From: Verrucomicrobiota bacterium
Lineage (GTDB): Bacteria > Verrucomicrobiota > Verrucomicrobiia > Opitutales > Opitutaceae
NCBI GenBank assembly: GCA_048498955.1
Contig: JBEHWZ010000015.1
Coordinates: 23,437 to 87,436, forward strand
Length of the DNA stretch: 64,000 bases
Direction of reading: 5' to 3'
Numbering within the stretch: position 1 is the stretch's first letter; each line of letters begins with the position of its first letter. The notes under the pieces were generated by a model. That model did no database searches. It was not told the origin of the DNA and saw nothing but the letters and a program-made list of their open reading frames with translations. The translations under genes were made by a program, and so were the position numbers. This document shows positions 1 through 64,000 of this stretch, piece after piece.

Positions 1-1
1 A

Positions 2-472
2 CTCGGTTTCAACTACCGTCTCACCGATCTCCAGGCCGCACTTGGCCTTTCCCAACTCAAGCGCCTCGACACCGTGCTCGCTCGCCGCCGGGAAATTGTC
101 GCTGCGTACAACGCCGCCCTCAGCGGCCTCGATTGGCTCGTGACGCCAGGCCTGCGGATCGCCGCGGATGCAGGCACGACTTCCTGGCACCTCTACGTCG
201 CACAGCTCGACTTCGCCGCCCTCGGCCAGTCGCGCGCCGAGGTGATGAACCGCCTGCGTGCCGCGGGCATCGGCACTCAGGTCCACTACATCCCGGTGCA
301 CCTGCAGCCGTGGTATCGCCAGACGTTCGGCTACGGCCCGGGCAAGTGCCCCGTCGCCGAAGCCTACTACGAGCGCACGCTCAGCCTGCCGCTTTTCCCG
401 GCCATGACCGACGCCGACGTGGCGACGGTGGTCGCCGCCATCCACGCCCTCGCTCCCGTTCCTGTCGCATGA
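2..472 (+). CDS. pseC: DegT/DnrJ/EryC1/StrS aminotransferase, PseC-like (5' truncated)
   Basis: Frame 2 from window edge reads LGFNYRLTDLQAALGLSQLKRLD...HYIPVHLQPWY...LSLPLFPAM; directly upstream of pseF/pseG-like genes. Confidence 0.85.
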   Translation, partial: LGFNYRLTDLQAALGLSQLKRLDTVLARRREIVAAYNAALSGLDWLVTPGLRIAADAGTTSWHLYVAQLDFAALGQSRAEVMNRLRAAGIGTQVHYIPVHLQPWYRQTFGYGPGKCPVAEAYYERTLSLPLFPAMTDADVATVVAAIHALAPVPVA

Positions 473-1173
473 AATCCCTCTGCATCATCCCCGCTCGCGG
501 CGGCTCAAAGCGGATTCCGCGCAAGAACATCCGCTCCTTCCACGGCAAGCCGATCATCGCCTATCCGATCCAGGCCGCACTGCAGTCCGGTTGCTTCGAC
601 GAAGTGATGGTCTCCACCGAGGATCAGGAAATCGCCGCGATCGCGCGCGACTGTGGCGCCACGGTGCCGTTCCTGCGCTCGGCCGAGAATGCCGGCGACC
701 GCGCTGGCAGCGATGAAGTCATCAAGGAAGTCATTCTCCGTTACCGCGAACTCGGCCGCGACTACCCGCAGGTGTGCGGGCTTTACCCGACTGCCGCGCT
801 CGTTACCGCCGCCCAGCTGCGTCAGGGCCGCGAAATGCTGCTGGCCGACCCGACACTCACCTCGGTGCTGCCGGTGCTGCGCTTCTCCTTTCCGATTCAG
901 CGCGCGCTGGTCCGCCGCGCCAATCGCGTGCCGCTGCTGCAGCCGGAACATTACCAGTCGAGCAGCCAGGATCTCGAACCGGCCTACCACGACGCCGGCC
1001 AGTGGTACTGGCTGAACAGCGAGCGCTTTCTCCAGAACGGCGAATTCATGGGCGAGAACTCCAACGGCCTCGTGCTGTCCGCGATGGAAGCACAGGACAT
1101 CGACAGCGAGGACGACTGGGCGGTCGCCGAACTCAAATTTCAACTCGCGCGCCTCCGCGCCGCTGCCGCATGA
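469..1173 (+). CDS. pseF: CMP-nonulosonate synthetase (cytidylyltransferase), PseF-like
   Basis: CIIPARGGSKRIPRKNI, DAGQWYW and DIDSEDDW motifs; ATGA overlap with pseC stop. Confidence 0.9.
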   Translation: MKSLCIIPARGGSKRIPRKNIRSFHGKPIIAYPIQAALQSGCFDEVMVSTEDQEIAAIARDCGATVPFLRSAENAGDRAGSDEVIKEVILRYRELGRDYPQVCGLYPTAALVTAAQLRQGREMLLADPTLTSVLPVLRFSFPIQRALVRRANRVPLLQPEHYQSSSQDLEPAYHDAGQWYWLNSERFLQNGEFMGENSNGLVLSAMEAQDIDSEDDWAVAELKFQLARLRAAAA

Positions 1174-2213
1174 AAAAGCCCGGTCTTCTTCTCCTCCGCG
1201 CCGACGCCAGTGCCGAAATCGGCACCGGCCACATCATGCGCTGCCTCGCACTGGCCCAAGCCTGGCAGGACGCCGGTGGTCTCGCGCTCTTTGTGGCGTC
1301 CGTCATTCCCGCCGCGCTCATCGCCCGGCTGCGGCGCGAAAACATCGCCCTTGTCCAGATCGCGGCCGAACGCGGCAGCGCAGCCGATGCCAAGGCGACG
1401 ATCGCGCTCGCGCACGAGCGCAACGTCGCGTGGGTCGTGCTGGATGGCTACTGCTTCGACGCGGCCTATGCCGACGCGTTGCGCTCGGCGGGCCTGCGCC
1501 TGCTCGCGCTCGACGACATGAACCATCTCGACCGTTACCCGGTCGACGTGCTGCTCAACCAGAACCTCAGCGCCCAAGCCGCGCTCTACGCCGGCAAGGT
1601 GGGGGAGGAAACCGCGCTGCTGCTCGGGCCGCGTTACAGCCTGCTGCGCCGTGAATTTCGCGCCGCCCCGGCGCGCGTGACCGATGCGACGCGCACGGGT
1701 CTGCGCGTGATGGTCAGCTTCGGGGGCGGCGATGCCGAGAATTACAGCGCCGCGGTGCTCGCCAATCTCGCTGCTTCCGGCCGGCGCGACCTCGAGGTCG
1801 TGGTCCTCGCCGGCGCGGCCAACCCGCATGTCTTTTCGCTCCAGCAACTCGCCGCCTCGCTGCCGTTCCAGTGCGAGATCCGCGTGAACGTGGAGAACGT
1901 CGCCGCCGTCATGGCCTGGGCCGACGTCGCCATCACCGCGGCGGGCTCGACCGTCTGGGAACTGGCCGCGATGCAGCTGCCGGCGTTGATCGGCGCCCAT
2001 GAGGAGAACCAGCTCGCCGGCCTGGCGACGTTGCAGTCCGTACCGTTCTTCCGCGCTTGTCCGGTCGGCGGGCTCTTTGCCTGCGACCTCGCCGCCGAAC
2101 TCACTGCGCTCGCCGCGCTGCGCGCTCCTTCCTCCGATTTCGATACTCAGGGCGCCGTGCGCGTCGTCGCCGCCCTTCAATCCGCCCTCACTCCCGCTCT
2201 TCTTTCCGCATGA
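1170..2213 (+). CDS. pseG: UDP-diacetamido-trideoxy-altropyranose hydrolase, PseG-like
   Basis: RADASAEIGTGHIMRCLALA N-terminus, VLDGY, DD, SFGGGD and AAGSTVWE motifs; ATGA overlap. Confidence 0.88.
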   Translation: MKKPGLLLLRADASAEIGTGHIMRCLALAQAWQDAGGLALFVASVIPAALIARLRRENIALVQIAAERGSAADAKATIALAHERNVAWVVLDGYCFDAAYADALRSAGLRLLALDDMNHLDRYPVDVLLNQNLSAQAALYAGKVGEETALLLGPRYSLLRREFRAAPARVTDATRTGLRVMVSFGGGDAENYSAAVLANLAASGRRDLEVVVLAGAANPHVFSLQQLAASLPFQCEIRVNVENVAAVMAWADVAITAAGSTVWELAAMQLPALIGAHEENQLAGLATLQSVPFFRACPVGGLFACDLAAELTALAALRAPSSDFDTQGAVRVVAALQSALTPALLSA

Positions 2214-3229
2214 ACCCCGACCGCTGTCTTCTCATCGCCGAAATCGGCATCAATCACAACGGCGACATGGCCCTCGCCGAGACGATGGTCCGTGCTGCCG
2301 CCGCGGCCGGTGCCGATGCGGTGAAATTCCAGAATTACCGCACGGAGGATTTCCTGAGCGATCACACGCTCCAGTACACGTATCGCAGCGAAGGCCGCGA
2401 GGTGACCGAATCGCAGTTCGCGATGTTCAAGCGCTGCGAGCTCAGCGATGTCGACCTCCTGCGCCTCAAACGCTGCTGCGATGCCGCGGGCGTGATGTTC
2501 TTCAGCACCCCGACCAACACGGCGGGCGTGGACGCTGTCGTCGCCGCGGGTGGCGCCTACCTTAAGAACGGCTCGGACTATCTCGGCCACCTGCCGCTGA
2601 TCCGCCACATGGCGCGCAGTGGCGTGCCCACGATTCTGTCGACCGGCATGGCGACGGAGGAAGAAGTCGCCGAAGCCGTCGCCGCATTCCGCGAGGCCGG
2701 TGGCACCGATCTCACGCTGCTCGCCTGTACCTCGGCGTATCCGACTCCACCGTCCGATGTTAACCTGCGCCGCATCCCGGCGCTGGCCCAGAAGTACGGC
2801 TGCCGCGCGGGTTTCAGCGACCACACCGCAGGCTGGGAAGCGGCGGTTGCCTCCGTGGTTCTCGGGGCCTGCATGGTCGAAAAACATTTCACGACCGACC
2901 GCCACCTGCCGGGTCCGGACCAATGGTTCTCGTCGGATGCGACGGAGTTCGCGGAATTGGTGCGCCGCGTGCGCGAAGCCGAGGTCATGTTGGGCACCGC
3001 GAGCCAGCAGCCGACCGCCGCCGAGGCGCGCTCGCGCATTGAGTTCCGCCTGGCCTGCGTTGCGGCCGCCGACCTGCCGAGCGGCCACGTCGTGACCGAA
3101 CAGGACATCGCTTTCCGCCGTCCCGCGACCGGGCTGGCTCCGTCGCAGGCCGACTCCATCCACGGCCGCCGCCTCGCGCGCGGGCTCAAGCGCGGTGAGC
3201 CGTTCGTCCTCCAGGCTTTCGCCGCATGA
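2210..3229 (+). CDS. Nonulosonic acid synthase (NeuB/PseI/LegI family) with C-terminal SAF domain
   Basis: IAEIGINHNGD, ADAVKFQ, ILSTGMAT, CTSAYP, GFSDHT and VEKHFT motifs. Confidence 0.9.
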   Translation: MNPDRCLLIAEIGINHNGDMALAETMVRAAAAAGADAVKFQNYRTEDFLSDHTLQYTYRSEGREVTESQFAMFKRCELSDVDLLRLKRCCDAAGVMFFSTPTNTAGVDAVVAAGGAYLKNGSDYLGHLPLIRHMARSGVPTILSTGMATEEEVAEAVAAFREAGGTDLTLLACTSAYPTPPSDVNLRRIPALAQKYGCRAGFSDHTAGWEAAVASVVLGACMVEKHFTTDRHLPGPDQWFSSDATEFAELVRRVREAEVMLGTASQQPTAAEARSRIEFRLACVAAADLPSGHVVTEQDIAFRRPATGLAPSQADSIHGRRLARGLKRGEPFVLQAFAA

Positions 3230-4170
3230 GTGAGCCGCTCAAAGTTCTCTTTCTCGGCAACCACACCGTCGGTGTGCGCACCCTGCAGGTCCTGCAGCGC
3301 GACGCGCGTATCGTCGGCGCGGTGGCGCATCCGGATGATCCGGAAGATGGCGTTCGCTACGAATCCGTTTTCGTCGAAGCGGGCCGCCTGGGCGTGCCGG
3401 TAGTGCGCATGGCCGGACGCAATCCGGGCCTGGCGGATTTCGTACGCTCGTGCGCACCGGATCTCATCTGGATTACGGATTATCGTTATATCATCGGCGC
3501 CGACATCATCGCCCTCGCGCCTCTCGGTGCCGTGAATCTGCACCCGAGCATCCTGCCGGCCTATCGCGGCCGCGCTTCGATCAACTGGGCCATTCTCCGC
3601 GGCGAAACCCGTTTGGGGCTCTCGGCGCATTTCGTCGATGTCGGCATGGACACCGGCGACGCGATCGCGCACCGCGCTTACGACTTGGCGCAGAACGAGG
3701 ATGTCGGCGATGCACTCAACCACCTTTATCCGCTCTACGAGACGCTGACGGCGGAAGTGCTCGGCTATTTCCGCGCCGGGCAGGTGCCGCGGCTGGTGCA
3801 GGATCACACCCAGGCCACGGCTTTCCCGCGTCGCACGGCGGACGATGGTCGCGTCGATTGGACGCGCCCCGCCCGGGAAGTTTGGAATTTGATCCGCGCC
3901 GTGGCCGCGCCTTATCCGGGCGCCTTTACCGCGTGGGGCGACAGCCGCCTGTTCCTTTGGAAAGTGTCCGGCATCGAACGCTTCGCGGCCCGGACGCATC
4001 CGTCTCCGGGCACCGTGCTGGCGCTGTCCGCCGACCGCCGTTCCCTGACGGTCGCCTGTGGCGATGCGGCGCTTGTGATCACCAGTTACACCGCCGGCGA
4101 GACCGGCAGCGCGATGCTCTCCCAAGGAGCCGTGCTGGGTGAACCCGTTTTGCTGGAGGCCTCGGCCTGA
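3226..4170 (+). CDS. N10-formyl-THF-dependent sugar N-formyltransferase (Fmt/ArnA-N-like)
   Basis: NLHPSILPAYRGRASINWAILRGE, MDTGD and PYPGAF; Asn/His/Asp triad intact. Confidence 0.85.
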   Translation: MSEPLKVLFLGNHTVGVRTLQVLQRDARIVGAVAHPDDPEDGVRYESVFVEAGRLGVPVVRMAGRNPGLADFVRSCAPDLIWITDYRYIIGADIIALAPLGAVNLHPSILPAYRGRASINWAILRGETRLGLSAHFVDVGMDTGDAIAHRAYDLAQNEDVGDALNHLYPLYETLTAEVLGYFRAGQVPRLVQDHTQATAFPRRTADDGRVDWTRPAREVWNLIRAVAAPYPGAFTAWGDSRLFLWKVSGIERFAARTHPSPGTVLALSADRRSLTVACGDAALVITSYTAGETGSAMLSQGAVLGEPVLLEASA

Positions 4171-4173
4171 GTC

Positions 4174-5208
4174 ATGGAAACGATCCCGCACAACCGTCTG
4201 ACCTTTGGCCCTGAGGAAGAACAGGCCGTGGCGCGCGTCGTGCGCTCCGGTCGTTGGGCGGCGGGCAGTGTGCTCGTCGAACTCGAGGCGCGGATGGCGC
4301 GCGAGGCGGGAGTGGCCTTTGCCGTGGGCGTGAGCTCCGGTGTTTCCGCGCTGCGGCTTTCGTTGCTGGCGCTGGGGGTGGGACCGGGCGATGTGGTGGC
4401 GGTGCCGGCGTATTCATGCGTGGCGCTGGCCAACGCGGTGTTGGCGTGCGGTGCGGCGCCCGTGCCGGTCGACGTCGATCCGCATACTTGGAATCTTTCC
4501 GTCGCGGGCCTGCGCGCGGCGATTGCGCAGCAGCCGAAGCTTCGGGCCGCAATTGCCGTCCACAGCTTCGGCGCCGTGGCGCCAGTGCGCGATTTGGAAG
4601 CGCTAGGTCTGCCGGTCATTGAAGATTGTTCGCACGCCTTTGGCCGCGCCCCGCTCGGCCGGCTTGGCCGGGTGGCGATGCTGTCGCTTTACGCCACCAA
4701 GTTGCTGGGTGCGGGCGAGGGCGGCATGATTCTCACCGATGACGCCGGGCTGGCGGATTTCGCCCGTCGTTCCCGCGACTACGCGGATCAGGGGCCGAGC
4801 ACCATGCGCCTGAACGACAAGATGACCGATCTCGAGGCCGCGCTTGCCCTCTGCCAGCTCGACCGCCTGCCGCAAACTCTCGCCCGCCGCGAGGCGCTCG
4901 CGGCGCGGTACACCCAGGCTCTGGCCGGGGTGGAGGGCGAACTGCCCGTGAATCAGGACAGCCGGGTCTGGTATCGCTATGCCTTCGCCGCCCGTGACGA
5001 CGCCGGCGAGGTCGTTGCCCGCCTGGCGGATCGTGGAATTGCGGCGGCGCGCCCGGTCGAAGACTGGTCCGCGAGCGCCCTGCCGGTGAGCACGCGGGCG
5101 TTCCAGCAACTCGTTTCCCTGCCATTGTACCCGACGCTGACCTCCGACGAGCAGGACCGCGTCATTGCCGCCGTCCAGGCTGCCATCCCGTTCCCCCTTT
5201 CCGCATGA
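4174..5208 (+). CDS. Second DegT/DnrJ/EryC1/StrS aminotransferase
   Basis: VSSGVSAL, IEDCSHAFG, SLYATKLLGAGEGG (PLP Lys), LPLYP. Confidence 0.88.
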   Translation: METIPHNRLTFGPEEEQAVARVVRSGRWAAGSVLVELEARMAREAGVAFAVGVSSGVSALRLSLLALGVGPGDVVAVPAYSCVALANAVLACGAAPVPVDVDPHTWNLSVAGLRAAIAQQPKLRAAIAVHSFGAVAPVRDLEALGLPVIEDCSHAFGRAPLGRLGRVAMLSLYATKLLGAGEGGMILTDDAGLADFARRSRDYADQGPSTMRLNDKMTDLEAALALCQLDRLPQTLARREALAARYTQALAGVEGELPVNQDSRVWYRYAFAARDDAGEVVARLADRGIAAARPVEDWSASALPVSTRAFQQLVSLPLYPTLTSDEQDRVIAAVQAAIPFPLSA

Positions 5209-5816
5209 GCACGCCCTTCGCCAACATTGCCGAGTTCTACAACCGCAAGGTCGACCAGTTCGGCCACGACCCGCGTGCCTGCGATTACGGCCGTGCGGAG
5301 TCGCAGCGCCGGAAGTTCGAACTGCTCGCCGAGGCGACCGACTACACCGGCCTCAGCGTGCTGGATGTCGGCTGCGGCTTCGCCGACTACGCGACGTTCC
5401 TGCAGGAGCGCTTCGAGGGCGTTCGTTACAGCGGCATCGATCTTTCCCCGGCCATGATCTCCCGCGCGCAGGCGGTGCACCCGGAGCTCGACCTGCGGGT
5501 GGGCAATATTCTCGAGGAACACGGCGGCGAGACGTACGACATCGTTTCCGCCAACGGCATTTTCTATCTCCTCGGCGAGAATGCGCCGACGCTGATGCGC
5601 CAGCTGGTGCAGGAAATGTTCCGCCGCTGCCGTCATGGCGTGACGTTCAATTCGCTGAGCACCTGGGCGAAGCACCAGGAGCCGGGCGAGTTCTACGCCA
5701 ATCCGGTCGAAGTCGTGGCCTGGTGCCGCGAGATCTCGCCCTACGTGACGCTGCGGCACGACCGTCTGCCGCACGATTTCACCATCCATCTTTTCCGGGA
5801 GGCGACGCAGTCATGA
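5205..5816 (+). CDS. Class I SAM-dependent methyltransferase
   Basis: VLDVGCGFAD motif I, YSGIDLSPAMI, YDIVSANG. Confidence 0.85.
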   Translation: MSTPFANIAEFYNRKVDQFGHDPRACDYGRAESQRRKFELLAEATDYTGLSVLDVGCGFADYATFLQERFEGVRYSGIDLSPAMISRAQAVHPELDLRVGNILEEHGGETYDIVSANGIFYLLGENAPTLMRQLVQEMFRRCRHGVTFNSLSTWAKHQEPGEFYANPVEVVAWCREISPYVTLRHDRLPHDFTIHLFREATQS

Positions 5817-6514
5817 TCGTTTCGATCAACCAGCCCGCCTACCTGCCCTGGCTCGGGTATTTCGAGCGCATCGCCGCCTCGGATCTTCACGTCGTGCTCG
5901 ATCACGTGCAGTTCGAGAAGAACAGCTTCACCAACCGCAACAAGGCGCGCACGAAGGAGGGCTCGACGTGGCTCAGCATCCCTCTCTCAACCAAGGGCAA
6001 GTTCGGCGACCTCGCGATCAACGCGCTGGAGTTCGCCGCCAACGATCCCTGGGCGAAGAAGCACTGGGCGACGCTGCGCATGAATTACGGCAAGGCGCCG
6101 TTCTTCAAGCAGTACGCTCCGGCCTACGAGGCGCTCTACATGCAGAGCTGGACGAGCTTCATGCCGATGGTGCGTGCGTTCCTCGAGCAGCACTTGCGCG
6201 ATCTGCAGATCGAGACGCCGCTGCGCTTCAGTTCCGAAATGGCGATCGCCGGCACTAAGAGTGAATTGGTGCTGAACCTGTGCCGCGCCACTGGCGCCAC
6301 GACCTATCTTTCCGGTGCGCTCGGCCGCAACTACCTCGACGAAGCTTCGTTCACGGCGGCGAGCCTCGGCGTGCGGTATCAGGACTACGCGCATCCGACC
6401 TACACCCAGTGCCAGCCGGGCTTCGAACCGTACATGGGCATTCTCGATCTGATCTTCAACCATGGTCCCGCGAGCCGGGACATCCTGCGGTCGCGCGCCG
6501 CCCTTGCCGCATGA
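5813..6514 (+). CDS. WbqC-like family protein
   Basis: MIVSINQPAYLPWLGYFERI, DHVQF...NRN, YLSG and SILD-like ILDLIFNHG motifs. Confidence 0.85.
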   Translation: MIVSINQPAYLPWLGYFERIAASDLHVVLDHVQFEKNSFTNRNKARTKEGSTWLSIPLSTKGKFGDLAINALEFAANDPWAKKHWATLRMNYGKAPFFKQYAPAYEALYMQSWTSFMPMVRAFLEQHLRDLQIETPLRFSSEMAIAGTKSELVLNLCRATGATTYLSGALGRNYLDEASFTAASLGVRYQDYAHPTYTQCQPGFEPYMGILDLIFNHGPASRDILRSRAALAA

Positions 6515-7191
6515 ACGTTCTCGTCATCGCCGCTCATCCTGACGACGAAGTCCTCGGCTGTGGGGGCACGATCGCCCGTTACGCCCAGGAAGGCCACGCC
6601 GTCTCGATTCTCATTCTCGCCAATGGCCTGACGTCCCGCGTGGACTTCGACCCCGCGCGCGATGGCGCCAAGCTGGCGGTCCACCACGACCGCGCGCGCC
6701 GCGCCGCCGCGCTCCTCGGGGCGAAGGACGTGCAACTCGCCGGGTTCCCCGACCAGAAGATGGACACCCTGCCGCTGCTCGACATCACGCACACGATCGA
6801 GCGCGAGATCGCCCGCGTGAAGCCCACGGTGGTGTTCACGCAGCATGGCGGCGACCTGAACATGGATCACGTGATCACGTTCCGTGCGACCCTGACTGCC
6901 ACGCGCCCGATGGCGGGCGGCGTGGTGCGTTCCGTTTTCAGCTACGAAATTCCTTCCTCCACCGACTGGTCCTTCCAGCAATTCGAGCCCCGCTTCACGC
7001 CGTCGGTTTTCCACGACATCGCCCCGCATCTCGAGGCCAAGATCGCTGCGATGCAAATCTACGAGAGCGAGGCTCGCGCCTTTCCTCATCCCCGTTCCCC
7101 CGAAGCCCTGCGCGCCAACGCCCAGCGCTGGGGCAGCGCCGTCGGCTACCACGCCGCCGAGGCTTTCCACTGCGTGCGCGACCTGCGCTGA
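6511..7191 (+). CDS. PIG-L/LmbE family N-deacetylase
   Basis: VLVIAAHPDDEVLGCGG; DLNMDH; YESE. Confidence 0.88.
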   Translation: MNVLVIAAHPDDEVLGCGGTIARYAQEGHAVSILILANGLTSRVDFDPARDGAKLAVHHDRARRAAALLGAKDVQLAGFPDQKMDTLPLLDITHTIEREIARVKPTVVFTQHGGDLNMDHVITFRATLTATRPMAGGVVRSVFSYEIPSSTDWSFQQFEPRFTPSVFHDIAPHLEAKIAAMQIYESEARAFPHPRSPEALRANAQRWGSAVGYHAAEAFHCVRDLR

Positions 7192-7219
7192 AAATTTAAA
7201 ATCACCCGATTCCGAGCCC

Positions 7220-9814
7220 ATGAACTACCAATCCGTTCTCCGCAAACAAGGCACGATGGCCAACATCCGCATGATCACCGACACGCTGGATGTGCGGGCG
7301 CGCACCGCCATCGACATCGGCTGCGATGCCGGCAGCTATTCAGCCCATCTGTCCAACCTCGGATTGAAGGTCGACGCTTACGACCCGGATGCCTCCGCGG
7401 TTGAGGAGGCCCGCCAGTTTTTCCTGAGCAACATGACGCCGGTGAAGCTGAAGCACCAGCTGTTCACGCTCGAGGACGTGCGCAAGATGCCGGTGTACGA
7501 CGTGTCGCTGCTGCTGTCGGTTTACCACCAGATCGTGGAGCACAACGGTCTCGAATATGCCAACGAGTACCTGGTCGGGCTCTACCGTCGCACGAAGCAC
7601 CAGCTCTATTTCCAGTCGTGCATGATCCACCTGAAGCACCGCCGGAAGATGCCCTTCGTCGAGAACCACGGTCCGAGCATCCTCGCCTACTTCACGGAAG
7701 TGCTGCGCGCGAGCGGAGAGCCGGTTCATGCGCAGTTTCTCGGTTACTCCCAGAATAATCTGCCGGCGTCGGAGCCGTTCCGTCCGCTCTTCGTTTTCGA
7801 GAAGAGCCCGAAGCGGGAGGTCTTCACGCTGCCGAGCATGCAGACCGGGGGATTTCAGGGCAGTGAGAACCAATTACTCGTGGTCGACATCGACCACGCG
7901 GTCAGCGACCAGACGCTCACCAGCTTTTCGCGCCAGGGCTGGCATCCCTTGCGCGCGGCCTGCGAGGACCTGCAGGCAAAAGCGGCGGATCCGCGGGGGA
8001 AAGCCAGCGCCGGCCTCAAGGCCTACTACGGAAATTTCCAACCGCAGACCGTGGGTGACGTCTGGCAGCGCGCCGGCGTGGCGGGGGATATTGGCGTGCT
8101 CGCGAAGCAACCGGCGGGTCATTACGGCAGCTGGCTGCCGTGGCATCGTTCGAACGACACGCAGGAGAGCATGCAAGCCGGCTACACCGTCATGCCGCGT
8201 CCGCCGGTGGGCGACTGCCACACTTACGGCCCCGTGGCCCCGGAGGTTCCGGAGCAGGAAGCGGCGCGACTGGGCGAGCTGCAGAAAAAACTTTCCGAGG
8301 AAGGGTACGCGCCGGAAATCCATCACGATGGATATATTCGCGGTCAGCTGCTGATTCGCGGTGAGGAAACCCGTTTCCTCGTGCTGGGCGGCCAGCACCG
8401 GCTGGCCGTGCTTTCCACGCTGGGTTACCAGCAGATCGTGGCGCGCTTCGAACCCCGGCGCCTGAGAATGATCGATCTGGCCAAGGTGAGCGAATGGACG
8501 CAGGTCAAAGACGGCACGTATTCGGTGGAGCAGGCCACGGCGATTTTCAACGGCGTGTTCGATGCGACGGGTCTCGGCCTGCGCGACGCGCTGCGGGCGC
8601 GGGCGGCCATCGCGCTGCCGGCGGTGAAGACCTATCAGCTCGTGGCGACCCGCGATAACGGCTGGTCCGATCAATATGGTTCGCTGCACGTCGCGGCGCA
8701 GTATGCCGGCGGCACGCTCGAACCGGGTTACCGGATGAACGCCATCTGGCAGCATGGCTGCGAGGGCCCGTGGGTGGATTTTTCGGCCGACCTGCTCAGC
8801 AACAACACGCCCGGGGCCAAGGAGAAGTTCGTGCTCGTGGCCCGCGAGGAGCAGGCCGCGCTGTTGCGCAGCGCCGGTTATACCGAGGCTCATGCCATCG
8901 GGCTTCCGATCATCTACACGCAGCCGTCGGTCATGGTGCGCCAGCCGCGCAGCCTGCTCGTCATGCCGACGCACACCCTGAACGGGGAAAAACCGGCGGA
9001 TCGTTCCGCGTTCGAAAAGTACGCCGACGAGATCAAGGCGATCGCCGGCAACTTTGCCCGGGTCACGGTTTGCATCCACCCGAGTTGCAAGACCAACGGC
9101 CTGTGGGTGCAAGAGTTCTCCAGCCGCGGATTCGAGATCATCTATGGCGCGCAGAACACCGACCTGAATGCGCTCAACCGGGTGCGCGCGCTCTGCGAGC
9201 AGTTCGAGACGGTCACGACCAACGGCTGGGGCAGCCACGTGGCCTACGCCCTGGCGTTCGGGGCGAAGGTTTCGATTTACGGCACCCAGCCGAAGCGCAC
9301 CGAGGCGGACTATCTTCGCGACACCACCTGGGCGGCTGATCCGGCGGCGCTGAAGAAGTGGCTGTCGGACGAGAGCACGGCCCGCGAACGCGCGTTCCTT
9401 GCCGCCTATTACCAAACGCCCATGCAGGCCGTCGCCAATGTCGAGGAAGGCCGGGCTCTGATCGGCTGGGGCCACCGGGTCTCGCCGGAGCAGATGGGCC
9501 AGCTGCTCGGTATCATTCTCACCGCACCGGTATCGGCGGCGCGCGCCGCCCCCCTGCCGGTTCTCCAGCAGGCCCCCGCGCTGGTCAACACCGGGGCGAA
9601 AGCCGAGGCGATCCTGTTGCTGGTGCGTGCCGCCCAAACGGACGTTGCCTCGAACAACCCGGCCATCGTGCTGGAAAGCCTCGTGGAAATCGCCACGGAT
9701 CTCGCGCCGCTCGAACCCAAGCAGTCGAACTACCTGTTCGCCGAGGCGGAGAAGCGCGCGAAGGCTCAGGGCCTGTCGCTCGAGTTCATGCAGGCGCGCA
9801 CCGCGGCGGCTTGA
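7220..9814 (+). CDS. 864-aa multidomain protein: N-terminal methyltransferase-like, central ParB/Srx-like, C-terminal GT-like region
   Basis: IDIGCDAG near N-terminus; FLVLGGQHRLAVL centrally; VTTNGWGSHVAYALAFGAKV at C-terminus. Domain calls by eye. Confidence 0.55.
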   Translation: MNYQSVLRKQGTMANIRMITDTLDVRARTAIDIGCDAGSYSAHLSNLGLKVDAYDPDASAVEEARQFFLSNMTPVKLKHQLFTLEDVRKMPVYDVSLLLSVYHQIVEHNGLEYANEYLVGLYRRTKHQLYFQSCMIHLKHRRKMPFVENHGPSILAYFTEVLRASGEPVHAQFLGYSQNNLPASEPFRPLFVFEKSPKREVFTLPSMQTGGFQGSENQLLVVDIDHAVSDQTLTSFSRQGWHPLRAACEDLQAKAADPRGKASAGLKAYYGNFQPQTVGDVWQRAGVAGDIGVLAKQPAGHYGSWLPWHRSNDTQESMQAGYTVMPRPPVGDCHTYGPVAPEVPEQEAARLGELQKKLSEEGYAPEIHHDGYIRGQLLIRGEETRFLVLGGQHRLAVLSTLGYQQIVARFEPRRLRMIDLAKVSEWTQVKDGTYSVEQATAIFNGVFDATGLGLRDALRARAAIALPAVKTYQLVATRDNGWSDQYGSLHVAAQYAGGTLEPGYRMNAIWQHGCEGPWVDFSADLLSNNTPGAKEKFVLVAREEQAALLRSAGYTEAHAIGLPIIYTQPSVMVRQPRSLLVMPTHTLNGEKPADRSAFEKYADEIKAIAGNFARVTVCIHPSCKTNGLWVQEFSSRGFEIIYGAQNTDLNALNRVRALCEQFETVTTNGWGSHVAYALAFGAKVSIYGTQPKRTEADYLRDTTWAADPAALKKWLSDESTARERAFLAAYYQTPMQAVANVEEGRALIGWGHRVSPEQMGQLLGIILTAPVSAARAAPLPVLQQAPALVNTGAKAEAILLLVRAAQTDVASNNPAIVLESLVEIATDLAPLEPKQSNYLFAEAEKRAKAQGLSLEFMQARTAAA

Positions 9815-9821
9815 TTGGGCC

Positions 9822-10865
9822 ATGCGCCGGATCCGAATCTGTTACTTCAATACCTGGGCCGGCGGCCTTGAGCCGGTCGCGGACTACCTTGCCCGCGTGC
9901 CGGCGATGAGCCTGCACAAGCTGGTCGCGAATCCGCAGGACAATGAGTTGCTGCGCAAGGCGCGCCTCGACTGCGATTGGTACGCGGCCAACGCGCGCTG
10001 CTTCGGCGCGATGGCGCACGAGGGAATCGAATTCCTGCCGGCGTGGATCACGGGCAAACAGGGCGTGCTCGACGTGGCTTCCGCGCCGCGCGACCGCGGC
10101 GAAGAACGCTGGTTTATCACCATGGCGCACCAGCCGCAGGCGCTGGGCGAACTCGCCGGAAAGGTTTTTGGCATGCTCACCCGGATGGGCGTGCGGAATC
10201 TCTACTACGCCTTCGACGAGGCGAGCCGGCGCATGGCGTGCTTCAACGCGATCGCGCCTTATCTCGACGTGCTGATCCACGACGAATCGCCGCTCGCGCC
10301 GGAAGGTCGCGCGCGGTTGCGTCCGGGTTGCGCGACATTGCACCGCAGCTGGGTGGCGAACTTCGCGCCGGGCGAGGCGGGTTTCAATCCGGAGCCCGAG
10401 GAGAAGATTTATTTCCTCGGTTCGCAGTTGGGCCTGACGCCGCACCGCCAGCGCCAGATCGATTTCCTGCGGGGGCGCTTTAAGGACAAGTTTGTCGCGA
10501 GCTACGACCACAGCACGCCGGTCGACGGCCGCGCCGCGCTCAACCGCTACAAGGTGGGGTTGTGTCCGGAAGGCCGGATGTTCACCACGCCGGCGATGAG
10601 CGGCTCGCACACCGATCGTCCGTTTTGGTCAGGCTGCTTGGGCATGGTGCCGCTCAGCGAGAACTCCATGGCGGGTGGCCGGCTCGAGGAACTGCACGCC
10701 GCCGGCCTGATCGTGCGCTACGCGCATGGCGACCTGAATGCGCTGGCCGAAGCATGCGAGTGCGCGCTGGCGATGAGCACGGCCGAGCGGAAATTGATCC
10801 ATACGCATTTCAACGCGCACGAGACGGTTGGTGCGGTGGTGGCGGGAGCGCTGGCCGCGGCGTGA
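9822..10865 (+). CDS. Hypothetical protein, possibly glycosyltransferase-like
   Basis: 347-aa ORF with biased codons, ATG at 9822; last gene of glycosylation operon; YKVGLCPEG...DRPFWSGCLGMVPLSE resembles GT-B C-terminal region. Confidence 0.55.
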   Translation: MRRIRICYFNTWAGGLEPVADYLARVPAMSLHKLVANPQDNELLRKARLDCDWYAANARCFGAMAHEGIEFLPAWITGKQGVLDVASAPRDRGEERWFITMAHQPQALGELAGKVFGMLTRMGVRNLYYAFDEASRRMACFNAIAPYLDVLIHDESPLAPEGRARLRPGCATLHRSWVANFAPGEAGFNPEPEEKIYFLGSQLGLTPHRQRQIDFLRGRFKDKFVASYDHSTPVDGRAALNRYKVGLCPEGRMFTTPAMSGSHTDRPFWSGCLGMVPLSENSMAGGRLEELHAAGLIVRYAHGDLNALAEACECALAMSTAERKLIHTHFNAHETVGAVVAGALAAA

Positions 10866-10873
10866 AGCGGCGG

Positions 10874-11070
10874 CATTGTTCACCGGTCATCGCTCAATAG
10901 TCATTGATCGTTTCTGACTGATTTTTCGTTCCGTCATCCTGAGCCGTGCGAAGGATCCAAACGAAAGAGGACGTGGCAGCGTGTTCGGTTGGATCCTTCG
11001 CACGGCTCAGGATGACAATCCTTAGGATCGAAATTGCCAATGAACGGTGAACAATGAACGACGAAAAATT
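10874..11070. repeat. Inverted 7-bp-period array pair (CATTGTT/AATGAAC family)
   Basis: Left CATTGTT CACCGGT CATCGCT CAATAGT CATTGAT; right AATGAAC GGTGAAC AATGAAC GACGAAA. Confidence 0.75.
10933..11016. repeat. REP-like palindrome with perfect 28-bp arms
   Basis: gtcatcctgagccgtgcgaaggatccaa (10933-10960) and its exact reverse complement (10989-11016). Confidence 0.9.
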
Positions 11071-11082
11071 GTTCCCGATCGT

Positions 11083-12945
11083 TCACCGCGCCAGCTGCGC
11101 GAATACGTTCTCGAGCTGTCGCGTGAATCCCACTGCATCGCACAGCGGACTCTTGCGCATGCGCTCGCGGAGCGTGGCGCGCAGGGCGGCGCGGCGGGCG
11201 GGATCCAGCGTGGCTTCGCGGGCGATGCGGAGATAATCCGCGGGCGTCTGGGCGATCCACTCGGGCAGGCCGACGTGGGTGAGCAGGCTGGCGCCGACGC
11301 GGGCGGCGTGGACGCGGCCGGCGAGAGTCACGACCGGCACGCCCATCCAGAGCGCTTCACAGGTGGTGGTGGTGCCGTTGTAGGGGAAGGGATCGAGGGC
11401 AATGTCCACGCCGTGGTATAAACTTAAGTGGTCGGCGACGGAGAGCGCGGCGGCATTGCACGTCACGCGCTCAGCGGTGACTCCGGCCGCAGCGAAAGCG
11501 GCGTGTACTCTTGCGATGACTGCAGGTTCGTTCAGGCCGCGCGACTTCAGGAGCAGGCGCGAGGCGGGCACGGAGGCGAGCAGTTCGGCCCACAGTTGCA
11601 GGACCGCTGGCGTGACCTTGGCGAAATTGTTGAAACAACCGAACGTCACGGCGCCCGGTTCCGCGATCGGACGGACATTGACGGTCGGTGCGGCGGAGTC
11701 GGGTTGGTAGACGGAAAAATTGGCGGGAAGCCGGACGAGTTTCTCGGAGTGCCAGGCTTCGGTCGCGCCTTCGGGATCGCTGATCGCATCCGTCAGGCGG
11801 TAGTCGATCGCGGTGAGTCCGGTCGTGTTCGGGTAGCCGATCCAGGTGGCCTGCACCGAGGCGGGCCGGCGGGCCATCACAAGGAGACGGTGGCCTGCGG
11901 TGTGACCGGCGAGATCGACGAGCAGATCGAGCTGGTCCTGGCGGATGAGATCGGCCGCGGTGGCGTCGTTGAGCCGGGCGATGTCGCGCCAGTGCTCGAC
12001 CAGGCTACGCAGGCGGTCGGTGACGCGATCCGGTTCGCGGACGCTGGCGTAACCGAACACCTCGATGCGCGTTTTGTCATGCGCCGCGAGCACCGGCTCG
12101 ATGAAATAGGCGACCGCGTGGTGATTGAAATCGGGCGAGAGGTAGCCCACGCGCAGGCGGCGTCCGGCCGTCGCTTGCTGCGCCGGCGTCCGGGCGGGAG
12201 CAAGCTTCGCGGCGTGGAGTTCGTTCCAGCGCCGGTGCTCGGCGAACACGTCGGCCGGGTTGGTGTCCGGCAGAAAGTTCAGCGCGAAGAGCAGGTTGCT
12301 ATGCGTCTCCGGCGTGGGCTGGGCCGCGAGGGCCGCGCGGTAGTGGGCGACAGCCTCCGCGAGCAGTCCTTCGGTTTTGCAGAGTCGGCCGAGATTGTCG
12401 TGGGCCGCCGCATAGCCGGGGCGCAGCCGCAGGGCTTCCTGAAACGCGGCGCGCGCGGCGGCGCCTTGCCCGGCGGTGGCCAGCGCGTGGCCGAGAATGT
12501 TGTGCGCTTCGGGGCGTGCTGGCTCCAGCGCGATGGCGCGCTGGAAAGCGGCGATGGCGGAAGCGGTCTCTCCGGCTTCGAGGGAGGCGACGCCGAGATT
12601 CAGCCAGACCGGCGCATTCGCGGGTGCGAGCTCCGCGGCGAGGCGCAGTGCGGCGACGGCTTCGGCGTAGCGGCCGAGTGACTTCAGTACGTTGCCCGCC
12701 TGGTGATGCGCTTCCGCCAGCTTGGGATCGAGGGCGATGGCTTGCTGAAAAGCGGCGAGAGCGGCGTCCGGACGATTCGCGCCGCGCAGCGCGAGGCCGT
12801 GCAATTGGTGGACCGGCGCGGCCGCCGCGTTGGCCGGCACGCGGGCGAGAATCTGTTCGATCAGCGGCACCGCGTCCGCCGGCCGGCCGGCCCGCAAGTG
12901 GGCGAGAGCCTGGGCGTGGAGGGAAGCGGGGGATTGGTCACTCAT
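11083..12945 (-). CDS. TPR-repeat O-GlcNAc transferase-like protein (GT41/SPINDLY type)
   Basis: N-terminal TPRs; LRVGYLSPDFNHHAV, DLAGHT, TWIGYPNTTG, FGCFNNFAK, DPFPYNGTTTTCEALWMGVPVVT. Confidence 0.92.
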   Translation of the reverse strand: MSDQSPASLHAQALAHLRAGRPADAVPLIEQILARVPANAAAAPVHQLHGLALRGANRPDAALAAFQQAIALDPKLAEAHHQAGNVLKSLGRYAEAVAALRLAAELAPANAPVWLNLGVASLEAGETASAIAAFQRAIALEPARPEAHNILGHALATAGQGAAARAAFQEALRLRPGYAAAHDNLGRLCKTEGLLAEAVAHYRAALAAQPTPETHSNLLFALNFLPDTNPADVFAEHRRWNELHAAKLAPARTPAQQATAGRRLRVGYLSPDFNHHAVAYFIEPVLAAHDKTRIEVFGYASVREPDRVTDRLRSLVEHWRDIARLNDATAADLIRQDQLDLLVDLAGHTAGHRLLVMARRPASVQATWIGYPNTTGLTAIDYRLTDAISDPEGATEAWHSEKLVRLPANFSVYQPDSAAPTVNVRPIAEPGAVTFGCFNNFAKVTPAVLQLWAELLASVPASRLLLKSRGLNEPAVIARVHAAFAAAGVTAERVTCNAAALSVADHLSLYHGVDIALDPFPYNGTTTTCEALWMGVPVVTLAGRVHAARVGASLLTHVGLPEWIAQTPADYLRIAREATLDPARRAALRATLRERMRKSPLCDAVGFTRQLENVFAQLAR

Positions 12946-12990
12946 TGTTGATCGATGCCCATAGGCTATGTCGGGCTGAACTGCCTACGG

Positions 12991-13090
12991 CAATTTTTCA
13001 TTGTTCATCGTTCAATGTTCATTGGCTATTTCGAGCCGGAAGAGTGGTTCGAAATGATCAATGAACATTGAGCAATGAACGCTGAACAAT
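12991..13090. repeat. Inverted 7-bp-period array pair (CATTGTT/AATGAAC family)
   Basis: Left CATTGTT CATCGTT CAATGTT CATTGGC; right AATGATC AATGAAC ATTGAGC AATGAAC GCTGAAC. Confidence 0.85.
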
Positions 13091-13107
13091 CCTTCGGGGA
13101 TAGACGC

Positions 13108-13137
13108 AAAAAGCCTCCGACGGGGGGCCGGAGGCTT
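13108..13137 (-). terminator. Intrinsic terminator downstream of flagellins
   Basis: Stem aagcctccg/cggaggctt followed on the minus strand by a T-run. Confidence 0.75.
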
Positions 13138-13275
13138 CTTGGCGGATAGACTGTTGGCTCCTGTGAGCCTGGGGTGATCACGAGTCGGTCGCCGTTCCGT
13201 TCGCCCAGGACCGGCCGCCCTTGCGGGCGGCCGGCGTGGTTGGGCGAATCAGAACAACCACTGACTGGAGACCGG

Positions 13276-14088
13276 TTAACCGATGAGCTTCAGGGCAACC
13301 TGCGAGCTCTGGTTGGCCTGGGCCAGCATGGCGGTGCCAGACTGGACGAGGACGTTCCAACGTGCGAGCTGCGTGCTTTCCTCGGCGACGTCGACATCCG
13401 TGATACGGCTGTTGGCGGCTTCGAGGTTGGCCTTGTTGACCGTGAGCACTTCCGAGGCGAAGCCGAGGCGGCTCTGCTCAGCGCCGTTCTGGGCGCGGAA
13501 CGTGGCGACGTTCTGGATCGCATCGGTGATGTCGGACAGGTCGACGTCGGCGAGCGACGTGACGCTGGAGGCGGTGAGGGCACCGACGCCGGCGGACGAG
13601 CTCGACAGATCGCGGCCCGAGAGGGCGACGCTCTGCTGGCCGTCTTCGGACACCTGGACCGTGAGGCCGGTCGAACCGAACAGCGCGACGCTGTTGAAGG
13701 TTTCGCCGGTGAGGGAATCGAGTTCGCTCTTCAGCGCGGTGAACTCGGAATCATAGTTCGCGAGGTCGCTCGAGTTCTTGGTCGGGTCGGAGTAGAGGGT
13801 CTTCAGCTCGCTCATGCGATCGAGGACCTTGCCGGCGACCTTCATCACGCCGTCCTGCGACTGCAGGAACGACACGGTGTTTCCGATGTTGCTGGCAGCG
13901 GCGCCGGAACGCTTGGCCGCAGCAGACAGCTTCATGCTCACAGCGAGACCGCCCGCATCATCGGACGGATTGACGATTTTCGAACCGCTGGAGAGCCGGT
14001 TAAGGCTTTTTTGCAGCATGGAGTTCGAGGCAGACAGGTTGTTTGAGGCAACCGTGGCCGCGTAGTTGGTATTAATCACGACTGACAT
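13276..14088 (-). CDS. fliC: Flagellin (270 aa, minimal)
   Basis: MSVVINTN...LSSGSKIVNPSDDAGGLAVS; EAANSRITDVDVAEE...QANQ. Confidence 0.97.
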   Translation of the reverse strand: MSVVINTNYAATVASNNLSASNSMLQKSLNRLSSGSKIVNPSDDAGGLAVSMKLSAAAKRSGAAASNIGNTVSFLQSQDGVMKVAGKVLDRMSELKTLYSDPTKNSSDLANYDSEFTALKSELDSLTGETFNSVALFGSTGLTVQVSEDGQQSVALSGRDLSSSSAGVGALTASSVTSLADVDLSDITDAIQNVATFRAQNGAEQSRLGFASEVLTVNKANLEAANSRITDVDVAEESTQLARWNVLVQSGTAMLAQANQSSQVALKLIG

Positions 14089-14126
14089 GGTATCTATCCT
14101 TGATTTGTGCGACCTTCCGTCGTCGC
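14089..14126 (-). promoter_or_regulatory. CsrA/RsmA-type site pair in flagellin leader
   Basis: Minus strand gcgac-gACGGAag-gtcgc hairpin followed by tcAAGGAtagatacc-ATG. Confidence 0.65.
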
Positions 14127-14319
14127 CACGGACCTGGATTGAGAGCGCCGGGTCACGCTTTTCGAGGCGTATGCCTCAAAGTGGGCGGCACGTCACAGAC
14201 GCGCCGAAGGGGAAAAAGAACCATATAGACAACCGCACTTTTCTAGCGGGAACCGGCAATCACTCCGGTCCCCGCGGCGGAACTAACTAGCTAACTGACT
14301 TAACTGGCCGGCTCCGGGT

Positions 14320-15132
14320 TTAGCCCAAGAGCTTGAGCGCGACCTGGGCGCTCTGGTTGGCCTGCGAGAGCATCGCCGTGCCGGACTGGACGAGGACGTT
14401 CCAGCGGGCGAGCTGCGTGCTCTCCGAGGCGACGTCGACGTCGATGATGCGGCTGTTGGCGGCCTCGAGGTTGGCCTTGTTGGTCGTCAGGACCTCCGAG
14501 GCGAAGCCGAGGCGGCTCTGCTCGGCGCCGTTGACGGCGCGGAACGTGGCCACGTTCTGGATCGCATCGGTGATGTCATCGAGGTCGATGTCCGCGAGGG
14601 AGCTGATCGACGTGGAGCTCAGGGCGCCGATGCCATCGGTCGAGGACGAGAGGTCCTTGGCCGTGATGGTGACGGACGAGCTGCCGTCTTCCGAAACCGG
14701 AACCACCAGGTTGCCGGAGCCGAACAGGTCGACGCTGTTAAATTTGTTGTCGGTGAGGGACGCGAGTTCATCGCGCAGGGCGACGAATTCGGAATCGTAG
14801 TTGGCCTTATCGGTCGAGTTCTTGGTCGGGTCGGCGTAGAGGGTCTTGAGTTCGCCCATGCGCTCCAGGACCTTGCCGGTGACCTTCATCACGCCGTCCT
14901 GCGACTGCAGGAACGAGATGGAGTTGCCGATGTTGCTCGCGGCGGCGCCGGAGCGCTTGGCGGCAGCGGAGAGTTTCATCGAGACGGCGAGGCCGCCCGC
15001 ATCATCCGCAGGGTTGACGATTTTCGAGCCGCTCGAGAGACGGTTCATGCTCTTCTGGAGCATATCGTTCGAGGAGGCGAGGTTGTTCGCGGCGACGGTC
15101 GCAGCGAAGTTGGTGTTGATGACGACTGACAT
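14320..15132 (-). CDS. fliC: Flagellin (270 aa, minimal), paralog
   Basis: ATG at 15132, MSVVINTNFAA...; same N- and C-terminal flagellin motifs as its neighbour. Confidence 0.97.
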   Translation of the reverse strand: MSVVINTNFAATVAANNLASSNDMLQKSMNRLSSGSKIVNPADDAGGLAVSMKLSAAAKRSGAAASNIGNSISFLQSQDGVMKVTGKVLERMGELKTLYADPTKNSTDKANYDSEFVALRDELASLTDNKFNSVDLFGSGNLVVPVSEDGSSSVTITAKDLSSSTDGIGALSSTSISSLADIDLDDITDAIQNVATFRAVNGAEQSRLGFASEVLTTNKANLEAANSRIIDVDVASESTQLARWNVLVQSGTAMLSQANQSAQVALKLLG

Positions 15133-15173
15133 GGTGATCTTCCTTGATTTTAAACTGCGACGTCCGTGTCGCA
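15133..15173 (-). promoter_or_regulatory. CsrA/RsmA-type site pair in flagellin leader
   Basis: Minus strand tgcgac-ACGGAC-gtcgca hairpin followed by tcAAGGAagatcacc-ATG. Confidence 0.7.
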
Positions 15174-15235
15174 TTCGACTCGAGAGAAGCGGCTCTCGTG
15201 CTGTCCGGCCTTGGTTCTGATTCGCGGCACTGCAT

Positions 15236-15263
15236 CTAACGGCGCGGTTTCGAAAAACATTTA
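15236..15263 (-). promoter_or_regulatory. Putative sigma28 promoter of flagellin genes
   Basis: TAAA-N16-GCCGTTAG (spacer one base longer than consensus). Confidence 0.5.
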
Positions 15264-15389
15264 GCGAGTTGGCACGGATTTATTTTTTCGCACCGCGTTG
15301 CGCGCGGAATTTTTGCGCGCGGTTTTCCCTCGAAAAAACGGGGTCAAAAAACGGGCCAAAAAACGGCCTCAAAAAATGTTTTGCGGACT

Positions 15390-15415
15390 AAACTTTTAGG
15401 GGGGGTGGCCGATGA
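15390..15415 (+). promoter_or_regulatory. Putative sigma28 promoter of fliD
   Basis: TAAA-N14-GCCGATGA; implies fliD start at 15445 rather than 15412. Confidence 0.6.
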
Positions 15416-15444
15416 AGGAGTGGGGCAGTGTCCCCATCCTTATT

Positions 15445-17166
15445 ATGGCAGACTTATCACTCTCCGGACTCGCCTCAGGCCTCGATTGGAAGTCGTTGGT
15501 AGACCAACTGATGCAAATCGAAGCTACGCCCGTTACGCGCATGCAAACGGAGCAGGATAACAACACGAGCAAGTCCAATGCCCTGGACAATCTGGCGACC
15601 AAAATGAAGGCCCTTCAAACGGCCGCCCAGAACCTCAAGGATCCGACCAATTTTGGCACCCGCGTGGTCACCTCTTCGCTGACCGGTTCGACCTGGTCCC
15701 TCGCCTCCACCGCGGGTTCCGCGTCGAGCAGCCACACGATCTCCGTCAGCCAGCTCGCGACCAAGGCGAGCCGCGCGGGCACGACGAACATCACCGGCGG
15801 CATCGCCGCTACGAGTGACGTCTCGGGCGTCACGCTCGCGACGATGCGCACCGCGTCGTACGTCACCGCCGGCACTTTTTCGATCAACGGCCAGAAGATC
15901 ACCGTCGCCACCACCGATTCGCTGCAGAGCGTGTTCAACGCGATCGCCACCGCGACCAACAACGACGTCACCGGCAGCTACGACCCGGTGACGGACAAGA
16001 TTTCGCTCACGAGCGCGTCGAACGCGAAGATCGTCCTCGGCGCCGCGAACGACACCAGCAACGTGCTCTCCGTGCTGAAGCTCGCGAACAACGACAGCGA
16101 CACCGTCACCAGCTACGGCACGCTCGGCGCCGCGCGCACGAACAGCACGCTCGCCAACACCGGCTTCAACACCGCGGTCACCGCGGTCGACGGCAGCGGC
16201 GCCGGCACTTTCTCGATCAACGGCGTGGCGATCAGCTACAACGTCAACACGGACTCGCTCAGCTCGCTCATGAGCCGCATCAACGGCTCCGGCGCGGGCG
16301 TGACGGTCTCCTACGACGCGACCAACGACCGGATGAACCTCGTCAACAACACCACCGGCGACGTGGGCATCACGCTCAGCGAATCGACCGGCGGCATCCT
16401 CGGCGCGCTCGGCCTGACCAGCGGCTACACCGCCACGCGCGGGCAGAACGCGCAGTATTCCGTCGACGGCGGCCCGACGCTGATGAGCAACAGCAACACG
16501 CTCGACGCCTCCGCGCTCGGCATTGCCGGCCTGTCCGTCACGGTCGACAGCCAGACGACCCAGAAGATCACCGTCGGCGCCGACACCGCCGGCATGAAGA
16601 GCAACATCAATGCCTTCATCACGGCGTACAATGGCGTGCAAACCTTCATCGACACCGTGACGAAGGTCACGACGACCTCCGGCAAGGTCACGACCTCCAT
16701 TCTCTCCGACAATCGCGACATCCAGGACTGGGCGAGCCAGCTGCGCAAAATCGCCTTCGATACCGTCGGCGGCGCGGGCACGATCGACCGCATCGACGAC
16801 CTCGGCCTCGATCTCGACCAGAACGGCCAGATGTCGATCAAGGATTCCACCAAGCTGGATGCCGCGCTCGCGAACCAAAGCGATGACATCGAGAAGTTTT
16901 TCTCCAGCACGACCAGCGGGTTTGGCGCGAAGTTCGACACCCGCCTGACCTCGCTGCTGAAGCTCGACACCGATTCGCAGGATCGCCTGACGAAGGCCAA
17001 CGCGAGCCTGGACGACCAGATCGCCGCCCTGCAGCGCCGCCTCGACCAGCAGCGCGAGTTGCTGACCAACAGTTTCATTGCCATGGAGTCTGCGCAGTCC
17101 TCAATCAAGACCCAGTCGGCCGCGCTTACCAACGCCTTCAGTTCCAGCTCCAGCAGCTCCAAGTGA
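15445..17166 (+). CDS. fliD: Flagellar filament cap protein FliD
   Basis: MADLSLSGLASGLDWKSLVDQLM; SVSQLATKA; GQNAQYSVDG; C-terminal LTNSFIAMESA. Confidence 0.93.
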   Translation: MADLSLSGLASGLDWKSLVDQLMQIEATPVTRMQTEQDNNTSKSNALDNLATKMKALQTAAQNLKDPTNFGTRVVTSSLTGSTWSLASTAGSASSSHTISVSQLATKASRAGTTNITGGIAATSDVSGVTLATMRTASYVTAGTFSINGQKITVATTDSLQSVFNAIATATNNDVTGSYDPVTDKISLTSASNAKIVLGAANDTSNVLSVLKLANNDSDTVTSYGTLGAARTNSTLANTGFNTAVTAVDGSGAGTFSINGVAISYNVNTDSLSSLMSRINGSGAGVTVSYDATNDRMNLVNNTTGDVGITLSESTGGILGALGLTSGYTATRGQNAQYSVDGGPTLMSNSNTLDASALGIAGLSVTVDSQTTQKITVGADTAGMKSNINAFITAYNGVQTFIDTVTKVTTTSGKVTTSILSDNRDIQDWASQLRKIAFDTVGGAGTIDRIDDLGLDLDQNGQMSIKDSTKLDAALANQSDDIEKFFSSTTSGFGAKFDTRLTSLLKLDTDSQDRLTKANASLDDQIAALQRRLDQQRELLTNSFIAMESAQSSIKTQSAALTNAFSSSSSSSK

Positions 17167-17168
17167 CC

Positions 17169-17813
17169 ATGAAACTCCTTTCGATCGCCCTGGTGGCGAT
17201 GCTAACCCTCACCGGATGCGCACAGGTTCCGATGTTCCAGCACGAGGAGCCGCCGACCTACAAGCCGGCCAATTACCGCGGCGACCTCAAGCTGCCAGCC
17301 ACGCTCCAGCGCGTGGCCGTGCTGCCGGCGCATGGCGGGACGGTCGTCGAGGGCGAATCGGCCTCCGCGATGGACTCCGTGATCGTCAAGGCCCTGCAGC
17401 GCCAGGTGCGCTTCGAAGTGGTCGTGATTTCCCGGGAGGAATGCCGCCAACTCTTCGGCGCCGACAGCTTCGGCTCGACCGATGCCCTGCCGCACGGGTT
17501 TCTCGAAAAACTCGGCGAGAAATGCGGGGTCGATGCCCTCCTTTTTACCGACCTGACGGTCTATCAGGCCTACCGCCCGCTCAGTCTTGGCCTCCGCGCC
17601 AAGCTCGTCACGGTGCATGACGTCCGCCTGGTCTGGGCTTTCGACGAGGTTTTCTCGGCTGGCCAGACCGCGATGGTCAACAGCGTCCGGGATTATTACC
17701 GCGAAGGCGACCAGACGGCCCCCGTTGACCCGACCCCGGCCGTGCTCCAAAGCCCGACGCGTTTTGGCGCAGTCGCGGCCGATCTCATGTTCAAGACCCT
17801 GCCGCTGCGCTAA
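17169..17813 (+). CDS. Putative lipoprotein
   Basis: MKLLSIALVAMLTLTGC lipobox; RVAVLP and DALLFTDLTVY resemble CsgG/LpoB-like alpha/beta folds (by eye). Confidence 0.7.
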   Translation: MKLLSIALVAMLTLTGCAQVPMFQHEEPPTYKPANYRGDLKLPATLQRVAVLPAHGGTVVEGESASAMDSVIVKALQRQVRFEVVVISREECRQLFGADSFGSTDALPHGFLEKLGEKCGVDALLFTDLTVYQAYRPLSLGLRAKLVTVHDVRLVWAFDEVFSAGQTAMVNSVRDYYREGDQTAPVDPTPAVLQSPTRFGAVAADLMFKTLPLR

Positions 17814-17849
17814 AACCCGTCTTAATATGTCGTTTACGTGTCTTTCCTC

Positions 17850-17876
17850 TCAAGTTTCGCCCACCGGCGACGATAT
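17850..17876 (+). promoter_or_regulatory. sigma28 promoter
   Basis: TCAAGTTT-N11-GACGATAT. Confidence 0.75.
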
Positions 17877-17947
17877 TCTACCTGTAAGTAACGGCGTTCC
17901 CTGTAACAACAGTCAGAGGCTGACCGTAGTCACCAACGATAAAGCCC

Positions 17948-18229
17948 ATGATTAATTCAACGTCTCCTTCCGATCGCGTACTGCGCCCTGATGGCGTGGT
18001 TCATCATACTCCGACGCCGCCCGACCGCGGCCCGAAGCCTGATCGCTTCTCTCCAGAGAACTCCGCCGCGCTCCAGTCTGCCCTGCAGCGCCAGCCGGCT
18101 GTCCGCCCCGAAGTGGTCGCTCGCGGTCGCGAGCTGGCCGCCGATCCGTCCTATCCGTCGACTGAGATCCTTGGCCAGGTTGCCAAGGTCATCATCAACT
18201 CGCCGGATCTGACCGAGCAGGCCGACTGA
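17948..18229 (+). CDS. flgM: Anti-sigma28 factor FlgM-like protein
   Basis: 93 aa with low-complexity N-terminus; LQSALQRQPAVRPEVVARGRELAADPSYP matches FlgM C-terminal pattern; sigma28 promoter; next to fliS. Confidence 0.6.
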   Translation: MINSTSPSDRVLRPDGVVHHTPTPPDRGPKPDRFSPENSAALQSALQRQPAVRPEVVARGRELAADPSYPSTEILGQVAKVIINSPDLTEQAD

Positions 18230-18243
18230 TCCGTCTCCCGGAC

Positions 18244-18672
18244 ATGTACGCCCAGGATTACGCGCGGGCTTACCGCGCCAATGCGATCCTCACCGCCAGC
18301 CCGGGGCAGTTGGTCCTGATGCTTTTCGACGGCGCCCTCAAGGCGCTGGCGATCGCGCGGACCGCCTGCGACGATCCGGCCCAGGATCCGCGCCGCTTCG
18401 AGATCATCAACACCCAGCTGGTCAAGGCGCAGAAGATCATCGCCGAGTTGCAGGGGACCTTGAACCTCGAGGCCGGCGGCGAATTCGCCCAGACGATGTA
18501 CCGGCTCTACGATTATTACGACCGCCGCCTCATGGAGGCCAATATGAAGAAGCAAAGCGCCCCGATCGCCGAGGTCGAGCGTCTGCTCGGGGATGTCCGC
18601 GGCGCTTGGGCGGAAATGCTCAACGACAAGGACAAGGCCGCCGCCACGCCAGCCTTGCACCAGGTAGCCTGA
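18244..18672 (+). CDS. fliS: Flagellin export chaperone FliS
   Basis: AYRANAILTASPGQLVLMLFDGA; IIAELQGTLNLEAGGEFAQTMYRLYDY; AWAEM. Confidence 0.95.
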   Translation: MYAQDYARAYRANAILTASPGQLVLMLFDGALKALAIARTACDDPAQDPRRFEIINTQLVKAQKIIAELQGTLNLEAGGEFAQTMYRLYDYYDRRLMEANMKKQSAPIAEVERLLGDVRGAWAEMLNDKDKAAATPALHQVA

Positions 18673-18673
18673 G

Positions 18674-19042
18674 ATGGACTCTTCCCCCGTAGCCACCGCC
18701 GCCCGCCTGCTGGATGCGTTCGATGAACTCATCACGCAGGAGAACATCCTGATCCGCACGATGGATTTTGTCGAAGCGGTGCAGGTGCGCGAGCGGGCCG
18801 AGCCCATCGTGGCCAAGCTGTGTGAGCTCGCCTCCGAGCCGGTGGCGGTCGCCCTGCGCTCGCGCCTCGATGTTTTGCTCGGTCGCTGCGACCAGAATTA
18901 CCGCCTGCTGGAAGCCCATCTGGCCAAGGCGCAGGAAGAGCTGGCCCGGCTCAGCCAGGCGCGCGGCCGTTTGCGCACCTTTGTGCCGGCGTACCGGACG
19001 GGCGCCGCCCGGATCGAATCGCGGTTGAACACCGCGGCTTGA
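18674..19042 (+). CDS. FlgN/FliT-like helical export chaperone (tentative)
   Basis: 122-aa all-helical ORF coupled to fliS; ends ...PAY..., as in FlgN. Confidence 0.5.
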   Translation: MDSSPVATAARLLDAFDELITQENILIRTMDFVEAVQVRERAEPIVAKLCELASEPVAVALRSRLDVLLGRCDQNYRLLEAHLAKAQEELARLSQARGRLRTFVPAYRTGAARIESRLNTAA

Positions 19043-19138
19043 GCGCGCAACGCGCGGATTTGTCCTGTTCCAGCCTGCTGGCTGGCCGGGATCCGTCCGA
19101 CGTTCTTGGGCGCCGTTGCGCCCAAAACGACGGCGGAA

Positions 19139-19240
19139 GATCTCAGATTTGAGATTTCAGAGGTTTCGGGCCTGTTTGCATAGGAGCATTGGCGCTGGCC
19201 GTTGGTTCGACCTGAAATCTCAAATTTCAAATCTGAGATC
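19139..19240. repeat. Inverted 7-bp-period array pair (AGATTT/AAATCT family)
   Basis: CAGATTT GAGATTT CAGAGGT ... GAAATCT CAAATTT CAAATCT GAGATC; outer 14 bp perfectly inverted. Confidence 0.85.
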
Positions 19241-19267
19241 CCCAGGCCGATCCAAGTCCTGAAAATT

Positions 19268-19302
19268 AAAAAGCACCGGAAATTCCGGTGCTTTGTTTTT
19301 TT
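19268..19302. terminator. Bidirectional intrinsic terminator
   Basis: aaaaagcaccgg-aaatt-ccggtgctttgttttttt between convergent genes. Confidence 0.85.
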
Positions 19303-19344
19303 GGAGCCCGGCTTGGACCAGCCGGGATAAAGGGGATTCGCCGA

Positions 19345-19788
19345 TCAAACCGCAGCGACCGCGGCTTCCTCGTGCACCTCAGCGGCGGCAATCGCGGCTT
19401 CGGCTTCGACGTCGGTCTCGATGCTCGGCGGAAGCACGACAGCCGGCGGGCCGGCCATCCAGGTGGCGGCCACGCGGCGCGCTTCGCTTTTCCAATCGCA
19501 GCCGGGCTTGGCGAAAATCGACTTGTTGACGGTGGCTTCGCTGCCAGTCCAGCTCAGCTGGGCCTTCAGGCAGGCGGCGCCGTCAGCGAGCTTGAAACCC
19601 TGCAGCATCACTCCGCCGCGGATTTTACGCAGTCCGTCGGGCATTTTCACCCCGAGCTGCACGCGGGCGAGGCCGGTGCGGTAGTTGACCGCGCGCTCAT
19701 TCTGCCAGGAACCGTCTTCCGGGGCGGGGTCGTCCGCCAGCAGGGCACGTTCAAAATCAGAGAGAAAGGAAAGTAGGCGGGAGTGCAT
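19345..19788 (-). CDS. Hypothetical protein (147 aa), sigma28-controlled
   Basis: ATG at 19788 (MHSRLLSFLSDFERALL); coding-like composition; own promoter and terminator. Confidence 0.75.
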   Translation of the reverse strand: MHSRLLSFLSDFERALLADDPAPEDGSWQNERAVNYRTGLARVQLGVKMPDGLRKIRGGVMLQGFKLADGAACLKAQLSWTGSEATVNKSIFAKPGCDWKSEARRVAATWMAGPPAVVLPPSIETDVEAEAAIAAAEVHEEAAVAAV

Positions 19789-19829
19789 AGGCGAATTGCC
19801 GGGGGATAGGTGTGTTCTTGCAGCCATGG

Positions 19830-19856
19830 GTATCGGCCGAACTTTAGCCCGCTTTA
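19830..19856 (-). promoter_or_regulatory. sigma28 promoter
   Basis: TAAA-N15-GCCGATAC. Confidence 0.8.
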
Positions 19857-19936
19857 GAAAAATATTTTCATTAGGGTGTTAAAAGACGTTGAACCAAGCG
19901 TTTCCGGCCCATACCTCTATCCCCCCACCGAACCGC

Positions 19937-21403
<1,467 letters not shown>

Positions 21404-21421
21404 CGGCCCGCCGACGGGCCG

Positions 21422-21458
21422 GAACGTCGAACGTTCAACTTCGAACGTTCAACGTTCA
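21422..21458. repeat. 7-bp-period array (GAACGTT family), single arm
   Basis: GAACGTC GAACGTT CAACTTC GAACGTT CAACGTT. Confidence 0.8.
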
Positions 21459-21594
21459 CGGCGAAGGCTTTGTCAGGATTGCGTAACTTCGCCTTAAGGT
21501 GCTGTTTATTGGGACGTTGAGTGTGGTGGATTGAGGGTTGGCAGGCCGCTCGTGGTTCACGGCGGCCCTGGGCAGAATTCCTCAAAAATGTGCG

Positions 21595-21621
21595 TAAAGT
21601 CCTGCAGGAACGGGCCGATTA
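21595..21621 (+). promoter_or_regulatory. sigma28 promoter of cheX operon
   Basis: TAAA-N15-GCCGATTA. Confidence 0.8.
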
Positions 21622-21657
21622 GGGGAGAGCGATTATTTTCGCCAACCTCCGCACGCC

Positions 21658-22197
21658 ATGCCTGCTGCCACCTCCGAAATCTCCGAAGCCCTGATCCGCC
21701 ATAATATCAACCGCGCGGTCTGCGACGTTTTCAAAACGATGCTGCACCGTACCGCGTCCCTCGGCTCTGCCTTCAGCCCGGGCAGTGCTGATCCGCATCC
21801 GTCCGGCCTGCCGGGCGACCAGGCGGCCACGAACCCGCAAGTGGTCGGCACCGTGGGCTTCCTCGGCGAGGCCAACGGCCTCATCTATCTTTATTTCGAC
21901 GGCAACTTCGCGCGCAGCTGCACCGGCCACCTGCTCGGCATGACCGACGCCGAGGTCGACGAGGCCGGCGAGGAAGTGATCAACGACGCCATCGGCGAGA
22001 TCACCAACATGACCGTCGGCAGCTTCAAGAACGGTTTGGCCGACCAGGGCTACCCCTGCAAGCTGACCATCCCGTCCATCCTGCGCGGACGCAATTTCTG
22101 CGTCGAACCCATCAGCGATTCGCAGCGCTTCATCTACGTTTTCGAAACCGAGGGGCAGAAGCTCATTGCCGACATCCTCCTCAAGACCGGCGAATAA
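21658..22197 (+). CDS. cheX: CheX-family chemotaxis phosphatase
   Basis: VVGTVGFLGEANG, DAIGEITNMTVG (ExxN), LTIPSIL. Confidence 0.85.
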   Translation: MPAATSEISEALIRHNINRAVCDVFKTMLHRTASLGSAFSPGSADPHPSGLPGDQAATNPQVVGTVGFLGEANGLIYLYFDGNFARSCTGHLLGMTDAEVDEAGEEVINDAIGEITNMTVGSFKNGLADQGYPCKLTIPSILRGRNFCVEPISDSQRFIYVFETEGQKLIADILLKTGE

Positions 22198-22215
22198 TTT
22201 TTCCCACTGTCTCCC

Positions 22216-23370
22216 ATGCGTAACAAGATCCTCACCGTCGACGATTCCAAGACCGTCCGCATCATCGTGCGGAAAACTTTCAAGAGCTACGACTGCGAAA
22301 TCCTCGAGGCCGGCAACGGCGTGGAAGGTCTCGCCCTCGCGGCCAAGTCCATGCCGGACTTGATCCTCCTCGACGTCACCATGCCCGTCATGGACGGCGT
22401 CGAAATGCTCACGAAGCTCAAGGCCGATCCCCAGCTCAAGGGCATCCCGGTCATGATGCTTACCGCGGAAGGCGGTCGTGACCACGTGCTCAAGATCGCC
22501 AAGATCGGCGTGCGCGACTACATCGTGAAGCCGTTCGAGGAGGACGTCCTCATCGAGAAGGCCGGCCGCATCATCGATCTCAAGCCGCTGACCGACGGTC
22601 CGGCTAAGGCCCGCTCGCTCACCGATCCGGCCACGATCCTCGTCGTCGAGGACAAGCCCGCGATCATCCAGCAGATCCAGGAAGGCCTGAAGCACACGCC
22701 GTGGAAGGTCATCGGCGCCGCCACCCAGGGCGAAGCCATCGATTTCTGCTCCAAGACGCCGCCCGACGTGGCGATCGTCAGCCTCTCGCTGCCCGAGGAA
22801 TCCGCCTTCGCGCTCTTCCGCGTGCTCCGCACGAACGTGAAGACGAAGTACACGCCGGTCTTCGGCCTCGTCGTCAAGACCGAGACCGCCACCGTGCAGC
22901 AGGCGCAGACCGTCGGCTTCACGACCGTCATCACCAAGCCGATCGACATGGCCGACCTCGAGTCGCGCATCGCGAAGGCCATGAATCTCGACACCTCGAC
23001 CCGCTATTTCACGATCGAGGACGGCTGCTTCATGCTGAAGATGCCGGAGAACTGCACGCCAGCCGTGCTGGCCGAGATTTCCACCTACCTGAAGCCCAAG
23101 CTCACCGAGGCGGTCGATGCCGGCCACAACAAGGCCATCATCAACGTCCAGGCCCTGAAGTCGCTCCACATGGGCGTCATCAAGCAGCTCGTGACCGCGA
23201 TGCAGATGTGCAAGGACACCGGCGTGAACTTCGTGCTCGTCGGCAACAACCAGCTGATGACCGAGTGCAAGGGCTTCGAGGAAACCCGCAACTGGAGCTT
23301 CCACGAGACCGTGGAAGAGGCCAAGGCGAGCTTCGCGAAGAACCCCGCCCCGGCGCTGGCTCCGGCTTAA
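22216..23370 (+). CDS. Response regulator: REC + pseudo-REC + STAS-like domain
   Basis: ILTVDDS...LLDVTMP...KPF; second REC has VAIVSLSLP (no acceptor Asp); C-terminal beta/alpha STAS-like pattern. Confidence 0.8.
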   Translation: MRNKILTVDDSKTVRIIVRKTFKSYDCEILEAGNGVEGLALAAKSMPDLILLDVTMPVMDGVEMLTKLKADPQLKGIPVMMLTAEGGRDHVLKIAKIGVRDYIVKPFEEDVLIEKAGRIIDLKPLTDGPAKARSLTDPATILVVEDKPAIIQQIQEGLKHTPWKVIGAATQGEAIDFCSKTPPDVAIVSLSLPEESAFALFRVLRTNVKTKYTPVFGLVVKTETATVQQAQTVGFTTVITKPIDMADLESRIAKAMNLDTSTRYFTIEDGCFMLKMPENCTPAVLAEISTYLKPKLTEAVDAGHNKAIINVQALKSLHMGVIKQLVTAMQMCKDTGVNFVLVGNNQLMTECKGFEETRNWSFHETVEEAKASFAKNPAPALAPA

Positions 23371-23383
23371 GTGGCGCAACGCC

Positions 23384-23447
23384 ACGATTTCAAATTTCAG
23401 ATCTGAGATTTGAGATCGAAGGCAGGGATCCGAAATCTCAAATTCCC
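23384..23447. repeat. 7-bp-period array pair (AGATTT family)
   Basis: CAAATTT CAGATCT GAGATTT GAGATCG ... GAAATCT CAAATTC. Confidence 0.75.
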
Positions 23448-23476
23448 AAGGCTCGGCTCATCGCCGGGCCTTTTTT
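23448..23476 (+). terminator. Intrinsic terminator
   Basis: aaggctcggc-tcatc-gccgggcc followed by tttttt. Confidence 0.8.
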
Positions 23477-23514
23477 ATTGGCGGATGGGGTGACGGCGCA
23501 AAGCGCCGTTTAAA

Positions 23515-26500
23515 TCACTTCCGCAGGCACCGCTGCAGCGCGGTCGCCAGCTCGTCGTAGCTCGGCGGCTTGCCCAGCACTTCGCGTACACCGAGGGCGC
23601 GCAGCGCTTCCTGTTTGCCGGGGGCGAGGAAGCCGGAGAGCAACAGGATCGGCAGGTCGGGACGGCGCGCGAGGGCCTGCCGGGCGAGCACGTCGCCGGT
23701 CATGCCGGGCATGGCGAGATCGGTGACGAGCATGGCGTAGTCGCCGTGCGCGAGGAGCTCGAGTGCAGCCGCGGGATTGTCGCTGTAAGTGGTCTGGTAG
23801 CCCAGGCGCTCGATCACCATCGAGATCACCTGGCCGCTGTTCGGCTCGTCGTCGACGACGAGGACATGTTCGCCCCGGCCGCGCACCACGGTCTGCTGGG
23901 ATGAAGGCGCGGCGGGTTCGGCGTCGGGCAGGGCGGGGAGGAAGACTTCAAACAGCGAGCCGGCGCCCAGCTGGCTGTGCACCGCGATCGCGCCGCCGTG
24001 CGCGGCCACGATGCTGTGCACCACGGCCAGGCCGAGGCCGGTGCCCTTGCCGGAGTCCTTCGTCGTGAAAAAGGGCTCGAAGATGCGTTCCTGCGTCGCG
24101 GGCTCCATGCCGCGGCCGTTGTCCTCGACGGACAGCACCACGTAGTCGCCGGCGGTCAGCGGCATGAGCTTTTCCGCCTCGGGGGCGGTGAGCGTGCGGC
24201 GGGCCAGGCCGACCACGATGCGGCCGCCGGTTTCGGGCAGCGCGTGCCAGGCGTTGGTGCACAGGTTGAGAATGACCTGGTGGATCTGCGTGCCGTCCGC
24301 CAGCACCGGCGGGCAGGCCGGGTCGATGAACGGCTCGATCCGCACCATCGCGGGAATGGTCGAGCGCAACAGGCCGATGGTCTCGCTGGTCACCTGCTGC
24401 AGGCGCAGCGAGTGGCGGGTGCTCTCGGCCTTGCGGCTGAAGGTGAGGATTTGCTGCACCAGATTCTTGGCGCGCACGCCGGAAGAGAGGATGCCTGCCA
24501 TCCAGGCCCGGGCGGGATGCTCCGCGTCGAGGTCCTCGAGCGCCAGTTGGGCGTGGCCGAGAATGCCGGTGAGGATGTTGTTGAAGTCGTGCGCGATGCC
24601 GCCGGCGAGCGTGCCGAGCGATTCCATCTTCTGCGCCTGCCGCAGCTGGGCCTCGCTCCGCTGCAGGTCCTCGGCTGTCTTCAGCTGCAGGGTGATGTCG
24701 CGGATCGCGGTGACGATGCGAACTTCGCCGCCGGATTTCAGCGGGGTCAGGCTGACGTCGATCGGGAAAGTGCGTCCGTCCTTGGCGCGCGCGATGAGGG
24801 TGGGCGAGGCCTTGCCCATGGAGATCGGGACGGGGTTCTCGAAGTAACGCCGCGAGCGTTCCCGCAAACTGGCACGCGCCTCCTCGGGAAAGAGGAAGCT
24901 CCAGTCGCGTCCGATGATCTCGGCGCGCTGGTAGCCGAAGAGCGCGAGCATGCGCTCGTTGACATCCGTGATGGCTCCGGCGCTGTCGGCAATGAAGGAG
25001 GCGTCCGGCGAGAAGGCGAAGAGATCGTGGAAGAGCTGCTCGGCGCGCTTCAGGTTGGTGATGTCGATGATCGAGTTCAGCAGACACGGCTGGCCGTGCA
25101 GCGTGATCTGCGAGGAGTTGAACAACACGTGCACCAGACGGCCGTCGGCGCCGCGCATCGTGGTCTCCAGGTCGCGCACCCAGCCGCGAGTCTGCAGCAG
25201 CCGAATCAGGGTCTCGCGCTCTGCCGGGTCGGGCCAGGCGCCGAGCTCGAGGCTGGTCTTGCCCAGCACTTCCTCGCGCTTGTAGCCGAAGGTTTCCATC
25301 GCGGCCTTGTTGACCTCGCGGATTTTCCCGCCGGCGGCGTCGAGCAGGATGATCGGGATCGGGCTTTCGTCGAAGAGGCCCTTGAATTGCTGCTCGCTGT
25401 CCCGCAGCGCCGTCTCGGCCGCCTTGCGTGCGGAAATGTCCTGGATGGTATTGAGGCTGTACTGCCGGCCGCCGATCGACACGAGGCTGCCGCTGTAGAG
25501 CGCGGTGAAGATCTCTCCGTCTCGCCGGCGCATCCGCGCCTCGAAGGTAGGGGCGTGGCCTTCCGCTCGCAGCGTGTCGAGGTAGCGTTCCCGGTCGCCG
25601 GCGTCGGCCCACAGGCCGAGATCGACCGACGTGCGCCCGCGGAGCTCCGCGAACTTGTACCCGAAGGTCGCCTCTGCCGCGGCGTTGACCTCGACAATCC
25701 TTCCTTCGGGCACGCTGAGCAGCGCGATGGTGAACGGGCTCTTGTCGAAAACGCTCCGGAAGCGCTCCTCGCTTTCGCGCAGCGCCATCTGGCTCGCGCG
25801 GCGCTCGGAAATGTTGGTGAGGAAGCAGCGGAATTCCACCACGCGCCGGTCCGGTGCGCGCACGATCTGGGTGACCTGTTCGAGCCAGATTTTTTCGCCG
25901 CTCTTCGTCACCGCCCGGAATTCCACCGTGTCGCTGGTCGCGGGACTGTCGGCCCACTGGATGTACCGGGCGACCAGCCGCTGGCGGTCCTCCGCAGCCA
26001 CCAAACGGAAAGAGGACGTGCCGCGCAATTCCTCGGCGGTGAAGCCGGAAATCAGGCTCATGGCCGGATTGCTGTAGGTAAAGAGGCTGCGGGCATCGGC
26101 GATGTAGAAGCCCTGGTTGATGTTTTCCACCAGCTCGCGGAAATGCCGTTCGCTCGCGCGGAGCGCCTCCTCGCTGGCGCGGCGGGCGGAGATGTCGCGC
26201 AGGGTGTTGTGGGCCTCGATCACGCGGCCGGCGTCGTCGCGGATGAAGCGTGTGCTCTGCTCGACCCAGAGCATCTTGCCCTCGCGGGCCAGCACGCGGA
26301 ATTCGCACATCGCCTCGCTGACCGCGGGATCGGCCGCCCAGACGGCCACCTTGCGCATTACCTCCAGGCGGTCCTCGCGGACGATGTGGCGGAAGCAGAT
26401 GGTGCCGAGCAGGTCCTCCGGCTTGTAGTCGCCGATGGCGCACATCGCCGGGTTGCAATAGGTGAAACGATTGCGGGCGTCGGCGACGTAGATGCCCTGG

Positions 26501-26616
26501 TTGAGCGTCTCGACGAGCGAGCGGTAAAGCTGGTCGCCATAACGCCGGGCGGGCTGCCGCCGCTCTTCCTTTGCGGGAGGCGTTTCTTCTTCAGGGAGGG
26601 AGCCGGGCCGGTCCAT
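23515..26616 (-). CDS. Cytoplasmic multi-PAS hybrid sensor histidine kinase
   Basis: Five PAS/PAC repeats, LAGGIAHDFNNIL H-box, NLCTNAWHA, DNGRGM, GKGTGLGL, C-terminal REC; start placed at 26616. Confidence 0.92.
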   Translation of the reverse strand: MDRPGSLPEEETPPAKEERRQPARRYGDQLYRSLVETLNQGIYVADARNRFTYCNPAMCAIGDYKPEDLLGTICFRHIVREDRLEVMRKVAVWAADPAVSEAMCEFRVLAREGKMLWVEQSTRFIRDDAGRVIEAHNTLRDISARRASEEALRASERHFRELVENINQGFYIADARSLFTYSNPAMSLISGFTAEELRGTSSFRLVAAEDRQRLVARYIQWADSPATSDTVEFRAVTKSGEKIWLEQVTQIVRAPDRRVVEFRCFLTNISERRASQMALRESEERFRSVFDKSPFTIALLSVPEGRIVEVNAAAEATFGYKFAELRGRTSVDLGLWADAGDRERYLDTLRAEGHAPTFEARMRRRDGEIFTALYSGSLVSIGGRQYSLNTIQDISARKAAETALRDSEQQFKGLFDESPIPIILLDAAGGKIREVNKAAMETFGYKREEVLGKTSLELGAWPDPAERETLIRLLQTRGWVRDLETTMRGADGRLVHVLFNSSQITLHGQPCLLNSIIDITNLKRAEQLFHDLFAFSPDASFIADSAGAITDVNERMLALFGYQRAEIIGRDWSFLFPEEARASLRERSRRYFENPVPISMGKASPTLIARAKDGRTFPIDVSLTPLKSGGEVRIVTAIRDITLQLKTAEDLQRSEAQLRQAQKMESLGTLAGGIAHDFNNILTGILGHAQLALEDLDAEHPARAWMAGILSSGVRAKNLVQQILTFSRKAESTRHSLRLQQVTSETIGLLRSTIPAMVRIEPFIDPACPPVLADGTQIHQVILNLCTNAWHALPETGGRIVVGLARRTLTAPEAEKLMPLTAGDYVVLSVEDNGRGMEPATQERIFEPFFTTKDSGKGTGLGLAVVHSIVAAHGGAIAVHSQLGAGSLFEVFLPALPDAEPAAPSSQQTVVRGRGEHVLVVDDEPNSGQVISMVIERLGYQTTYSDNPAAALELLAHGDYAMLVTDLAMPGMTGDVLARQALARRPDLPILLLSGFLAPGKQEALRALGVREVLGKPPSYDELATALQRCLRK

Positions 26617-26672
26617 GTGTGCGGCGTGCAGTTCAGCGCATGGCGCCAAACGTGTCGAGAATCGCGTTGTCC

Positions 26673-26709
26673 AAAAACAAGGCAGGCCGCCCCGGGAAGG
26701 GCGGCCTGC
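26673..26709 (-). terminator. Intrinsic terminator after cheW
   Basis: gcaggccgccc/gggcggcctgc stem followed on the minus strand by cttgttttt. Confidence 0.7.
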
Positions 26710-26725
26710 GTGGTTTAAAAAGGAC

Positions 26726-27220
26726 TTAAATCGCCGCGGCGATCTGCTGCACGGCGTCGGGCGCGACGACCTTGTCAATGTCGAGCAACGTCTTCACCTG
26801 GCCCTTCACCTTGGCGAGGCCGAGGAGATAGGAGGTGTCGACCTTGGTGCCGAACTCCGGCGTCGGCTCGATTTCCTGGTCGGTGAGGTGGATGACCTCC
26901 TCGACGCAGTCCACGATCAGGCCCATCTGGACGATCTGGCCGGAGGCGGGACGAACCTGGACGACGACGATGCAGGTGCGCTCGGTGAAGGCGGCCTCGA
27001 GGCCGAACTTCACGCGCAGGTCGACGATCGGGATGACGCGACCGCGGAGGTTGATGACGCCCTTGACGTAGGCGGGCATCTGGGGAACGGGCGTGATCTT
27101 CAGCATCCGGATGATTTCGCGGACTTTGAGGACCGCGATGCCGTAAGCTTCGTTGGCGAGGCCAACGGTCAGGTATTTACCGGTAAAAGTGGAGGGGGTC
27201 TGGGCCGTTGTAGTGCTCAT
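26726..27220 (-). CDS. cheW: CheW coupling protein
   Basis: YGIAVLKVREII, ITPVPQMPAYVKGVINLRGRVIPIVDLR. Confidence 0.96.
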   Translation of the reverse strand: MSTTTAQTPSTFTGKYLTVGLANEAYGIAVLKVREIIRMLKITPVPQMPAYVKGVINLRGRVIPIVDLRVKFGLEAAFTERTCIVVVQVRPASGQIVQMGLIVDCVEEVIHLTDQEIEPTPEFGTKVDTSYLLGLAKVKGQVKTLLDIDKVVAPDAVQQIAAAI

Positions 27221-27234
27221 GCTGGATAACAGGG

Positions 27235-27261
27235 GTATCGGCTGGCTGGAGCGTCACTTAA
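27235..27261 (-). promoter_or_regulatory. sigma28 promoter of cheW
   Basis: TTAA-N15-GCCGATAC. Confidence 0.75.
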
Positions 27262-27285
27262 GGGAAAAATCACCGCCGATTGCCT

Positions 27286-27312
27286 TAAAGAGCGCCCTGC
27301 GGAAGCCGATAA
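27286..27312 (+). promoter_or_regulatory. sigma28 promoter of cheA
   Basis: TAAA-N15-GCCGATAA, exact consensus. Confidence 0.88.
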
Positions 27313-27336
27313 TGGGAGACACCTTTTCCCGGTTTC

Positions 27337-29496
27337 ATGTCACTATCCCCTCAACAATTCACGGCACTCGAGGGCGCCGTCAACCGCCTCGCCTCCGAGT
27401 CAGTGCTCGCCAGCGTTGGTCGTGATGACGGCCTCGTGCCGGCCTACAGCCTCGTCGGTGAACTGCGCGATCTCAGCGCCGGTGAACCCGCCCTGAACGA
27501 GCCCATCAGCCAACTGCTTGCCGCCCTCGAGAAAGCTCTCGATACCGCGCAGCCCTTCACCGAGGCCCTCCTGCGCCAGCTGCGCGAGATGGTCGAGTGG
27601 CTCCAGCCCGCGATCGAAAGCGCTCAGAGCGGCGCCGCGATCAAGCCGTTCGGTCAGGCCGCCGCGGCCGCCCCGGCGCGCATGGCCACCAATCCGCCCA
27701 TGGCCGTGGGCGCGAAGCACGAGAAGTGCGACGTGCTCATGGACCTCAAGCTGGCCGAGAACCAGGAGCTCCTCGTCGAGTTCCACGCCGAGGTGGTCGA
27801 CCATCTCCAGCAGATCGAGGCCGCGCTGCTCCAGCTCGACCAGCAGCCCGACAATCCCGAGGCGCTGAATTCCATTTTCCGCTCGTTCCATACGATCAAG
27901 GGCAACGCCGGTTTCCTCGGCCTGGTGCCGATGCAGACGCTCGCCCACGAGGTGGAGTCGCTGCTCGACCTCGCGCGCAACCACAAGATCCAGCTCAGCT
28001 CGATCATCATCACCGAGATTCTCCGCAGCCGCGATACGCTGCAGGCGCTCACGCAGCAGGTCGGCGTCGCCCTCGAAAGCGGCCAGGCTCCGACAACCGT
28101 CATTCCCGTCAGCCACCTGGTCAACGCGGTCAAGCAACTCGCCGCCTCCGGTGGCGCCGCCCCGGCCGCTTCGGCCGCCGCGCCGAAGGTCGAGGCGACC
28201 CCGGTCGCGGCCCAGCCGGTCGAAATCGCCCTGCCGGAAGCCCCGGGGCTTGCCCCGGTGACGCCGATCGAGACCGCCGCGCCCGCGAAGGCCGCTGCGC
28301 CCGTCGCTGCTGCTGCCGGACATGACAAGGCCGCGCCTTCGGGCCAAACCGTGCGCGTCAACACCGAGAAGCTCGATTCCCTGATGGATGTCGTGGGCGA
28401 GCTCGTGATCGTGCAAAGCCAGATCATGGAGTCGTCCCGCGCGCTCGGAAACAATGGCTCTCCGCTGCAGCGCAACGTTTCCCAGCTTCTCCGCATCACG
28501 AAGGAACTCCAGCACACCGCGATGGCGCTGCGCATGATTCCGATCAAGCCGACCTTCCAGAAGATGGAGCGTCTCGCGCGCGATCTCGCGCGCAGCTGCG
28601 TGAAGAAGGTGCAGTTCTCCACCGAAGGTGAAGACACCGAACTCGACCGCACCGTGGTCGAGGAAATCGCCGACCCGATGGTACACATGGTGCGCAACGC
28701 CATGGATCACGGCCTCGAGGGACCGGAAGAGCGCGTCGCCGCCGGCAAGCCCGAGACGGGCACCGTGCACCTCAGCGCCTATCACCAGGGCAGCAACATC
28801 GTCATCGAGCTCCGCGACGACGGTCGCGGCATCAATCCCGATAAGATCTACAAGAAGGCCGTTGAGAAGGGCGTTATCGCCCCGAACGCGCAGCTCACCC
28901 GCGAGGAAATCTTCGCGCTCATCTTCGCGCCCGGTTTCTCCACCGCCGAGAAGGTCACGGCCGTTTCCGGCCGCGGCGTCGGCATGGACGTCGTGAAGCG
29001 CAACATCGAAAAGCTGCGCGGCAAGATCGAGATCGAGTCCGAGGTGGGCAAGGGCTCCGTCTTCAAGATCAAGCTCCCGCTCACCATGGCCATCATCGAC
29101 GGTCTCGTGGTGCGCGTCGGCTCCGACAAATTCATCCTGCCCGCCACGTCGGTGCAGATGGCGCTGCGTCCGACGCAGGAGTCCATCACCACGATCCAGG
29201 GCTCCGGCGAGGTGCTCGAGCTCCGCGGCCGCATCCTGCCGCTGCACCGCCTGCACCGCCGCTTCGGCATCCCGGCCGACACCGAGAAGCCGTGGGAAGG
29301 CATTGTCGTCATCCTCGAGCACTCCGGCAAACAGTCCGCGCTGCTCGTCGACGAAATGGTCAGCAAGCAGGAAGTCGTCATCAAGAACCTCGGCTCCTTC
29401 ATGCAGGGCCTGCCCGGTGTGTCCGGCGGCGCGATCCTCGGTGACGGCAACATCGCTCTCATCCTCGATCCGGCCTCGATCCTGACGGCGGCCTAA
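27337..29496 (+). CDS. cheA: Chemotaxis histidine kinase CheA
   Basis: IFRSFHTIKG (P1), VRVNTEKLDSL (P3), HMVRNAMDHG, SGRGVGMDVV (P4), CheW-like P5. Confidence 0.96.
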   Translation: MSLSPQQFTALEGAVNRLASESVLASVGRDDGLVPAYSLVGELRDLSAGEPALNEPISQLLAALEKALDTAQPFTEALLRQLREMVEWLQPAIESAQSGAAIKPFGQAAAAAPARMATNPPMAVGAKHEKCDVLMDLKLAENQELLVEFHAEVVDHLQQIEAALLQLDQQPDNPEALNSIFRSFHTIKGNAGFLGLVPMQTLAHEVESLLDLARNHKIQLSSIIITEILRSRDTLQALTQQVGVALESGQAPTTVIPVSHLVNAVKQLAASGGAAPAASAAAPKVEATPVAAQPVEIALPEAPGLAPVTPIETAAPAKAAAPVAAAAGHDKAAPSGQTVRVNTEKLDSLMDVVGELVIVQSQIMESSRALGNNGSPLQRNVSQLLRITKELQHTAMALRMIPIKPTFQKMERLARDLARSCVKKVQFSTEGEDTELDRTVVEEIADPMVHMVRNAMDHGLEGPEERVAAGKPETGTVHLSAYHQGSNIVIELRDDGRGINPDKIYKKAVEKGVIAPNAQLTREEIFALIFAPGFSTAEKVTAVSGRGVGMDVVKRNIEKLRGKIEIESEVGKGSVFKIKLPLTMAIIDGLVVRVGSDKFILPATSVQMALRPTQESITTIQGSGEVLELRGRILPLHRLHRRFGIPADTEKPWEGIVVILEHSGKQSALLVDEMVSKQEVVIKNLGSFMQGLPGVSGGAILGDGNIALILDPASILTAA

Positions 29497-29506
29497 TTCC
29501 CGACCC

Positions 29507-30382
29507 ATGAGCCTTCCGACTCCCCCGACCCTCGAACAGGTTTGCGCCGCCGCGCTCAAGCTGCCGTGCGCGCCCTCGCTGCTGCCGCGCCTCGCCGAGG
29601 CCCTGCAAAGCGACTCGAGCTCGTCGCAACAGATCGAACGGCTCATCACCCTGGATCCCTCGCTTGCCGCCTCCACGCTGCGCCTTGCCAACTCGGCGGC
29701 CGTCAGCCGCGGCAAGGTTGAGACCGTCGAGGAAGCCGTCTTCCGCCTGGGCGCCCGCGAAATCTACCGTCTCGCCGCGCTCGCACTCGTCGGCCGCTGG
29801 GAATCCCAGCTCGGTGACCTGCGCTGGGGTGCCGGCGATTTCAGCCGCCACGCGCTCTGCACCGCCATCGCCGCCGAGGTGCTGGCCGGCACGACCGAGC
29901 GGCTGGACCCGCAGATCGCCTACACCGCCGGCCTCGTGTGCGACCTGGGCAAGCTGACCCTCGCGCACAACTGCCATGCCTTTTATCCGGCCATCCGCAC
30001 GCACATCGAGCAGACGCAGTGCACCTGGGAACAGGGCGAGCAGGCCGTGCTCGGTTACCATCACGCCGATGCCGGCATGCGCCTGCTGAAGGCGTGGAGT
30101 TTCCCGGCGCTGTTCATCAAGGCCGTCGAGCACCAGTTCCAACCCGCGAATGCGCCGGCCGAGGCGCTGCCGCTGCTCGCGCACCTGCACGCCGCCAAGT
30201 ACCTCGCGACGTCGATGGGCCCCGGCATGCTCGAGGAAGGTTTCAAGACGACGATCCACGGCGCCTTCCTGAAGGAGTGGGGCTTCGCCGCCGAAACCCT
30301 CGAAGCCGCGATGCCGATCGTCCTCGAGCGCGCCCAGGCCCGTTTGGGCGAGCGCCTCAGCGTCGGCGCGATCGCGATTTGA
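29507..30382 (+). CDS. HDOD domain protein
   Basis: LPCAPSLL, DPSLAASTLRLANS, AGLVCDLGK, LGYHHADAG, WSFP. Confidence 0.88.
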   Translation: MSLPTPPTLEQVCAAALKLPCAPSLLPRLAEALQSDSSSSQQIERLITLDPSLAASTLRLANSAAVSRGKVETVEEAVFRLGAREIYRLAALALVGRWESQLGDLRWGAGDFSRHALCTAIAAEVLAGTTERLDPQIAYTAGLVCDLGKLTLAHNCHAFYPAIRTHIEQTQCTWEQGEQAVLGYHHADAGMRLLKAWSFPALFIKAVEHQFQPANAPAEALPLLAHLHAAKYLATSMGPGMLEEGFKTTIHGAFLKEWGFAAETLEAAMPIVLERAQARLGERLSVGAIAI

Positions 30383-30937
30383 TCAACGATGCGGGTTGCG
30401 CTGTTTTCTTTGCGCGAGTTGTTCGTTTAAAACCTGAACGACAAAATAGCGGTGCGGGGCGGACAAGGCCGGGCCAACCACGGCGCGTTCGTTGCCATCA
30501 AGATAGATGGCCCATCTTTTTTTTCTGCGTTTGACGATTGAATCAATCTGCTCGCTGACCGAATCGATCGCAGTCCAATCGTAGGCGCGTGTTTTGCCGA
30601 TCGGCTGGATGCCGCTGAAATAATGCAGGGTGTCGCCTTGCAATTCGAAACAGACTTGTCCGGCGACGCTCATCAAGGCGTCCCGCAAAAGAAAAGCCGA
30701 GGCGACGAGGGCAAATATTCCGAAGAGCAGCGAAGAAATTTCGAATGCATCTCGCGTGATCGCGCCAGAGAAGGAACCTAAGACGATTCCCGACCACAGG
30801 GTCGCGAACGGGATCAGGAGAAAAGCCTCCGCTGATCGAGTGGAGCATTCGATGCTGAAGCCGTCGGGGGCTTCACTGTAATTTATGCCGGCCGGCACGA
30901 CGAGCGTGCGCGAATCTGTCAGAAGAATCTCTTTCAA
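30383..30937 (-). CDS. Hypothetical membrane protein (TTG start), lower GC
   Basis: 184 aa with two hydrophobic segments then a beta-rich tail; stop abuts HDOD stop. Confidence 0.55.
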   Translation of the reverse strand: MKEILLTDSRTLVVPAGINYSEAPDGFSIECSTRSAEAFLLIPFATLWSGIVLGSFSGAITRDAFEISSLLFGIFALVASAFLLRDALMSVAGQVCFELQGDTLHYFSGIQPIGKTRAYDWTAIDSVSEQIDSIVKRRKKRWAIYLDGNERAVVGPALSAPHRYFVVQVLNEQLAQRKQRNPHR

Positions 30938-31123
30938 TTATTGCGAACTACAGGGGAATAAAACGCCCTCTCTACCGACGATTCAATAAGGATTTTTTTG
31001 ATCAGCTAGGTTCTCCAATTCACGGGGACCCAATAGGGTACTTTGCTTCGGGTTAGAAATGGCCAACGGCGAATGCCCAACGGCCGATAAAATACCCCGC
31101 CTGTCAAAGCGGAACTCGCCGCC

Positions 31124-31648
31124 TTAAGCGGCCAGCGACACCTGGCTCTTCCCCTGCGGCGTAATCAAATTCACCAGGCCGGTGCTGAGCTCGAGGTGCA
31201 CGGTGCGGCTGATCGATCCGCCGGTGTCGGTCTTGAGGACGTTCAGGCGGTTCAGGTTCAGGAAATTCATCGTCACGGTCGTATTGCGCTCGCCGATGCG
31301 GAACGGGTCGGTGCCGCCCATGACGCTGGCGCCGCCAGTGACGAACAGCTTGAGGTTGGGACGCTCGGCCTTCAGGCCGACCAGGGCCTTGAAGAACAGG
31401 GGCAGGCCGGTGTCGGCGAACATCGCCGGCTGGGTCTGCGCTTTCTGCGGCGACACGGCCGCCTCGGGCAGCATGAGGTGCAGGATGCCGCCGCAGCGGG
31501 CGACGGGATCGTAGGCGATCACGCCGATGCAAGAGCCCAGCGCATAGGTGCTGAGGATCGTGCTCTGGTTGTTGGACACGGCCATGTCACCCACGCCAAC
31601 GACGACGCGTTGCGCGAAAATGGAGGCGATGGTGGCGGAGCCGCTCAT
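31124..31648 (-). CDS. cheD: Chemoreceptor glutamine deamidase CheD
   Basis: TYALGSCIGV, GILHLMLP, FADTG, IGERN, DTGGSISRTV. Confidence 0.93.
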   Translation of the reverse strand: MSGSATIASIFAQRVVVGVGDMAVSNNQSTILSTYALGSCIGVIAYDPVARCGGILHLMLPEAAVSPQKAQTQPAMFADTGLPLFFKALVGLKAERPNLKLFVTGGASVMGGTDPFRIGERNTTVTMNFLNLNRLNVLKTDTGGSISRTVHLELSTGLVNLITPQGKSQVSLAA

Positions 31649-31686
31649 GAAAATGTTTTAAAGGAGGAAAGGGTGACGAACTTGAT

Positions 31687-31713
31687 TAAACCTGCGCGGC
31701 GTTGGGCCGATGA
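31687..31713 (+). promoter_or_regulatory. sigma28 promoter with no downstream plus-strand gene
   Basis: TAAA-N15-GCCGATGA. Confidence 0.78.
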
Positions 31714-31719
31714 GAGCAG

Positions 31720-31789
31720 TGTGTAGGTAGTTCAGTCATTGTTTGGTGTGTGTGCGAGGGCCCGCGATCAACGCGGGCCTTCGTTTTTT
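31720..31789 (+). ncRNA. Candidate sigma28-dependent small RNA (~70 nt)
   Basis: Lies between a consensus sigma28 promoter and a plus-strand terminator; no plus-strand ORF. Confidence 0.55.
31755..31789 (+). terminator. Intrinsic terminator, plus strand only
   Basis: 12-bp stem cgagggcccgcg-atcaa-cgcgggccttcg followed by tttttt; no T-run on the minus strand. Confidence 0.85.
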
Positions 31790-31805
31790 CCGGGTAAGGC
31801 GCGCA

Positions 31806-33071
31806 TCAGGAATAAACCAGCAGGCGCTGGCTGATGGGGGCGATTTGGTTGTGATCGCGAATCTTCGCGATCGTGCCGGGCCCGAGCAGCTGGCCTTCGC
31901 CGATGAGCAGCAGGCCGTGCGGGCTGTAGATGCCGCTGGCCAGCACCATGCCGGGCTCGAGTTCGTCGAGCAGGATCTCGCGCACGCTGCGCGGGAGATT
32001 GACCAGGTTGGAAACCTTGAGGAAGAGGCGGATGGCCTCGGGATCGTAGTGCGTGCCCGACTTCGCCATGAGCGCGTCGATCGCCGCCTGCTTGGGCAGG
32101 CCGGATTCGACGTAGCCGACGGCGACCGCGAGGCAGCGCGCACCCCACGGGATGCTCTTGCCGGCGAGGCCGTCCGGATAACCGGAACCGTCGAAGCGCT
32201 CGTGGTGGCCGCGAATGATCGCGCCAACCTCGGGACGCGGGTCGACCAGCGACGCGAGCGTCTGGCTGTACACCGGATGGTTCTGCATCGTGGCGCGTTC
32301 GCGCTCGGTGAGGCCGGCCGGGTTGTTGCGGAAAGTGCGGAGCAGCTCGCGCGGCACGCCGATGAGGCCGAGGTCGCACAGCCACGCGGCGGTGTGCACG
32401 GCGACCTTCTCGACTTCGGAGAAATGCTCGGTCTCGCCCATCTTGCTCGCGAATTCCACGAGCGTCTTCGCCTGGCCGCCGAGGATCGGGTCGTAGGCGG
32501 TGAGAATGCGGCGGCAGAGCTCGAGCGAACTCTCGTAGCGGGTGGAGAGTTCGGTGTTGGCGGCGTCGAGCTTCTGGCGCTCCTGCTGCAGCACCTTGAC
32601 CTGCTCCTCGAGCTGGCCGTTGACGACGGTGAGCTGGGCGTTGAGCTGCTGCGAGCGGGCTTGCAGCACCTCGTTCCGGACGATCAGATCGTGGCGCTGG
32701 ATGGCGTTGCGGACGGTGGCGAGCAGTTCCTCGCGCAACCACGGCTTCGCGACGAAGCGGAAGATTTCGCCCTTGTTGATGGCCTCGACGATCGTGGGCA
32801 GCGCGAGGACGGCGGTGATGAGGATGCGCGACGCGTTCGGGTGGGTCTTGCGGCTCTCGACCAGGAAATCGAGGCCCAGCATCTCGGGCATGCGCTGATC
32901 GGAAATGATGACGGCGAACTGGCGTTCCGCGAGAATGGCGAGGGCCTTGACCGGGCTCGAGCAGGCGACGACGTGGTAGCGTTCGCGTTCCAGCGTTTCC
33001 TTGAGGGCGCCGAGGACGACCGGCTCGTCATCGACGATCAGGATGGTGGGCGTGGGGGAATTCTCATTCAT
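31806..33071 (-). CDS. Response regulator with degenerate HD-GYP domain
   Basis: REC (ILIVDDE, ISDQRMP), coiled coil, HHERFDGSGYPDGL; HD replaced by CD. Confidence 0.88.
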   Translation of the reverse strand: MNENSPTPTILIVDDEPVVLGALKETLERERYHVVACSSPVKALAILAERQFAVIISDQRMPEMLGLDFLVESRKTHPNASRILITAVLALPTIVEAINKGEIFRFVAKPWLREELLATVRNAIQRHDLIVRNEVLQARSQQLNAQLTVVNGQLEEQVKVLQQERQKLDAANTELSTRYESSLELCRRILTAYDPILGGQAKTLVEFASKMGETEHFSEVEKVAVHTAAWLCDLGLIGVPRELLRTFRNNPAGLTERERATMQNHPVYSQTLASLVDPRPEVGAIIRGHHERFDGSGYPDGLAGKSIPWGARCLAVAVGYVESGLPKQAAIDALMAKSGTHYDPEAIRLFLKVSNLVNLPRSVREILLDELEPGMVLASGIYSPHGLLLIGEGQLLGPGTIAKIRDHNQIAPISQRLLVYS

Positions 33072-34164
33072 GGGCGGACGCGATGGACGCGGAAGGGGTG
33101 GAAGACTGGCCAAGCGGGGTAAGGAAGCGGGCGACGAGGTGCGAGGCGACTCGGTCGAGCGGGAGCTGGCGCTGCGCGGCGCCGTTTTCCCACGCGGCCT
33201 TGGGCATGCCGTAGACGACGCACGAGGCTTCGTCCTGGGCGAAGGTCGACGCGCCCTTTTCCTTCAAGCGCAGCAAACCCTCGGCGCCGTCACGGCCCAT
33301 GCCGGTCAGGATGCCGGCGATGGCGTGCGGGCCCGCGCCGCAGTCGGCGGCGGATTTGAAAAGCAGGTCCACGGCCGGGCGCTGGTGCCAGATCTGCGGG
33401 CCGTCGGTCACGCGCACGCGGTAGTGGTCGGTGCACCACGTGAGCATCATGTGGAAATTGCCCGGCGCGATGAGCGCGGTGCCGGGTTCGAGGCGGTCGC
33501 CATCGACGGCTTCGCGCACAGGGAAAGCGCAAATGCCGTTCATGCGGTCGGCGTACGCCTTGGAGAAACCGGCGGGAATGTGCTGCACGATCGCGATGCC
33601 AGGCAGGCCGGCGGGCAGGGAAGTGAGCACTTCGCGCAATGCCTCGGTGCCGCCGGTGGAAGCGCCGAGCAGAATGACGGCGCGCGGGTCGCGACGGAGC
33701 GGGCCGGGGAGGGCGGGGCGGACCTGGACGCTGCCCTGCGGGGCGCCGGCGCGGCGCAAGCGCGCGGCGGCTGCGGCCTTGACGGTCGCGATCAGTTTCG
33801 GGCCGAGCGTGCCGAACGAGGTCGAGCCGCTGGGTTTCCCGAGCACGTCCACCGCGCCGAGGCGCAGTGCCTCAAGGGCGAAATCGGATCCGCGCTGCGT
33901 CAGGGAGCTGAGCACGATGACGGGCATCGGCCGATGCTCCATGAGCAGGCGCAGGAAAGTGAGGCCGTCCATGCGCGGCATTTCCAAGTCGAGCGTGAGC
34001 ACGTCGGGCTGCAGCTCGCGGATGCGGTCGCGCGCCTCGTACGGGTCGCCGGCGGTGCCCACGACCTCGATGGCCTCGTCGCTCGACAGCGCGTCGCTGG
34101 CGATCTTGCGCACGAAGGCGGAGTCGTCGACGACCAGCACGCGAATTTTGGGCGGTACGCTCAT
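33064..34164 (-). CDS. cheB: Chemotaxis methylesterase CheB (REC + esterase)
   Basis: VLVVDDSAFVR, LDLEMP, GASTGG, VQHIP, LTGMGRDGA, VYGMP. Confidence 0.97.
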   Translation of the reverse strand: MSVPPKIRVLVVDDSAFVRKIASDALSSDEAIEVVGTAGDPYEARDRIRELQPDVLTLDLEMPRMDGLTFLRLLMEHRPMPVIVLSSLTQRGSDFALEALRLGAVDVLGKPSGSTSFGTLGPKLIATVKAAAAARLRRAGAPQGSVQVRPALPGPLRRDPRAVILLGASTGGTEALREVLTSLPAGLPGIAIVQHIPAGFSKAYADRMNGICAFPVREAVDGDRLEPGTALIAPGNFHMMLTWCTDHYRVRVTDGPQIWHQRPAVDLLFKSAADCGAGPHAIAGILTGMGRDGAEGLLRLKEKGASTFAQDEASCVVYGMPKAAWENGAAQRQLPLDRVASHLVARFLTPLGQSSTPSASIASAHE

Positions 34165-34166
34165 GG

Positions 34167-34991
34167 TCAGGAACCGAGGGGACGGCGGTAGACCGCGGGT
34201 TGCACGGCCTGCAGCGTGTGGTTGATCGCGGTCAGGCTCTCCGAGTGGCCGACCAGCAGGTAGCCGCCCGGCACGAGCCGGCGGGTGAGGCGGTTGACCA
34301 GCTCCTCCTGCGTCGGGCGGTCGAAATAGATCATGACGTTGCGGCAGAAGATCACGTTGAAGCGCTCGTTGAGCGGCGAGTCGCCCTCGAGGAGGTTCAG
34401 CTGGTGAAACGAGAGGCGGTTGCGGAGCTCGGCGCGCACGCGGTAGTTGCCCTCCTGCGGGCCGATGCCTTCCTGGAAATACGTGCGGACGACCGGCAGC
34501 GGCATCTTCTGCACGACCTCGGCCGGGTAAACGCCGGCCTGCGCGCGCGCGAGGATACGGTGGGAAATGTCGGTGCACTGGATGTGCCAGTCCCAGTCAG
34601 CCCCGAGCGATTCCTGCAGGGTGATTGCGAGGGAGTAGGGCTCCTCGCCCGAGGAGCAGGCGGCGCTCCACGCGAGGAAACGCGGCCAGCGTTCCGTGGC
34701 GCGGCGCTTCTTCATCTCGGGCACGAGCTGGGCGCGTACAAAATCGAAGTGGGCATTTTCGCGGAAGAAGAACGTGTGGTTCGTCGAGATCGCGTCGATC
34801 AGGTGCGAGAGTTCCTCTTCGGCGTCGCCGGACTGGAGCAGCTGGCAGTACTCGCCGACGCTCGTGCGATTCGTCGCCCGGAGACGCTTGCCCAGGCGCG
34901 CGCTGACCATCTCGCGCTTGCCCGCATCGAGACAGATGCGGCTGCGCTGATAGACCAACTTCCGGATGAATTCGAACTCACTTTCCCTCAT
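34167..34991 (-). CDS. cheR: Chemotaxis methyltransferase CheR
   Basis: STNHTFFFRE, WSAACSSGEEPYS, IFCRNVMIYFD, GHSES. Confidence 0.97.
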   Translation of the reverse strand: MRESEFEFIRKLVYQRSRICLDAGKREMVSARLGKRLRATNRTSVGEYCQLLQSGDAEEELSHLIDAISTNHTFFFRENAHFDFVRAQLVPEMKKRRATERWPRFLAWSAACSSGEEPYSLAITLQESLGADWDWHIQCTDISHRILARAQAGVYPAEVVQKMPLPVVRTYFQEGIGPQEGNYRVRAELRNRLSFHQLNLLEGDSPLNERFNVIFCRNVMIYFDRPTQEELVNRLTRRLVPGGYLLVGHSESLTAINHTLQAVQPAVYRRPLGS

Positions 34992-35009
34992 AAGGTTTTA
35001 GCATCCAGT

Positions 35010-35036
35010 TTATCGGACCAAAACCCTTGGGATTTA
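35010..35036 (-). promoter_or_regulatory. sigma28 promoter of cheR-cheB operon
   Basis: TAAA-N15-TCCGATAA. Confidence 0.82.
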
Positions 35037-35187
35037 GGGTGGTTGGAATAAATCGGATGAGGGAATGTCCGGGGGGCCCGGCAAAAATTTCCGGCGGCGC
35101 CCGTCACGCTTTGTGACCGTAAAATTGCGCCGGCCAGAAAAGTTTATCACGCGAGTCTTCAATGGCTTCCGCGACGGTCTCCGGCGG

Positions 35188-35202
35188 TGGCACGAAGCGT
35201 GG
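35188..35202 (+). promoter_or_regulatory. Possible sigma54 promoter of flgB operon (degenerate -12)
   Basis: TGGCAC-N5-GTGG; same short spacing to ATG as the flhB and flgF promoters. Confidence 0.4.
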
Positions 35203-35218
35203 TAATAGGGCGGGCACC

Positions 35219-35605
35219 ATGATCGATCCCATCTTCCATTCCGACAACTACCAGTTGGCGCGGAAGCTTCTCGACGCCTCCGCGCTTCGCCAGGAGGCCA
35301 TCGCCTCCAACATCGCGAACGCCGAGACGCCCGGCTACCGCCGTCTGGACGTGGCGACCGACTTTGCCGACCAGCTCAAGGCCCGCACCAAGGCCGGGGA
35401 ACTGGGCGGCGCGACCGACGAACTCCGCCCGACGCTCGTCCAGGACATGCACGCCCGCACCGTGCGCCCGGACGGCAACTCGGTCGACGTGGAAAACGAG
35501 CTCCTCGCGATGAACAAGAACTCCGTCGAGTACGAGTTCCTCACCGAGGTCGTTTCGAAAAACATCAAGCAGCTCAAGATGGCCATCACCGGCCGCAGCA
35601 CCTGA
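35219..35605 (+). CDS. flgB: Basal-body rod protein FlgB
   Basis: IASNIANAETPGY, RPDGNSVDVENE; ATG at 35219. Confidence 0.95.
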   Translation: MIDPIFHSDNYQLARKLLDASALRQEAIASNIANAETPGYRRLDVATDFADQLKARTKAGELGGATDELRPTLVQDMHARTVRPDGNSVDVENELLAMNKNSVEYEFLTEVVSKNIKQLKMAITGRST

Positions 35606-35613
35606 TCCACCCC

Positions 35614-36027
35614 ATGAATCTTATCCCCGGCATCGACACCACGTCAGGCGCGCTCACGGCGCAGAAGATCCGCCTCGATATCGTCGCCCAGAACATCGCC
35701 AACGCGCAGACGACCCGCACGCCCGAGGGCGGCCCGTACAAGCGCAAGATCATCTCCTTCGAAAACGAACTCGTGAAGCGCGCCGGCGGCGCCCCGCTCC
35801 AGACGGTCCGCGTCGGCAGCATCACCGAGGACAAGGCCCCCGGCCAGTCCGTCTACAACCCGCAGCATCCCGACGCCCGTCCCGACGGCACCGTGGAGAT
35901 GCCTAACGTCAACCTCGCCTTCGAAATGGTCGACCTCATCACCGCATCCCGCGCCTACGAGGCCAACCTCACCGTCGTGAAAAACAGCCGCACGCTGGCG
36001 ATGAAAACCTTCGAAATCGGAAAGTAA
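35614..36027 (+). CDS. flgC: Basal-body rod protein FlgC
   Basis: QNIANAQTT, YNPQHPDA, MVDLITASRAYEAN. Confidence 0.97.
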   Translation: MNLIPGIDTTSGALTAQKIRLDIVAQNIANAQTTRTPEGGPYKRKIISFENELVKRAGGAPLQTVRVGSITEDKAPGQSVYNPQHPDARPDGTVEMPNVNLAFEMVDLITASRAYEANLTVVKNSRTLAMKTFEIGK

Positions 36028-36042
36028 TTTCAAACCCAGCCC

Positions 36043-36170
36043 GGAGCCGAGAGGCGAGGGCTCAGAGACCGAACCACAAATAAAATTATATACGCTGCGT
36101 TCCCAGTCACTGAGCCCTCACCTCTCACCTCCAGCCCGCCGATCTCCCATCTTCCAGCTCCCATCTGCCA
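36043..36170. repeat. Inverted 7-bp-period pair plus a second 7-bp array in flgC-fliE spacer
   Basis: gaggcgagggctcag vs ctgagccctcacctc (14/15 inverted); then CGATCTC CCATCTT CCAGCTC CCATCTG. Confidence 0.7.
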
Positions 36171-36173
36171 ATC

Positions 36174-36518
36174 ATGTCCTCCATCGGTTCCATCCCCTCC
36201 GTCCTCAACGGCGCCCAGCTCAATCCGCTGGATGCGGCCCAGAAGACGCGCCTGGCGATGCCCATGCCGGACGGCATCCGCTCGACGACGCCTCCGACCG
36301 AGAGCTTCGGCAACATGCTCGACGGCCTCGTCAGCAACGTTTCCGCCAAGCAGACCGAGGCGACCGAGCTGACCAAGAAGGTGCTCCTCGGCGACAGCGA
36401 TCAGCTCCACCAGAGCGTGATCGCCATGCAGGAGGCGGGCGTCGCCTTCACCCTGATGGTCGAGGTGCGCAACAAGCTCGTCGAATCCTACCAGGAACTC
36501 ATGCGCATGCAGGTGTGA
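36174..36518 (+). CDS. fliE: Hook-basal body protein FliE
   Basis: LHQSVIAMQEA...VEVRNKLVESYQELMRMQV. Confidence 0.96.
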   Translation: MSSIGSIPSVLNGAQLNPLDAAQKTRLAMPMPDGIRSTTPPTESFGNMLDGLVSNVSAKQTEATELTKKVLLGDSDQLHQSVIAMQEAGVAFTLMVEVRNKLVESYQELMRMQV

Positions 36519-36567
36519 GATTTCACCGCGCTCCCTTTTCTAATCTTTCCCGCTTCCGTCCGTCCAC

Positions 36568-38184
36568 ATGAAGAAATTTGCCTCCTCCCTTCTCGCCCTC
36601 TGGCAGCAACTCGGCCTGAACCAGCGCGTGTCGCTGGCCGTCGCCGCGGTCGCCGTTATCGGCGGCATGATCGCCGTCGTGATGTGGTCGCGCCGCCCCG
36701 ACTACCAGCTGCTCTACGCGCGCCTGGGCGACAAGGATTCCGCCGCCGTCATCAGCTATCTGCAGGGCCAGAACATCCCGATGCAGATCACCGGCAACGG
36801 CGCCAACGTTTCCGTTCCCGCCGACCGCGTCTACAAGCTGCGCATGGAACTCGCCGGCAAGGGCATTCCGAGCGGCGAGGGCGTCGGTTTTGAAATTTTC
36901 GACAAAGGCCAGTTCGGCCTCAGCGACTTCGTGCAGCGCACCAACTACCTGCGCGCCCTGCAGGGCGAACTCGCCCGCACCATCAGCCAGCTCAGCGGCG
37001 TGCGCGGCGCGCGCGTCATGATCGTGCAGCCGGAAAACCGCCTCCTGCTCACCGACACCGGCGTGAAGCCGACCGCTTCCGTTTTCGTCGACATGGGCGG
37101 CGGCCGCCTCGAGACCGACCAGGTCAACGCGATCCGCCACCTCGTCGCCAATTCCGTCCAGGGCCTCGGCCCCGACCAGGTCGCCGTCGTCGACAACCGC
37201 GGCCATGTTCTCTCCGAGGAACTGAAGCAGGACCCGACGCTCGGCACCGCCTCGTCGCAGATGCGCTACAAGCAACAGGTCGAGGATTACCTCTCCCACA
37301 AGGTCGAGACCATGCTCGGCCAGGTGCTCGGGCCGGGCCAGGCCATCGTTCGTGTGTCGGCCGAGATCGACACCGAGGCCACCACCATTTCCGCCGAGAA
37401 GTACGATCCGGACGGGCAGGTCGTCCGCTCGCAGACTTCGACCGAGGACACCAGCAACACCTCTGAAACCCGCACCGGCGGCGGCGCCGTGGGCGTCAGC
37501 GCCAACGTGCCGGAGAAGGCTGCCACGACCGATGCCGCCACCGCGCGCCCGGTTTCCAACAGCGAGCAGAACCGCAAGAACCGCACCACCACTTACGAGA
37601 TCAACCGCACCCTCACCAACACGACGCGCCAGCCGGGCACGATCAAGACCGTGACCGCCGCCGTGATGGTCGCGCAGCGTCCGCCGCTCGCCGCTGCGCC
37701 GGCCGCCGCGGGCGCCCCCGCCGCCGCGCCGCAACCGCGCGTCCGCACCGCCGAGGAACTCACCGCCCTTCGCCAGATCGTCGTCAACGCGCTCGGCCTC
37801 AAGCCCGAGCCCGGCCAGTCGCTCGACGCCATCGTCACCTTGCAGGAAGTTCCGTTCGCGGCCGAGCAGGTCAGCGAGCAGGTCCAGGCCATCCAGAAGG
37901 AAAACAAGTGGCAGGGCTGGATCGAGGCCGCGAGCCGCTGGTCCGCCGTCGCCGGCGCCGTCCTCGTCCTCTTCATCTTCCTCCGCGTCCTCGCCAAGCA
38001 GAAGCCCGAGCCGGTCCCGGTCGAGGTCCTCGCGATGCCGCCGGAGCTCGCCGCCCGCTCCCTGCAGAACGGCACCACCGTCACGCCGGAAATGCTCAAC
38101 GAGCTGATCAAGCAGAAGCCCGCCAACATCGGCACCGCCCTCCGCGACTGGGTCGGCACGCCCGCCGCCAGCGCCAAGAACTAA
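36568..38184 (+). CDS. fliF: MS-ring protein FliF
   Basis: GVGFEIFDK...NYLRALQGELARTI; two TM segments. Confidence 0.96.
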   Translation: MKKFASSLLALWQQLGLNQRVSLAVAAVAVIGGMIAVVMWSRRPDYQLLYARLGDKDSAAVISYLQGQNIPMQITGNGANVSVPADRVYKLRMELAGKGIPSGEGVGFEIFDKGQFGLSDFVQRTNYLRALQGELARTISQLSGVRGARVMIVQPENRLLLTDTGVKPTASVFVDMGGGRLETDQVNAIRHLVANSVQGLGPDQVAVVDNRGHVLSEELKQDPTLGTASSQMRYKQQVEDYLSHKVETMLGQVLGPGQAIVRVSAEIDTEATTISAEKYDPDGQVVRSQTSTEDTSNTSETRTGGGAVGVSANVPEKAATTDAATARPVSNSEQNRKNRTTTYEINRTLTNTTRQPGTIKTVTAAVMVAQRPPLAAAPAAAGAPAAAPQPRVRTAEELTALRQIVVNALGLKPEPGQSLDAIVTLQEVPFAAEQVSEQVQAIQKENKWQGWIEAASRWSAVAGAVLVLFIFLRVLAKQKPEPVPVEVLAMPPELAARSLQNGTTVTPEMLNELIKQKPANIGTALRDWVGTPAASAKN

Positions 38185-38188
38185 CCCG

Positions 38189-38223
38189 CCTGTCCTCCGT
38201 CATCTGTCCTCCGTCCTCTGATT
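38189..38223. repeat. 7-bp-period array, single arm
   Basis: CCTGTCC TCCGTCA TCTGTCC TCCGTCC TCTGATT. Confidence 0.7.
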
Positions 38224-38229
38224 ATCGCC

Positions 38230-39249
38230 ATGGCCGACATCGACTACACCAAGCTCAACCGCAACCAGAAGCTCGCGGTTTTCCTGATCTGCATCGGGCC
38301 GGAGTCGGCTGCCGAAGTGCTGAAGCAGTTTGACGACACCGAGGTCGAGGCGCTCTGCCGCGAAATGGCCGGTTTCCCCATGATTCCCGAGCCGGTGCAG
38401 AAGCAGGCGATCGAGGAGTTCACCAGCGTCGTCGCCGGCAGCGTCCAGTCCGCCACCGGCGGCATCGGCTTCGCCCAGCGCACGCTCGAGATCGCCAAGG
38501 GCGGCCACAAGGCCTCCGCCATCATCGGCCGCGTCGGTCCCGTCACGGGTTCGTCGGTCGATGCGATCAAGGACATTTCCGAAATGGAAGGCCGTCAGAT
38601 CTTCAACCTGATCAAGCACGAGCAGCCGCAGACGATTTCCTTCATCCTTTCCTACCTCGAGCCGTCGAAGTCCGCCGAGGTTTTCCCGCTGCTCAGCCCC
38701 GACCTGCGCGAGGAAGTCCTCGAGCGCCTCGGCACCATCGAGTCCACCTCGGTCGAACTCGTGAACAAGATCGCCCGCAGCCTGGGCAAGCATTTCGACT
38801 ACAAGACGCGTCCCTCGTTTCACCACAGCGGTGGCGTCCGCGCGGTCGCGGGCCTGCTCAACAGCCTCGAGAAGGATCTCAGCAAGACCCTCCTCGGCCG
38901 CCTCGAGGAGCGCAACGCGACCCTCAGCGCCGCCATCCGCAAGAAGCTCTTCAGCTTCGAGGATCTCAACCGCCTCCAGTCGGCCGACCTGCAGCGCATC
39001 CTCCGCGAGGTGGATTCGAGCAACCTGGCCATCTCGATGAAGTCCGCGAGCGAGTCGCTCCGCTCCAAGGTTTTCGCCGGCCTCTCCAAGCGCGCCGCCG
39101 AAGGCCTCAAGGAGGAAATCGAACTGCTCGGACCGGTGCGCCTCAAGGACGTCGAAGCCGCGCAGGACGTCATCATCCAGGCGGTCCGCCGCCTCGAGGA
39201 GGAAGGCCAGATCTCCATCGATGCCGACGCGGCCGCGGTGGTGGCGTGA
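38230..39249 (+). CDS. fliG: Motor switch protein FliG
   Basis: KLAVFLICIG, EQPQTISFILSYL, FSFEDL, LGPVRLKDVEAAQ. Confidence 0.96.
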   Translation: MADIDYTKLNRNQKLAVFLICIGPESAAEVLKQFDDTEVEALCREMAGFPMIPEPVQKQAIEEFTSVVAGSVQSATGGIGFAQRTLEIAKGGHKASAIIGRVGPVTGSSVDAIKDISEMEGRQIFNLIKHEQPQTISFILSYLEPSKSAEVFPLLSPDLREEVLERLGTIESTSVELVNKIARSLGKHFDYKTRPSFHHSGGVRAVAGLLNSLEKDLSKTLLGRLEERNATLSAAIRKKLFSFEDLNRLQSADLQRILREVDSSNLAISMKSASESLRSKVFAGLSKRAAEGLKEEIELLGPVRLKDVEAAQDVIIQAVRRLEEEGQISIDADAAAVVA

Positions 39250-39339
39250 TCCTAACCTCGTGAAAATATCCGCCCACATTTCGATCAATCTCGCCGAAGC
39301 TCTTCGAGCGAAGGCGGACGCCGTCGTCGCCTAAACCCC

Positions 39340-39540
39340 ATGCACGATTTCATCCAGTCCCTCAGTTTCCAGTCCCAGGGTTCGCCCACGCGCACCCAGC
39401 TCACGCTCGACGCCCTGCGCGGCGTGATGCGCAGCTTCGACGACGATGGCCCGACCTATCGTCCGAGCCCGCGTGATGCGAAACGTACGGCCAAGCACCG
39501 CTCGAACCGGAAGCTCCTCCGCCTAACTCATAACTCCTAA
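39340..39540 (+). CDS. Small hypothetical protein (66 aa)
   Basis: Strong G/C third-position bias over about 60 codons; C-rich start context (ccccATG); basic C-terminus. Confidence 0.55.
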   Translation: MHDFIQSLSFQSQGSPTRTQLTLDALRGVMRSFDDDGPTYRPSPRDAKRTAKHRSNRKLLRLTHNS

Positions 39541-39542
39541 CG
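39522..39542. repeat. Short 7-bp-period array
   Basis: CCTAACT CATAACT CCTAACG. Confidence 0.5.
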
Positions 39543-39562
39543 GATAACCGCGTTCCGCGCCC

Positions 39563-40141
39563 ATGGCCTTCGCCAAACTCATCGCCTTCGACCGTCCGCT
39601 CACCGGCGCCGCCCTGCCGGGTGGCGGCCGTGCGTACACCGAGGTGGAGATCTCCGCGCGCGCCGAGGAAGCCTACCGCAAGGGCGTCGATTCCGCCCGC
39701 GCCACGATGGACCAGAAGATGGTCGAGATGCGCGTGGACATGGAGCAGCTCAGCGATGGCGTCCTGAAGAAGCTCGCCGGCGTGGAAGCCGCGACGCTCA
39801 GCCAGCTGCGCGAGGCGCTGCCCGCGCTCGCCGTCGACATCGCGAAGCGCCTGCTTGCCGGCTACGAGCCGCCGCCGGAGATGGTGGCCAAGCTCTGCCA
39901 CGAGGCGCTCGAACAGCTTTTCCCGGAACGCGAAGGTCTCGAACTCTCGCTCTGCCCGCGCGACGCCGAGCTCCTGGAACACGTCAACCCCGGCTGGCTC
40001 GCCCGCTATCCGGGTCTGAAGGTGAAACAGGACGCCAACCTGCTGCCCGGCGACTGCCAGGTCCGCAGCCGCTTCGGCCTCACCGACGCGCGCCAGCAAA
40101 CCAAACTTTCCGTGCTCGCGCACGGCCTGACCGGGGAATAG
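39563..40141 (+). CDS. fliH: Export ATPase regulator FliH
   Basis: EEAYRKG motif; DANLLPGDCQV; located between fliG and fliI. Confidence 0.85.
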   Translation: MAFAKLIAFDRPLTGAALPGGGRAYTEVEISARAEEAYRKGVDSARATMDQKMVEMRVDMEQLSDGVLKKLAGVEAATLSQLREALPALAVDIAKRLLAGYEPPPEMVAKLCHEALEQLFPEREGLELSLCPRDAELLEHVNPGWLARYPGLKVKQDANLLPGDCQVRSRFGLTDARQQTKLSVLAHGLTGE

Positions 40142-40145
40142 CCGT

Positions 40146-40269
40146 GAACGTCGAACATCGAACATCGAACTTCGAACTTCCAACGCCGCACTTTTCGAAA
40201 GATGCGGCGATGATTGGTTCGTGCGTAGGGTTCAACGTTCAACGTTCGACGTTCGATGTTCGACGTTCA
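40146..40269. repeat. Inverted 7-bp-period array pair (GAACGTT family)
   Basis: GAACGTC GAACATC GAACATC GAACTTC GAACTTC ... GTTCAAC GTTCAAC GTTCGAC GTTCGAT GTTCGAC. Confidence 0.9.
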
Positions 40270-40283
40270 TGCGGAGGTGCCGC

Positions 40284-41609
40284 ATGAGCACCGTTTCCGT
40301 AGGCCCGCTCGTTGATGTGCTTCGCTCGCAGGTGCGCCATGCTCCGGCGGTGCAGCGCGTCGGTACCGTCACGGGTATCGCCGGCCTGATCATCGATTCC
40401 GAGGGTCCGAACGTCGGTCTCGGTGAAATCTGCGTCGTGAAATCGCCGCGCACGGGCTACTCGGTCCGCGCCGAGGTGGTCGGTTTCCGCGAGCACCGCG
40501 TGCTGCTCATGCCGCTCGGCGACACCGCCGGCCTGCACGTGGGTTGCGAAGTTGCCGCCGCCGATCGTCCGCCTTTGCCGAAACCGGGTCCGGAATTGCT
40601 GGGCCGCGTGCTCGATGCGCTGGGCCGTCCGATGGACGACCTCGGCCTGCTGCCGGTCGACCGCGCCGCGCATGACGCCAAGCCGCCGCATCCGCTCCGC
40701 CGTCAGCGCATCAAGGATCCGCTCCCGACCGGCGTACGCGCCATCGACACTTTCGTTCCCGTGGGCCGCGGCCAGCGCATCGGTCTCTTCGCCGGTTCCG
40801 GCGTCGGTAAGTCCACGCTCCTCGGCATGATCGCCCGCGGCTGCAATGCCGACGTCGTGGTCATCGGCCTGGTGGGTGAACGTGGCCGCGAAGTGCGCGA
40901 GTTCATCGAAAAGGACCTCGGCCCCGAGGGCCTGAAGCGCTCCGTCGTCGTGGTCGCCACGTCCGACACGTCCGCGCCGTTGCGCCTGCGCGCCGCCTCC
41001 ACCGCGACCTCGATCGCCGAGGCTTATCGCGACCAGGGCAAAAACGTTCTCCTGATGATGGACTCGGTCACGCGCTATGCGATGGCCCAGCGCGAGATCG
41101 GCCTGGCCATCGGCGAACCGCCGACCACGCGCGGTTACACGCCGTCCGTTTTCGCCATGCTGCCCCGCCTGCTCGAGCGCACCGGCGCCGGCGAGAAGGG
41201 TTCCATCACCGCGATTTACACCGTGCTCGTCGAAGGCGACGACATGAACGAACCCGTGGCGGACGCCGTGCGCGGTATTCTCGACGGCCACTTGGTGCTT
41301 TCGCGCCATCTCGCTCATTTCAACCACTATCCGGCGATTGACGTGCTCGAGAGCGTCAGCCGTCTGACCCGCGACATCTGCACGCCCGAGGAGGTCGCCA
41401 CCGCGGCGGCCGCGCGCGAGAGCCTGGCGGTTTACCGCAAGAACGAGGACCTCGTCTCCATCGGCGCCTACCAGAAGGGCGGCAATCCCTCGCTCGACCG
41501 GGCGATCACGCTGCAGGAACCGCTGCGCAAATTCCTCTGTCAAGGAGTGAACGAGTTCTCTGCGCGCAAGGACAGCTTCGCCAAAATCAAATCCATCGTC
41601 TCGCCATGA
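40284..41609 (+). CDS. fliI: Flagellar export ATPase FliI
   Basis: GLFAGSGVGKST, LVGERGREV, MDSVTR, YPAID; ATG at 40284. Confidence 0.97.
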   Translation: MSTVSVGPLVDVLRSQVRHAPAVQRVGTVTGIAGLIIDSEGPNVGLGEICVVKSPRTGYSVRAEVVGFREHRVLLMPLGDTAGLHVGCEVAAADRPPLPKPGPELLGRVLDALGRPMDDLGLLPVDRAAHDAKPPHPLRRQRIKDPLPTGVRAIDTFVPVGRGQRIGLFAGSGVGKSTLLGMIARGCNADVVVIGLVGERGREVREFIEKDLGPEGLKRSVVVVATSDTSAPLRLRAASTATSIAEAYRDQGKNVLLMMDSVTRYAMAQREIGLAIGEPPTTRGYTPSVFAMLPRLLERTGAGEKGSITAIYTVLVEGDDMNEPVADAVRGILDGHLVLSRHLAHFNHYPAIDVLESVSRLTRDICTPEEVATAAAARESLAVYRKNEDLVSIGAYQKGGNPSLDRAITLQEPLRKFLCQGVNEFSARKDSFAKIKSIVSP

Positions 41610-42058
41610 AAAAGTTCCGCTTCCCCCTCCAACCCGTGGGTGTGTTACGCGCCCATCAGGAACTCCGGGCCCGCGAGCTGTTCGCCGCCGCGGTCCACCA
41701 CTATGTGCAGAGCGAGGAACGCCTGGCCGCGCTGCGCAAGCGCGTCGCCGACCTGGCGGAGGTGCTTTTCCACGGCCGCTCCGACCGCTTTCTCGCGTCC
41801 GACGCGGCCGCGCTGCTCCGCGTTTACAGCGGTGAGTGCAACGCCGTCATCCTGCTCGAGCGCGAGGTCATCGAGGCCCGCGACGCGATGCAGAAGAGCC
41901 GCAGCGAATACATCGAGGCCAACCGCCGCCTGAAGACCGTCCAGAAGCTCGAGGAAAAAGCGCGCGCCCGGCACCGCCTGGACAGCCTGCGCGCCGAGCA
42001 ATCCGAACTCGACGAACTCGCGGGCTTCCGCGCCTTCCGTCAACCCGCCTTGTCATGA
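41606..42058 (+). CDS. fliJ: Flagellar export protein FliJ
   Basis: MKKFRFPLQPV; coiled coil; EQSELDE; coupled to fliI. Confidence 0.9.
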   Translation: MKKFRFPLQPVGVLRAHQELRARELFAAAVHHYVQSEERLAALRKRVADLAEVLFHGRSDRFLASDAAALLRVYSGECNAVILLEREVIEARDAMQKSRSEYIEANRRLKTVQKLEEKARARHRLDSLRAEQSELDELAGFRAFRQPALS

Positions 42059-42666
42059 AGCTACTCGCCAATCCCATTCTCGTCACCCTGATCGGCATCC
42101 TCTCCGGGACCGCCGTCGGCCTCAGCACCTTTTGGCGCGCCGCCAACAAGATGATCGACGCTTCCATTGCCGCCCGTCCCGCGCCGCCCGAGGCGGAAGG
42201 GAAGGAGCAGGGCTGGGATTTCTGGACGATCGAGATCGACGGCCTTTCCTCCGAGCTCAAGGACGAGAAGGCCCGCCTGCGCCAGCAGGCCGAGGCGCTC
42301 AACCAGCGCGCCGCCCGCCTGACGTCCGAGCAGCAGGAACTCGCCAAGGTCCGCACCGAGATCGAGTCGATGCGCGCCGAGATCAACCGCAAGGTGGTCG
42401 AGATCACCACGGACGAGTCGAAGAATTTAAAGAGCCTCGCCCAGACCTACAGCACCCTCACGCCGAAGGGCGCGGTCGCCATCTTCAAGGAGATGGACGA
42501 CACCACGGCCGTCAAAATCCTTTCCCTGATGAAGTCCGACATCGTCGGCCCGATCTTCGAGGAAATGGCGAAGACCGCCGGGCCGGACGGCACGCCGCTC
42601 GCCAAGCGCGCCGCGGCCTTGTCCGAAAAGCTCCGTTTGATGAAGGCCACCAAGGCCGGCCCCTGA
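42055..42666 (+). CDS. FlbB/YlxF/MotE-like protein
   Basis: N-terminal TM, coiled coil, LAQTYSTLTPKGAVAIF...AVKILSLMK MgtE_N-like repeat; position after fliJ. Confidence 0.75.
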   Translation: MKLLANPILVTLIGILSGTAVGLSTFWRAANKMIDASIAARPAPPEAEGKEQGWDFWTIEIDGLSSELKDEKARLRQQAEALNQRAARLTSEQQELAKVRTEIESMRAEINRKVVEITTDESKNLKSLAQTYSTLTPKGAVAIFKEMDDTTAVKILSLMKSDIVGPIFEEMAKTAGPDGTPLAKRAAALSEKLRLMKATKAGP

Positions 42667-42737
42667 TCATTTCACTCCCCCCGTAACCGGCGTGCCACGG
42701 CTGGCACAATGCCGCGCTCCAAGGATGGACGTTAAAC

Positions 42738-44243
42738 ATGACCTCCACCTTGCCCAACATCCCTGCGAACACCGCCGCCGCCGCGACGGGTTCTAAGTCC
42801 ATTTCGCCGGCCGACCTCAAGTCGGCGGGCGCCACGCCGTCCGCGCACGACGGCGCGTTCGACGACCTGCTGCCGCAGCCGAAGGCGAAAGCGCCGGAAA
42901 AGGCCCCGGAAAACACCACTTCCAGCTCGTCCAGCATCCAGGCGATGTGCGTCAGCGAGACCGATGCCACGGACTCGACTGAAGCCGTCGACGAGACGAC
43001 CACCGATTCCGACAAGGAAGTTTCCCAGGACACGCTCGAGCAGGCCGCCGCGTTTGTCGCGGGCCTGATGCAGACGTTGCTGCCCGAAGTCACCGTGCCG
43101 GCCTTGGCCGGTGGTGCGGCGCAAAGCGCGCCGACCGCGAAGGCGGGACAGGAGCCGGGCGTTCCCGCCGCCCAGGTGGCGGGCGTATCGCCGGAGGGCG
43201 CGCGCGTGACGGGCCAAACGGCGAAAACCGATGAGGCTGCCGCCGCGAATTTCGAAGTCACCCAGGCCGCCGACGGCGCCGTCGACATCAAGCTCGACCT
43301 GCCGCAGGCCAAAAACGCCGAAGGCAAGGCCGACGCTTCCGGTACGGCGGTCGAGATCAAGGCCGAGCTGGAATTGCCCGGCCAGGCCGTCATGCGCCTC
43401 GAGGCCAATGGCTCGTTTTCGTCCGAAACCGGCGCCCAAACCGCTCAGGCAAATTTTGCCGCGAAAAAGGGCCGGTCGAAAACCGGTCTCGATTCCGGTG
43501 AATCGACATGCGAAATAAATTTTGTATCCACTGCGGATGAACGGGTTAAGACGCGGTCGCCCGAGTCTGGCATCACCGTTGCTAAAACGGAGGCCACCAT
43601 GCCCACCTCCACTTCCGACGAAACGCGCGCGACCAGCAACCAAGTCACCCACGTTGGTTTGCCCGCTCGCGGCGAGTTCTCGGTGGCATGGCCTTCGGCC
43701 GAAAAGACCGCGGAAGCGGCCGTCGCGCCGGTGGAAAACAACTTTGCCGAGCGCGCCGTGGCCACGGTCACGGGCCTGGCTGAAGCGCAATTCTCCGCCA
43801 GCATGCAGAAGTCCGGCAGCGTGCAGCTGAAGCTCAAGTTTGGCGGCGAGGACCTCAGCGTCCGCGTCGAACTCCGCGGCGGCACCGTCCACACCGATTT
43901 CCGCACCGATTCCGCCGAGCTGCGCGCCGCGCTGACCCGCGAGATGCAGGCGGTGGCGGGCGAGTCGCCCGACCAGCTCCGCCGCTACGCCGAGCCGGTC
44001 TTCTCGCCGGCGACGGCTTCCTCGTCCTCTTCGGGCGATTCGTACCAGCAGCCCGGCCGCCAGACCACGGCGCAGCAGGATCTCTCGCAGCAACAGCAGC
44101 AGCGCATGCCGCGCACGCAGCAGGAAGAGATGGCGCCGTTCGCGCGTCGCTCGCTCCTCCGCGAAACCTTTTTCCCCGAGCCGGCCGCCCCGCGCGCCCC
44201 GGCTCTTTTGCCGACGTCCCTCCGCCTCTCAGCCCTCGCCTAA
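42738..44243 (+). CDS. fliK: Hook-length control protein FliK
   Basis: Long A/T/S/P-rich region; C-terminal SVQLKLKFGGEDLSVRVELRGGTVHTDF; precedes flgD. Confidence 0.75.
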   Translation: MTSTLPNIPANTAAAATGSKSISPADLKSAGATPSAHDGAFDDLLPQPKAKAPEKAPENTTSSSSSIQAMCVSETDATDSTEAVDETTTDSDKEVSQDTLEQAAAFVAGLMQTLLPEVTVPALAGGAAQSAPTAKAGQEPGVPAAQVAGVSPEGARVTGQTAKTDEAAAANFEVTQAADGAVDIKLDLPQAKNAEGKADASGTAVEIKAELELPGQAVMRLEANGSFSSETGAQTAQANFAAKKGRSKTGLDSGESTCEINFVSTADERVKTRSPESGITVAKTEATMPTSTSDETRATSNQVTHVGLPARGEFSVAWPSAEKTAEAAVAPVENNFAERAVATVTGLAEAQFSASMQKSGSVQLKLKFGGEDLSVRVELRGGTVHTDFRTDSAELRAALTREMQAVAGESPDQLRRYAEPVFSPATASSSSSGDSYQQPGRQTTAQQDLSQQQQQRMPRTQQEEMAPFARRSLLRETFFPEPAAPRAPALLPTSLRLSALA

Positions 44244-44250
44244 AATTACC

Positions 44251-44718
44251 ATGCCTGTCGACGCCACCACTTCCAACACCGCCAACACCGCCGCGAACAT
44301 CGCGTCCGGCAGCACGGTCGCCCGCAAGGTCAAGACGCAGCTCGATTCCGACGACTTCATGAAGCTCCTCGCGGTCCAGTTCCAGAGCCAGGACCCGATG
44401 AAGCCGATGGAGGACACCGCGTTCATCTCGCAGATGGCGCAGTTCACCGCGCTCCAGACGAGCAACACCACCGCCAGCCAGATCTCGCTGCTCCGCGCCG
44501 ACCAGCAGAACGCCTCCGCCACCGGCATGCTCGGCCGCACCGTCACCACCACGGATGCGAAGGGCAACACGCACACCGGCCAGGTTTCCGCGGTCGTCAG
44601 CACCGACGACGGCCCGGCCCTCGTCATCGATGGCACGAATTACCCTCTCTCCACCGTCACGCGCGTGGAAAACACCGTCACAACTCCCGCCGCCGACGCT
44701 TCCACGCCGACCGCCTAA
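44251..44718 (+). CDS. flgD: Hook cap protein FlgD
   Basis: DDFMKLLAVQFQSQDPMKPMEDTAFISQMAQF. Confidence 0.95.
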   Translation: MPVDATTSNTANTAANIASGSTVARKVKTQLDSDDFMKLLAVQFQSQDPMKPMEDTAFISQMAQFTALQTSNTTASQISLLRADQQNASATGMLGRTVTTTDAKGNTHTGQVSAVVSTDDGPALVIDGTNYPLSTVTRVENTVTTPAADASTPTA

Positions 44719-44739
44719 AACTTAACCCACTGCTCCTCC

Positions 44740-45597
44740 ATGTCACTCATCGGTACTCTCACCTCGGGCGTCAGCGCCCTCCGCACCTTCAGCAAAGGCC
44801 TCGAAGTCATCGGCAACAACATCGCGAACATCAACACCACGGGCTACAAGAGCGCGCAGGCGACGTTCGCCGACAGCTTCAGCAACACGCTCCGCGCCTC
44901 GGCGCCGTCGAGCGGCACCACCTCCAGCCAGTCCGCCCTCCAGGTCGGCACCGGCGTGCAGCTCGCCGCCATCCAGACCAATTTCAACCAGGGTTCGCTG
45001 AACAGCACGGGCAACGTCACCGACCTCGGCATCTCCGGCAAGGGCTTCTTCATCGTGAAGGACGCCACCAGTGGCGTGACCTACGCGACGCGCGACGGCC
45101 AGTTCCGTCCCGATGACAACGGCTATCTCGTGACTTCCGGCGGCCTGCGCGTGCAGGGCTTGGTCGGTTCGCCGGCGGCGATCGGCGACATCCAGATCGG
45201 CGCGAACGTCCCCTCCGGCGCCGAGCTGCAGTCCATCAGCTTCGACACCGCCGGTCACCTGATCGAGTCGTACTCCGACGGCACTTCCGCCACCACGGGC
45301 CAGATTCAGCTGCAAAGCTTCGCCGACCAGACCGCGCTGATGCGCGACGGCCAGAACCTTTACACCGGCCTGTCCGCGGCCGGCCCGATCGGCGGCGGCA
45401 TCCTCGCCGGATCCAACGATCCTGGTTCCTCCGGTCTCGGCCTCATCCAGTCCGGCACGCTCGAGTCCTCAAACGTCGACCTGACCGACCAGTTCTCCCA
45501 GCTCATCACGACGCAGCGCAGCTTCCAGGCTGGCTCCCGTCTCATCACGGTGTCCGACAGCATTCTCGAGGACGTCGTCAACCTGAAGCGCAGCTAA
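44740..45597 (+). CDS. flgE: Hook protein FlgE (short, 285 aa)
   Basis: VIGNNIANINTTGYK, GTGVQL, GKGFF, TRDGQF, LESSNVDLTDQF...QRSFQA. Confidence 0.93.
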   Translation: MSLIGTLTSGVSALRTFSKGLEVIGNNIANINTTGYKSAQATFADSFSNTLRASAPSSGTTSSQSALQVGTGVQLAAIQTNFNQGSLNSTGNVTDLGISGKGFFIVKDATSGVTYATRDGQFRPDDNGYLVTSGGLRVQGLVGSPAAIGDIQIGANVPSGAELQSISFDTAGHLIESYSDGTSATTGQIQLQSFADQTALMRDGQNLYTGLSAAGPIGGGILAGSNDPGSSGLGLIQSGTLESSNVDLTDQFSQLITTQRSFQAGSRLITVSDSILEDVVNLKRS

Positions 45598-45607
45598 GCC
45601 TTAAACC

Positions 45608-46240
45608 ATGTCCGCCAAACCCGACGCCAAAGAAGCTCCCGCCGCCCCGGAAAAAGCCGGCACGGCTCCGGCGGAAGCCGCGGCTGCCCCCAAGAAAGCT
45701 TCGCCGATCGCGGCGATCCTTCCGCTGGTGGCTGCCATAGTCATCGCGCCGGCCGCGAGCTGGGCTGTCGCCCAGTTCGTGTTGCTGCCCAAACTCCAAG
45801 CCAAGCTCGCCGCCGCACCGGCCGAGGGTGGCGAACCCGCCCATGCTTCCGCCGAAAAGGAAAAGCCCGCCAAGAAGGAAGGCGGGCACGGCGAAAAGAA
45901 GAAGGGCGGCAAGGAAGGCGAGGGTGGTGGCGGCAGTGAGGACACCTACGAATTCACCAACGTCGTCGTTAACCTCTCCGGCACGATGGGCACGCGTTAC
46001 CTCAAGACCAGCTTCGTGGTCACGGGCGCCAAGCCCGACGTGATCAAGGAAGCCTTCGAGGGCAACAAGGCCCGTCTCACCGATGTCACGCTCGGCGTGC
46101 TCTCGTCCCTCAGTCTCTCCGACCTCGAGGAACCCGGCGCGAAGAACGTCCTGCGCGAGAAGCTCGTCTCGGCCTACAACCAGGCCTTGGGCAGCCGCGT
46201 GGCCGACCAGGTGTACTTCTCCGACTTCGTGGTGCAGTAA
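45608..46240 (+). CDS. fliL: Basal body-associated protein FliL
   Basis: Single TM; VVVNLSG...RYLK; VYFSDFVVQ C-terminus. Confidence 0.92.
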   Translation: MSAKPDAKEAPAAPEKAGTAPAEAAAAPKKASPIAAILPLVAAIVIAPAASWAVAQFVLLPKLQAKLAAAPAEGGEPAHASAEKEKPAKKEGGHGEKKKGGKEGEGGGGSEDTYEFTNVVVNLSGTMGTRYLKTSFVVTGAKPDVIKEAFEGNKARLTDVTLGVLSSLSLSDLEEPGAKNVLREKLVSAYNQALGSRVADQVYFSDFVVQ

Positions 46241-46255
46241 CCGCGCAGCGATTCC

Positions 46256-46314
46256 ACACGAAGAAGCCAAGAAACCAAGCCAACCCAATCCTTCGCTGCT
46301 TAGCTGCTTCGTGT
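46256..46314. repeat. Inverted 8-bp-period array pair
   Basis: ACACGAAG AAGCCAAG AAACCAAG ... CTTCGCTG CTTAGCTG CTTCGTGT. Confidence 0.7.
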
Positions 46315-46330
46315 TTTTCCTTTCCTGACC

Positions 46331-47401
46331 ATGGCCGACGACGCGTCAAAATCAGCCCCGACCGACTTTCTCGATCAATCCGAGATCGACAAGCTGCTCG
46401 CGCAGGGCGGCGGCGGTGACGGTGCCGCGAAGAAGACGCTGATTCGCGCCGACGGCACGCGCACCTCCAGCACGGAGCCGATCAAGGTCGAGGCCTACGA
46501 TTTTCGTAATCCCGCGTTCCTGTCCGAGGTCGAGCTCCGCCGCCTCCGCCTGGTGCACGAGGATTTCATCCGTTACCTGAGCGCACGCCTCTCGCTGTTT
46601 CTCCGCATGGAGTTCGGCCTGAAGATGGCGAAGCTCACGACGGTCAACTATTCCAAGTTCTGCGAGTCGCTGCCGAGCCCGACGCACATCTGCCTGTTCA
46701 AGGCCGAGCCGCTGTCGGGTGTCAGCGTCATCGACCTCAACCCGCGCCTCGCGCTCACCATCGCCGACCGCCTCCTCGGCGGCCGCGGCCATTCGGTGAA
46801 GACCGAGCGCTACCTGACCGAGATCGAGATCGCGCTGCTCGACGACGTGATCCACATGATCCTCGAGGAGTGGTGCCACCAGTGGAAGAGCGAGCAGGAG
46901 CTTACGCCCCTGATCGTCGGCCACGAGAACAGCGGCCGTTTCCTCCAGACCGCGCCCAAGGATGCCGTCATTCTCGCCATGACGCTCGAAGCCAGCTTCG
47001 GCGACTGCTCCGAGCAGATCCAGATTGGCGTGCCCTATTACACCATCGAACCGCTGGTCCGCCGCATGCAGGCCCGCCGCGCGAAGGACGCCAACATCAC
47101 GACCGCCGTCGCGAAGAAGGCCGAGTGGCAGCAGGCCTACGCCACCATCTCCATGCCGGTGCGCGCGGAGTGGGACACCTTCGAGGTTTCCCTGCGCGAA
47201 ATCACCAATCTCTGCGTGGGCGACGTGATCGAGATGCCCGCCGACCAATTGCGCCAGACCAACCTGCTGCTGAACGGCACGCCGAAATTCGTCGGCACCG
47301 TGGGCCTCGACAGCGAGCACATCGCAGTGCAGCTCACCGCCAAACTCCCGCCCGCCTCGGTGGGCCTAAACTCCGTTTACCATGGAAGAAAAAACTCTTG
47401 A
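46331..47401 (+). CDS. fliM: Motor switch protein FliM
   Basis: FLDQSEIDKLL (CheY-binding peptide), YDFRNP, CheC-like core, C-terminal SPOA. Confidence 0.95.
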   Translation: MADDASKSAPTDFLDQSEIDKLLAQGGGGDGAAKKTLIRADGTRTSSTEPIKVEAYDFRNPAFLSEVELRRLRLVHEDFIRYLSARLSLFLRMEFGLKMAKLTTVNYSKFCESLPSPTHICLFKAEPLSGVSVIDLNPRLALTIADRLLGGRGHSVKTERYLTEIEIALLDDVIHMILEEWCHQWKSEQELTPLIVGHENSGRFLQTAPKDAVILAMTLEASFGDCSEQIQIGVPYYTIEPLVRRMQARRAKDANITTAVAKKAEWQQAYATISMPVRAEWDTFEVSLREITNLCVGDVIEMPADQLRQTNLLLNGTPKFVGTVGLDSEHIAVQLTAKLPPASVGLNSVYHGRKNS

Positions 47402-47633
47402 TATCGTCCTCGACGTTAAGGTCAAAGTGACCGTGCAGCTCGGCTCGTGCCTGCTGCCGATGCGCGATGTCCTCGAACTCTCGCCCGGCTCCGTCGTGCA
47501 GCTGAACCAGCAGGCCAGCGATCCGGTCGGCCTCTACGTCAACGACAAGCTCGTCGCCTATGGTGAAGTCGTCGTGGTCGAGGACCACTTCGGCATCAAG
47601 ATCACCGAACTCGTCGGCAGCAATCCCCAGTGA
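47382..47633 (+). CDS. fliN: Motor switch protein FliN (83 aa, SPOA only)
   Basis: LDIVLDVKVKVTVQLG...AYGEVVVVEDHFGIKITEL. Confidence 0.95.
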   Translation: MEEKTLDIVLDVKVKVTVQLGSCLLPMRDVLELSPGSVVQLNQQASDPVGLYVNDKLVAYGEVVVVEDHFGIKITELVGSNPQ

Positions 47634-47643
47634 GGTTCCTGAC

Positions 47644-48063
47644 ATGGATGTCGCACAAAACTTTTCGGCCCGCTTCCGGGCGGGCCTCCTGTTCCTCGGT
47701 CTCCTCGCCGCCGCGCCGCTGTTCGCGCAGCCCAAGGAAGATCCCGTAATTTATCCCCGCGGCACGCCCGGGGCTGCGGCGGCCGCCCAGGCGGCTCCCG
47801 CGGGTTCGAATGCCTCCCTGATCCTGGCCGGTGTGCTCCTCGCGGGCGCCGGCGGCTGGTGGCTGTGGCTCAAGCGCCGGGACGGCGGTCGGGGCCTGGC
47901 CGGCAAGGCCCACCTGCTGAACATCGCGGAAACCCGCTCGCTCGGTTCGCGCCAGTACCTCGTCGTGGCCGACTACGACGGCAAAAAATTTCTCCTGGGC
48001 GTCTGCCCGGGCAGCATCGAAATGCTCACGCCGCTCGACGGCGAAAAGGCGGAGAAGTCATGA
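47644..48063 (+). CDS. fliO: Flagellar biosynthesis protein FliO
   Basis: TM segment then IAETRSLGSRQYLVVADYDGKKFLLGV. Confidence 0.85.
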   Translation: MDVAQNFSARFRAGLLFLGLLAAAPLFAQPKEDPVIYPRGTPGAAAAAQAAPAGSNASLILAGVLLAGAGGWWLWLKRRDGGRGLAGKAHLLNIAETRSLGSRQYLVVADYDGKKFLLGVCPGSIEMLTPLDGEKAEKS

Positions 48064-48947
48064 GCCGCTGGCTTTTCCTTTCCGGTTTCTGGCCTCGTGT
48101 CGCGGTGATTACCGTGCTGCTGGTGCTCGGCCTCTACGCCACGCCGGCTTTTGCTCAGGACGCCGCTGCTGCGCCGGCGCTCCAGCCCACGCAGGGCATC
48201 ATCCAGCCTTCGGCGAATCCGGCTCCGAACGCCGCTCCCGCCGCGATCGCCCCTACGCCTGTGCCGGCGTCGCGCACGCCGCTCCGCCTGAACATCGGGC
48301 TCGAGGGTGCCGATCGTCCGGGCGACCTCAGTGTCGCCGTGCAGCTCGTGCTGCTGATGACGCTCCTTTCGGTGGCGCCTTCGCTGGTGCTGCTGATGAC
48401 CAGTTTCACGCGCATCGTGATCGTGCTCGGTTTCGTGCGCACCGCGCTCGGCGTGCCGAGCGCGCCGTCCAACCAGATCATCGTCGGCCTCTCGCTGTTC
48501 CTGACCTTCTTCATCATGGGTCCGACTTTCGATCGCATCAACACGGAGGCCCTGCGGCCCTACCTCGACGGCAAGATGCAGTCGGCGGACGCGCTCGACA
48601 AGGCGACCGGCCCGCTGCGCGATTTCATGCTCAAGCAGACCCGCACGCGTAACCTCGAGTACTTCCTGCAGCTCGGGGGCTATGGCCCGACGGCGGTCAA
48701 GGACCTGCCGATGCGCGTCGTGATTCCCTCCTTCGTGCTGAGCGAACTGCAGTCCGCCTTCCAGATGGGCTTCCTGCTCTTCCTGCCTTTCCTCGTCATC
48801 GATTTCCTCGTGTCCGCAGTGCTGATGTCACTCGGCATGATGATGATGCCGCCCAACGTCGTCTCGCTGCCCTTCAAGCTGCTCCTGTTCGTCCTGGTGG
48901 ACGGCTGGCACCTGATCGTGCAGTCGCTGGTGCAAAGCTTCAGCTAG
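48060..48947 (+). CDS. fliP: Export gate protein FliP
   Basis: MTSFTRIVIVL, PSNQIIVGLSLFLT, AFQMGF, PFKLLLFVLVDGW. Confidence 0.97.
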   Translation: MSRWLFLSGFWPRVAVITVLLVLGLYATPAFAQDAAAAPALQPTQGIIQPSANPAPNAAPAAIAPTPVPASRTPLRLNIGLEGADRPGDLSVAVQLVLLMTLLSVAPSLVLLMTSFTRIVIVLGFVRTALGVPSAPSNQIIVGLSLFLTFFIMGPTFDRINTEALRPYLDGKMQSADALDKATGPLRDFMLKQTRTRNLEYFLQLGGYGPTAVKDLPMRVVIPSFVLSELQSAFQMGFLLFLPFLVIDFLVSAVLMSLGMMMMPPNVVSLPFKLLLFVLVDGWHLIVQSLVQSFS

Positions 48948-48954
48948 CGCTGAA

Positions 48955-49053
48955 GCGGCAAGAGGAAAGGGGGAAGCGGAAAGCGTCCAACCACTCTCAA
49001 GCCATCCGAACCTTACGGTCTCACACTTACCTCCTACCGCTTACCTCTTCCCG
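48955..49053. repeat. Inverted 7-bp-period array pair
   Basis: GCGGCAA GAGGAAA GGGGGAA GCGGAAA ... CTTACCT CCTACCG CTTACCT CTTCCCG. Confidence 0.7.
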
Positions 49054-49068
49054 CGCTTCGCGCCCGCC

Positions 49069-49338
49069 ATGAATCCCGAAATCGCCATCGATCTCTTCAA
49101 AACCACGGTGATGTTTGCGCTCTATACGGTCGCGCCGTTTCTCATCGTGCTGATGGTGGTGGGACTCGTCACCAGCCTGCTGCAGTCGGTGACGTCGCTG
49201 CAGGAGCCGACTCTGACTTTCGCGCCCAAGCTGATCGCGCTCTCCGCGCTGGCGCTGCTGCTCACGCCGTGGCTGTTGCGCACGCTGAGCGAGTTTACGA
49301 TCTCGATCATCAACCGCATGCCGGGTTTGGCGCACTAA
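49069..49338 (+). CDS. fliQ: Export gate protein FliQ
   Basis: [17 protein letters not shown]. Confidence 0.96.
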
Positions 49339-49425
49339 GGAGCAAAGAGCACGGAGCATAGGGCCAAGAGCCCAGACCCGATCCGTCTTTTCCTACTCTT
49401 TGCTCCAAGCTCTTAGCTCTTTGCT
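49339..49425. repeat. Inverted 7-bp-period array pair (GGAGC family)
   Basis: GGAGCAA AGAGCAC GGAGCAT AGGGCCA AGAGCCC ... CTACTCT TTGCTCC AAGCTCT TAGCTCT. Confidence 0.8.
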
Positions 49426-49435
49426 TTCGCCCCCC

Positions 49436-50188
49436 ATGACGATCGGCTACTTCTACACCTTCCTGATGGTTTTCCTGCGCGGGGTGGGGATCGTTTTCCT
49501 GCTGCCGGCGCTGGGTGGTGACCGAACGATTCCGCCGATGATCAAGGTCGCGATCTCGCTGTGCATTGCGATCCTCGTGACCGGGCTGGTGCCGGAGGGG
49601 CACATCCCCGGCGATCTGGCCAGTCTCGGTTTCGCCATGGCGGGCGAGGTGCTGCTCGGCCTCGCGATGGGCTTCATGGTGAAGATGATTTTTTCCGCCG
49701 TGGAAATGGCGGGCCGCATGATCGCCTCGGAAATCGGTCTCGCCGGCAGCCCGGGTTTTGGCGCGCCCGAGATGGCATCGGAACCACTGGCGGCGTTCGT
49801 CATGTCGCTGGCCGTGCTCCTGTTTTTCCTCTTTGGCGCGCACCTGACCGTGCTGACGGCGTTCGCGCGTAGCTTCGATTTCGCCGCCCCGGGCATGCCG
49901 GTGCTGGGCCACGGGGCGGGGGAGCAGTTCATCAATGCCACCAGCCACGTGATCGAGCTCGGCCTGCGCATGGCGGCGCCGTTCATCGCGCTGAATTTCA
50001 TGGTCACGCTGGCGTTCTCGGTGCTCGGTCGCGCCGTATCGCGCATGAATGTCTTCGTGCTCAGCTTTTCCGTCCGCGCGCTCCTCGGCTTCGGCCTCCT
50101 GGCCAGCGGTGGCGCCCTGATCGCCCGCTACATGTACGCCGAGTTCAGCGACCTGCCGACGCAGATGCTGATGCTGGTTAGCAAGTGA
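49436..50188 (+). CDS. fliR: Export gate protein FliR
   Basis: [34 protein letters not shown]. Confidence 0.95.
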
Positions 50189-50221
50189 TCGGACTTGTGG
50201 CCGCTGGCGTGGGTTTTGGGA

Positions 50222-50262
50222 TATAGGTCCTATACGACCTATAGGACTTATAGGACCTATGG
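50222..50262. repeat. 9-bp-period array
   Basis: TATAGGTCC TATACGACC TATAGGACT TATAGGACC TATGG. Confidence 0.85.
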
Positions 50263-50440
50263 TTTGATGGCGGCCGGCTCCCGGGAATTAGTCCTGACTT
50301 TCGCTATCGTGCGCTACCTCACGGCAAATATTGCCGGAAAAAACGGGCGCTTTTTTTGGCGTGAAATAATCGCGAGCGCGTTCGGATACGAAACTTTCTA
50401 AATGCTGATAATCAGTGATTAATGCGACGTACGGAATCCT

Positions 50441-50455
50441 TGGCATCGGCGTTGC
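50441..50455 (+). promoter_or_regulatory. sigma54 promoter of flhB operon
   Basis: TGGCAT-N5-TTGC. Confidence 0.8.
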
Positions 50456-50473
50456 TATTTATCGGGCACAACA

Positions 50474-51577
50474 ATGTCCGATACCGACCAAGACCAAAAA
50501 ACCGAGAAGCCCACAGGCAAGCGCCTGAGTGAGGCTGCGGACAAGGGTCAGTTCGCGAAGAGCCCGGAGCTGTCGGTTTTGTTCTCCCTGGCGGCGGCGC
50601 TCGGGGTGCTCGGTTTCACCGCCTCGTCCACCGCGCGCAGCGTGGCGGAATATTCGGTCGGCGTGTTCAGCAATTTCGCCCACAGCCCGGTCGAGCTCTC
50701 GACGGTCCCGGGCTACCTCGGCGATGTGATGCAGGTCGTCGCCGGCGGCCTGCTGCCGGTGCTGCTCGCCTGCGCGATCGCCGCGATGCTCGTCGGCGGC
50801 ATCCAGAGCGGCTTCCACCTTTCGACCAAGGCGCTCGCGTTCAAGCTCGAGGGCCTGAACCCGGTCGCCGGTTTCCAGCGCATCTGGTCCAAGAACACCG
50901 CGATCAAGGCCGGCATCGACCTGCTCAAGCTCGTCGCCATCGGCTTCTCGCTCTACCTCGGCGCCCGCACGCTGATGATGGATCCGCTCTTCAGCGCGCC
51001 GGTCGAGGCCCGCTACCTCGGCACGTTCATCAACAACGCCGCCGTCACGTTTTTCAGCCGCCTGCTGTTCTCCCTCGGGATCATCGCCGCCCTCAGCTAC
51101 GCCTGGGAAAAGTACAAGACGGGCCAGGAGCTCATGATGACCCGCCAGGAAGTGAAGGATGAGGCGAAGAACACGGAAGGTGACCAGCAGGTGAAGGGCG
51201 CGATGCGCCGCATGGCCCGCCGCCTCCTGCAGAAGCAGATGCTCGCCTCGGTCGCCACGGCCGACGTCGTCATCACCAACCCGACCCACTACGCCATCGT
51301 CCTCAAGTACGAGCGCGGCCTCGACAAGGCCCCGGTCATCCTCGCCAAGGGCGAGAATCGTTTTGCCCAGCGCCTCAAGGCCCTCGCGGCCCAGCACGGC
51401 GTCCCGATGGTCGAGAACAAGCCCGTCGCCCGCATGCTCTTCGCGCTCGGCGAAGTGGGCGAGGGGATCCCGCAGGAACTCTACCAGGCCGTCGCCGAGA
51501 TCCTGGCCGTGGTCTACCGCACGCACCGCTTCTACTTCCACCAGCTAAAGACCCGCCGCCTCGAGGCCGCGGCCTGA
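50474..51577 (+). CDS. flhB: Export switch protein FlhB
   Basis: KTEKPTGKRL, ITNPTHYA autocleavage motif, VENKPVAR. Confidence 0.97.
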   Translation: MSDTDQDQKTEKPTGKRLSEAADKGQFAKSPELSVLFSLAAALGVLGFTASSTARSVAEYSVGVFSNFAHSPVELSTVPGYLGDVMQVVAGGLLPVLLACAIAAMLVGGIQSGFHLSTKALAFKLEGLNPVAGFQRIWSKNTAIKAGIDLLKLVAIGFSLYLGARTLMMDPLFSAPVEARYLGTFINNAAVTFFSRLLFSLGIIAALSYAWEKYKTGQELMMTRQEVKDEAKNTEGDQQVKGAMRRMARRLLQKQMLASVATADVVITNPTHYAIVLKYERGLDKAPVILAKGENRFAQRLKALAAQHGVPMVENKPVARMLFALGEVGEGIPQELYQAVAEILAVVYRTHRFYFHQLKTRRLEAAA

Positions 51578-51612
51578 TGAATCTCAAATTTCAAATCTGA
51601 GATTTTAAATTT
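51578..51612. repeat. 7-bp-period array (AGATTT family)
   Basis: TGAATCT CAAATTT CAAATCT GAGATTT TAAATTT; 24 nt identical to 19216-19239. Confidence 0.85.
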
Positions 51613-51621
51613 CTCCCCCAC

Positions 51622-53790
51622 ATGCCCGTTTCCAGTTCCAACTCCATCACCCGCCTCCTGGCCCGCGCCGACCTGCTCTTCGCGATCGGCCTGTTCGGCA
51701 CGGTGCTGCTGCTGGTGCTGCCGGTGCCGCCGTTCCTGATCGACCTGATGCTCGCGCTGAACATCGGGCTCTCGCTCCTGGTGCTGCTCGCGATCGTCTA
51801 CATCAAGGATCCGCCGGAGTTCTCCGCGTTCCCGACGATGCTGCTGGCGCTGACCCTCTTCCGCCTCGCGCTGAACATTTCCTCCACCCGCCAGATCCTC
51901 GCGCACGGCTACGCCGGCGAGATCATCGAGTCCTTCGGTCACTTCGTCATCCAGGGCAACTACATCGTCGGCGCCGTGGTGTTCATCATCCTCGTCTTGA
52001 TCAACTTTGTGGTCATCACGAAGGGCGCGGGCCGCATCGCTGAAGTCAGCGCGCGTTTCACCCTCGACGCTCTCCCCGGTAAGCAGATGGCGATCGATGC
52101 CGAACTCAACGCCGGCATCATCGACGAGCTCACCGCCACCACCCGCCGCCTCAAGGTCCAGAAGGAAGCGGATTTCTACGGTGCGATGGACGGTGCCTCG
52201 AAGTTCGTCCGCGGTGACGCGGTCGCCGGCATCCTGATCACGCTCGTCAACGTCGTCGGCGGTTTCGCCATCGGCGTGCTGCAGATGGACCTCACGCTCG
52301 CCGAGTCGCTGCAGAAGTTCACCCTCCTCTCGATCGGTGACGGTCTCGTCTCCCAGATCCCCGCGCTCATCATCTCCATCGGCGCCGGTCTCCTCGTCAC
52401 CCGCGCTTCCGACAACAACAACCTCGGCCAGCAGATCACCGGCCAGATCGTCCGCTACCCGCGCGCCATGAAGCTCGCGGCGGGCTGTATGGCGGTCTTC
52501 GGCCTCATGCCGGGCATGCCGATGATCCCGTTCCTGGGTCTCGCCGGCCTCATGGCTTTCATGGCCCGCACGTTCAAGGACACCGAGGGCGCCGATGCGC
52601 TCGCGACCGCGACGGCACCCGCCGCCGGCAAGCCGGGTGCGAAGGGCGCCCCTGCCGCTCCGGGAAAACCGGGCGAGGCCGCCCCGACCGGCTCCGTTTC
52701 CGCGCCGGCCACCGAGGACGTCCGCAAGCTCACGGAAGTCGACATCTTCTCGATCGAAATCGGCTACGGCCTGCTCCCGCTCGCCGAGGCCCGCTCGGGT
52801 GGCGACCTGCTCGCTCGCGTCACGGGTGTCCGCAAGACGCTCGCTCGCGAAAAGGGCCTCGTCGTCCCGCCGGTTTCCGTCCGCGACAATCTCGAACTCG
52901 AGGCCAACGACTACCGCTTCCTCCTTCGCGGCAAGGCCGTCGCTCGCGGCACCATTCTCCCGGGCCGCCTGCTCGCGATGAACGTCGCCGGCAGCACCAT
53001 CCGCCTCCGCGGCCAGCCGACGCGCGAGCCGGTCTTCAACCTCGACGCGACCTGGATCGACGAGGGCGAGCGCAAGACCGCCGAGATGAACAATTACACG
53101 GTCGTCGACCCGTCGTCGGTGCTCATCACGCACCTGTCCGAGACGCTCAAGGCCAACTCGCACCACCTGCTCGGCCGCCAGGATGTGCAGTCGCTCGTCG
53201 ACCACATCAAGGTCTCGCACGCCGCGCTCGTCGCCGAACTGCTGCCCGACCTCGTCAACCTTGGTGTCATCCAACGCGTCCTGCAGAACCTGCTCCGCGA
53301 GGGCGTCGCGATCCTCAATCTCCCGCTCATCCTCGAAGGCATCGCCGACTTCGCCTCGCTCTCGAAGAATCCGGACGACCTCAGCGAACTCGTCCGTCGC
53401 CGCCTCGGTCTGTATTTCGTCCCCGAGCTGGAAGCCCGCCCCGGCGTGCTGCGCAGCCTGACCCTCGATCCGCGCCTCGAGCAGTTCCTTGGCACCAAGG
53501 TGCACCGCTCGCCGACCGATGTCGGCCTGTCGCTCGACCCGGCCACCGGCCGCCACCTGATCGAGGAGCTCAACCGCCGCATCGCGCAGCTCACGAGCCA
53601 GGGCGCTCCCGCGGTGCTCACGGTCTCGACCGAGACCCGCCTGCCGATCAAGCGCTTCCTCGAACCCTCTTTCCCGCGTCTCACCGTCCTCGCGTTCCAG
53701 GAGCTCCCGACCTCGACCGAGATCGAAAACGCCGGCCTCGTGCCGCTCCCCGTCCACCTGCAGCAGCAGCCCGCCAAGGCCGCCGCCTAA
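51622..53790 (+). CDS. flhA: Export apparatus protein FlhA
   Basis: EVSARFTLDALPGKQMAIDA, FYGAMDGASKFVRGD, TIGD-like SIGDGL. Confidence 0.98.
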   Translation: MPVSSSNSITRLLARADLLFAIGLFGTVLLLVLPVPPFLIDLMLALNIGLSLLVLLAIVYIKDPPEFSAFPTMLLALTLFRLALNISSTRQILAHGYAGEIIESFGHFVIQGNYIVGAVVFIILVLINFVVITKGAGRIAEVSARFTLDALPGKQMAIDAELNAGIIDELTATTRRLKVQKEADFYGAMDGASKFVRGDAVAGILITLVNVVGGFAIGVLQMDLTLAESLQKFTLLSIGDGLVSQIPALIISIGAGLLVTRASDNNNLGQQITGQIVRYPRAMKLAAGCMAVFGLMPGMPMIPFLGLAGLMAFMARTFKDTEGADALATATAPAAGKPGAKGAPAAPGKPGEAAPTGSVSAPATEDVRKLTEVDIFSIEIGYGLLPLAEARSGGDLLARVTGVRKTLAREKGLVVPPVSVRDNLELEANDYRFLLRGKAVARGTILPGRLLAMNVAGSTIRLRGQPTREPVFNLDATWIDEGERKTAEMNNYTVVDPSSVLITHLSETLKANSHHLLGRQDVQSLVDHIKVSHAALVAELLPDLVNLGVIQRVLQNLLREGVAILNLPLILEGIADFASLSKNPDDLSELVRRRLGLYFVPELEARPGVLRSLTLDPRLEQFLGTKVHRSPTDVGLSLDPATGRHLIEELNRRIAQLTSQGAPAVLTVSTETRLPIKRFLEPSFPRLTVLAFQELPTSTEIENAGLVPLPVHLQQQPAKAAA

Positions 53791-53800
53791 CTAATCTCCC

Positions 53801-54907
53801 ATGTCCTCTCTTCCTGCCAACGCTCCCGGCACCTGCTACAAGTTCATCGTCTCCGACGCCAACGAGGCCGCCTCGGTCATCCGCGACCGCCTCGGCGAAA
53901 ACGCCCGCGTCCTCTCCGTCCGCACGATCGAGCCGACCGGCCTGCGCAGCCTCTGGGCTTCGCCCAAGATCGAGGTGCTGGCGACCGTGACGCCGATCGC
54001 CCCGGTGGGAGCGAGCTTGCTCGCGACCAGCAGCGACGACGCCAGTCCGGTGCCGAGCCAGCACGCCTCGACCAACACCCGCATCGATGCCCGCAGCGCG
54101 TTCCGCCAGCCGATCGCGCGCGATCTCACCGCCTTGCTCCGCCGCTCGGGTTTCTCGGATTCGATCCTCGCTCGCCTGCAAAATTCCTCCGACTGGGCCG
54201 CGCTCCAGGCCATGCCGCTGCACCGCGCGCTGGTCGAGACGAGCCGCACGCTCCAGCGCATCGCCGCCACGCGCAAGCCGGTCGCCCCGCTGACCCGCGC
54301 CGCCTTCATCGGTCTCGCCGGTTCCGGCCGCACCACCGCCCTTTGCAAATGGCTCGCCTCCGAAGTGTCACGCCGCGCCCGCGTGGGCCACGTGATCGCC
54401 GCCGAGTTCGACCAGCCGCTGTCCCGCGGCCCGCTCCCGATTTTCTGCGAGGCCCTCGGCGTGCCGCTGGCGCACTATCCGGCCTCGACCCAGCCCGCCG
54501 CGCCCGGCGCCTTCGTCTATTTCGACCTGCCGCCGCTGTCGCTGCGCGACCCGAACGCCAACCAGCCGCTGGCCTCGTTCCTCGACCGCGAGGAAATCGC
54601 CCAGCGCGTGCTCGTGCTGAACGCCGCGTACGGTCCGGACGCCCTCCGCGCCGGCTATGCCCGCGGCCGCGAGTTGCAGGCGACGCATGTGGTTTTCACG
54701 CATCTCGACGAGCGCGTCCAGTGGGGCGGCCTCTGGGATCTCCTGCTCGACGGCGGCCTGGAGCCGCTCTTCCTTACCACCGGCCCGTCGCTCACGGGCG
54801 AGTGCGAGGAGGACGTGTACGACGCGCTCGCGCGCCGCACGCTGCCGGTCGCGGCCAACCCCGATCACACCCTGGCGGACGACGAGTCCGAGGAGGACGC
54901 CGCATGA
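53801..54907 (+). CDS. flhF: FlhF-like SRP-family GTPase (degenerate motifs)
   Basis: N-terminal EAASVIRDRLGENARVLSVR; GLAGSGRTT; THLDE; FLTTG; follows flhA. Confidence 0.75.
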   Translation: MSSLPANAPGTCYKFIVSDANEAASVIRDRLGENARVLSVRTIEPTGLRSLWASPKIEVLATVTPIAPVGASLLATSSDDASPVPSQHASTNTRIDARSAFRQPIARDLTALLRRSGFSDSILARLQNSSDWAALQAMPLHRALVETSRTLQRIAATRKPVAPLTRAAFIGLAGSGRTTALCKWLASEVSRRARVGHVIAAEFDQPLSRGPLPIFCEALGVPLAHYPASTQPAAPGAFVYFDLPPLSLRDPNANQPLASFLDREEIAQRVLVLNAAYGPDALRAGYARGRELQATHVVFTHLDERVQWGGLWDLLLDGGLEPLFLTTGPSLTGECEEDVYDALARRTLPVAANPDHTLADDESEEDAA

Positions 54908-55155
54908 AATTCGTTTTCCTCAGCGGCGGTCTGACCGGCTTCGTCACCGGCCTGCTCACGAGCTGGTCGCTCGATCACGCGGCGGACCGCGTGTTCCTCG
55001 ACGCCGCCGTCGGCTGCCTCGTCGGCGCGATGCTCTTCCGCTGGTTCTGGACCATCGTCCTCGCCGGCCTCCGCGACACCGTCGTCGCCCGCCACCGCGC
55101 TTCCCTGGCCGCCATGAATTCACCCACACCCGCCGCCGCCAAACCGGCCAAATGA
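54904..55155 (+). CDS. Small two-TM hypothetical protein (83 aa)
   Basis: ATGA-coupled to flhF; two hydrophobic segments. Confidence 0.7.
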   Translation: MKFVFLSGGLTGFVTGLLTSWSLDHAADRVFLDAAVGCLVGAMLFRWFWTIVLAGLRDTVVARHRASLAAMNSPTPAAAKPAK

Positions 55156-55207
55156 ACATGAAAACTCCCGCCACTTTCACCTCCGTAACCTCTAGCCACA
55201 CCCAACC

Positions 55208-56020
55208 ATGAAAAGCGCTGCCGTCATGAAAGAAAAAGAAACCAGCAGCACGGATGCAAAGCCCTCGACCGCCGCCTGGCGCGTCTATCAGGGCGTTAAC
55301 ACGTCGGGCGCCATCGATGAAAAGGATTTGATCGAGCGCTTTCTCCCGCTGGTCCGCAATGTTGTGGATCGCATCAAACTCACGCTGCCGCCGCACATCG
55401 ATGCGGACGACCTCTACAGCGTCGGCGTCACCGGCCTCATCGCCGCCGTGCGCAAGTACAACCCGGAGCAGGGGAACACCTTCGCCGGCTACGCCGCCAC
55501 CCGCATTCGCGGCGCCATCCTCGATGAGCTCCGCCGCCTCGACTGGTGCCCGCGCCGCACGCGCGCCCGCGCCCGCAAGCTCAAGGAGTCGATCAACGAT
55601 CTCGAGCAGAAGCTCGGCCGCACCGCGACCGAGGACGAAATTTGCGAGGAAATGGGCGTCAGCCAGGCGGAATACCGCAAGTGGCTCGACGAATCCCGCC
55701 CCGTCACCTTTTTGGCCCTCGATTCCCACGCCATCGGCGAAGAGTCGGAAGGCGCGTCATTGCATGAGTTTCTGGCGGATGAGAACGACGTCACCGGCCG
55801 CGAGAACCTCGAGAAGGACGAGTTGTTAAAACTTCTCACTCAACGGATGGCCGAATTGCCCGATATACCACGGAAGATACTCGCCATGTACTATTTTGAA
55901 AAAATGCGCCTCGCCGAAATCGCTGAAGTCTTCGGCCTGACGGAGTCGCGTATCTGCCAAATCCATTCCCAGACCATTCTCGGCCTGCGTTCCTTCCTGG
56001 GCCGCGCCCGGAACAAGTAA
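55208..56020 (+). CDS. fliA: Flagellar sigma factor sigma28 (FliA/WhiG family)
   Basis: DDLYSVGVTGLI, RIRGAILDELRRLDW, EIAEVFGLTESRICQIH. Confidence 0.96.
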   Translation: MKSAAVMKEKETSSTDAKPSTAAWRVYQGVNTSGAIDEKDLIERFLPLVRNVVDRIKLTLPPHIDADDLYSVGVTGLIAAVRKYNPEQGNTFAGYAATRIRGAILDELRRLDWCPRRTRARARKLKESINDLEQKLGRTATEDEICEEMGVSQAEYRKWLDESRPVTFLALDSHAIGEESEGASLHEFLADENDVTGRENLEKDELLKLLTQRMAELPDIPRKILAMYYFEKMRLAEIAEVFGLTESRICQIHSQTILGLRSFLGRARNK

Positions 56021-56065
56021 ATCTCACCACTTCCTTAAACCTCCTCTCATTTGCTCGCGATTTGC

Positions 56066-56124
56066 AGGCGGGATCACTGATCCCGCCTTCGGTCGTGTGC
56101 CCGGCGGGATTTACGCCCCGCCTT
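56066..56124. repeat. Tandem REP-like hairpins between fliA and motA
   Basis: aggcgggatca-c-tgatcccgcct (11-bp perfect) and ggcggg-atttacgc-cccgcc; both ggcgggat...cccgcctt. Confidence 0.7.
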
Positions 56125-56137
56125 CTCATCCACTCAC

Positions 56138-57001
56138 ATGCTGATCATCGTCGGAGCCGTCATCGTTTTTGCCGCCACCCTGGGCGGCTTCATGATCGCG
56201 GGCGGTCATCCCGGCGTGCTGCTCCATATTTCGGAGTTCATCGTGATCCTGGGTATTGCCGCCGGCGTGCTCATCATCGCGACGCCGATGCATGTGATCA
56301 AAGAGATCATCCACAAGATGAAGGACGCGCTCGCGGGGAAGACGGCGGGCAAGAAGGATTTCTTCGACATGCTCAAGCTGCTCTACGAGCTGTTCATGAC
56401 CGGCCGCCGCAACGGCCTGATTGCGCTCGAAGAGCACGTGATGAATCCCAAGCAGAGCGGCGTTTTCCAGCGCTACCCGTCGCTGCTCAACAACCACGAA
56501 CGCCTCCAGTTTCTGATCAACGGCCTGAAGCCCGTGATCGACGGCAAGATCAAGCCCGACCAGCTCGAGGACCTGATGGCCGCCGAACTCCACGCGAAGG
56601 AAGTGGAAATGGAGCATCCCGTCCACGCCATGCAGATGATCGGCGACTCGCTCCCCGCCATCGGCATCGTCGCGGCGGTGTTGGGCATCATCAACACCAT
56701 GTCCGCCATCGCCGAGGGCCCCGAGGTCGTCGGTGAAAAGGTGGCCGCGGCGCTCACCGGCACCATGTTGGGCATTTTCTGCGCGTACGGCTTCGTCAAC
56801 CCGCTGGCCGGCCGCATCCGCTCGAACAACGCCTCGGAAATGCTCTGCCTCAACTGCATCATGCATGCGGTCGCCGGCTTCGCGAAGGGCCTGGCCCCGC
56901 TCACCGCGGTGGAAGTCGCCCGCCGCTCGCTCGACAGCTCCGTGCAACCCAGCGCCGACGAGCTCGAGACCGCGGTCAAGAGCCTGGGCACCGGGAAATA
57001 A
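56138..57001 (+). CDS. motA: Stator protein MotA
   Basis: GRRNGLIALE, PAIGIVAAVLGI, AALTGTMLGIF. Confidence 0.96.
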   Translation: MLIIVGAVIVFAATLGGFMIAGGHPGVLLHISEFIVILGIAAGVLIIATPMHVIKEIIHKMKDALAGKTAGKKDFFDMLKLLYELFMTGRRNGLIALEEHVMNPKQSGVFQRYPSLLNNHERLQFLINGLKPVIDGKIKPDQLEDLMAAELHAKEVEMEHPVHAMQMIGDSLPAIGIVAAVLGIINTMSAIAEGPEVVGEKVAAALTGTMLGIFCAYGFVNPLAGRIRSNNASEMLCLNCIMHAVAGFAKGLAPLTAVEVARRSLDSSVQPSADELETAVKSLGTGK

Positions 57002-57004
57002 ACC

Positions 57005-57119
57005 CAAGTAACAAGTATGAAGTACCAAGTAACAAGTACGGCCGCCGCTACCCGCGATCCTCGTGTGATTGCCGGTGGATGGTCCTGTTACTTGTTACCT
57101 GATACTTGCTACTTCATCT
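57005..57119. repeat. Inverted 7-bp-period array pair (CAAGTA family)
   Basis: CAAGTAA CAAGTAT GAAGTAC CAAGTAA CAAGTAC ... CTGTTAC TTGTTAC CTGATAC TTGCTAC TTCATCT. Confidence 0.88.
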
Positions 57120-57123
57120 GACC

Positions 57124-58038
57124 ATGGCAGCAGGCGGCGGCGGTGGTGCATGGAAGGTGGCCTTCGCGGACTTCATGACCGCGATGATGGCGCTTTTCCT
57201 CGTGTTGTGGATTTCGTCGCAGGACAAAAAAATCCTCATCGCCACTTCGAAGTATTTCCAGAGCCCGTTCCAGTCGCCGATGGACGACCACTCGGGCATC
57301 ATGCCGTTCAACAAGGACAGCAACAGCAGCAGCGCGCCCAAGGAGAGCGACGACGGCGCCGCCAAGTCCAAGAGCTCGGACAAGCAGGTCGAACTCAACT
57401 ACCTCAACTCCGTGGCGGCGGATTTCTACCGCATGCTGCAGATGGACCAGACGAACGACCAGAAGCCGATCGACATCCAGGTGACGTCCGACGGCCTGCG
57501 CGTGACGATGTTCGATCGCAACAAGCAGCCGCTTTTCAAGGACAACGGCATCGAATTCACGGAGTGGGGCATCCACCTGATGCAATCGATGGCGTGGTTG
57601 ATCGATCGAAATCATTTCAAGGTGACGATCGACGGTCACACCCGCGAGGGGCTGAACCTGCCGCGCGAGAACTACACCGCGTGGGAACTGTCCTCGGATC
57701 GCGCGAACGCCGCCCGGCGTTCGCTTGTTTACTACGCCGTCGATCCGGCCCAGATCGAGCGCGTCGCCGGCTACGCCGACACGAAGCCGCTGCCGATGGA
57801 GAAGCCGACCTCGGAGTCCAACCAGCGCATCACGCTCAGCCTTTCGTTGAACAAGGGCGCCAAGGACAAGCCCAAGACGCCGGACGTCGCCAAGAAGGAC
57901 ACGCCCGGCACCCCGCCGAAGAAACCGGGCGAGGATGCGAAATTCGCGCCGCCGGCGCAGGCGCAGGGCAAGCCGTCGGCTTCGACCGGCGCACCGACCG
58001 GGATCAAGCCCGTCGCCGCCAACAGTCACTCTCCGTGA
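57124..58038 (+). CDS. motB: Stator protein MotB
   Basis: AWKVAFADFMTAMMALFL; OmpA-like IDGHT, WELSSDRANAARR, GYADTKP. Confidence 0.96.
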   Translation: MAAGGGGGAWKVAFADFMTAMMALFLVLWISSQDKKILIATSKYFQSPFQSPMDDHSGIMPFNKDSNSSSAPKESDDGAAKSKSSDKQVELNYLNSVAADFYRMLQMDQTNDQKPIDIQVTSDGLRVTMFDRNKQPLFKDNGIEFTEWGIHLMQSMAWLIDRNHFKVTIDGHTREGLNLPRENYTAWELSSDRANAARRSLVYYAVDPAQIERVAGYADTKPLPMEKPTSESNQRITLSLSLNKGAKDKPKTPDVAKKDTPGTPPKKPGEDAKFAPPAQAQGKPSASTGAPTGIKPVAANSHSP

Positions 58039-58064
58039 AACATCCCCGTGGTACCGAACCTGTC

Positions 58065-58286
58065 ATGAAACCCTTCCTCTCCGGCCGACGCTCCCTCGAT
58101 AGCGCGCCGCTGCGTGCCCCGCACGTCCACAAGTCGACGGCGCCCGCCGGCATTGTGCGGCCGGCCAACGAAACCGGTCCCTCGGTCGAGGTCGTGAAGC
58201 AGGGCGACAAGGTCGTCCGCATCCTCGTCACCTGTGGCTGCGGTGAGAAGATCGAGGTCGACTGCCTGTATCCGGCGGGCAGCTGA
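58065..58286 (+). CDS. Small Cys-motif hypothetical protein (73 aa)
   Basis: ATG at 58065; ends VRILVTCGCGEKIEVDCLY; biased codons. Confidence 0.7.
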   Translation: MKPFLSGRRSLDSAPLRAPHVHKSTAPAGIVRPANETGPSVEVVKQGDKVVRILVTCGCGEKIEVDCLYPAGS

Positions 58287-58307
58287 GGCATCGCCGGTGC
58301 GATGCAC

Positions 58308-58400
58308 ATTTTTCACCGTTCAAGGTTCATTAGTCATTGGTCATTTCGATCCGACGGTTCGAAATGACAGATGAAAGATGAGCAATGAACGCTGAACAAT
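58308..58400. repeat. Inverted 7-bp-period array pair (CATTGTT/AATGAAC family)
   Basis: CACCGTT CAAGGTT CATTAGT CATTGGT CATTTCG ... AATGACA GATGAAA GATGAGC AATGAAC GCTGAAC; 22 nt identical to 13069-13090. Confidence 0.88.
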
Positions 58401-58420
58401 TGCCCGGAGTTTGATCAGAG

Positions 58421-58441
58421 GCCGGTCTCCCGACCGGCCTT
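58421..58441. repeat. 21-bp palindromic direct repeat, copy 1
   Basis: gccggtctcccgaccggcctt. Confidence 0.85.
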
Positions 58442-58497
58442 CTGGCTTTGCGGAATTGATGAAGGACAATTCGCGTGATTGGCTCCGCGAAATAAAA

Positions 58498-59070
58498 ATG
58501 AAGTCGCGTACCGTCTTGATCGCGTTGCTCGGAATTTCCCTGGTGGTGGCCGAAACCCGGGGCGAATCACCGCGAAAAGCCGGTCCCTTGAGCAGCGCGC
58601 TGCTCGAAGAACTGGTTCGGAACGACCATGAGGTGGGTGACGATGTGGCAGGCCGGTGCGTATGGCCCGATGGGAATTCGATTCCTTATCGCTTTGACTT
58701 CACCAGCAAGGGAAACGGCCGGCTGCAGCTCGGCGGCCAGATGATCCGGGTCTATGATTACCACGAGGATGGCAGCCGTTATGAGGATGGGTTCCTGCAG
58801 ATCGACCTGATCAGCAAGCGCGGCATGTCGCTCCTGGTGTTCACCGGCATGGCGCAATGGAGTGATGAGAAGGGTGGAAGGGTGATTCATCGTGAACCGG
58901 TATCCCTGATCTTTGCCTTGGATAAGAAGCAGCACCTCGAACTCGTTTTTGCCAACCAGGGGGCCGACAGGTTCGACGCTTGGGAGCACAAGGGCGATCG
59001 CTCACGGGAGGACTGGATCGAGTTTTTCCAGAAAGAGGACGAACGGAAGCATTCCCTGGATCGCCGCTGA
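58498..59070 (+). CDS. Hypothetical secreted protein (190 aa)
   Basis: MKSRTVLIALLGISLVVAE signal-peptide-like start; less biased codons than neighbours. Confidence 0.65.
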   Translation: MKSRTVLIALLGISLVVAETRGESPRKAGPLSSALLEELVRNDHEVGDDVAGRCVWPDGNSIPYRFDFTSKGNGRLQLGGQMIRVYDYHEDGSRYEDGFLQIDLISKRGMSLLVFTGMAQWSDEKGGRVIHREPVSLIFALDKKQHLELVFANQGADRFDAWEHKGDRSREDWIEFFQKEDERKHSLDRR

Positions 59071-59077
59071 ACGCTGA

Positions 59078-59098
59078 GCCGGTCTCCCGACCGGCCTT
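59078..59098. repeat. 21-bp palindromic direct repeat, copy 2
   Basis: gccggtctcccgaccggcctt, identical to 58421-58441. Confidence 0.85.
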
Positions 59099-59198
59099 TT
59101 TGTTTTTGCGCTCCCGGGCGTTGTCGCGCCTGATGACGGCGCGGGCCGCCAATCCTCGTCCAACCTCGTTGGGGCACTCTTCCTGCGGGAGAAATGAC

Positions 59199-59618
59199 AT
59201 GCGCAAAGTAGAAATCATCATCACCGGCTTCTTTGCCGTGGCGGTTGGCTTTGACATTTGGGCGCGCCTGGCGGTGAAGCGCCGGGCCGGACGGCAGCGG
59301 GCGCAGGCCCAGGCGCTGGCCGGAGCTTTTCCAGCGGAATACCGCGCGACCGTGGGCTACGCCGCTTGGATCCTGGCGACCGCGCTCGATATCGATCCCG
59401 CGAGCCTGCAGCCCAAGACGCGTTTCCTCGAGGACCTGAAGATGGACGATCTTGAGTACAAGGAGGTGTCGCTGGTCCTGAAGGCAGACGGCCTCGAACT
59501 CGCGCCCGAAGAAGTCATGCAGGCCGGCGCTTTCGAGGGGTTTGTGCACATCCTGACCGGCCGGGTGCCGCCGTCGTTCTTCGCCCAATGGGAGGAGATA
59601 AGGGAAAAGTCGTCTTGA
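59199..59618 (+). CDS. Hypothetical membrane-anchored protein with ACP-like domain
   Basis: N-terminal TM; PKTRFLEDLKMDDLEYKEVSLVL resembles the ACP motif. Confidence 0.55.
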   Translation: MRKVEIIITGFFAVAVGFDIWARLAVKRRAGRQRAQAQALAGAFPAEYRATVGYAAWILATALDIDPASLQPKTRFLEDLKMDDLEYKEVSLVLKADGLELAPEEVMQAGAFEGFVHILTGRVPPSFFAQWEEIREKSS

Positions 59619-59944
59619 AGCGCTGGGCGGAAAGTCCCCTGGCCTGGGTGGTCGCCAACTGATCGCGAAAAAGGCTTCGGTATGGATGGCCGAGCTCCTG
59701 CGAGGCCAACGCACGCCGGCGCAACCCAAGGCCTCGCGGGAGCTCGGCCCTCCACTTTTGTGGCCGGGCGGCCATGGATTTGGGCGACTGGATATCGGCC
59801 CATGGCAGGCCCGGTTTAACGCTAATCGGGCGACTAGGTAAGATTTGCCGCTGACGGTTTCGCTCCCGGGCGGGCAGGGTAGTGCCAAACTGAAAAACTT
59901 TTAAGTATCTATCCTTAGGCACTTAAGGTGTAAACGAAGTCCGT

Positions 59945-59959
59945 TGGCACCGGCATTGC
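59945..59959 (+). promoter_or_regulatory. sigma54 promoter of flgF operon
   Basis: TGGCAC-N5-TTGC, exact consensus. Confidence 0.88.
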
Positions 59960-59974
59960 TCATAGGGCCCCAAC

Positions 59975-60724
59975 ATGAATATCGGTCTCTACCAAAGTGC
60001 AGCTTCGATGGCGGCGCTGGAGCGTTGGCAGGATAGTGTTTCCCAAAACATTAGCTCCGGCCAGACGTCCGGCTACCGCAAGCGCACGATTGAGTTCAGC
60101 ACCGAGACCGCGGGCGAGATTCGTCCGGACGGCAAGGCCAAGCTCGGCGTCGATGGCGGCATTCCCGCGATTTTCCCGAAAACCTCGGCCGGCATTAACT
60201 TCAATTCCGGTGAGACGATGCCCACGCGCCGCGAGCTCGACTTCGCGCTGCAGGGCGAGGGTTTCTTCGAGGTCCAGATGAAGGACGGCTCCATGGCGTA
60301 CTCGCGCAGCGGCGAGTTCCGCATCCGTCCGGACCGCACGCTCGTCAATTCCGCCGGCCTCGAAGTCATGAGCACGAGCGGCAGCCCGATTGTGCTGCTC
60401 CCCGGCCAGGGCCAGGTGACGGTCAATCCGGATGGCACCATCGTGCAGGGCACCACGGCGCTCGGTAAACTCTCGATCCAGAAATTTTCCAACGAGGCCG
60501 CGCTCATCCCGACGGCGGGCGGCATGTTCATCGCCGGCGCCGGCGCCGGCAAATCCGCCGTCGACGAACCCGAGGTGATGCAGGGCTACCTCGAGCAGAG
60601 CAACGTCCAGCCCCTCCGCGAAATGGTCGACCTCGTCATCATCTCCCGCGCCTACGAGGCGAACCAGAAGATGATCACGACCATCGACTCGCAGATGCAG
60701 AAGGCCCTCGAGGCCCTCGGCTAA
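59975..60724 (+). CDS. flgF: Basal-body rod protein FlgF
   Basis: MNIGLYQSAASM, LDFALQGEGFF, YSRSGEF, YLEQSNV...RAYEANQK; precedes flgG. Confidence 0.9.
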   Translation: MNIGLYQSAASMAALERWQDSVSQNISSGQTSGYRKRTIEFSTETAGEIRPDGKAKLGVDGGIPAIFPKTSAGINFNSGETMPTRRELDFALQGEGFFEVQMKDGSMAYSRSGEFRIRPDRTLVNSAGLEVMSTSGSPIVLLPGQGQVTVNPDGTIVQGTTALGKLSIQKFSNEAALIPTAGGMFIAGAGAGKSAVDEPEVMQGYLEQSNVQPLREMVDLVIISRAYEANQKMITTIDSQMQKALEALG

Positions 60725-60812
60725 AGCCGCGCCATGAATTCCCCATATAGACAACCGCAATCACGACTGCTTGGCCGCGCCCGGTATGGGGCCGGGCCGG
60801 CTCCAATTTCAA

Positions 60813-60901
60813 AGAGCATGGAGCAGGGAGCCGGGAGCTTGGAGCCGATCCAAGCCCATGGCGTTTCCTGCTCCGTGCTCTTCGCTCTTCGCTCCTCGCT
60901 C
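60813..60901. repeat. Inverted 7-bp-period array pair (GGAGC family)
   Basis: AGAGCAT GGAGCAG GGAGCCG GGAGCTT GGAGCCG ... CCTGCTC CGTGCTC TTCGCTC TTCGCTC CTCGCTC. Confidence 0.85.
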
Positions 60902-60906
60902 CAATC

Positions 60907-61689
60907 ATGAACCTCTCGCTCTACTCCGCGGCCACGGGCATGGAGGCCCAACAGCTCAACCTCAACACGATCGCCAACAACCTGGCGAACGTGAACACCC
61001 CGGGCTTCAAGCGCAGCAAGATCGAGTTCCAGGATCTGCTCTACCAGAAGCCGCGCGCCGCGGGCGCCGACTCGGGTGGCGGTAATATCATCCCGACCGG
61101 CATCGAAGTCGGTAACGGTACGCGCGTTTCGTCGACGTCCAAGGTTTTCACCCAGGGCCAGCTGACCAACTCCGGCGAAAAGCTCGACGTCGCGCTCCAG
61201 GGCGACGGTTTCTTCGAAGTGCAGCGCCCCGACGGCACCATTGCCTACACGCGCGACGGTTCGTTCAAGACCAACGCCACGGGCCAGGTCGTCACCAGCG
61301 ACGGCATGCCGGTGCTCAGCGGCTTCCAGCCGATCCCGTCCGGCGCCACCTCGGTCGCCATCTCCACCGACGGCACGGTCACGGTCCAGACGCCTTCCGG
61401 CAACACCACCTTCCGCCTCACGCTCACCCGCTTCTCCAACCCGGCCGGCCTGCGCTCGCTCGGTGGCAACCTCTATGAGGAAACCGCCGCTTCCGGCGCG
61501 CCCGAGACCGGCAATCCCGGCGAGCAGGGTTTCGGCCAGACGATGCAGGGCTACGTCGAGAACTCCAACGTCAACATCGTCGAGGAGATGGTGAACCTCA
61601 TCGTCGCCCAGCGCGCGTACGAGGTGAACTCCAAGTCCATCCAAGCTTCCGACGAAATGCTCCAGAACGTCGCCAATCTCAAACGCTAA
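60907..61689 (+). CDS. flgG: Distal rod protein FlgG
   Basis: ANNLANVNTPGFK, FQDLLYQ, YTRDGSF, ENSNVNIVEEMVNLIVAQRAYE. Confidence 0.97.
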   Translation: MNLSLYSAATGMEAQQLNLNTIANNLANVNTPGFKRSKIEFQDLLYQKPRAAGADSGGGNIIPTGIEVGNGTRVSSTSKVFTQGQLTNSGEKLDVALQGDGFFEVQRPDGTIAYTRDGSFKTNATGQVVTSDGMPVLSGFQPIPSGATSVAISTDGTVTVQTPSGNTTFRLTLTRFSNPAGLRSLGGNLYEETAASGAPETGNPGEQGFGQTMQGYVENSNVNIVEEMVNLIVAQRAYEVNSKSIQASDEMLQNVANLKR

Positions 61690-61695
61690 CCCCCT

Positions 61696-62403
61696 ATGCG
61701 TCGCTACCTCCTCCTGCTCCTTCCGCTCTTCGCCGCGTTTTCGTTCGCGGCGGAGGAAAAATCGCCCCGCGTCACCCCGCTCACGCAGGACATGCTGGTC
61801 GGTGCGCTCAGCCGCGATCTCATGTCGCACTTCAATCTCGAGGGCGACCTCCAGATCGAACTGCTGCGCGCGTGGAACCCGAGCACCGCGGTCGCTTCCG
61901 ACTGGCAGGTCGAGATCACCGAGTATCCTTCCGTCGTCGCCGGCGCCATGCTGCTCCGCTGCCGCGTGCTGGCCGACGGCGTGCCGAGCGGCGAGTCCAC
62001 CCTGACGCTGCGCGCCAGCCTCTGGCGTGATGCCTGGGTCGCCCGCCAGCCGCTGCTCAACGGCGCTGCTTTCGATCCTTCGCTGCTCGAGACGCGTCGC
62101 GTCGACGTGTTCCGCGACCGCGATGCGCTGCCGGCCAACGTCGGCGACCAGACCTACATCTTCTCCCGCGGCGTCAACGCCGGCCGCATCGTCACCTGGC
62201 GCGACATCAGCCGCCGCCCGCTCGTCCGCAAGGGCGACGTCGTCGAGGTCACCGCCACCGAGGGCATGCTCTCCGTCACCATGAAGGCCATGGCGCTGCA
62301 GAGCGGCGGCCAGGGTGAAGCCGTCACTTTCCGCAATCTCGAGTCCCGCAAGGATTTTACCGCTTTCGTCATCGATGAAAACCGCGCCCAAGTCCGCTTC
62401 TAA
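61696..62403 (+). CDS. flgA: P-ring chaperone FlgA
   Basis: Signal peptide; PLVRKGDVVEV...MKAMALQSGGQGEAVTFRNLESRK. Confidence 0.88.
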   Translation: MRRYLLLLLPLFAAFSFAAEEKSPRVTPLTQDMLVGALSRDLMSHFNLEGDLQIELLRAWNPSTAVASDWQVEITEYPSVVAGAMLLRCRVLADGVPSGESTLTLRASLWRDAWVARQPLLNGAAFDPSLLETRRVDVFRDRDALPANVGDQTYIFSRGVNAGRIVTWRDISRRPLVRKGDVVEVTATEGMLSVTMKAMALQSGGQGEAVTFRNLESRKDFTAFVIDENRAQVRF

Positions 62404-63004
62404 GCTCGCCGGCCTGATCGCCGCCTGCGCGCTCACGACCTCCCTGGTCGCGGGCAACGGTTCCATCTGGCCGACCGGCGGGGTGGAGCGGAGCATGGCC
62501 GCCGACCGCCGCGCGTCGGCCCGGGGCGACATCATCACCGTCGTCGTTTCCGAATCCGCCAACGCCACCAGCGCGCAGACGAAGTCCGACACGCGCGACT
62601 CCGCCCTCGCCGACGCGATCACCCAGTTCATCTACACCAAGTCGCCGCTGCTGCACAACGGCGAGCTCCCGGCCAGCAGCGCCACGGGCAAGTCCACCTA
62701 TTCCGGCGGCGGCTCGGTCAACAACAGCCAGACGCTGACCGCGCGCGCCGCGGTGCTCGTCACCGATGTGCTGCCCAACGGCACGCTCGTGATCGAGGGC
62801 GCCCGCCGCATCACGTTCTCCGGCGAGACGCAGTACGTCGTGCTCCACGGCCTCGTGCGCCCCGATGACATCACTTCCGCCAACACCATCGCCTCGAGCA
62901 ACGTCGCCGATGCGCATGTCGAGTTCGTTACCGAAGGCACGCTGACCGACGCGCAGAAGCGCGGCTGGCTCTCGAAACTCTACGAAAAGCTGCGGCCCTT
63001 CTGA
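62375..63004 (+). CDS. flgH: L-ring protein FlgH
   Basis: RGDIITVVVSE, VTDVLPNGTLVIEG, GLVRPDDI, VADAHV; ATG at 62375. Confidence 0.93.
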   Translation: MKTAPKSASKLAGLIAACALTTSLVAGNGSIWPTGGVERSMAADRRASARGDIITVVVSESANATSAQTKSDTRDSALADAITQFIYTKSPLLHNGELPASSATGKSTYSGGGSVNNSQTLTARAAVLVTDVLPNGTLVIEGARRITFSGETQYVVLHGLVRPDDITSANTIASSNVADAHVEFVTEGTLTDAQKRGWLSKLYEKLRPF

Positions 63005-63013
63005 GGATTTTCC

Positions 63014-64000
63014 ATGACACGGATGTTCACCCGTTTTTCCACTCTCGTCCTCGCCGTCCTCCTGGTCGGCGCGGCGGAGGCTTCGCGCGTCAAGGACCTG
63101 ACCTTGGTCGAAGGCAGCCGCGACAATCAGCTGGTCGGTTACGGTCTCGTGGTCGGCCTCGCGGGTGACGGCGACAGCAACGCCAACTCCACGCTGCACG
63201 CTCTCTCCAACGTCCTCCAGCGCTACGGCCTCCAGGTCAGCCCGACCGACATCAAGTCGAAGAACGTCGCCGCGGTCATGATCACGGCCGACATTGGCGC
63301 CTTCCTCAAGCCCGGCGCGCGCATCGACGTGACCGTCGCCGCGATGGGCGATGCCAAGACGCTCCAGGGCGCTGTGCTCCTCCAGACCCCGCTGCTCGGC
63401 GGTGACGGCCGCACCTACGCGGTTGCGCAGGGCCCGGTCGCGGTCGGCGGTTTCATCGGCGGCGCCGGCGGTGCCGGTGGCGCGACGGTGCAGAAGAATC
63501 ACCCGACGGTCGGCACGATCAGCAACGGCGCCATCGTCGAGCGCGAGATCGTCACCGAGTTGGTGCACGACAACAACCTGCGCCTGCTGCTCCACAATCC
63601 GGACTTCACCTCGGCCGCCCGCATGGCCGATGCCATCAACCTCAAGTTTCCCGCCAGCGCGCACGCGATCGACGCCGCCACCGTGAAGGTCGCGATGCCC
63701 ACCGAGTACAATGGACACGACGTCGCCTTCCTCGCCGACCTCGGCACCGTGGAAGTGCAGCCCGACACGCTCGCCCGCATCGTGCTCAACGAGCGCACCG
63801 GCACCATCGTCGCCACCTCGACGGTCCGCCTCTCGCAGGTCGCGATCGCCCACGGTTCGCTGACGATCACCGTCACTTCCAATGTCGGCGTCAGCCAGCC
63901 CAACGCGCTCAGCCAGGGCCAGACGACCACGGCGCAGAGCACCCAGACCGCCGTGAACGAAGGCAAGGGCGGCTTCACCATCCTCAACGACCCGCCGTCC
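63014..64000 (+). CDS. flgI: P-ring protein FlgI (3' truncated)
   Basis: RVKDL...NQLVGYGLVVGLAGDGD, KNVAAVMITA, NERTGTIV. Confidence 0.96.
   Translation, partial: MTRMFTRFSTLVLAVLLVGAAEASRVKDLTLVEGSRDNQLVGYGLVVGLAGDGDSNANSTLHALSNVLQRYGLQVSPTDIKSKNVAAVMITADIGAFLKPGARIDVTVAAMGDAKTLQGAVLLQTPLLGGDGRTYAVAQGPVAVGGFIGGAGGAGGATVQKNHPTVGTISNGAIVEREIVTELVHDNNLRLLLHNPDFTSAARMADAINLKFPASAHAIDAATVKVAMPTEYNGHDVAFLADLGTVEVQPDTLARIVLNERTGTIVATSTVRLSQVAIAHGSLTITVTSNVGVSQPNALSQGQTTTAQSTQTAVNEGKGGFTILNDPPS

Follow-up and report, generated by a model that had tools for sequence, protein, structure and literature searches.

Heptamer-repeat hairpins in the gene spacers of a Verrucomicrobiota flagellar region: probable gene-less relatives of four-helix-bundle gene cassettes

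Introduction

The 64,000-nt stretch of DNA analysed here (the window) carries short tandem repeats between its genes, including the genes of flagellar operons, and most of these arrays are set as two inverted arms. The question is whether they belong to the operons, as RNA hairpins tuned to the expression of their neighbors, or represent a mobile hairpin family that has settled in the spacers. A preliminary description of the window had put forward both readings. Reports of heptamer repeats between the genes of cyanobacteria, Xanthomonas and Geobacter go back decades and, to our knowledge, no explanation has been given for the repeats. We conclude that the arrays are probably gene-less, non-autonomous palindromic mobile elements, the full versions of which would carry a four-helix-bundle gene.

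Results

Arrays in the window. As listed in Table 1, tandem arrays were found at approximately 16 intergenic loci. TRF placed them at the coordinates first described, exactly or within a few bases, and a per-spacer inverted-repeat scan recovered periodic-arm hairpins at 12 loci (z 3.6 to 21.6 versus shuffles) and two single-arm arrays (36144-36170 and 38190-38220). The arrays reported earlier are real; the exact figure of 17 changes with the way in which arms and degenerate runs enter the count. Apart from one 8-bp and one 9-bp array the period is 7 bp throughout, and at least eight unit types are present (at least six unrelated consensuses were described previously). Loops measured 0-47 nt, or about 110 nt where a palindrome is nested inside, and contained no ORF. 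Five of the six spacers tested as RNA folded far better than their shuffles (z -4.0 to -7.8); the arms between fliP and fliQ were the weakest member of the window (z only -0.5). The element at 58308-58400 adjoins a 1.4-kb stretch that is absent in the relative G009 and contains two ORFs without a Pfam match.

Table 1. Repeat elements of the window, none with an assigned strand (z, inverted-repeat signal; RNA z, fold versus shuffles).
Position	Spacer	Element	TRF arrays	z	RNA z
10874-11075		TTCATTG/CAATGAA-family heptamer hairpin
10933-11016		REP-like palindrome, 28-bp arms, nested in loop of 10874-11075		23
12993-13090		TTCATTG family, ~100 bp; 4-5 heptamers per arm, inner TTTCGA/TCGAAA clamp, short loop	12993-13024, 13055-13090	16.6	-7.2
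19139-19240	convergent	AGATTTC/GAAATCT heptamer hairpin	19138-19161, 19215-19234	9.7
21418-21462	convergent	GAACGTT heptamer palindrome, tight	21422-21458	3.6
23385-23418		ATTTCAA/TTGAGAT heptamer palindrome, tight, loop length zero	23399-23417	5.7
36043-36170	flgC-fliE	GAGCCGA-type hairpin (36043-36132), then unpaired CTCCCAT array (36144-36170)	36117-36170	14.5	-7.8
38190-38220	fliF-fliG	GTCCTCC heptamer array, single arm	38190-38220
40145-40269	fliH-fliI	GAACRTC/GAYGTTC hairpin, 5-6 units per arm	40146-40177, 40230-40269	21.6	-6.8
46256-46314	fliL-fliM	8-bp-period hairpin (AAGAAACC / CTTAGCTG)	46261-46309	5.6
48955-49054	fliP-fliQ	degenerate GCGGNAA/CTTACCN heptamer arms	49026-49054	8.1	-0.5
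49341-49425	fliQ-fliR	GGAGCAA/TTGCTCY heptamer hairpin	49337-49358, 49396-49425	8.9	-4.1
50223-50260	fliR-flhB	9-bp TATAGGACC array, self-complementary	50222-50260 (period 9)
51580-51613	flhB-flhA	AATTTCA/AGATTTT heptamer array, folds on itself	51580-51613
57005-57114	motA-motB	CAAGTAA/TTACTTG heptamer hairpin	57005-57038, 57086-57114	8.8	-5.9
58308-58400		TTCATTG family, third copy	58327-58400	11.3
60812-60902	flgF-flgG	GGAGCAG/GCTCYTC heptamer arms	60814-60902	6.4

Genome-wide statistics. Period-7 arrays numbered 361 in the genome. In a lag scan at one shared threshold, lag 7 gave 190 arrays, compared to 7, 33, 34, 4 and 3 at lags 5, 8, 10, 11 and 13, respectively. Intergenic DNA makes up 10% of the genome, yet it holds 73% of the lag-7 arrays. 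A reverse-complement partner lay within 250 bp of 44-55% of arrays and of 1-13% in reversed, complemented or direct controls. The strict catalogue held 186 periodic-arm pairs, and 153 of these were intergenic and carried no gene; the median loop measured 40 nt. Genome-wide, the median arm had 4.1 units. At least 88 canonical units were counted, a handful of which made up the majority of arrays. In 124 of 150 elements the 5' arm was rich in purines whichever strand is read, a symmetry at the DNA level, and no asymmetry was linked to transcription.

The short distances to stop and start codons quoted for the window proved correct, and the genome-wide medians were 13 nt past a stop and 22 nt ahead of a start. 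Because elements fill tight spacers, leaving a median of only 34 nt beside them, such distances are short. Targeting of gene boundaries as a rule was not borne out, since co-directional, divergent and convergent spacers were occupied at similar rates (4.2%, 5.5% and 3.1%, respectively), no target motif was found at the elements, and direct-repeat lengths at the ends of the 153 elements were those of shifted controls, i.e. there was no sign of a target-site duplication. Neither a transposase nor another known mobility enzyme was found linked to the elements.

Families and their turnover. The TTCATTG family has at least 23 full, dispersed copies in this genome, in which the variant units follow one set order and the inner clamps are conserved. 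Despite the conserved arm order, the loops of different copies bear no relation to one another, which is unusual for MITEs. The family pattern matched 42 times in this genome and not once in four congeners (G001, G007, G008 and G009). The AAGTAAG family gave 147 matches in G009 at up to 3 mismatches (approximately 90 for the reversed pattern) and, at up to 2 mismatches, 57 in G001, 23 in G007, 4 in this genome, 1 in G008 and none in G018. In G009 it sits in three different flagellar spacers. A separate, non-periodic REP-like palindrome (115 copies) coexists with the heptamer elements and nests inside them; GTAG-tagged REPs occur separately in the spacers of relatives.

Alignment of orthologous spacers, which the preliminary description had suggested, revealed both filled and empty sites among six genomes with FliI identity of at least 88%. 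Spacer lengths were 146/26/151/271/23/147 for flgC-fliE, 142/34/136/844/124/106 for fliH-fliI, and 7/116/-/114/-4/-4 for the junction of an unannotated 501-aa ORF (42738-44243) with flgD; the presence/absence splits contradict one another, and no tree of the six genomes accommodates them all. Empty sites are 7-34 nt long and contain no seed. The flgC-fliE hairpin has orthologues in G001, G007 and G008 and is absent from G009 and G018, and the motA-motB hairpin has a degraded orthologue in G009. Unit number differs between orthologues. Elsewhere in the same operon, close relatives have empty spacers or unrelated hairpins: the short fliF-fliG spacer holds other heptamer arrays, and the flhB-flhA spacer of G009 holds an AAGTAAG-family hairpin unrelated to the array found here.

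Gene-bearing cassettes. The preliminary description had mentioned a tie between heptamer arrays and four-helix-bundle (PF05635/TIGR02436) genes, the family of 23S rRNA intervening sequences and Avd. The tie holds in this genome and its genus, where 32 of 37 such genes are framed by arms, 26 of them with period 7 (arm cut-off score 14; best control 13). A search for linked GxxExxY genes, of the PD-(D/E)XK nuclease type, was likewise positive: arms of period 8-11 frame 31 of 35, none with period 7. Repeat period thus tracks the cargo family. We know of no catalytic activity of the four-helix-bundle protein and, although both families are large, of no role for either outside diversity-generating retroelements.

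This genome has ten PF05635 and six PF13366 genes (names from NCBIfam). All ten PF05635 genes lie outside the window, which, as described earlier, has no four-helix-bundle gene, and has no GxxExxY gene either; the window copies are therefore gene-less relatives of the cassette, not full members. Genome-wide there are more than ten gene-less copies for every gene-bearing one. In four of the six 7-bp cassettes of this genome the unit is common to 9-25 gene-less arrays (0-8 for reversed-unit controls), and 88 of 264 intergenic arrays, one third, lie within one mismatch of a cassette unit. Three cassette units match arrays of the window: GAACGTC (C20:1377), whose family forms the fliH-fliI hairpin and frames the four-helix-bundle gene at C20:1377-1661; AAATCTC (C4:309503); and the TATAGGACC 9-mer (C3:99223), which frames a four-helix-bundle-plus-suffix (TIGR04258) gene at C3:98929-99483. 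Closely related four-helix-bundle cassettes of different genomes are almost always syntenic, indicating vertical inheritance. G009, a complete genome, has dozens of AAGTAAG hairpins and only two four-helix-bundle genes, neither with AAGTAAG arms, so that a same-armed 'master' gene is not required.

Discussion

Dispersed families with conserved arms, copy numbers from zero to dozens between relatives, filled and empty spacers and gene-bearing relatives with the same unit support the earlier reading of a mobile hairpin family, and from these sequence comparisons we infer that the elements have moved as DNA. The element is a gene-less palindrome of approximately 60-130 bp, the arrays forming its arms. 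Each arm consists of 3-6 tandem 7-nt units, in which a core of some 5 nt is conserved and a linker of some 2 nt varies, and the two arms are inverted around an unconserved loop; many unit families are represented. The same arm design, often with an identical unit in this genome, frames four-helix-bundle genes, and a sister design with 8-11-nt units frames GxxExxY PD-(D/E)XK genes. Gene-less copies are probably non-autonomous offspring or relatives of the gene-bearing cassettes. They would multiply within a lineage and persist only where harmless, in spacers, which in tight operons they fill almost entirely. Weighing against mobility are the missing target-site duplication and mobility enzyme, the unrelated loops, the synteny of closely related cassettes, the AAGTAAG hairpins of G009 with no same-armed gene, and TGAAC-core arrays in unrelated low-GC metagenome contigs. 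Lineage-specific bursts, not built-in operon control, are thus the most likely source of the heptamer elements.

Selection by the host for RNA hairpins in polycistronic mRNAs, where RNase III cleavage, 3'-end protection or translation uncoupling would set flagellar subunit ratios, would account for the strong folds. RNase III cleaves the analogous intervening sequences of 23S rRNA (PMC4990558), and at three paired positions of the flgC-fliE hairpin both arms have changed relative to G001. However, the sense strand has no excess of G:U over A:C (77 vs 106), loops show no orientation relative to transcription (49 vs 46), divergent and convergent spacers are occupied as well, relatives run the same operon with empty spacers or unrelated hairpins, and no within-copy covariation of arms was seen in the TTCATTG family, the largest and best sampled. 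We consider tuned hairpins quite unlikely on these grounds. The window gave no Rfam match at gathering score. Between 35000 and 54000 no terminator-like site coincided with an array, and the number of such sites was not above shuffles. Nor was a T-tract found there of the kind that follows the GC-rich stem of an intrinsic terminator. Transcribed hairpins may affect mRNA processing incidentally; we saw no sign in the sequence that they were shaped for it. Still less probable is birth in place, in which a 7-nt seed grows by polymerase slippage, its copy across a quasi-palindrome arises by intrastrand template switching, and nothing moves. Heptamers are the over-represented class of long simple-sequence repeats in many bacteria, with slippage as the proposed cause (PMC4692102), and the variable unit number and missing target duplication fit this, but the fixed unit order and clamps of the TTCATTG copies, the dominance of a handful of units, the copy-number differences between sister species and the seedless empty sites do not.

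Periodic protein binding is compatible with mobility, and as the explanation of the arrays it seems unlikely to us. An oligomeric or ring-shaped protein, perhaps the four-helix-bundle protein itself, would touch each arm at 7-nt intervals, one 5-nt core at a time, and the sites would serve in regulation or in maintaining or copying the element. Core positions of the TTCATTG family are 84-100% conserved and linkers vary freely; the arms of one copy pair no better (72.7%) than arms taken from different copies (74.9 ± 1.2%); and genome-wide, 84.5% of unit-to-unit mismatches fall in two columns (73% expected, p 5e-9). Such cores and 2-nt linkers without within-copy covariation are a hint of periodic binding. 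In addition, the arm unit differs from one four-helix-bundle gene of this genome to the next, and the sole match of the protein in a PDB sequence search was 2RLD (E 4e-14), an entry that lists five chains. TGAAC-core heptamer arrays are identical in unrelated low-GC metagenome contigs, which could mean that lineages have converged on a protein-binding word and do not owe the arrays to a shared ancestor. Against binding are the abundance of the G009 family without a same-armed gene, the finding that protein similarity barely predicts unit similarity among non-syntenic pairs (Spearman -0.15), and the period itself, since a 7-bp step does not keep in phase with the turns of B-DNA and binding would need single strands or RNA.

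The elements resemble MITEs and REP/REPINs in being short, non-coding, palindromic, dispersed intergenic repeats that differ in copy number between relatives and have gene-bearing kin in the same genome; as for MITEs, both copy number and insertion sites are polymorphic between close relatives. They differ in their internally periodic arms, unrelated loops and many coexisting families. No target-site duplication as in MITEs was found, and the periodic arms carry no GTAG or CGTC tag as in REPs. Same-armed gene-bearing copies, which might correspond to an autonomous parent, do exist in this genome and encode a four-helix-bundle protein; G009 has no same-armed parent. The cyanobacterial STRR heptamers are another set of tandem 7-nt repeats. 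Intergenic heptamers are described in Xanthomonas (GGGAATC) and Nostoc (Rehm et al. 2015, PMC4692102) and in Geobacter metallireducens (PMC2700814); they are approximately 90% intergenic, nearer the end of the upstream gene, variable between related strains and often set in convergent (inverted) pairs, 70-75 per Xanthomonas genome (PMC4692102, PMC2700814), as here. Those reports describe one or few units per genome, discuss G-quadruplexes or regulator sites and draw no link to a gene family, in contrast to the many units, two cassette types and lineage-specific bursts seen here. ORF-bearing 23S rRNA intervening sequences of Leptospira and Coxiella burnetii (S23p IVS; Warrier et al. 2016, PMC4990558) share the long stem, formed by terminal inverted repeats, and a loop in which a PF05635 gene may lie; that of Coxiella has tandem heptamers (GACAGAT) in strain-variable number, and present or past mobility has been proposed for it (PMC4990558). 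They lie in helix 25 or 45 of 23S rRNA, whereas all window copies lie between protein genes, which sets them apart from such intervening sequences, and are gene-less, with many unit families per genome. The complete 23S gene of G009 has no insertion; that of this genome is only partly assembled.

Published accounts deal only with heptamer repeats of a single family. One further scheme is speculative and, in our estimate, improbable. The four-helix-bundle protein, presumably related to the pentameric Avd that belongs to diversity-generating retroelements, would as an oligomer read the 4-5 conserved 5-nt words of each arm, GxxExxY nucleases would read words of 8-11 nt, and protein and array would jointly make up a new route, independent of any transposase, by which palindromic DNA is copied or maintained. 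If true, this would explain where 23S rRNA intervening sequences came from, as well as the heptamer repeats, so far without explanation, that many bacterial phyla carry. Heptamer repeats, PF05635 four-helix-bundle proteins and GxxExxY proteins are tied together in this genome. Mobility of the elements in the absence of a classical transposase would, if real, represent a new mobility mechanism, and if the arrays are protein-binding rulers, they would offer the first testable function for these proteins. For annotation, hairpins of this type should not be read as operon-specific regulators.

Abundance and arrangement of the heptamer arrays

The arrays listed in the preliminary description were recovered by TRF at their reported coordinates and are plain on direct reading of the sequence. 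The flagellar cluster in which many of them lie comprises, by Pfam, two flagellins, flgB, flgC, fliE, fliF, fliG, fliH, fliI, fliJ, flgD and flgE, and further fliL-fliR, flhB, flhA, flhF, fliA, motA, motB, flgF and flgG. A spacer-by-spacer inverted-repeat scan gave periodic-arm hairpins at 12 loci of the window (z 3.6-21.6), plus single-arm arrays, and five of the six spacers tested by RNA folding reached z of -4 to -7.8.

Spacers were defined from genes that we called ourselves by codon usage (3,629 genes, 90% coding). The genome-wide lag scan that had been proposed found 190 arrays at lag 7, compared to 7, 33, 34, 4 and 3 at the neighbouring lags under one threshold, and the intergenic 10% of the genome held 73% of the lag-7 arrays. 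A reverse-complement partner lay within 250 bp of 44-55% of these arrays, compared to 1-13% in three controls; pairing was found likewise at periods 8, 9 and 10. Eighty-eight canonical heptamers were distinguished genome-wide, a dozen of which make up roughly half of all arrays. Our strict genome catalogue lists 186 periodic-arm pairs, 153 of them intergenic and without a gene, with loops of 40 nt at the median; since it catches only three of the window loci, the true number of elements is several-fold higher. The arrays are real; they are palindromic elements of many families, with heptamer arms and no gene, related to cassettes in which similar arms frame a four-helix-bundle gene.

Arms around four-helix-bundle and GxxExxY genes

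A link of such arrays to four-helix-bundle (PF05635) and GxxExxY (PF13366) genes was borne out by arms around both gene families. The genome of the window (G000) has ten PF05635 and six PF13366 matches, named TIGR02436, TIGR04258 and TIGR04256 by NCBIfam. Inverted periodic arms enclose at least eight of the ten four-helix-bundle genes, and genes of the two families lie inside long-looped members of the strict catalogue. In a genus-wide sample of 30 loci for each family, with arms scored against the highest control score, 32 of 37 four-helix-bundle genes had arms above that score (period 7 in 26, 9 in three and 6 in one). Arms surrounded 31 of 35 GxxExxY genes, with a period of 8-11 or irregular units of about 10-11 nt and period 7 in none; their outer ends are conserved as TTAACC(A/G)C...GTGGTTAA. 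Period and cargo family therefore go together, and the window's 7-bp arrays, fifteen in number, and its 9-bp TATAGGACC array are of the four-helix-bundle type.

Several window units recur in cassettes elsewhere in the genome (see the table of coordinates). Four-helix-bundle genes are framed, for instance, by GAACGTC arms at G000:C20:1332-1700 and by AAACGCC arms at C3:365418-365690. Of the intergenic 7-bp arrays, one third are no more than one mismatch from a cassette unit; for four of the six cassettes, reversed-unit controls gave far less unit sharing. A region of about 35 kb on contig C2 is rich in long or nested heptamer arrays and is a possible nest of such elements. Our literature search found nothing tying such heptamer repeats to TIGR02436 or GxxExxY.

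Coordinates of features in the window, elsewhere in G000 (4.59 Mb, 26 contigs) and in other genomes. The arm units of the five GxxExxY loci are CACGGAACA, CGCGAAGG, CACGAATGGA and CACAAAAAGT.
Feature	Location	Description
Window	G000:C15:23437-87436	
TTCATTG-family copies	window 10874-11075, 12993-13090, 58308-58400	
~83-bp palindrome	window 10933-11016	GTCATCCTGAGCCGTGCGAAGGATCC ... reverse complement; non-periodic
GT41/TPR glycosyltransferase gene	window 11083-12945, minus strand	620 aa; TTCATTG-family hairpins on both sides
1.4-kb stretch	window 58287-60007	ORFs 58459-59070 and 59199-59618 without Pfam matches; further palindrome 59683-59754 with 25-bp arms
Partial 23S rRNA gene	G000:C15:1-1551	model position ~1349 to end; contig edge, 22 kb 5' of window
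GxxExxY gene (TIGR04256, PD-(D/E)XK)	G000:C5:12324-12765	within inverted 8-11-nt-unit arms
GxxExxY gene (TIGR04256, PD-(D/E)XK)	G000:C3:182921-183364	within inverted 8-11-nt-unit arms
GxxExxY gene (TIGR04256, PD-(D/E)XK)	G000:C2:392894-393317	within inverted 8-11-nt-unit arms
GxxExxY gene (TIGR04256, PD-(D/E)XK)	G000:C9:158284-158735	within inverted 8-11-nt-unit arms
GxxExxY gene (TIGR04256, PD-(D/E)XK)	G000:C3:71410-71754	within inverted 8-11-nt-unit arms
Cassette	C20:1377	unit matched by fliH-fliI arms (GAACRTC)
Cassette	C4:309503	unit matched by AGATTTC arrays
Cassette	C3:99223	unit matched by window 9-mer TATAGGACC
Possible nest	G000:C2:136900-171700	four-helix-bundle genes at 137186, 166011 and 169747
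fliH-fliI spacer of relative G007	L003, G007:C37	844 bp; two copies of a ~400-bp composite repeat
CAATGAA/TGAACAA arrays	L190:860-980; also L188, L189, L191	unrelated low-GC metagenome contigs

Dispersed families and their copies

The TTCATTG family has at least 23 full copies genome-wide, each of about 100 bp. Their variant units follow one fixed order, with a TTTCGR/YCGAAA clamp on the inner side and a loop whose length varies from 10 to 35 nt. The loops are unrelated between copies, a nested palindrome aside. The palindrome of about 83 bp is found at 114 other places in G000 (115 palindromic copies), and at least nine copies, about 30 by eye, lie in or beside periodic-arm hairpins of several unit types; it is also found in flagellar spacers of the relatives. 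Since it recurs with hairpins of different unit types, the loops look like landing sites for it.

The glycosyltransferase gene between two TTCATTG hairpins is missing at the orthologous position of the relative G009, with 274 bp between the flanking genes there. The 1.4-kb stretch begins directly after a TTCATTG hairpin; G009 does not have it between the corresponding neighbours. CAATGAA/TGAACAA arrays are also carried by unrelated low-GC metagenome contigs, for instance directly 3' of stop codons or, in a nusG-rplK spacer, as an inverted pair; this unit therefore extends beyond the lineage.

Turnover between relatives

The relatives, found by FlhA, are titled Oleiharenicola, Lacunisphaera or Opitutaceae (Verrucomicrobiota). 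The TTCATTG-family pattern had 42 matches in G000 and none in G001 (FliI 96% identical), G007, G009 or G008. The AAGTAAG-AATTAAG family had 147 matches in G009 at up to three mismatches, compared to about 90 for the reversed-pattern control, and occupies three different flagellar spacers there; at up to two mismatches, G001, G007, G000, G008 and G018 had 57, 23, 4, 1 and 0, respectively. Orthologous spacers differed markedly in length among the six genomes, and unrelated hairpins occupy some orthologous sites in different species. The flgC-fliE element is carried by G000, G001, G007 and G008 and the AAGTAAG element 5' of flgD by G009 and G007; no tree of the shallow clade explains both distributions by one event each. 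The composite repeat in the G007 fliH-fliI spacer holds arrays of 12-13-nt period (GGTCTCATGTAGG) and GTAG-tagged REP-like hairpins.

Lengths (nt) of orthologous spacers in six genomes.
Spacer	G000	G009	G001	G007	G018	G008
flgC-fliE	146	26	151	271	23	147
fliH-fliI	142	34	136	844	124	106
unannotated ORF (42738-44243)-flgD	7	116	-	114	-4	-4
flhA-flhF	10	106	-	-	-	-

The loop could have been older target DNA to which arms were added on both sides; empty orthologous sites of 7-10 nt without the loop sequence ruled this out. Target-site duplications showed no excess over the control genome-wide, and given this null result the 6-bp AGCCCG repeat flanking the flgC-fliE hairpin was taken as chance. 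A same-armed four-helix-bundle master for each gene-less family is contradicted by the complete genome G009, which has only two four-helix-bundle genes, neither with AAGTAAG arms; G001 and G007 have one each between AAGTAAG arms, as judged from coordinates. Related proteins in different contexts gave no evidence that gene-bearing copies have moved: nearly all close pairs are syntenic, and only two non-syntenic pairs exceed 60% protein identity. In four syntenic cassettes (L158, L177, L165 and L168) the proteins are 51-53% identical and the arm units, GTTGAAA and GTTGAGA, one base apart, suggesting that the gene evolves fast, or is replaced, within a stable frame.

Mobile DNA or RNA hairpins

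The preliminary description had offered two readings, mobile hairpin DNA and RNA hairpins that tune expression. The second fared poorly. Among 100 elements between co-directional genes there was no wobble excess, with 77 G:U and 106 A:C arm mismatches on the sense strand, and loop orientation relative to transcription was null (49 vs 46, also between co-directional genes). Rfam family and terminator scans gave no match and no terminator signature. Elements were carried by 4.2% of co-directional, 5.5% of divergent and 3.1% of convergent spacers. Their short distances to stops and starts (medians 13 and 22 nt) arise because little spacer remains (median 34 nt). Purines predominate in the 5' arm of 124 of 150 elements, and A outnumbers T in 123 of 149; the bias is the same on either strand because a palindrome reads alike both ways.

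Arms have a median of 4.1 units genome-wide, and 84.5% of unit mismatches fall in two of the seven columns (73% expected). Within the TTCATTG family, conservation across the TGAAC core is 84-100% and the 2-nt linkers are variable; arms of the same copy pair at 72.7%, compared to 74.9 ± 1.2% for arms of different copies. Our conclusions on pairing rest on this single-family test, which is cleaner than the eight-family comparison (own partner 0.73, cross-partner 0.62), confounded by ascertainment and mixed clusters. The conserved core, copy-independent pairing and two-column mismatches fit putative protein-binding words in a row better than they fit a stem preserved through compensatory changes. 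Three two-sided changes do occur among the orthologues of the flgC-fliE hairpin, so pairing may matter at some loci.

Heptamer repeats have been described elsewhere. The 23S rRNA intervening sequence of Coxiella has tandem heptamers, a 28-bp stem and an S23p gene, and its mobility has been discussed (Warrier et al. 2016, PMC4990558). Xanthomonas genomes carry 70-75 intergenic GGGAATC heptamers in inverted pairs (Rehm et al. 2015, PMC4692102), and heptanucleotide elements are listed in the Geobacter metallireducens genome paper (PMC2700814). No intervening sequence was found in the 23S rRNA of G009. The assembled part of the G000 copy starts at about model position 1349 and is without helices 25 and 45, so G000 may still have one. 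Overall, the arrays are best read as DNA that is most likely mobile or has recently proliferated, and not as a control system dedicated to the flagellar genes.

What the first reader, a model, noticed from the sequence alone, without database searches (positions are those of the whole stretch)
14089..15173. Conserved CsrA-type GGA-loop hairpins in both flagellin leaders
The two leaders are otherwise dissimilar but each keeps GCGAC-(ACGGA loop)-GTCGC followed by AATCAAGGA a few nt before the ATG (14089-14126, 15133-15173). This matches the two-site CsrA architecture known for B. subtilis hag. Most other genes here lack AGGA upstream of their starts, so the motif stands out. No csrA or fliW is in this window.
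Basis: partly seen in the sequence, partly recalled or inferred. Interest (0 to 1): 0.7.

Follow-up and report, generated by a model that had tools for sequence, protein, structure and literature searches.

The report
CsrA-type operators in Opitutaceae flagellin leaders
Both flagellin mRNAs of this Verrucomicrobiota (Opitutaceae) bacterium carry a conserved two-site docking platform for the translational repressor CsrA, the same design known from Bacillus and Campylobacter; csrA and fliW look absent only because they fall in an assembly gap.

Summary
Each of two tandem flagellin genes (minus strand) has a 5-6 bp hairpin with an A/GACGGA loop. An invariant AUCAAGGA follows, 8 nt before the AUG. 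The strict pattern hits twice in the window, against 0.00 expected.

In 70 distinct Opitutaceae flagellin leaders, CGGA and AUCAAGGA never change. All five stem pairs show compensatory changes. The two GGA motifs lie 18-23 nt apart, which suits one CsrA dimer.

csrA and fliW are not in the assembly. However, contig C15 ends inside flgL and contig C21 starts inside a third flagellin gene. In the nearest relatives these two genes flank about 1.26 kb holding fliW and csrA, and all five nearest relatives tested have csrA.

In a sample of 101 genomes of the family, 48 of 51 genomes with the leader motif have fliW and csrA. The three exceptions, including this genome, are explained by missing sequence.

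This is a new member of a known kind: the FliW-CsrA-flagellin checkpoint, not yet described for Verrucomicrobiota and absent from Rfam. The more novel reading, a different binding protein, is unlikely. Binding and regulation remain untested.

The parts
14320..15132 (-). flaB: upstream flagellin gene of the tandem pair, 270 aa, with a type-1 leader
   Evidence: Translation. Pfam Flagellin_N and Flagellin_C.
13276..14088 (-). flaA: downstream flagellin gene, 270 aa, 81% identical to flaB, with a type-2 leader
15156..15173 (-). flaB site 1: hairpin UGCGAC-ACGGAC-GUCGCA with a hexaloop; GGA at 15163-15165
   Evidence: Stem covariation.
15141..15148 (-). flaB site 2: invariant AUCAAGGA overlapping the Shine-Dalgarno. 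GGA is at 15141-15143, 8 nt before the AUG and 22 nt after the site-1 GGA.
   Evidence: Unpaired in the MFE fold.
14109..14126 (-). flaA site 1: hairpin GCGAC-GACGGAAG-GUCGC with an octaloop; GGA at 14116-14118
14097..14104 (-). flaA site 2: invariant AUCAAGGA overlapping the Shine-Dalgarno. GGA is at 14097-14099, 8 nt before the AUG and 19 nt after the site-1 GGA.
15177..15205 (-). flaB upstream stem-loop (inner stem CGAGAG/CUCUCG) just 5' of site 1; role unknown
   Evidence: MFE fold. An upstream helix is present in 59 of 70 leader folds.
14131..14154 (-). flaA upstream stem-loop (GACCCGG...CCAGGUC) abutting site 1
   Evidence: Consensus fold of the type-2 leaders shows compensatory pairs, for example GC:18/AU:15 and CG:19/UA:13.
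15236..15263 (-). Sigma-28-like promoter of flaB, TAAA-N16-GCCGTTAG. It predicts a 5' UTR of roughly 95 nt.
   Evidence: Sequence. TAAA-N15/16-(G/C)NCG(A/T)TA recurs at the same distance in type-1 leaders of relatives. The transcription start is not mapped.

Best explanation
Each flagellin mRNA leader is a two-site operator for the translational repressor CsrA.

- Inferred mechanism: one CsrA dimer bridges the GGA in the loop of the short hairpin (site 1) and the GGA inside the invariant AUCAAGGA that overlaps the Shine-Dalgarno (site 2). This blocks 30S binding.
- Inferred by homology with Bacillus subtilis and Campylobacter jejuni: FliW relieves the repression. FliW is held by unsecreted flagellin and freed when the hook is complete and flagellin is exported. 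Flagellin translation is therefore tied to assembly.
- Shown here: the motifs, their RNA-level conservation and covariation, their spacing, a sigma-28-type promoter upstream of flaB, and the co-occurrence of the motif with adjacent fliW-csrA genes in relatives.
- Also shown: the fliW-csrA position is an assembly gap in this genome.
- Not shown: that this strain encodes csrA, that CsrA binds these leaders, and that translation changes.
For: 1. Motifs sit at the stated coordinates, with 2 hits against 0.00 expected.

2. In 70 distinct leaders from about 35 Opitutaceae genomes, CGGA in the loop and AUCAAGGA are invariant. All 5 stem pairs have compensatory changes, and 99.1% of cells are paired against 85.3% in shuffles (0 of 500 shuffles reach this). 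Sliding the partner column drops pairing to 9-53%.

3. The flaB loop and flanks read ACA-C-GGA-C-GU. This keeps the ACA, GGA and GU that were 100% or nearly 100% conserved in the SELEX consensus RUACARGGAUGU, and it is a hexaloop like most SELEX ligands (PMC7652899).

4. GGA-to-GGA spacing is 22 nt (flaB) and 19 nt (flaA), and 18-23 nt in 68 of 70 leaders. Dugar et al. give 18 nt as the optimal intersite distance and 21 nt for C. jejuni flaA (PMC4894983).

5. In the 101 sampled family genomes, fliW and csrA are adjacent and co-occur in 60, and flagellin is present in 65. A flagellin-specific leader pattern is found in 51 genomes, with 0 hits for the reversed control. Of these 51, 48 have fliW and csrA.

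6. All 5 nearest relatives (flagellin 80-87% identical) have csrA.

7. C15:89994-90719 is the end of that contig and lies inside flgL; it matches L095 43-768 at 85%. C21:1-662 is the start of that contig and lies inside the third flagellin; it matches L095 2027-2688 at 91%. The 1258 nt between them in L095 carry the end of flgL, fliW, csrA and the start of the third flagellin.

8. The relative's CsrA scores above the TIGR00202 cut-off. Its best solved relatives are 5DMB_D and B. subtilis 1T3O. From my own knowledge, not checked here, 5DMB is the FliW-bound Geobacillus CsrA.

9. SD-like motifs are at background level upstream of other genes (8% against 9%). An 8-nt invariant SD region is therefore more than a ribosome site.
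Against: - No csrA or fliW is in the assembled genome. Their presence rests on synteny, because the gap could not be closed.
- The two sampled genomes of the same genus lack flagellin, fliW and csrA altogether, so loss of this gene set does occur in the lineage.
- Folding energy of the leaders is not better than that of shuffles.
- There are no binding or expression data.
Confidence: 0.85

Rival explanations
1. The strain truly lacks CsrA and FliW, and a different, unidentified RNA-binding protein reads the GGA hairpin and the SD site.
For: No CsrA, FliW or FlbT is found in a 95%-complete assembly. Three unannotated small ORFs lie in the fliD-fliS cluster.
Against: The contig breaks fall exactly on the two genes that flank fliW-csrA in relatives. 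A deletion would give a continuous contig, not two contig ends. The motif is identical to that of relatives that do have csrA. The other two motif-positive genomes without csrA also lack flgL, so a contig is missing there as well.
Confidence: 0.04
2. The hairpin is only a structural element of the mRNA, such as a stabiliser against RNases or a spacer. AUCAAGGA is only a strong Shine-Dalgarno needed for a very highly expressed gene in a genome that rarely uses SD. No repressor is involved.
For: Flagellin is highly expressed. SD motifs are otherwise at background. Upstream stem-loops also exist in these leaders.
Against: A stabiliser hairpin needs a conserved stem, not an invariant CGGA loop with a freely covarying stem. 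The hairpin is not at the predicted 5' end. The fixed 18-23 nt spacing of two GGA motifs and the co-occurrence with csrA/fliW would be left unexplained.
Confidence: 0.07
3. The inverted repeat is a DNA operator for a transcription factor, or an attenuator/terminator, rather than an RNA protein-binding site.
For: It is a short GC-rich inverted repeat between promoter and start codon.
Against: - Stems change by compensatory substitutions and include G-U pairs, which make sense only in RNA.
- The conserved part is the asymmetric loop, not the arms.
- No U-run follows the hairpin, and the scan listed no terminator-like site at either hairpin.
- The SD is not sequestered in the MFE fold of the flaB leader; in flaA the MFE fold weakly pairs part of it.
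Confidence: 0.03

Closest known systems
Bacillus subtilis hag leader with CsrA-FliW-Hag partner switch (Yakhnin 2007 and Mukherjee 2011, as cited in PMC7652899 and PMC13443453)
   Same: - The gene is a late flagellin gene; flaB has a sigma-28/sigma-D type promoter.
- There are two GGA sites, one upstream and one overlapping the SD.
- In relatives fliW and csrA are adjacent, downstream of flgL.
- The relatives' CsrA is most similar to solved Bacillus and Geobacillus CsrA.
   Different: - The phylum is different (Verrucomicrobiota).
- Two tandem flagellin genes each have their own operator class: a hexaloop ACGGAC and an octaloop GACGGAWR.
- In the two relatives read (L095, L110), a third flagellin gene follows csrA by only about 12-16 nt and has no such leader.
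- The genome otherwise shows SD motifs at background level.
- Binding is untested.
Campylobacter jejuni flaA 5' UTR (Dugar et al. 2016, PMC4894983)
   Same: Two ANGGA motifs, the second covering the ribosome-binding site. The structure is supported by compensatory changes. Spacing is 21 nt there and 19-22 nt here. The first site is a hexaloop.
   Different: In C. jejuni both motifs lie in stem-loops and fliW is not next to csrA. Here site 2 is predicted to be single-stranded in flaB. mRNA localisation and CsrA titration by the leader are not assessed here.
SELEX consensus for a high-affinity CsrA site, RUACARGGAUGU in a hexaloop hairpin (Dubey 2005, as cited in PMC7652899)
   Same: flaB site 1 reads GACACGGACGUC. 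ACA, GGA and GU are kept, the loop is a hexaloop, and the stem is short.
   Different: C replaces R before GGA, and C replaces U after it. The stem has 5-6 pairs, slightly longer than most SELEX ligands.

Membership tests
CsrA/RsmA two-site translational operator | GGA (A(N)GGA) exposed in the loop of a short hairpin | tested here: met
   Loops are ACGGAC (flaB) and GACGGAAG (flaA). The GGA is in a hairpin loop in 59 of 70 MFE folds. All 5 stem pairs covary.
CsrA/RsmA two-site translational operator | A second GGA overlapping the Shine-Dalgarno or start region | tested here: met
   AUCAAGGA is invariant in 70 leaders. Its GGA ends 8 nt before the AUG in both genes here, and 6-11 nt before it in relatives.
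CsrA/RsmA two-site translational operator | Spacing between sites that one dimer can bridge (optimum about 18 nt) | tested here: met
   19 nt and 22 nt here; 18-23 nt in 68 of 70 leaders. Reference values come from PMC4894983.
CsrA/RsmA two-site translational operator | A csrA gene in the same genome | tested here: inconclusive
   Not in the assembly. The syntenic position is a gap of about 1.26 kb between the end of C15 and the start of C21. All 5 nearest relatives have csrA.
CsrA/RsmA two-site translational operator | CsrA binds the RNA and represses translation | not testable with these tools
   Needs EMSA, toeprinting or reporter assays.
FliW-CsrA-flagellin partner-switch checkpoint | A fliW gene present, typically next to csrA | tested here: inconclusive
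   Not in the assembly. It would lie in the same gap. fliW is adjacent to csrA in all 60 positive genomes of the family sample.
FliW-CsrA-flagellin partner-switch checkpoint | The regulated target is the flagellin mRNA, and the motif co-occurs with the module across relatives | tested here: met
   The motif is found only upstream of flagellin genes. It is in 51 of 101 genomes, 48 of them with fliW and csrA, and in none of the genomes without flagellin. The reversed control gave 0 hits.
FliW-CsrA-flagellin partner-switch checkpoint | FliW binds the flagellin C-terminal region | not tested
   The flagellins are homologous to B. subtilis Hag, including chains of 6GOW and 5MAW. From my own knowledge, not checked here, these are the Hag-FliW and Hag-FliS complexes. 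The C-terminus keeps a ...MLxQANQ... stretch. The interface residues were not compared.
FlbT/FlaF flagellin mRNA control (Alphaproteobacteria) | An flbT gene in the genome | tested here: not met
   PF07378 is not found in the genome, while the Caulobacter control is positive.

The most novel reading that the evidence does not exclude
This strain really has lost fliW and csrA, as its two aflagellate genus-mates have, while keeping flagella and the intact two-site leaders. An unrelated protein, or the ribosome itself, would then read the GGA hairpin.
Probability: 0.04. Interest if true: 0.7.

Novelty: new member of a known kind. Interest (0 to 1): 0.3.

Why it matters
- It extends the FliW-CsrA-flagellin checkpoint to Verrucomicrobiota (Opitutaceae). 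The checkpoint is so far documented in Bacillota, Campylobacterota, spirochaetes and Geobacter.
- The RNA element is unusually clean, covariation-supported and not in Rfam.
- There are two leader classes, a hexaloop and an octaloop, on tandem flagellin genes.
- SD motifs are otherwise at background in this genome, so the system could help separate CsrA-site constraints from ribosome-site constraints.
- It is a caution for genome scans: the 'missing' regulator was an assembly gap flanked by flagellin-family genes (flgL and a flagellin paralogue).

Tried and rejected
- Rfam search of 12000-17000 at E<=1 gave only a spurious mir-598 hit.
- FlbT as an alternative flagellin mRNA regulator is absent.
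- A loose genome-wide scan (any 5-bp hairpin with GGA in the loop, then A[AG]GGA, then a start codon) gave 103 hits, mostly inside genes. It is not informative for other CsrA targets.
- CGGA-N6-30-ATCAAGGA gave 35 hits genome-wide. Only the two flagellin leaders have the hairpin.
- Folding-energy z-scores of the leaders are not significant, so the case rests on covariation.
An exact-word scan of metagenome contigs with the C15 end found nothing.
- The same scan with the C21 start found four contigs (L107-L110). L107 and L110 span flgL through to the third flagellin; L110, read for ORFs, carries flgL-fliW-csrA-fla3. They are only 71-90% identical to this genome apart from a 92-nt identical stretch, so they are related strains and not the missing piece.
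- No promoter could be assigned to flaA. No TAAA-N15-17-GCCGATA-like site lies upstream of it and there is no sigma-70-like hit.
- No covariance model was built, because the pattern searches already answered the distribution question.

Full report
**What is there.** The window is G000:C15:23437-87436 of a 4.59 Mb, 26-contig genome, 95% complete. The closest public flagellin loci are all Opitutaceae/Opitutales (Verrucomicrobiota). Two tandem flagellin genes lie on the minus strand:
- flaB, 14320-15132.
- flaA, 13276-14088, 81% identical to flaB.

fliD (15412-17166) is divergent from them and fliS is at 18244-18672. A TPR-GT41 glycosyltransferase gene (11083-12945) lies downstream of flaA.

**Observation.** On the minus strand the leaders read:
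- flaA: ...GGCGAC-GACGGAAG-GUCGC-ACAA-AUCAAGGA-UAGAUACC-AUG.
- flaB: ...UGCGAC-ACGGAC-GUCGCA-GUUUAAA-AUCAAGGA-AGAUCACC-AUG.

The strict pattern hits exactly these two places in the window, with 0.00 expected. Upstream of the hairpin the two leaders are no more alike than shuffles (55 identities against 51.3 +/- 2.4). The core shares 36 of 47. Both hairpins appear in the MFE folds, but the energies are unremarkable.

**Conservation.** I collected 70 distinct flagellin leaders from about 35 Opitutaceae genomes.
- The only invariant columns are CGGA in the loop and AUCAAGGA.
- The stem changes freely but stays paired: GCGAC/GUCGC, GCGGC/GCCGC, GAGGC/GCCUC, GUGGC/GCCAC, CCCU/AGGG.
- All five pairs show changes on both sides. 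99.1% of cells pair, against 85.3% in column shuffles (0 of 500 shuffles reach this).
- Sliding the partner by 1-3 columns drops pairing to 9-53%.
- G-U pairs occur, so the constraint acts on RNA, not on a DNA palindrome.

The leaders fall into two classes that are conserved across genomes:
- Type 1 (first gene, as flaB): hexaloop ACGGAC, SD region AUCAAGGAAGAU.
- Type 2 (second gene, as flaA): octaloop GACGGAWR, SD region AUCAAGGAUAGAU or AAAGAU.

A further stem-loop directly upstream is also supported by compensatory changes in type 2.

**Fit to CsrA sites.** The SELEX consensus is RUACARGGAUGU. ACA and GGA are 100% conserved and GU nearly so. Most ligands are hexaloops on short stems (PMC7652899). 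flaB site 1 reads GAC-ACGGAC-GUC, which keeps ACA, GGA and GU in a hexaloop.

The two GGA motifs are 22 nt (flaB) and 19 nt (flaA) apart, and 18-23 nt apart in 68 of 70 leaders. Dugar et al. quote 18 nt as the optimal intersite distance for a CsrA dimer and 21 nt for C. jejuni flaA (PMC4894983). B. subtilis CsrA binds two GGA-containing sites in the hag leader, one at the SD (PMC13443453; PMC7652899).

flaB also has a sigma-28-type promoter, TAAA-N16-GCCGTTAG (15263-15236). The same promoter recurs at that distance in type-1 leaders of relatives. This fits a late flagellar gene like hag.

**Where is CsrA?** The assembly has no Pfam CsrA, FliW or FlbT. tblastn with a relative's CsrA and FliW also finds nothing better than E = 0.09.

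In the 101 sampled genomes of the family, fliW and csrA are adjacent and co-occur in 60, and flagellin is present in 65. In relatives the gene order is flgL - fliW - csrA - third flagellin (about 50% identical to flaB), all on one strand.

In this genome:
- FlgL is cut off by the end of contig C15. C15:89994-90719 matches L095 43-768 at 85%. The protein covers residues 9-249 of 306.
- The third flagellin is cut off by the start of contig C21. C21:1-662 matches L095 2027-2688 at 91%. The protein starts at residue 72.
- The 1258 nt between these matches in L095 encode the end of flgL, FliW, CsrA (100 aa) and the flagellin N-terminus.

The L095 CsrA scores above the TIGR00202 cut-off. Its best solved relatives are 5DMB_D and B. 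subtilis 1T3O; from my own knowledge, not checked here, 5DMB is the FliW-bound Geobacillus CsrA. All five nearest relatives (flagellin 80-87% identical, near-identical leaders) have csrA.

A deletion would leave a continuous contig. Two contig ends at the two flanking genes mean unassembled sequence. The smallest contig kept in this assembly is 5.2 kb, so a fragment of about 1.3 kb would have been dropped.

**Co-occurrence.** A flagellin-specific leader pattern (CGGA-N6-30-ATCAAGGA-N5-16-ATGYCNGTNGT) is present in 51 of 101 family genomes, with 0 hits for the reversed control. It is absent from every genome without flagellin. Of the 51, 48 have fliW and csrA. The exceptions are G000, G020 and G063. 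The latter two also lack flgL, which I take to be indispensable for filament assembly (from my own knowledge), so a contig is missing there too.

**Mechanism, with status.**
- Shown: motifs, RNA-level selection, spacing, promoter type, and linkage with fliW-csrA in relatives.
- Inferred: a CsrA dimer bridges site 1 and site 2 and occludes the ribosome-binding site. FliW antagonises CsrA and is itself titrated by unsecreted flagellin. Translation then rises once the hook-basal body exports flagellin (partner switch; PMC7652899, PMC4894983).
- Supporting context: SD-like motifs are at background upstream of other genes in this genome (8% against 9%, crude start calls). The 8-nt invariance at the SD is therefore better explained by a protein site than by ribosome binding alone.

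**Rivals.**
- A different binding protein in a csrA-less strain (0.04).
- A purely structural hairpin plus a strong SD (0.07).
- A DNA operator or attenuator (0.03).

The invariant loop with a covarying stem, the G-U pairs, the fixed spacing, the absence of a U-run and the contig-end evidence speak against each of them in turn.

**Novelty.** I found no paper linking FliW or CsrA regulation to Verrucomicrobiota. No Rfam family matches. The mechanism is well known elsewhere, so this is a new member of a known kind, of moderate-to-low interest. Its hoped-for 'no CsrA' twist is an assembly artefact.

**Limits.** The metagenome contigs recovered (L107-L110) come from related strains; L107 and L110 span flgL to the third flagellin, and L110, read for ORFs, carries flgL-fliW-csrA-fla3. 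The transcription starts and the flaA promoter are unresolved.

Noticed in passing
Outside the window: G000:C15:89994-90719 (contig end) and G000:C21:1-662 (contig start): The assembly breaks inside flgL and inside a third flagellin gene. The missing stretch of about 1.26 kb holds fliW-csrA in the nearest relatives. C15 and C21 are therefore neighbours.
   Followed up: yes
L095:1501-2694, and likewise L110 (reverse complement): In these two relatives a third, divergent flagellin gene starts only about 12-16 nt after the csrA stop and has no GGA-hairpin leader. It is probably co-transcribed with csrA and escapes this control.
   Followed up: partly
Whole genome G000: SD core motifs (GGAG, AGGA, GAGG) at -17..-5 of the first candidate start occur in 8% of 2274 high-GC3 ORFs, against 9% at random in-gene positions. 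SD-led initiation seems rare here. Start calls are crude, and no 16S 3' end is in the assembly to check the anti-SD.
   Followed up: partly
window 15321-15372 (fliD-flaB intergenic): Four A6 tracts spaced 12-13 bp apart (AAAAAACGGGGTC, AAAAAACGGGCC, AAAAAACGGCCTC, AAAAAATG) lie between the divergent fliD and flaB promoters. This may be bent DNA or a regulator array.
   Followed up: no
window 14233-14262 (minus strand) and 14180-14205: GC-rich hairpins lie between the flaB stop and the flaA leader (GCGGGGACCGG...CCGGUUCCCGC and GGCGCG...CGUGCC followed by UUUG). They look terminator-like but lack a good U-run. Whether flaA has its own promoter is unresolved.
   Followed up: partly
Same-genus genomes G043 and G091: Both sampled genus-mates (99% complete) lack flagellin, fliW and csrA altogether. 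Motility genes vary within the genus.
   Followed up: no
window 11083-12945 (minus strand): A 620-aa TPR plus GT41-family glycosyltransferase gene sits directly downstream of flaA. It is a candidate flagellin glycosyltransferase.
   Followed up: no
L052:1440-1503 (Pedosphaera MAG) and L040, L041, L043 (marine Opitutia MAGs): More distant Verrucomicrobiota flagellin leaders have other GGA arrangements. One is GACUC-AUGGAAG-GAGUC, where the SD GGA itself sits in a hairpin loop. Another is AAUCAUGGAGGAU. CsrA-type control may be phylum-wide with different architectures.
   Followed up: no

Follow-up and report, generated by a model that had tools for sequence, protein, structure and literature searches.

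Does the 157-nt spacer between cheD and the neighbouring gene for a REC + HD-GYP response regulator, both on the minus strand, contain a gene of its own, and on what would the product of such a gene act? The question was raised by an initial annotation of the window (the whole stretch of DNA that was analysed, 64,000 nucleotides), which proposed a sigma-28-dependent small RNA on the plus strand of this spacer, antisense to the cheR-cheB-RR-cheD run. On the evidence assembled here from sequence and comparison, 31720..31789 is very likely a real FliA-driven small RNA gene. For the fuller reading, in which a stand-alone, FliA-timed RNA gene pairs with the spacer before cheD and possibly also acts in trans, the chances appear evenly balanced. 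The features on which the argument depends are the following.

31124..31648, minus strand: cheD (Pfam PF03975, E = 2.5e-23), divergent from the RNA gene
31686..31739, minus strand: leader micro-ORF of 17 codons (MTELPTHCSHRPNAAQV) with a CA-rich block upstream; opposed by the RNA over its start region and codons 1-7
31687..31690, plus strand: sigma-28 -35 element TAAA, with a 15-nt spacer (31691-31705) downstream
31706..31713, plus strand: sigma-28 -10 element GCCGATGA, matching GCCGATAA at 7 of 8 positions
31720..31789, plus strand: predicted small RNA of ~70 nt, its start taken from promoter geometry and its 3' end from the terminator
31745..31754, plus strand: conserved GU block GGTGTGTGTG, single-stranded, immediately 5' of the terminator, a candidate seed
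31754..31789, plus strand: intrinsic terminator with a 13-pair stem, a 5-nt loop and T6 (stem-loop 31754-31784, T6 31784-31789)
31806..33113, minus strand: REC + HD-GYP response regulator (Pfam HD_5 and Response_reg), converging on the RNA gene
35010..35036, minus strand: sigma-28-type promoter TAAA-N15-TCCGATAA, 18 nt before the cheR ATG
55208..56020, plus strand: fliA (sigma-28), followed by motA (TIGR02479, 228 bits against a cut-off of 189.6 bits)

The spacer, in which the G+C content drops to 0.46, is part of a run of minus-strand genes. Both cheB and cheR lie upstream of the HD-GYP gene on the same strand, and the stop codon of the REC + HD-GYP regulator is located 16 nt past the T-run of the predicted RNA. 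This regulator also matched the NCBIfam model of the NosR-family c-di-GMP phosphodiesterase, with a score below the cut-off. On the plus strand, cheA (27337-29496) and an HDOD gene (29507-30382) are convergent with the minus-strand genes. The genes flanking the site are all on the minus strand, as originally described; on the plus strand the only ORFs are formal ones that extend over the site (31196-31726 and 31743-33122), neither of which has a Pfam match.

Two further observations concern the immediate neighbourhood. A 740-bp stretch with a G+C content of 0.42-0.60 (30383-31123) separates the convergent HDOD gene and cheD, and its longest ORF (30383-30937, minus strand, 184 aa) has no Pfam match. 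At 31662-31726 on the plus strand, a perfect AGGAGG is followed 6 nt later by a GTG that opens a 17-codon ORF (MTNLIKPARRWADESSV); the complement of this sequence is the CT-rich cheD leader. The ORF (31673-31726) was considered as a coding candidate and rejected, being upstream of the predicted RNA start and absent from relatives.

The putative promoter agrees with the sigma-28 consensus TAAA-N15-GCCGATAA at 11 of 12 positions and was found on the plus strand within 1-2 nt of where it had first been placed. Transcription from sigma-28 promoters starts about 7 nt past the -10 element, which sets the predicted 5' end of the RNA. The shorter motif TAAA-N15-GCCGAT is present in six copies in the window as opposed to 0.06 expected, a 100-fold enrichment, and none of 100 shuffles reached six. 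Looser promoter matches number 17 in the 4.59-Mb genome, and seven of these are inside the 64-kb flagellar/chemotaxis window. Sister sites were located 18-36 nt upstream of the ATGs of a FliD-like gene (presumably so, as read from its N-terminus), a cheX-like gene at 21658, cheA (27337) and cheR (34991).

Since fliA is encoded in the window and the motif is enriched before late genes, this lineage uses the classical sigma-28 consensus. Judged by its sequence, the 31687 site is equal in quality to the sites of bona fide late genes, and the sigma-28 dependence first proposed gains support from fliA itself and from the same promoter type before fliD, cheA and cheR. The site before cheR (35010..35036) is probably the promoter of the cheR-cheB-RR-cheD transcript that the RNA would oppose, and this operon is therefore likely to be FliA-dependent itself. 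Another exact TAAA-N15-GCCGAT was noted at 59794-59818 on the minus strand. The sequence downstream of it, to ~59650, is without a convincing ORF, and the site leads into a long inverted repeat (GGCCGAGCTCCCGCGAGGCC ... GGCCTCGCAGGAGCTCGGCC) plus CTTTTTC; it may drive a second FliA-dependent non-coding transcript.

The predicted RNA begins with 34 nt (31720-31753) that are 82% G+U and mostly unpaired in the MFE fold, in agreement with the G/U-rich sequence of about 35 nt reported at the outset. Folding of 31719-31789 gave an MFE of -27.7 kcal/mol (z = -3.7); no element of the fold other than the terminator is stable. The stem-loop, GCGAGGGCCCGCG-ATCAA-CGCGGGCCTTCGT, contains 13 pairs where 12 had been counted, 10 of them G-C and 2 G·U. 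On the minus strand the hairpin is followed by CGCACACACACC and has no U-run after it; the element therefore terminates plus-strand RNA only, as had been claimed. An Rfam search of 30000-33000 at E <= 10 returned noise only, the best score being 19.9 bits against a gathering score of 105. With a promoter and a terminator of its own and no Rfam match, the site conforms to the description of a self-contained non-coding unit of ~70 nt.

When relatives were searched at the DNA level, the match to the two nearest genomes was seen to start exactly at TAAA. A covariance model built from six sequences gave full-length matches, promoter included, in 13 of the 65 genomes of the genus. A 22-base pattern run over 185,579 species genomes returned nine hits, all in Verrucomicrobiota records, of which six are titled Opitutales, Lacunisphaera or Oleiharenicola and eight pass the covariance model; the same pattern gave nine hits in metagenomes, seven of which pass. 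The 13 genus genomes and the seven metagenome contigs constitute the 20 distinct homologues referred to below. The predicted RNA measures about 55-85 nt in the relatives.

The -35 element is TAAA in 18 of the 20 homologues and TGAA or TCAA in the remaining two, with T4, A6 and A7 invariant. In the -10 element, CCGAT is invariant (20/20) and the preceding G is kept in all except one (19/20). The promoter spacer has a variable sequence but is 15 nt long in every homologue. Downstream of the -10 element the sequence is variable, with length differences of 0-40 nt, and the GUGUGUG block falls in invariant or near-invariant columns of the alignment. Read from the alignment, this combination of near-invariant promoter hexamers, a free spacer and a near-invariant GU block is that of a selected promoter and a selected 3' half of the RNA.

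The terminator stem was conserved as a structure. The consensus stem has 14 pairs, six of them with compensatory changes, and 96.4% of its cells are paired, compared to 86.7 ± 1.4% with shuffled partners (96.4% was attained in 0 of 500 shuffles) and 37-55% of stem cells in slid-partner controls. Over the 20 sequences the stem cells comprise 249 Watson-Crick pairs, 20 G·U pairs and one A·C. A T-run follows the stem in 20/20 sequences, and an A-run precedes it in 0/20. Because of the 20 G·U cells as opposed to a single A·C, and because the T-run is on the plus side only, the hairpin is taken to be maintained in the plus-strand transcript, and this strand-specific evidence counts against readings confined to the minus strand. 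Conservation and covariation in relatives had been named as a check on the proposed unit, which a promoter and terminator without conservation would have refuted; promoter and terminator proved to be kept in all 20 sequences, around a variable spacer and with compensatory changes in the stem.

The RNA gene lies directly upstream of cheD, pointing away from it, at 20 of 20 loci. An HD-GYP gene converges on the terminator in 14 of the 20; in G081 the contig does not extend to that side. The promoter, the GU block and the terminator are retained in five short-type homologues, namely G061, G088, G072 and two contigs from metagenomes; the HD-GYP gene is not upstream at these loci, and in the two for which the flank was read (G061 and G088) a co-directional gene is found downstream in its place. 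In four of the five the CA block is not followed by an ATG, and the ORF in G088 ends short of cheD. In short-type homologues (L040:1501-1576 (-) and G061), GGCGCACCGAA, the sequence just past the T-run, complements the GU block plus 5' flank (GGUUCGGUGUG), and a read-through transcript would therefore sequester the GU block.

On the opposite strand the order is hairpin-CGCACACACACCAAACA-ATG, with the ATG of the micro-ORF at 31739-31737, and the 17-aa micro-ORF translates as initially given. Base by base, the predicted RNA (31720-31789) is the complement of the spacer, from the hairpin through the CA-rich start region and the AUG to the seventh codon. The RNA had been said to oppose the whole micro-ORF; this is correct for the start region and these seven codons, and the remaining codons lie under the RNA promoter.

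Fourteen of the 20 homologues have, on the opposite strand, a CA block with an ATG 4-13 nt downstream. In 11 of these 14 the leader ORF is open over 119-350 nt and stops either at the TGA of an ATGA that overlaps the cheD start or 6 nt before this start, while the other frames of the same spacers contain one to eight stops in nearly every case. Each leader ORF stays open in 6-54% of dinucleotide-preserving shuffles, so that the 11 open frames of 14 compare with a summed expectation of ~3-4.5 of 14, a contrast that relatedness inflates. The distance from this ATG to cheD belongs to one class modulo 3 over eight different lengths. The leader ORF in the window's genome stops 38 nt before cheD, and it is short or broken also in G081 and G088; with only 17 codons and this early stop, any direct coupling to cheD would thus be weaker here than in relatives.

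The possibility that the minus-strand micro-ORF encodes a conserved small protein was rejected, as the peptides are unrelated and GC3 is not raised. Leader-ORF GC is ~0.6 at codon positions 1, 2 and 3, compared to a GC3 of 0.79-0.90 in real genes, and this flat profile argues against a conventional protein. The window's genome and the relative nearest to it use different frames, and one conserved stretch of DNA is translated as NPFKF..ETTQ in some of the sequences and as ESVQVPP in others. We read the leader ORF as selected for the passage of ribosomes up to cheD and not for a protein. The micro-ORF, originally offered as the alternative to an RNA, therefore survives in part: in relatives it usually runs to the cheD start, and its peptide is not conserved.

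No Shine-Dalgarno sequence was found in the cheD leader. Only 38 nt separate the -35 element of the RNA gene from the cheD ATG, and the spacer has no minus-strand terminator after the HD-GYP gene; for these two reasons cheD is most likely read from upstream through the RNA gene. The 38-nt gap leaves no apparent room for a separate cheD promoter. In many relatives, an element consisting of (C/T)TAAAGTT or TTCAAGTT, N11 and GACGACT is present on the cheD strand ~90-110 nt upstream of cheD (L036, L039, L040, L041, L043, L076 and L078-L083); it is absent from the window's genome. The element resembles an extended sigma-28 -35 with a divergent -10, and may serve as a promoter for cheD alone, the mRNAs from which would lack the target of the RNA.

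These features suggest the following course of events. RNA polymerase with FliA (sigma-28) would make the ~70-nt RNA late in flagellar/chemotaxis gene expression, and the RNA would be ended by its own intrinsic terminator. An open G/U-rich 5' part, with a block right before the terminator hairpin, is the usual build of a base-pairing regulator. The RNA would be transcribed head-on against the sigma-28-driven cheR-cheB-(REC-HD-GYP)-cheD transcript, and its pairing with the che mRNA could block translation of the leader ORF and/or trigger cleavage of the duplex. CheD output would then be lowered relative to that of the upstream genes, resulting in an incoherent feed-forward loop under FliA. The GU block may additionally pair in trans with CA-rich start regions elsewhere. 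We infer four steps from the sequence: that the RNA is transcribed, that this depends on FliA, that the operon is read through into cheD, and that cheD is affected.

The cis-antisense/leader-ORF mechanism specifically is proposed with some reserve, at rather less than an even chance, and action in trans would be its main alternative or an addition to it. Translation in Verrucomicrobiota is initiated largely without Shine-Dalgarno pairing. A bolder version of the mechanism takes the RNA as a FliA-timed (GU)n 'anti-leader' that masks CA-rich initiation regions, firstly that of the non-conserved leader ORF delivering ribosomes to cheD, and thereby sets CheD stoichiometry within the chemotaxis adaptation system; this version is speculative and, as a whole, distinctly unlikely.

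The alternative that survives best is that the RNA acts in trans only, with the single-stranded GU block UUUGGUGUGUGUG pairing with CA-rich starts of unlinked mRNAs and the adjacency to cheD being functionless inherited synteny. We regard this as possible, if somewhat unlikely. The GU block is near-invariant in 20/20 sequences, the five short-type sequences included, and it forms an unstructured seed beside the terminator, as is typical of trans-acting sRNAs. Because the short-type clade keeps it, the GU block appears to be of use to the RNA as such, either for action in trans or for the binding of a protein, and since the short-type homologues have neither an HD-GYP gene upstream nor an opposite-strand ORF that reaches cheD, a function in cis only cannot account for the whole family. 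Potential partners are present, as CACACAC(C) followed by ATG occurs in many gene leaders (e.g. a nusA-like gene at C5, C2:404997 and C5:259679), the frequency of such leaders in the genome being stated without a background comparison.

Several results weigh against action in trans alone. The flagellar window contains no Watson-Crick complement of at least 8 nt near start codons other than the RNA's own antisense, and pairing with the proximal cheD leader (-110 to +30) was no better than that of shuffled RNA in 20 genomes (z = -0.8 to +2.3). A whole-genome ranking of duplexes was swamped by promiscuous G·U pairing, the RNA being G/U-rich and the genome 65% G+C, and a REP-like repeat contributes about 80 of the 119 CACACACC sites. 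Action in trans only would also leave the 20/20 linkage to cheD without an explanation. As to the initial suggestion that the G/U-rich seed could pair with C/A-rich starts, such leaders are frequent, and no specific trans target was found. The REP-like interspersed element is ~55 bp long and consists of CACACACC-CCGCCCTTCGGGC-ACCCCTCTTCATAGAGGGGACTTCGG with two small hairpins, a variant ending in ...CATCAGCCGTCGCCAAGGCTATGGCCGACAGG. It was observed on contigs C1-C20 of G000, e.g. at C1:58263 (+) and C2:141471 (+), and in G007 upstream of cheD (L039).

A module consisting of UCAGUGUGUGUG and a terminator was also observed 12-20 nt past the stop codons of unrelated genes, at these sites of G000:

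C2, minus strand, offset 140196 on the reverse complement: UCAGUGUGUGUG module
C22:5836, plus strand: UCAGUGUGUGUG module
C1, minus strand, offset 528137: UCAGUGUGUGUG module

In relatives the module is present at L054, L057, L044, L045, L050 and L053, and it is kept at orthologous 3' ends in G008 and G009. From their translations, we take the genes that bear it to be a pyrophosphate-energised pump and a repeat protein ending ...GGDV.V. The GU run was considered as a general feature of terminators in this genome and rejected in that role, as it accompanies 3 of 343 strict terminator-like sites. The UCAGUGUGUGUG modules could be 3'-UTR RNAs that share the GU block.

Transcriptional interference would make the RNA product irrelevant: the FliA promoter would act by collision or promoter occlusion, and the terminator would limit antisense transcription into the HD-GYP gene. 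The unit does lie head-on to an operon that is probably sigma-28-driven, and the RNA varies in its middle part, in sequence as well as in length, both as such a role would allow. However, interference needs neither a conserved GU block nor a covarying, strand-specific hairpin ~35-60 nt past the start, and the short-type clade has no upstream co-oriented gene with which to interfere. We consider this explanation very unlikely.

Highly improbable, too, is a functional element on the minus strand only, made up of the hairpin, the CA-rich start and a leader ORF that feeds ribosomes to cheD, with the plus-strand features as by-products. The leader ORF reaching the cheD start in 11 of 14 homologues, the single class modulo 3 of the ATG distance and a cheD leader without a Shine-Dalgarno sequence all fit such an element. 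TAAA-N15-GCCGAT is nevertheless kept where the ORF is absent or broken (in the window's genome, G081 and the five short-type homologues), and the same conserved DNA is read in different frames among relatives. In addition, the 20 G·U cells of the stem would be A·C mismatches on the minus strand, and the T-run is on the plus side only. A chance co-occurrence of promoter-like and terminator-like motifs in the spacer is scarcely credible, for although short motifs can arise randomly, 0.06 matches are expected per window and the unit is conserved with covariation in 20 sequences.

The preferred reading, a FliA-driven RNA gene directed at the spacer before cheD, can be set beside known systems. The sigma-28-dependent sRNAs of E. 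coli, UhpU, MotR, FliX and FlgO, are UTR-derived and bind Hfq (PMC10578931). They share with the cheD-linked unit the promoter class TAAA-N15-GCCGATAA and, as predicted here, a post-transcriptional fine-tuning laid over the flagellar cascade; in contrast to them, the cheD-linked unit is a stand-alone intergenic gene with its own promoter and terminator, and has no sequence similarity to them. In Campylobacter jejuni, the sRNA CJnc170 (FlmR) is FliA-dependent (PMC11187230), as are the paralogs CjNC1 and CjNC4 (PMC4626219). The candidate would likewise be a small RNA under FliA, in the late flagellar regulon of a bacterium apparently without Hfq. It differs from the Campylobacter RNAs in belonging to another phylum, in having no sequence or Rfam relation to them, and in its fixed position by cheD, antisense to a spacer of the chemotaxis operon. 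A tblastn search of the 95%-complete genome with E. coli Hfq gave nothing better than E = 1, and one of the whole genome with E. coli and B. subtilis CsrA gave no homologue, both being weak tests with short queries.

A literature search returned no description of a regulatory small RNA for Opitutaceae or Verrucomicrobiota, and the cheD-linked RNA appears to be the first FliA-dependent riboregulator proposed for Verrucomicrobiota, with a new family sequence. The candidate can be tested directly, since its limits are well defined, it is conserved, its inducer (FliA) can be predicted, and the spacer before cheD is an obvious target to try first. If confirmed, it would show that sigma-28 riboregulation of motility is not limited to Gamma- and Epsilonproteobacteria and reaches a distant phylum, and would offer a handle on the translation and tuning of internal operon genes whose starts are CA-rich and not of the Shine-Dalgarno type.

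By analogy, the closest mechanistic precedent is CopA/tap/repA of plasmid R1, in which CopA RNA blocks translation of the Tap leader peptide, to which repA is coupled (Blomberg et al. 1992, as cited in PMC8053102). The likeness to R1 and the related IncI/IncB systems is that of a short antisense RNA inside an mRNA leader, lying over the start of a leader ORF; in CopA/tap/repA the leader-ORF stop overlaps or abuts the downstream start, to which the ATGA overlap with cheD in the relatives would correspond. In contrast to the plasmid system, the cheD-linked unit is chromosomal, related to chemotaxis and, by prediction, FliA-timed; no kissing-loop hairpin is evident in its 5' part, and the leader ORF in the window's genome stops 38 nt before cheD. 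If the anti-leader version of the mechanism were true, the regulon would have additional members, marked by the GU module that unrelated genes carry at their 3' ends, and the cheD-linked unit would represent a chromosomal CopA/tap-like circuit wired into the flagellar cascade.
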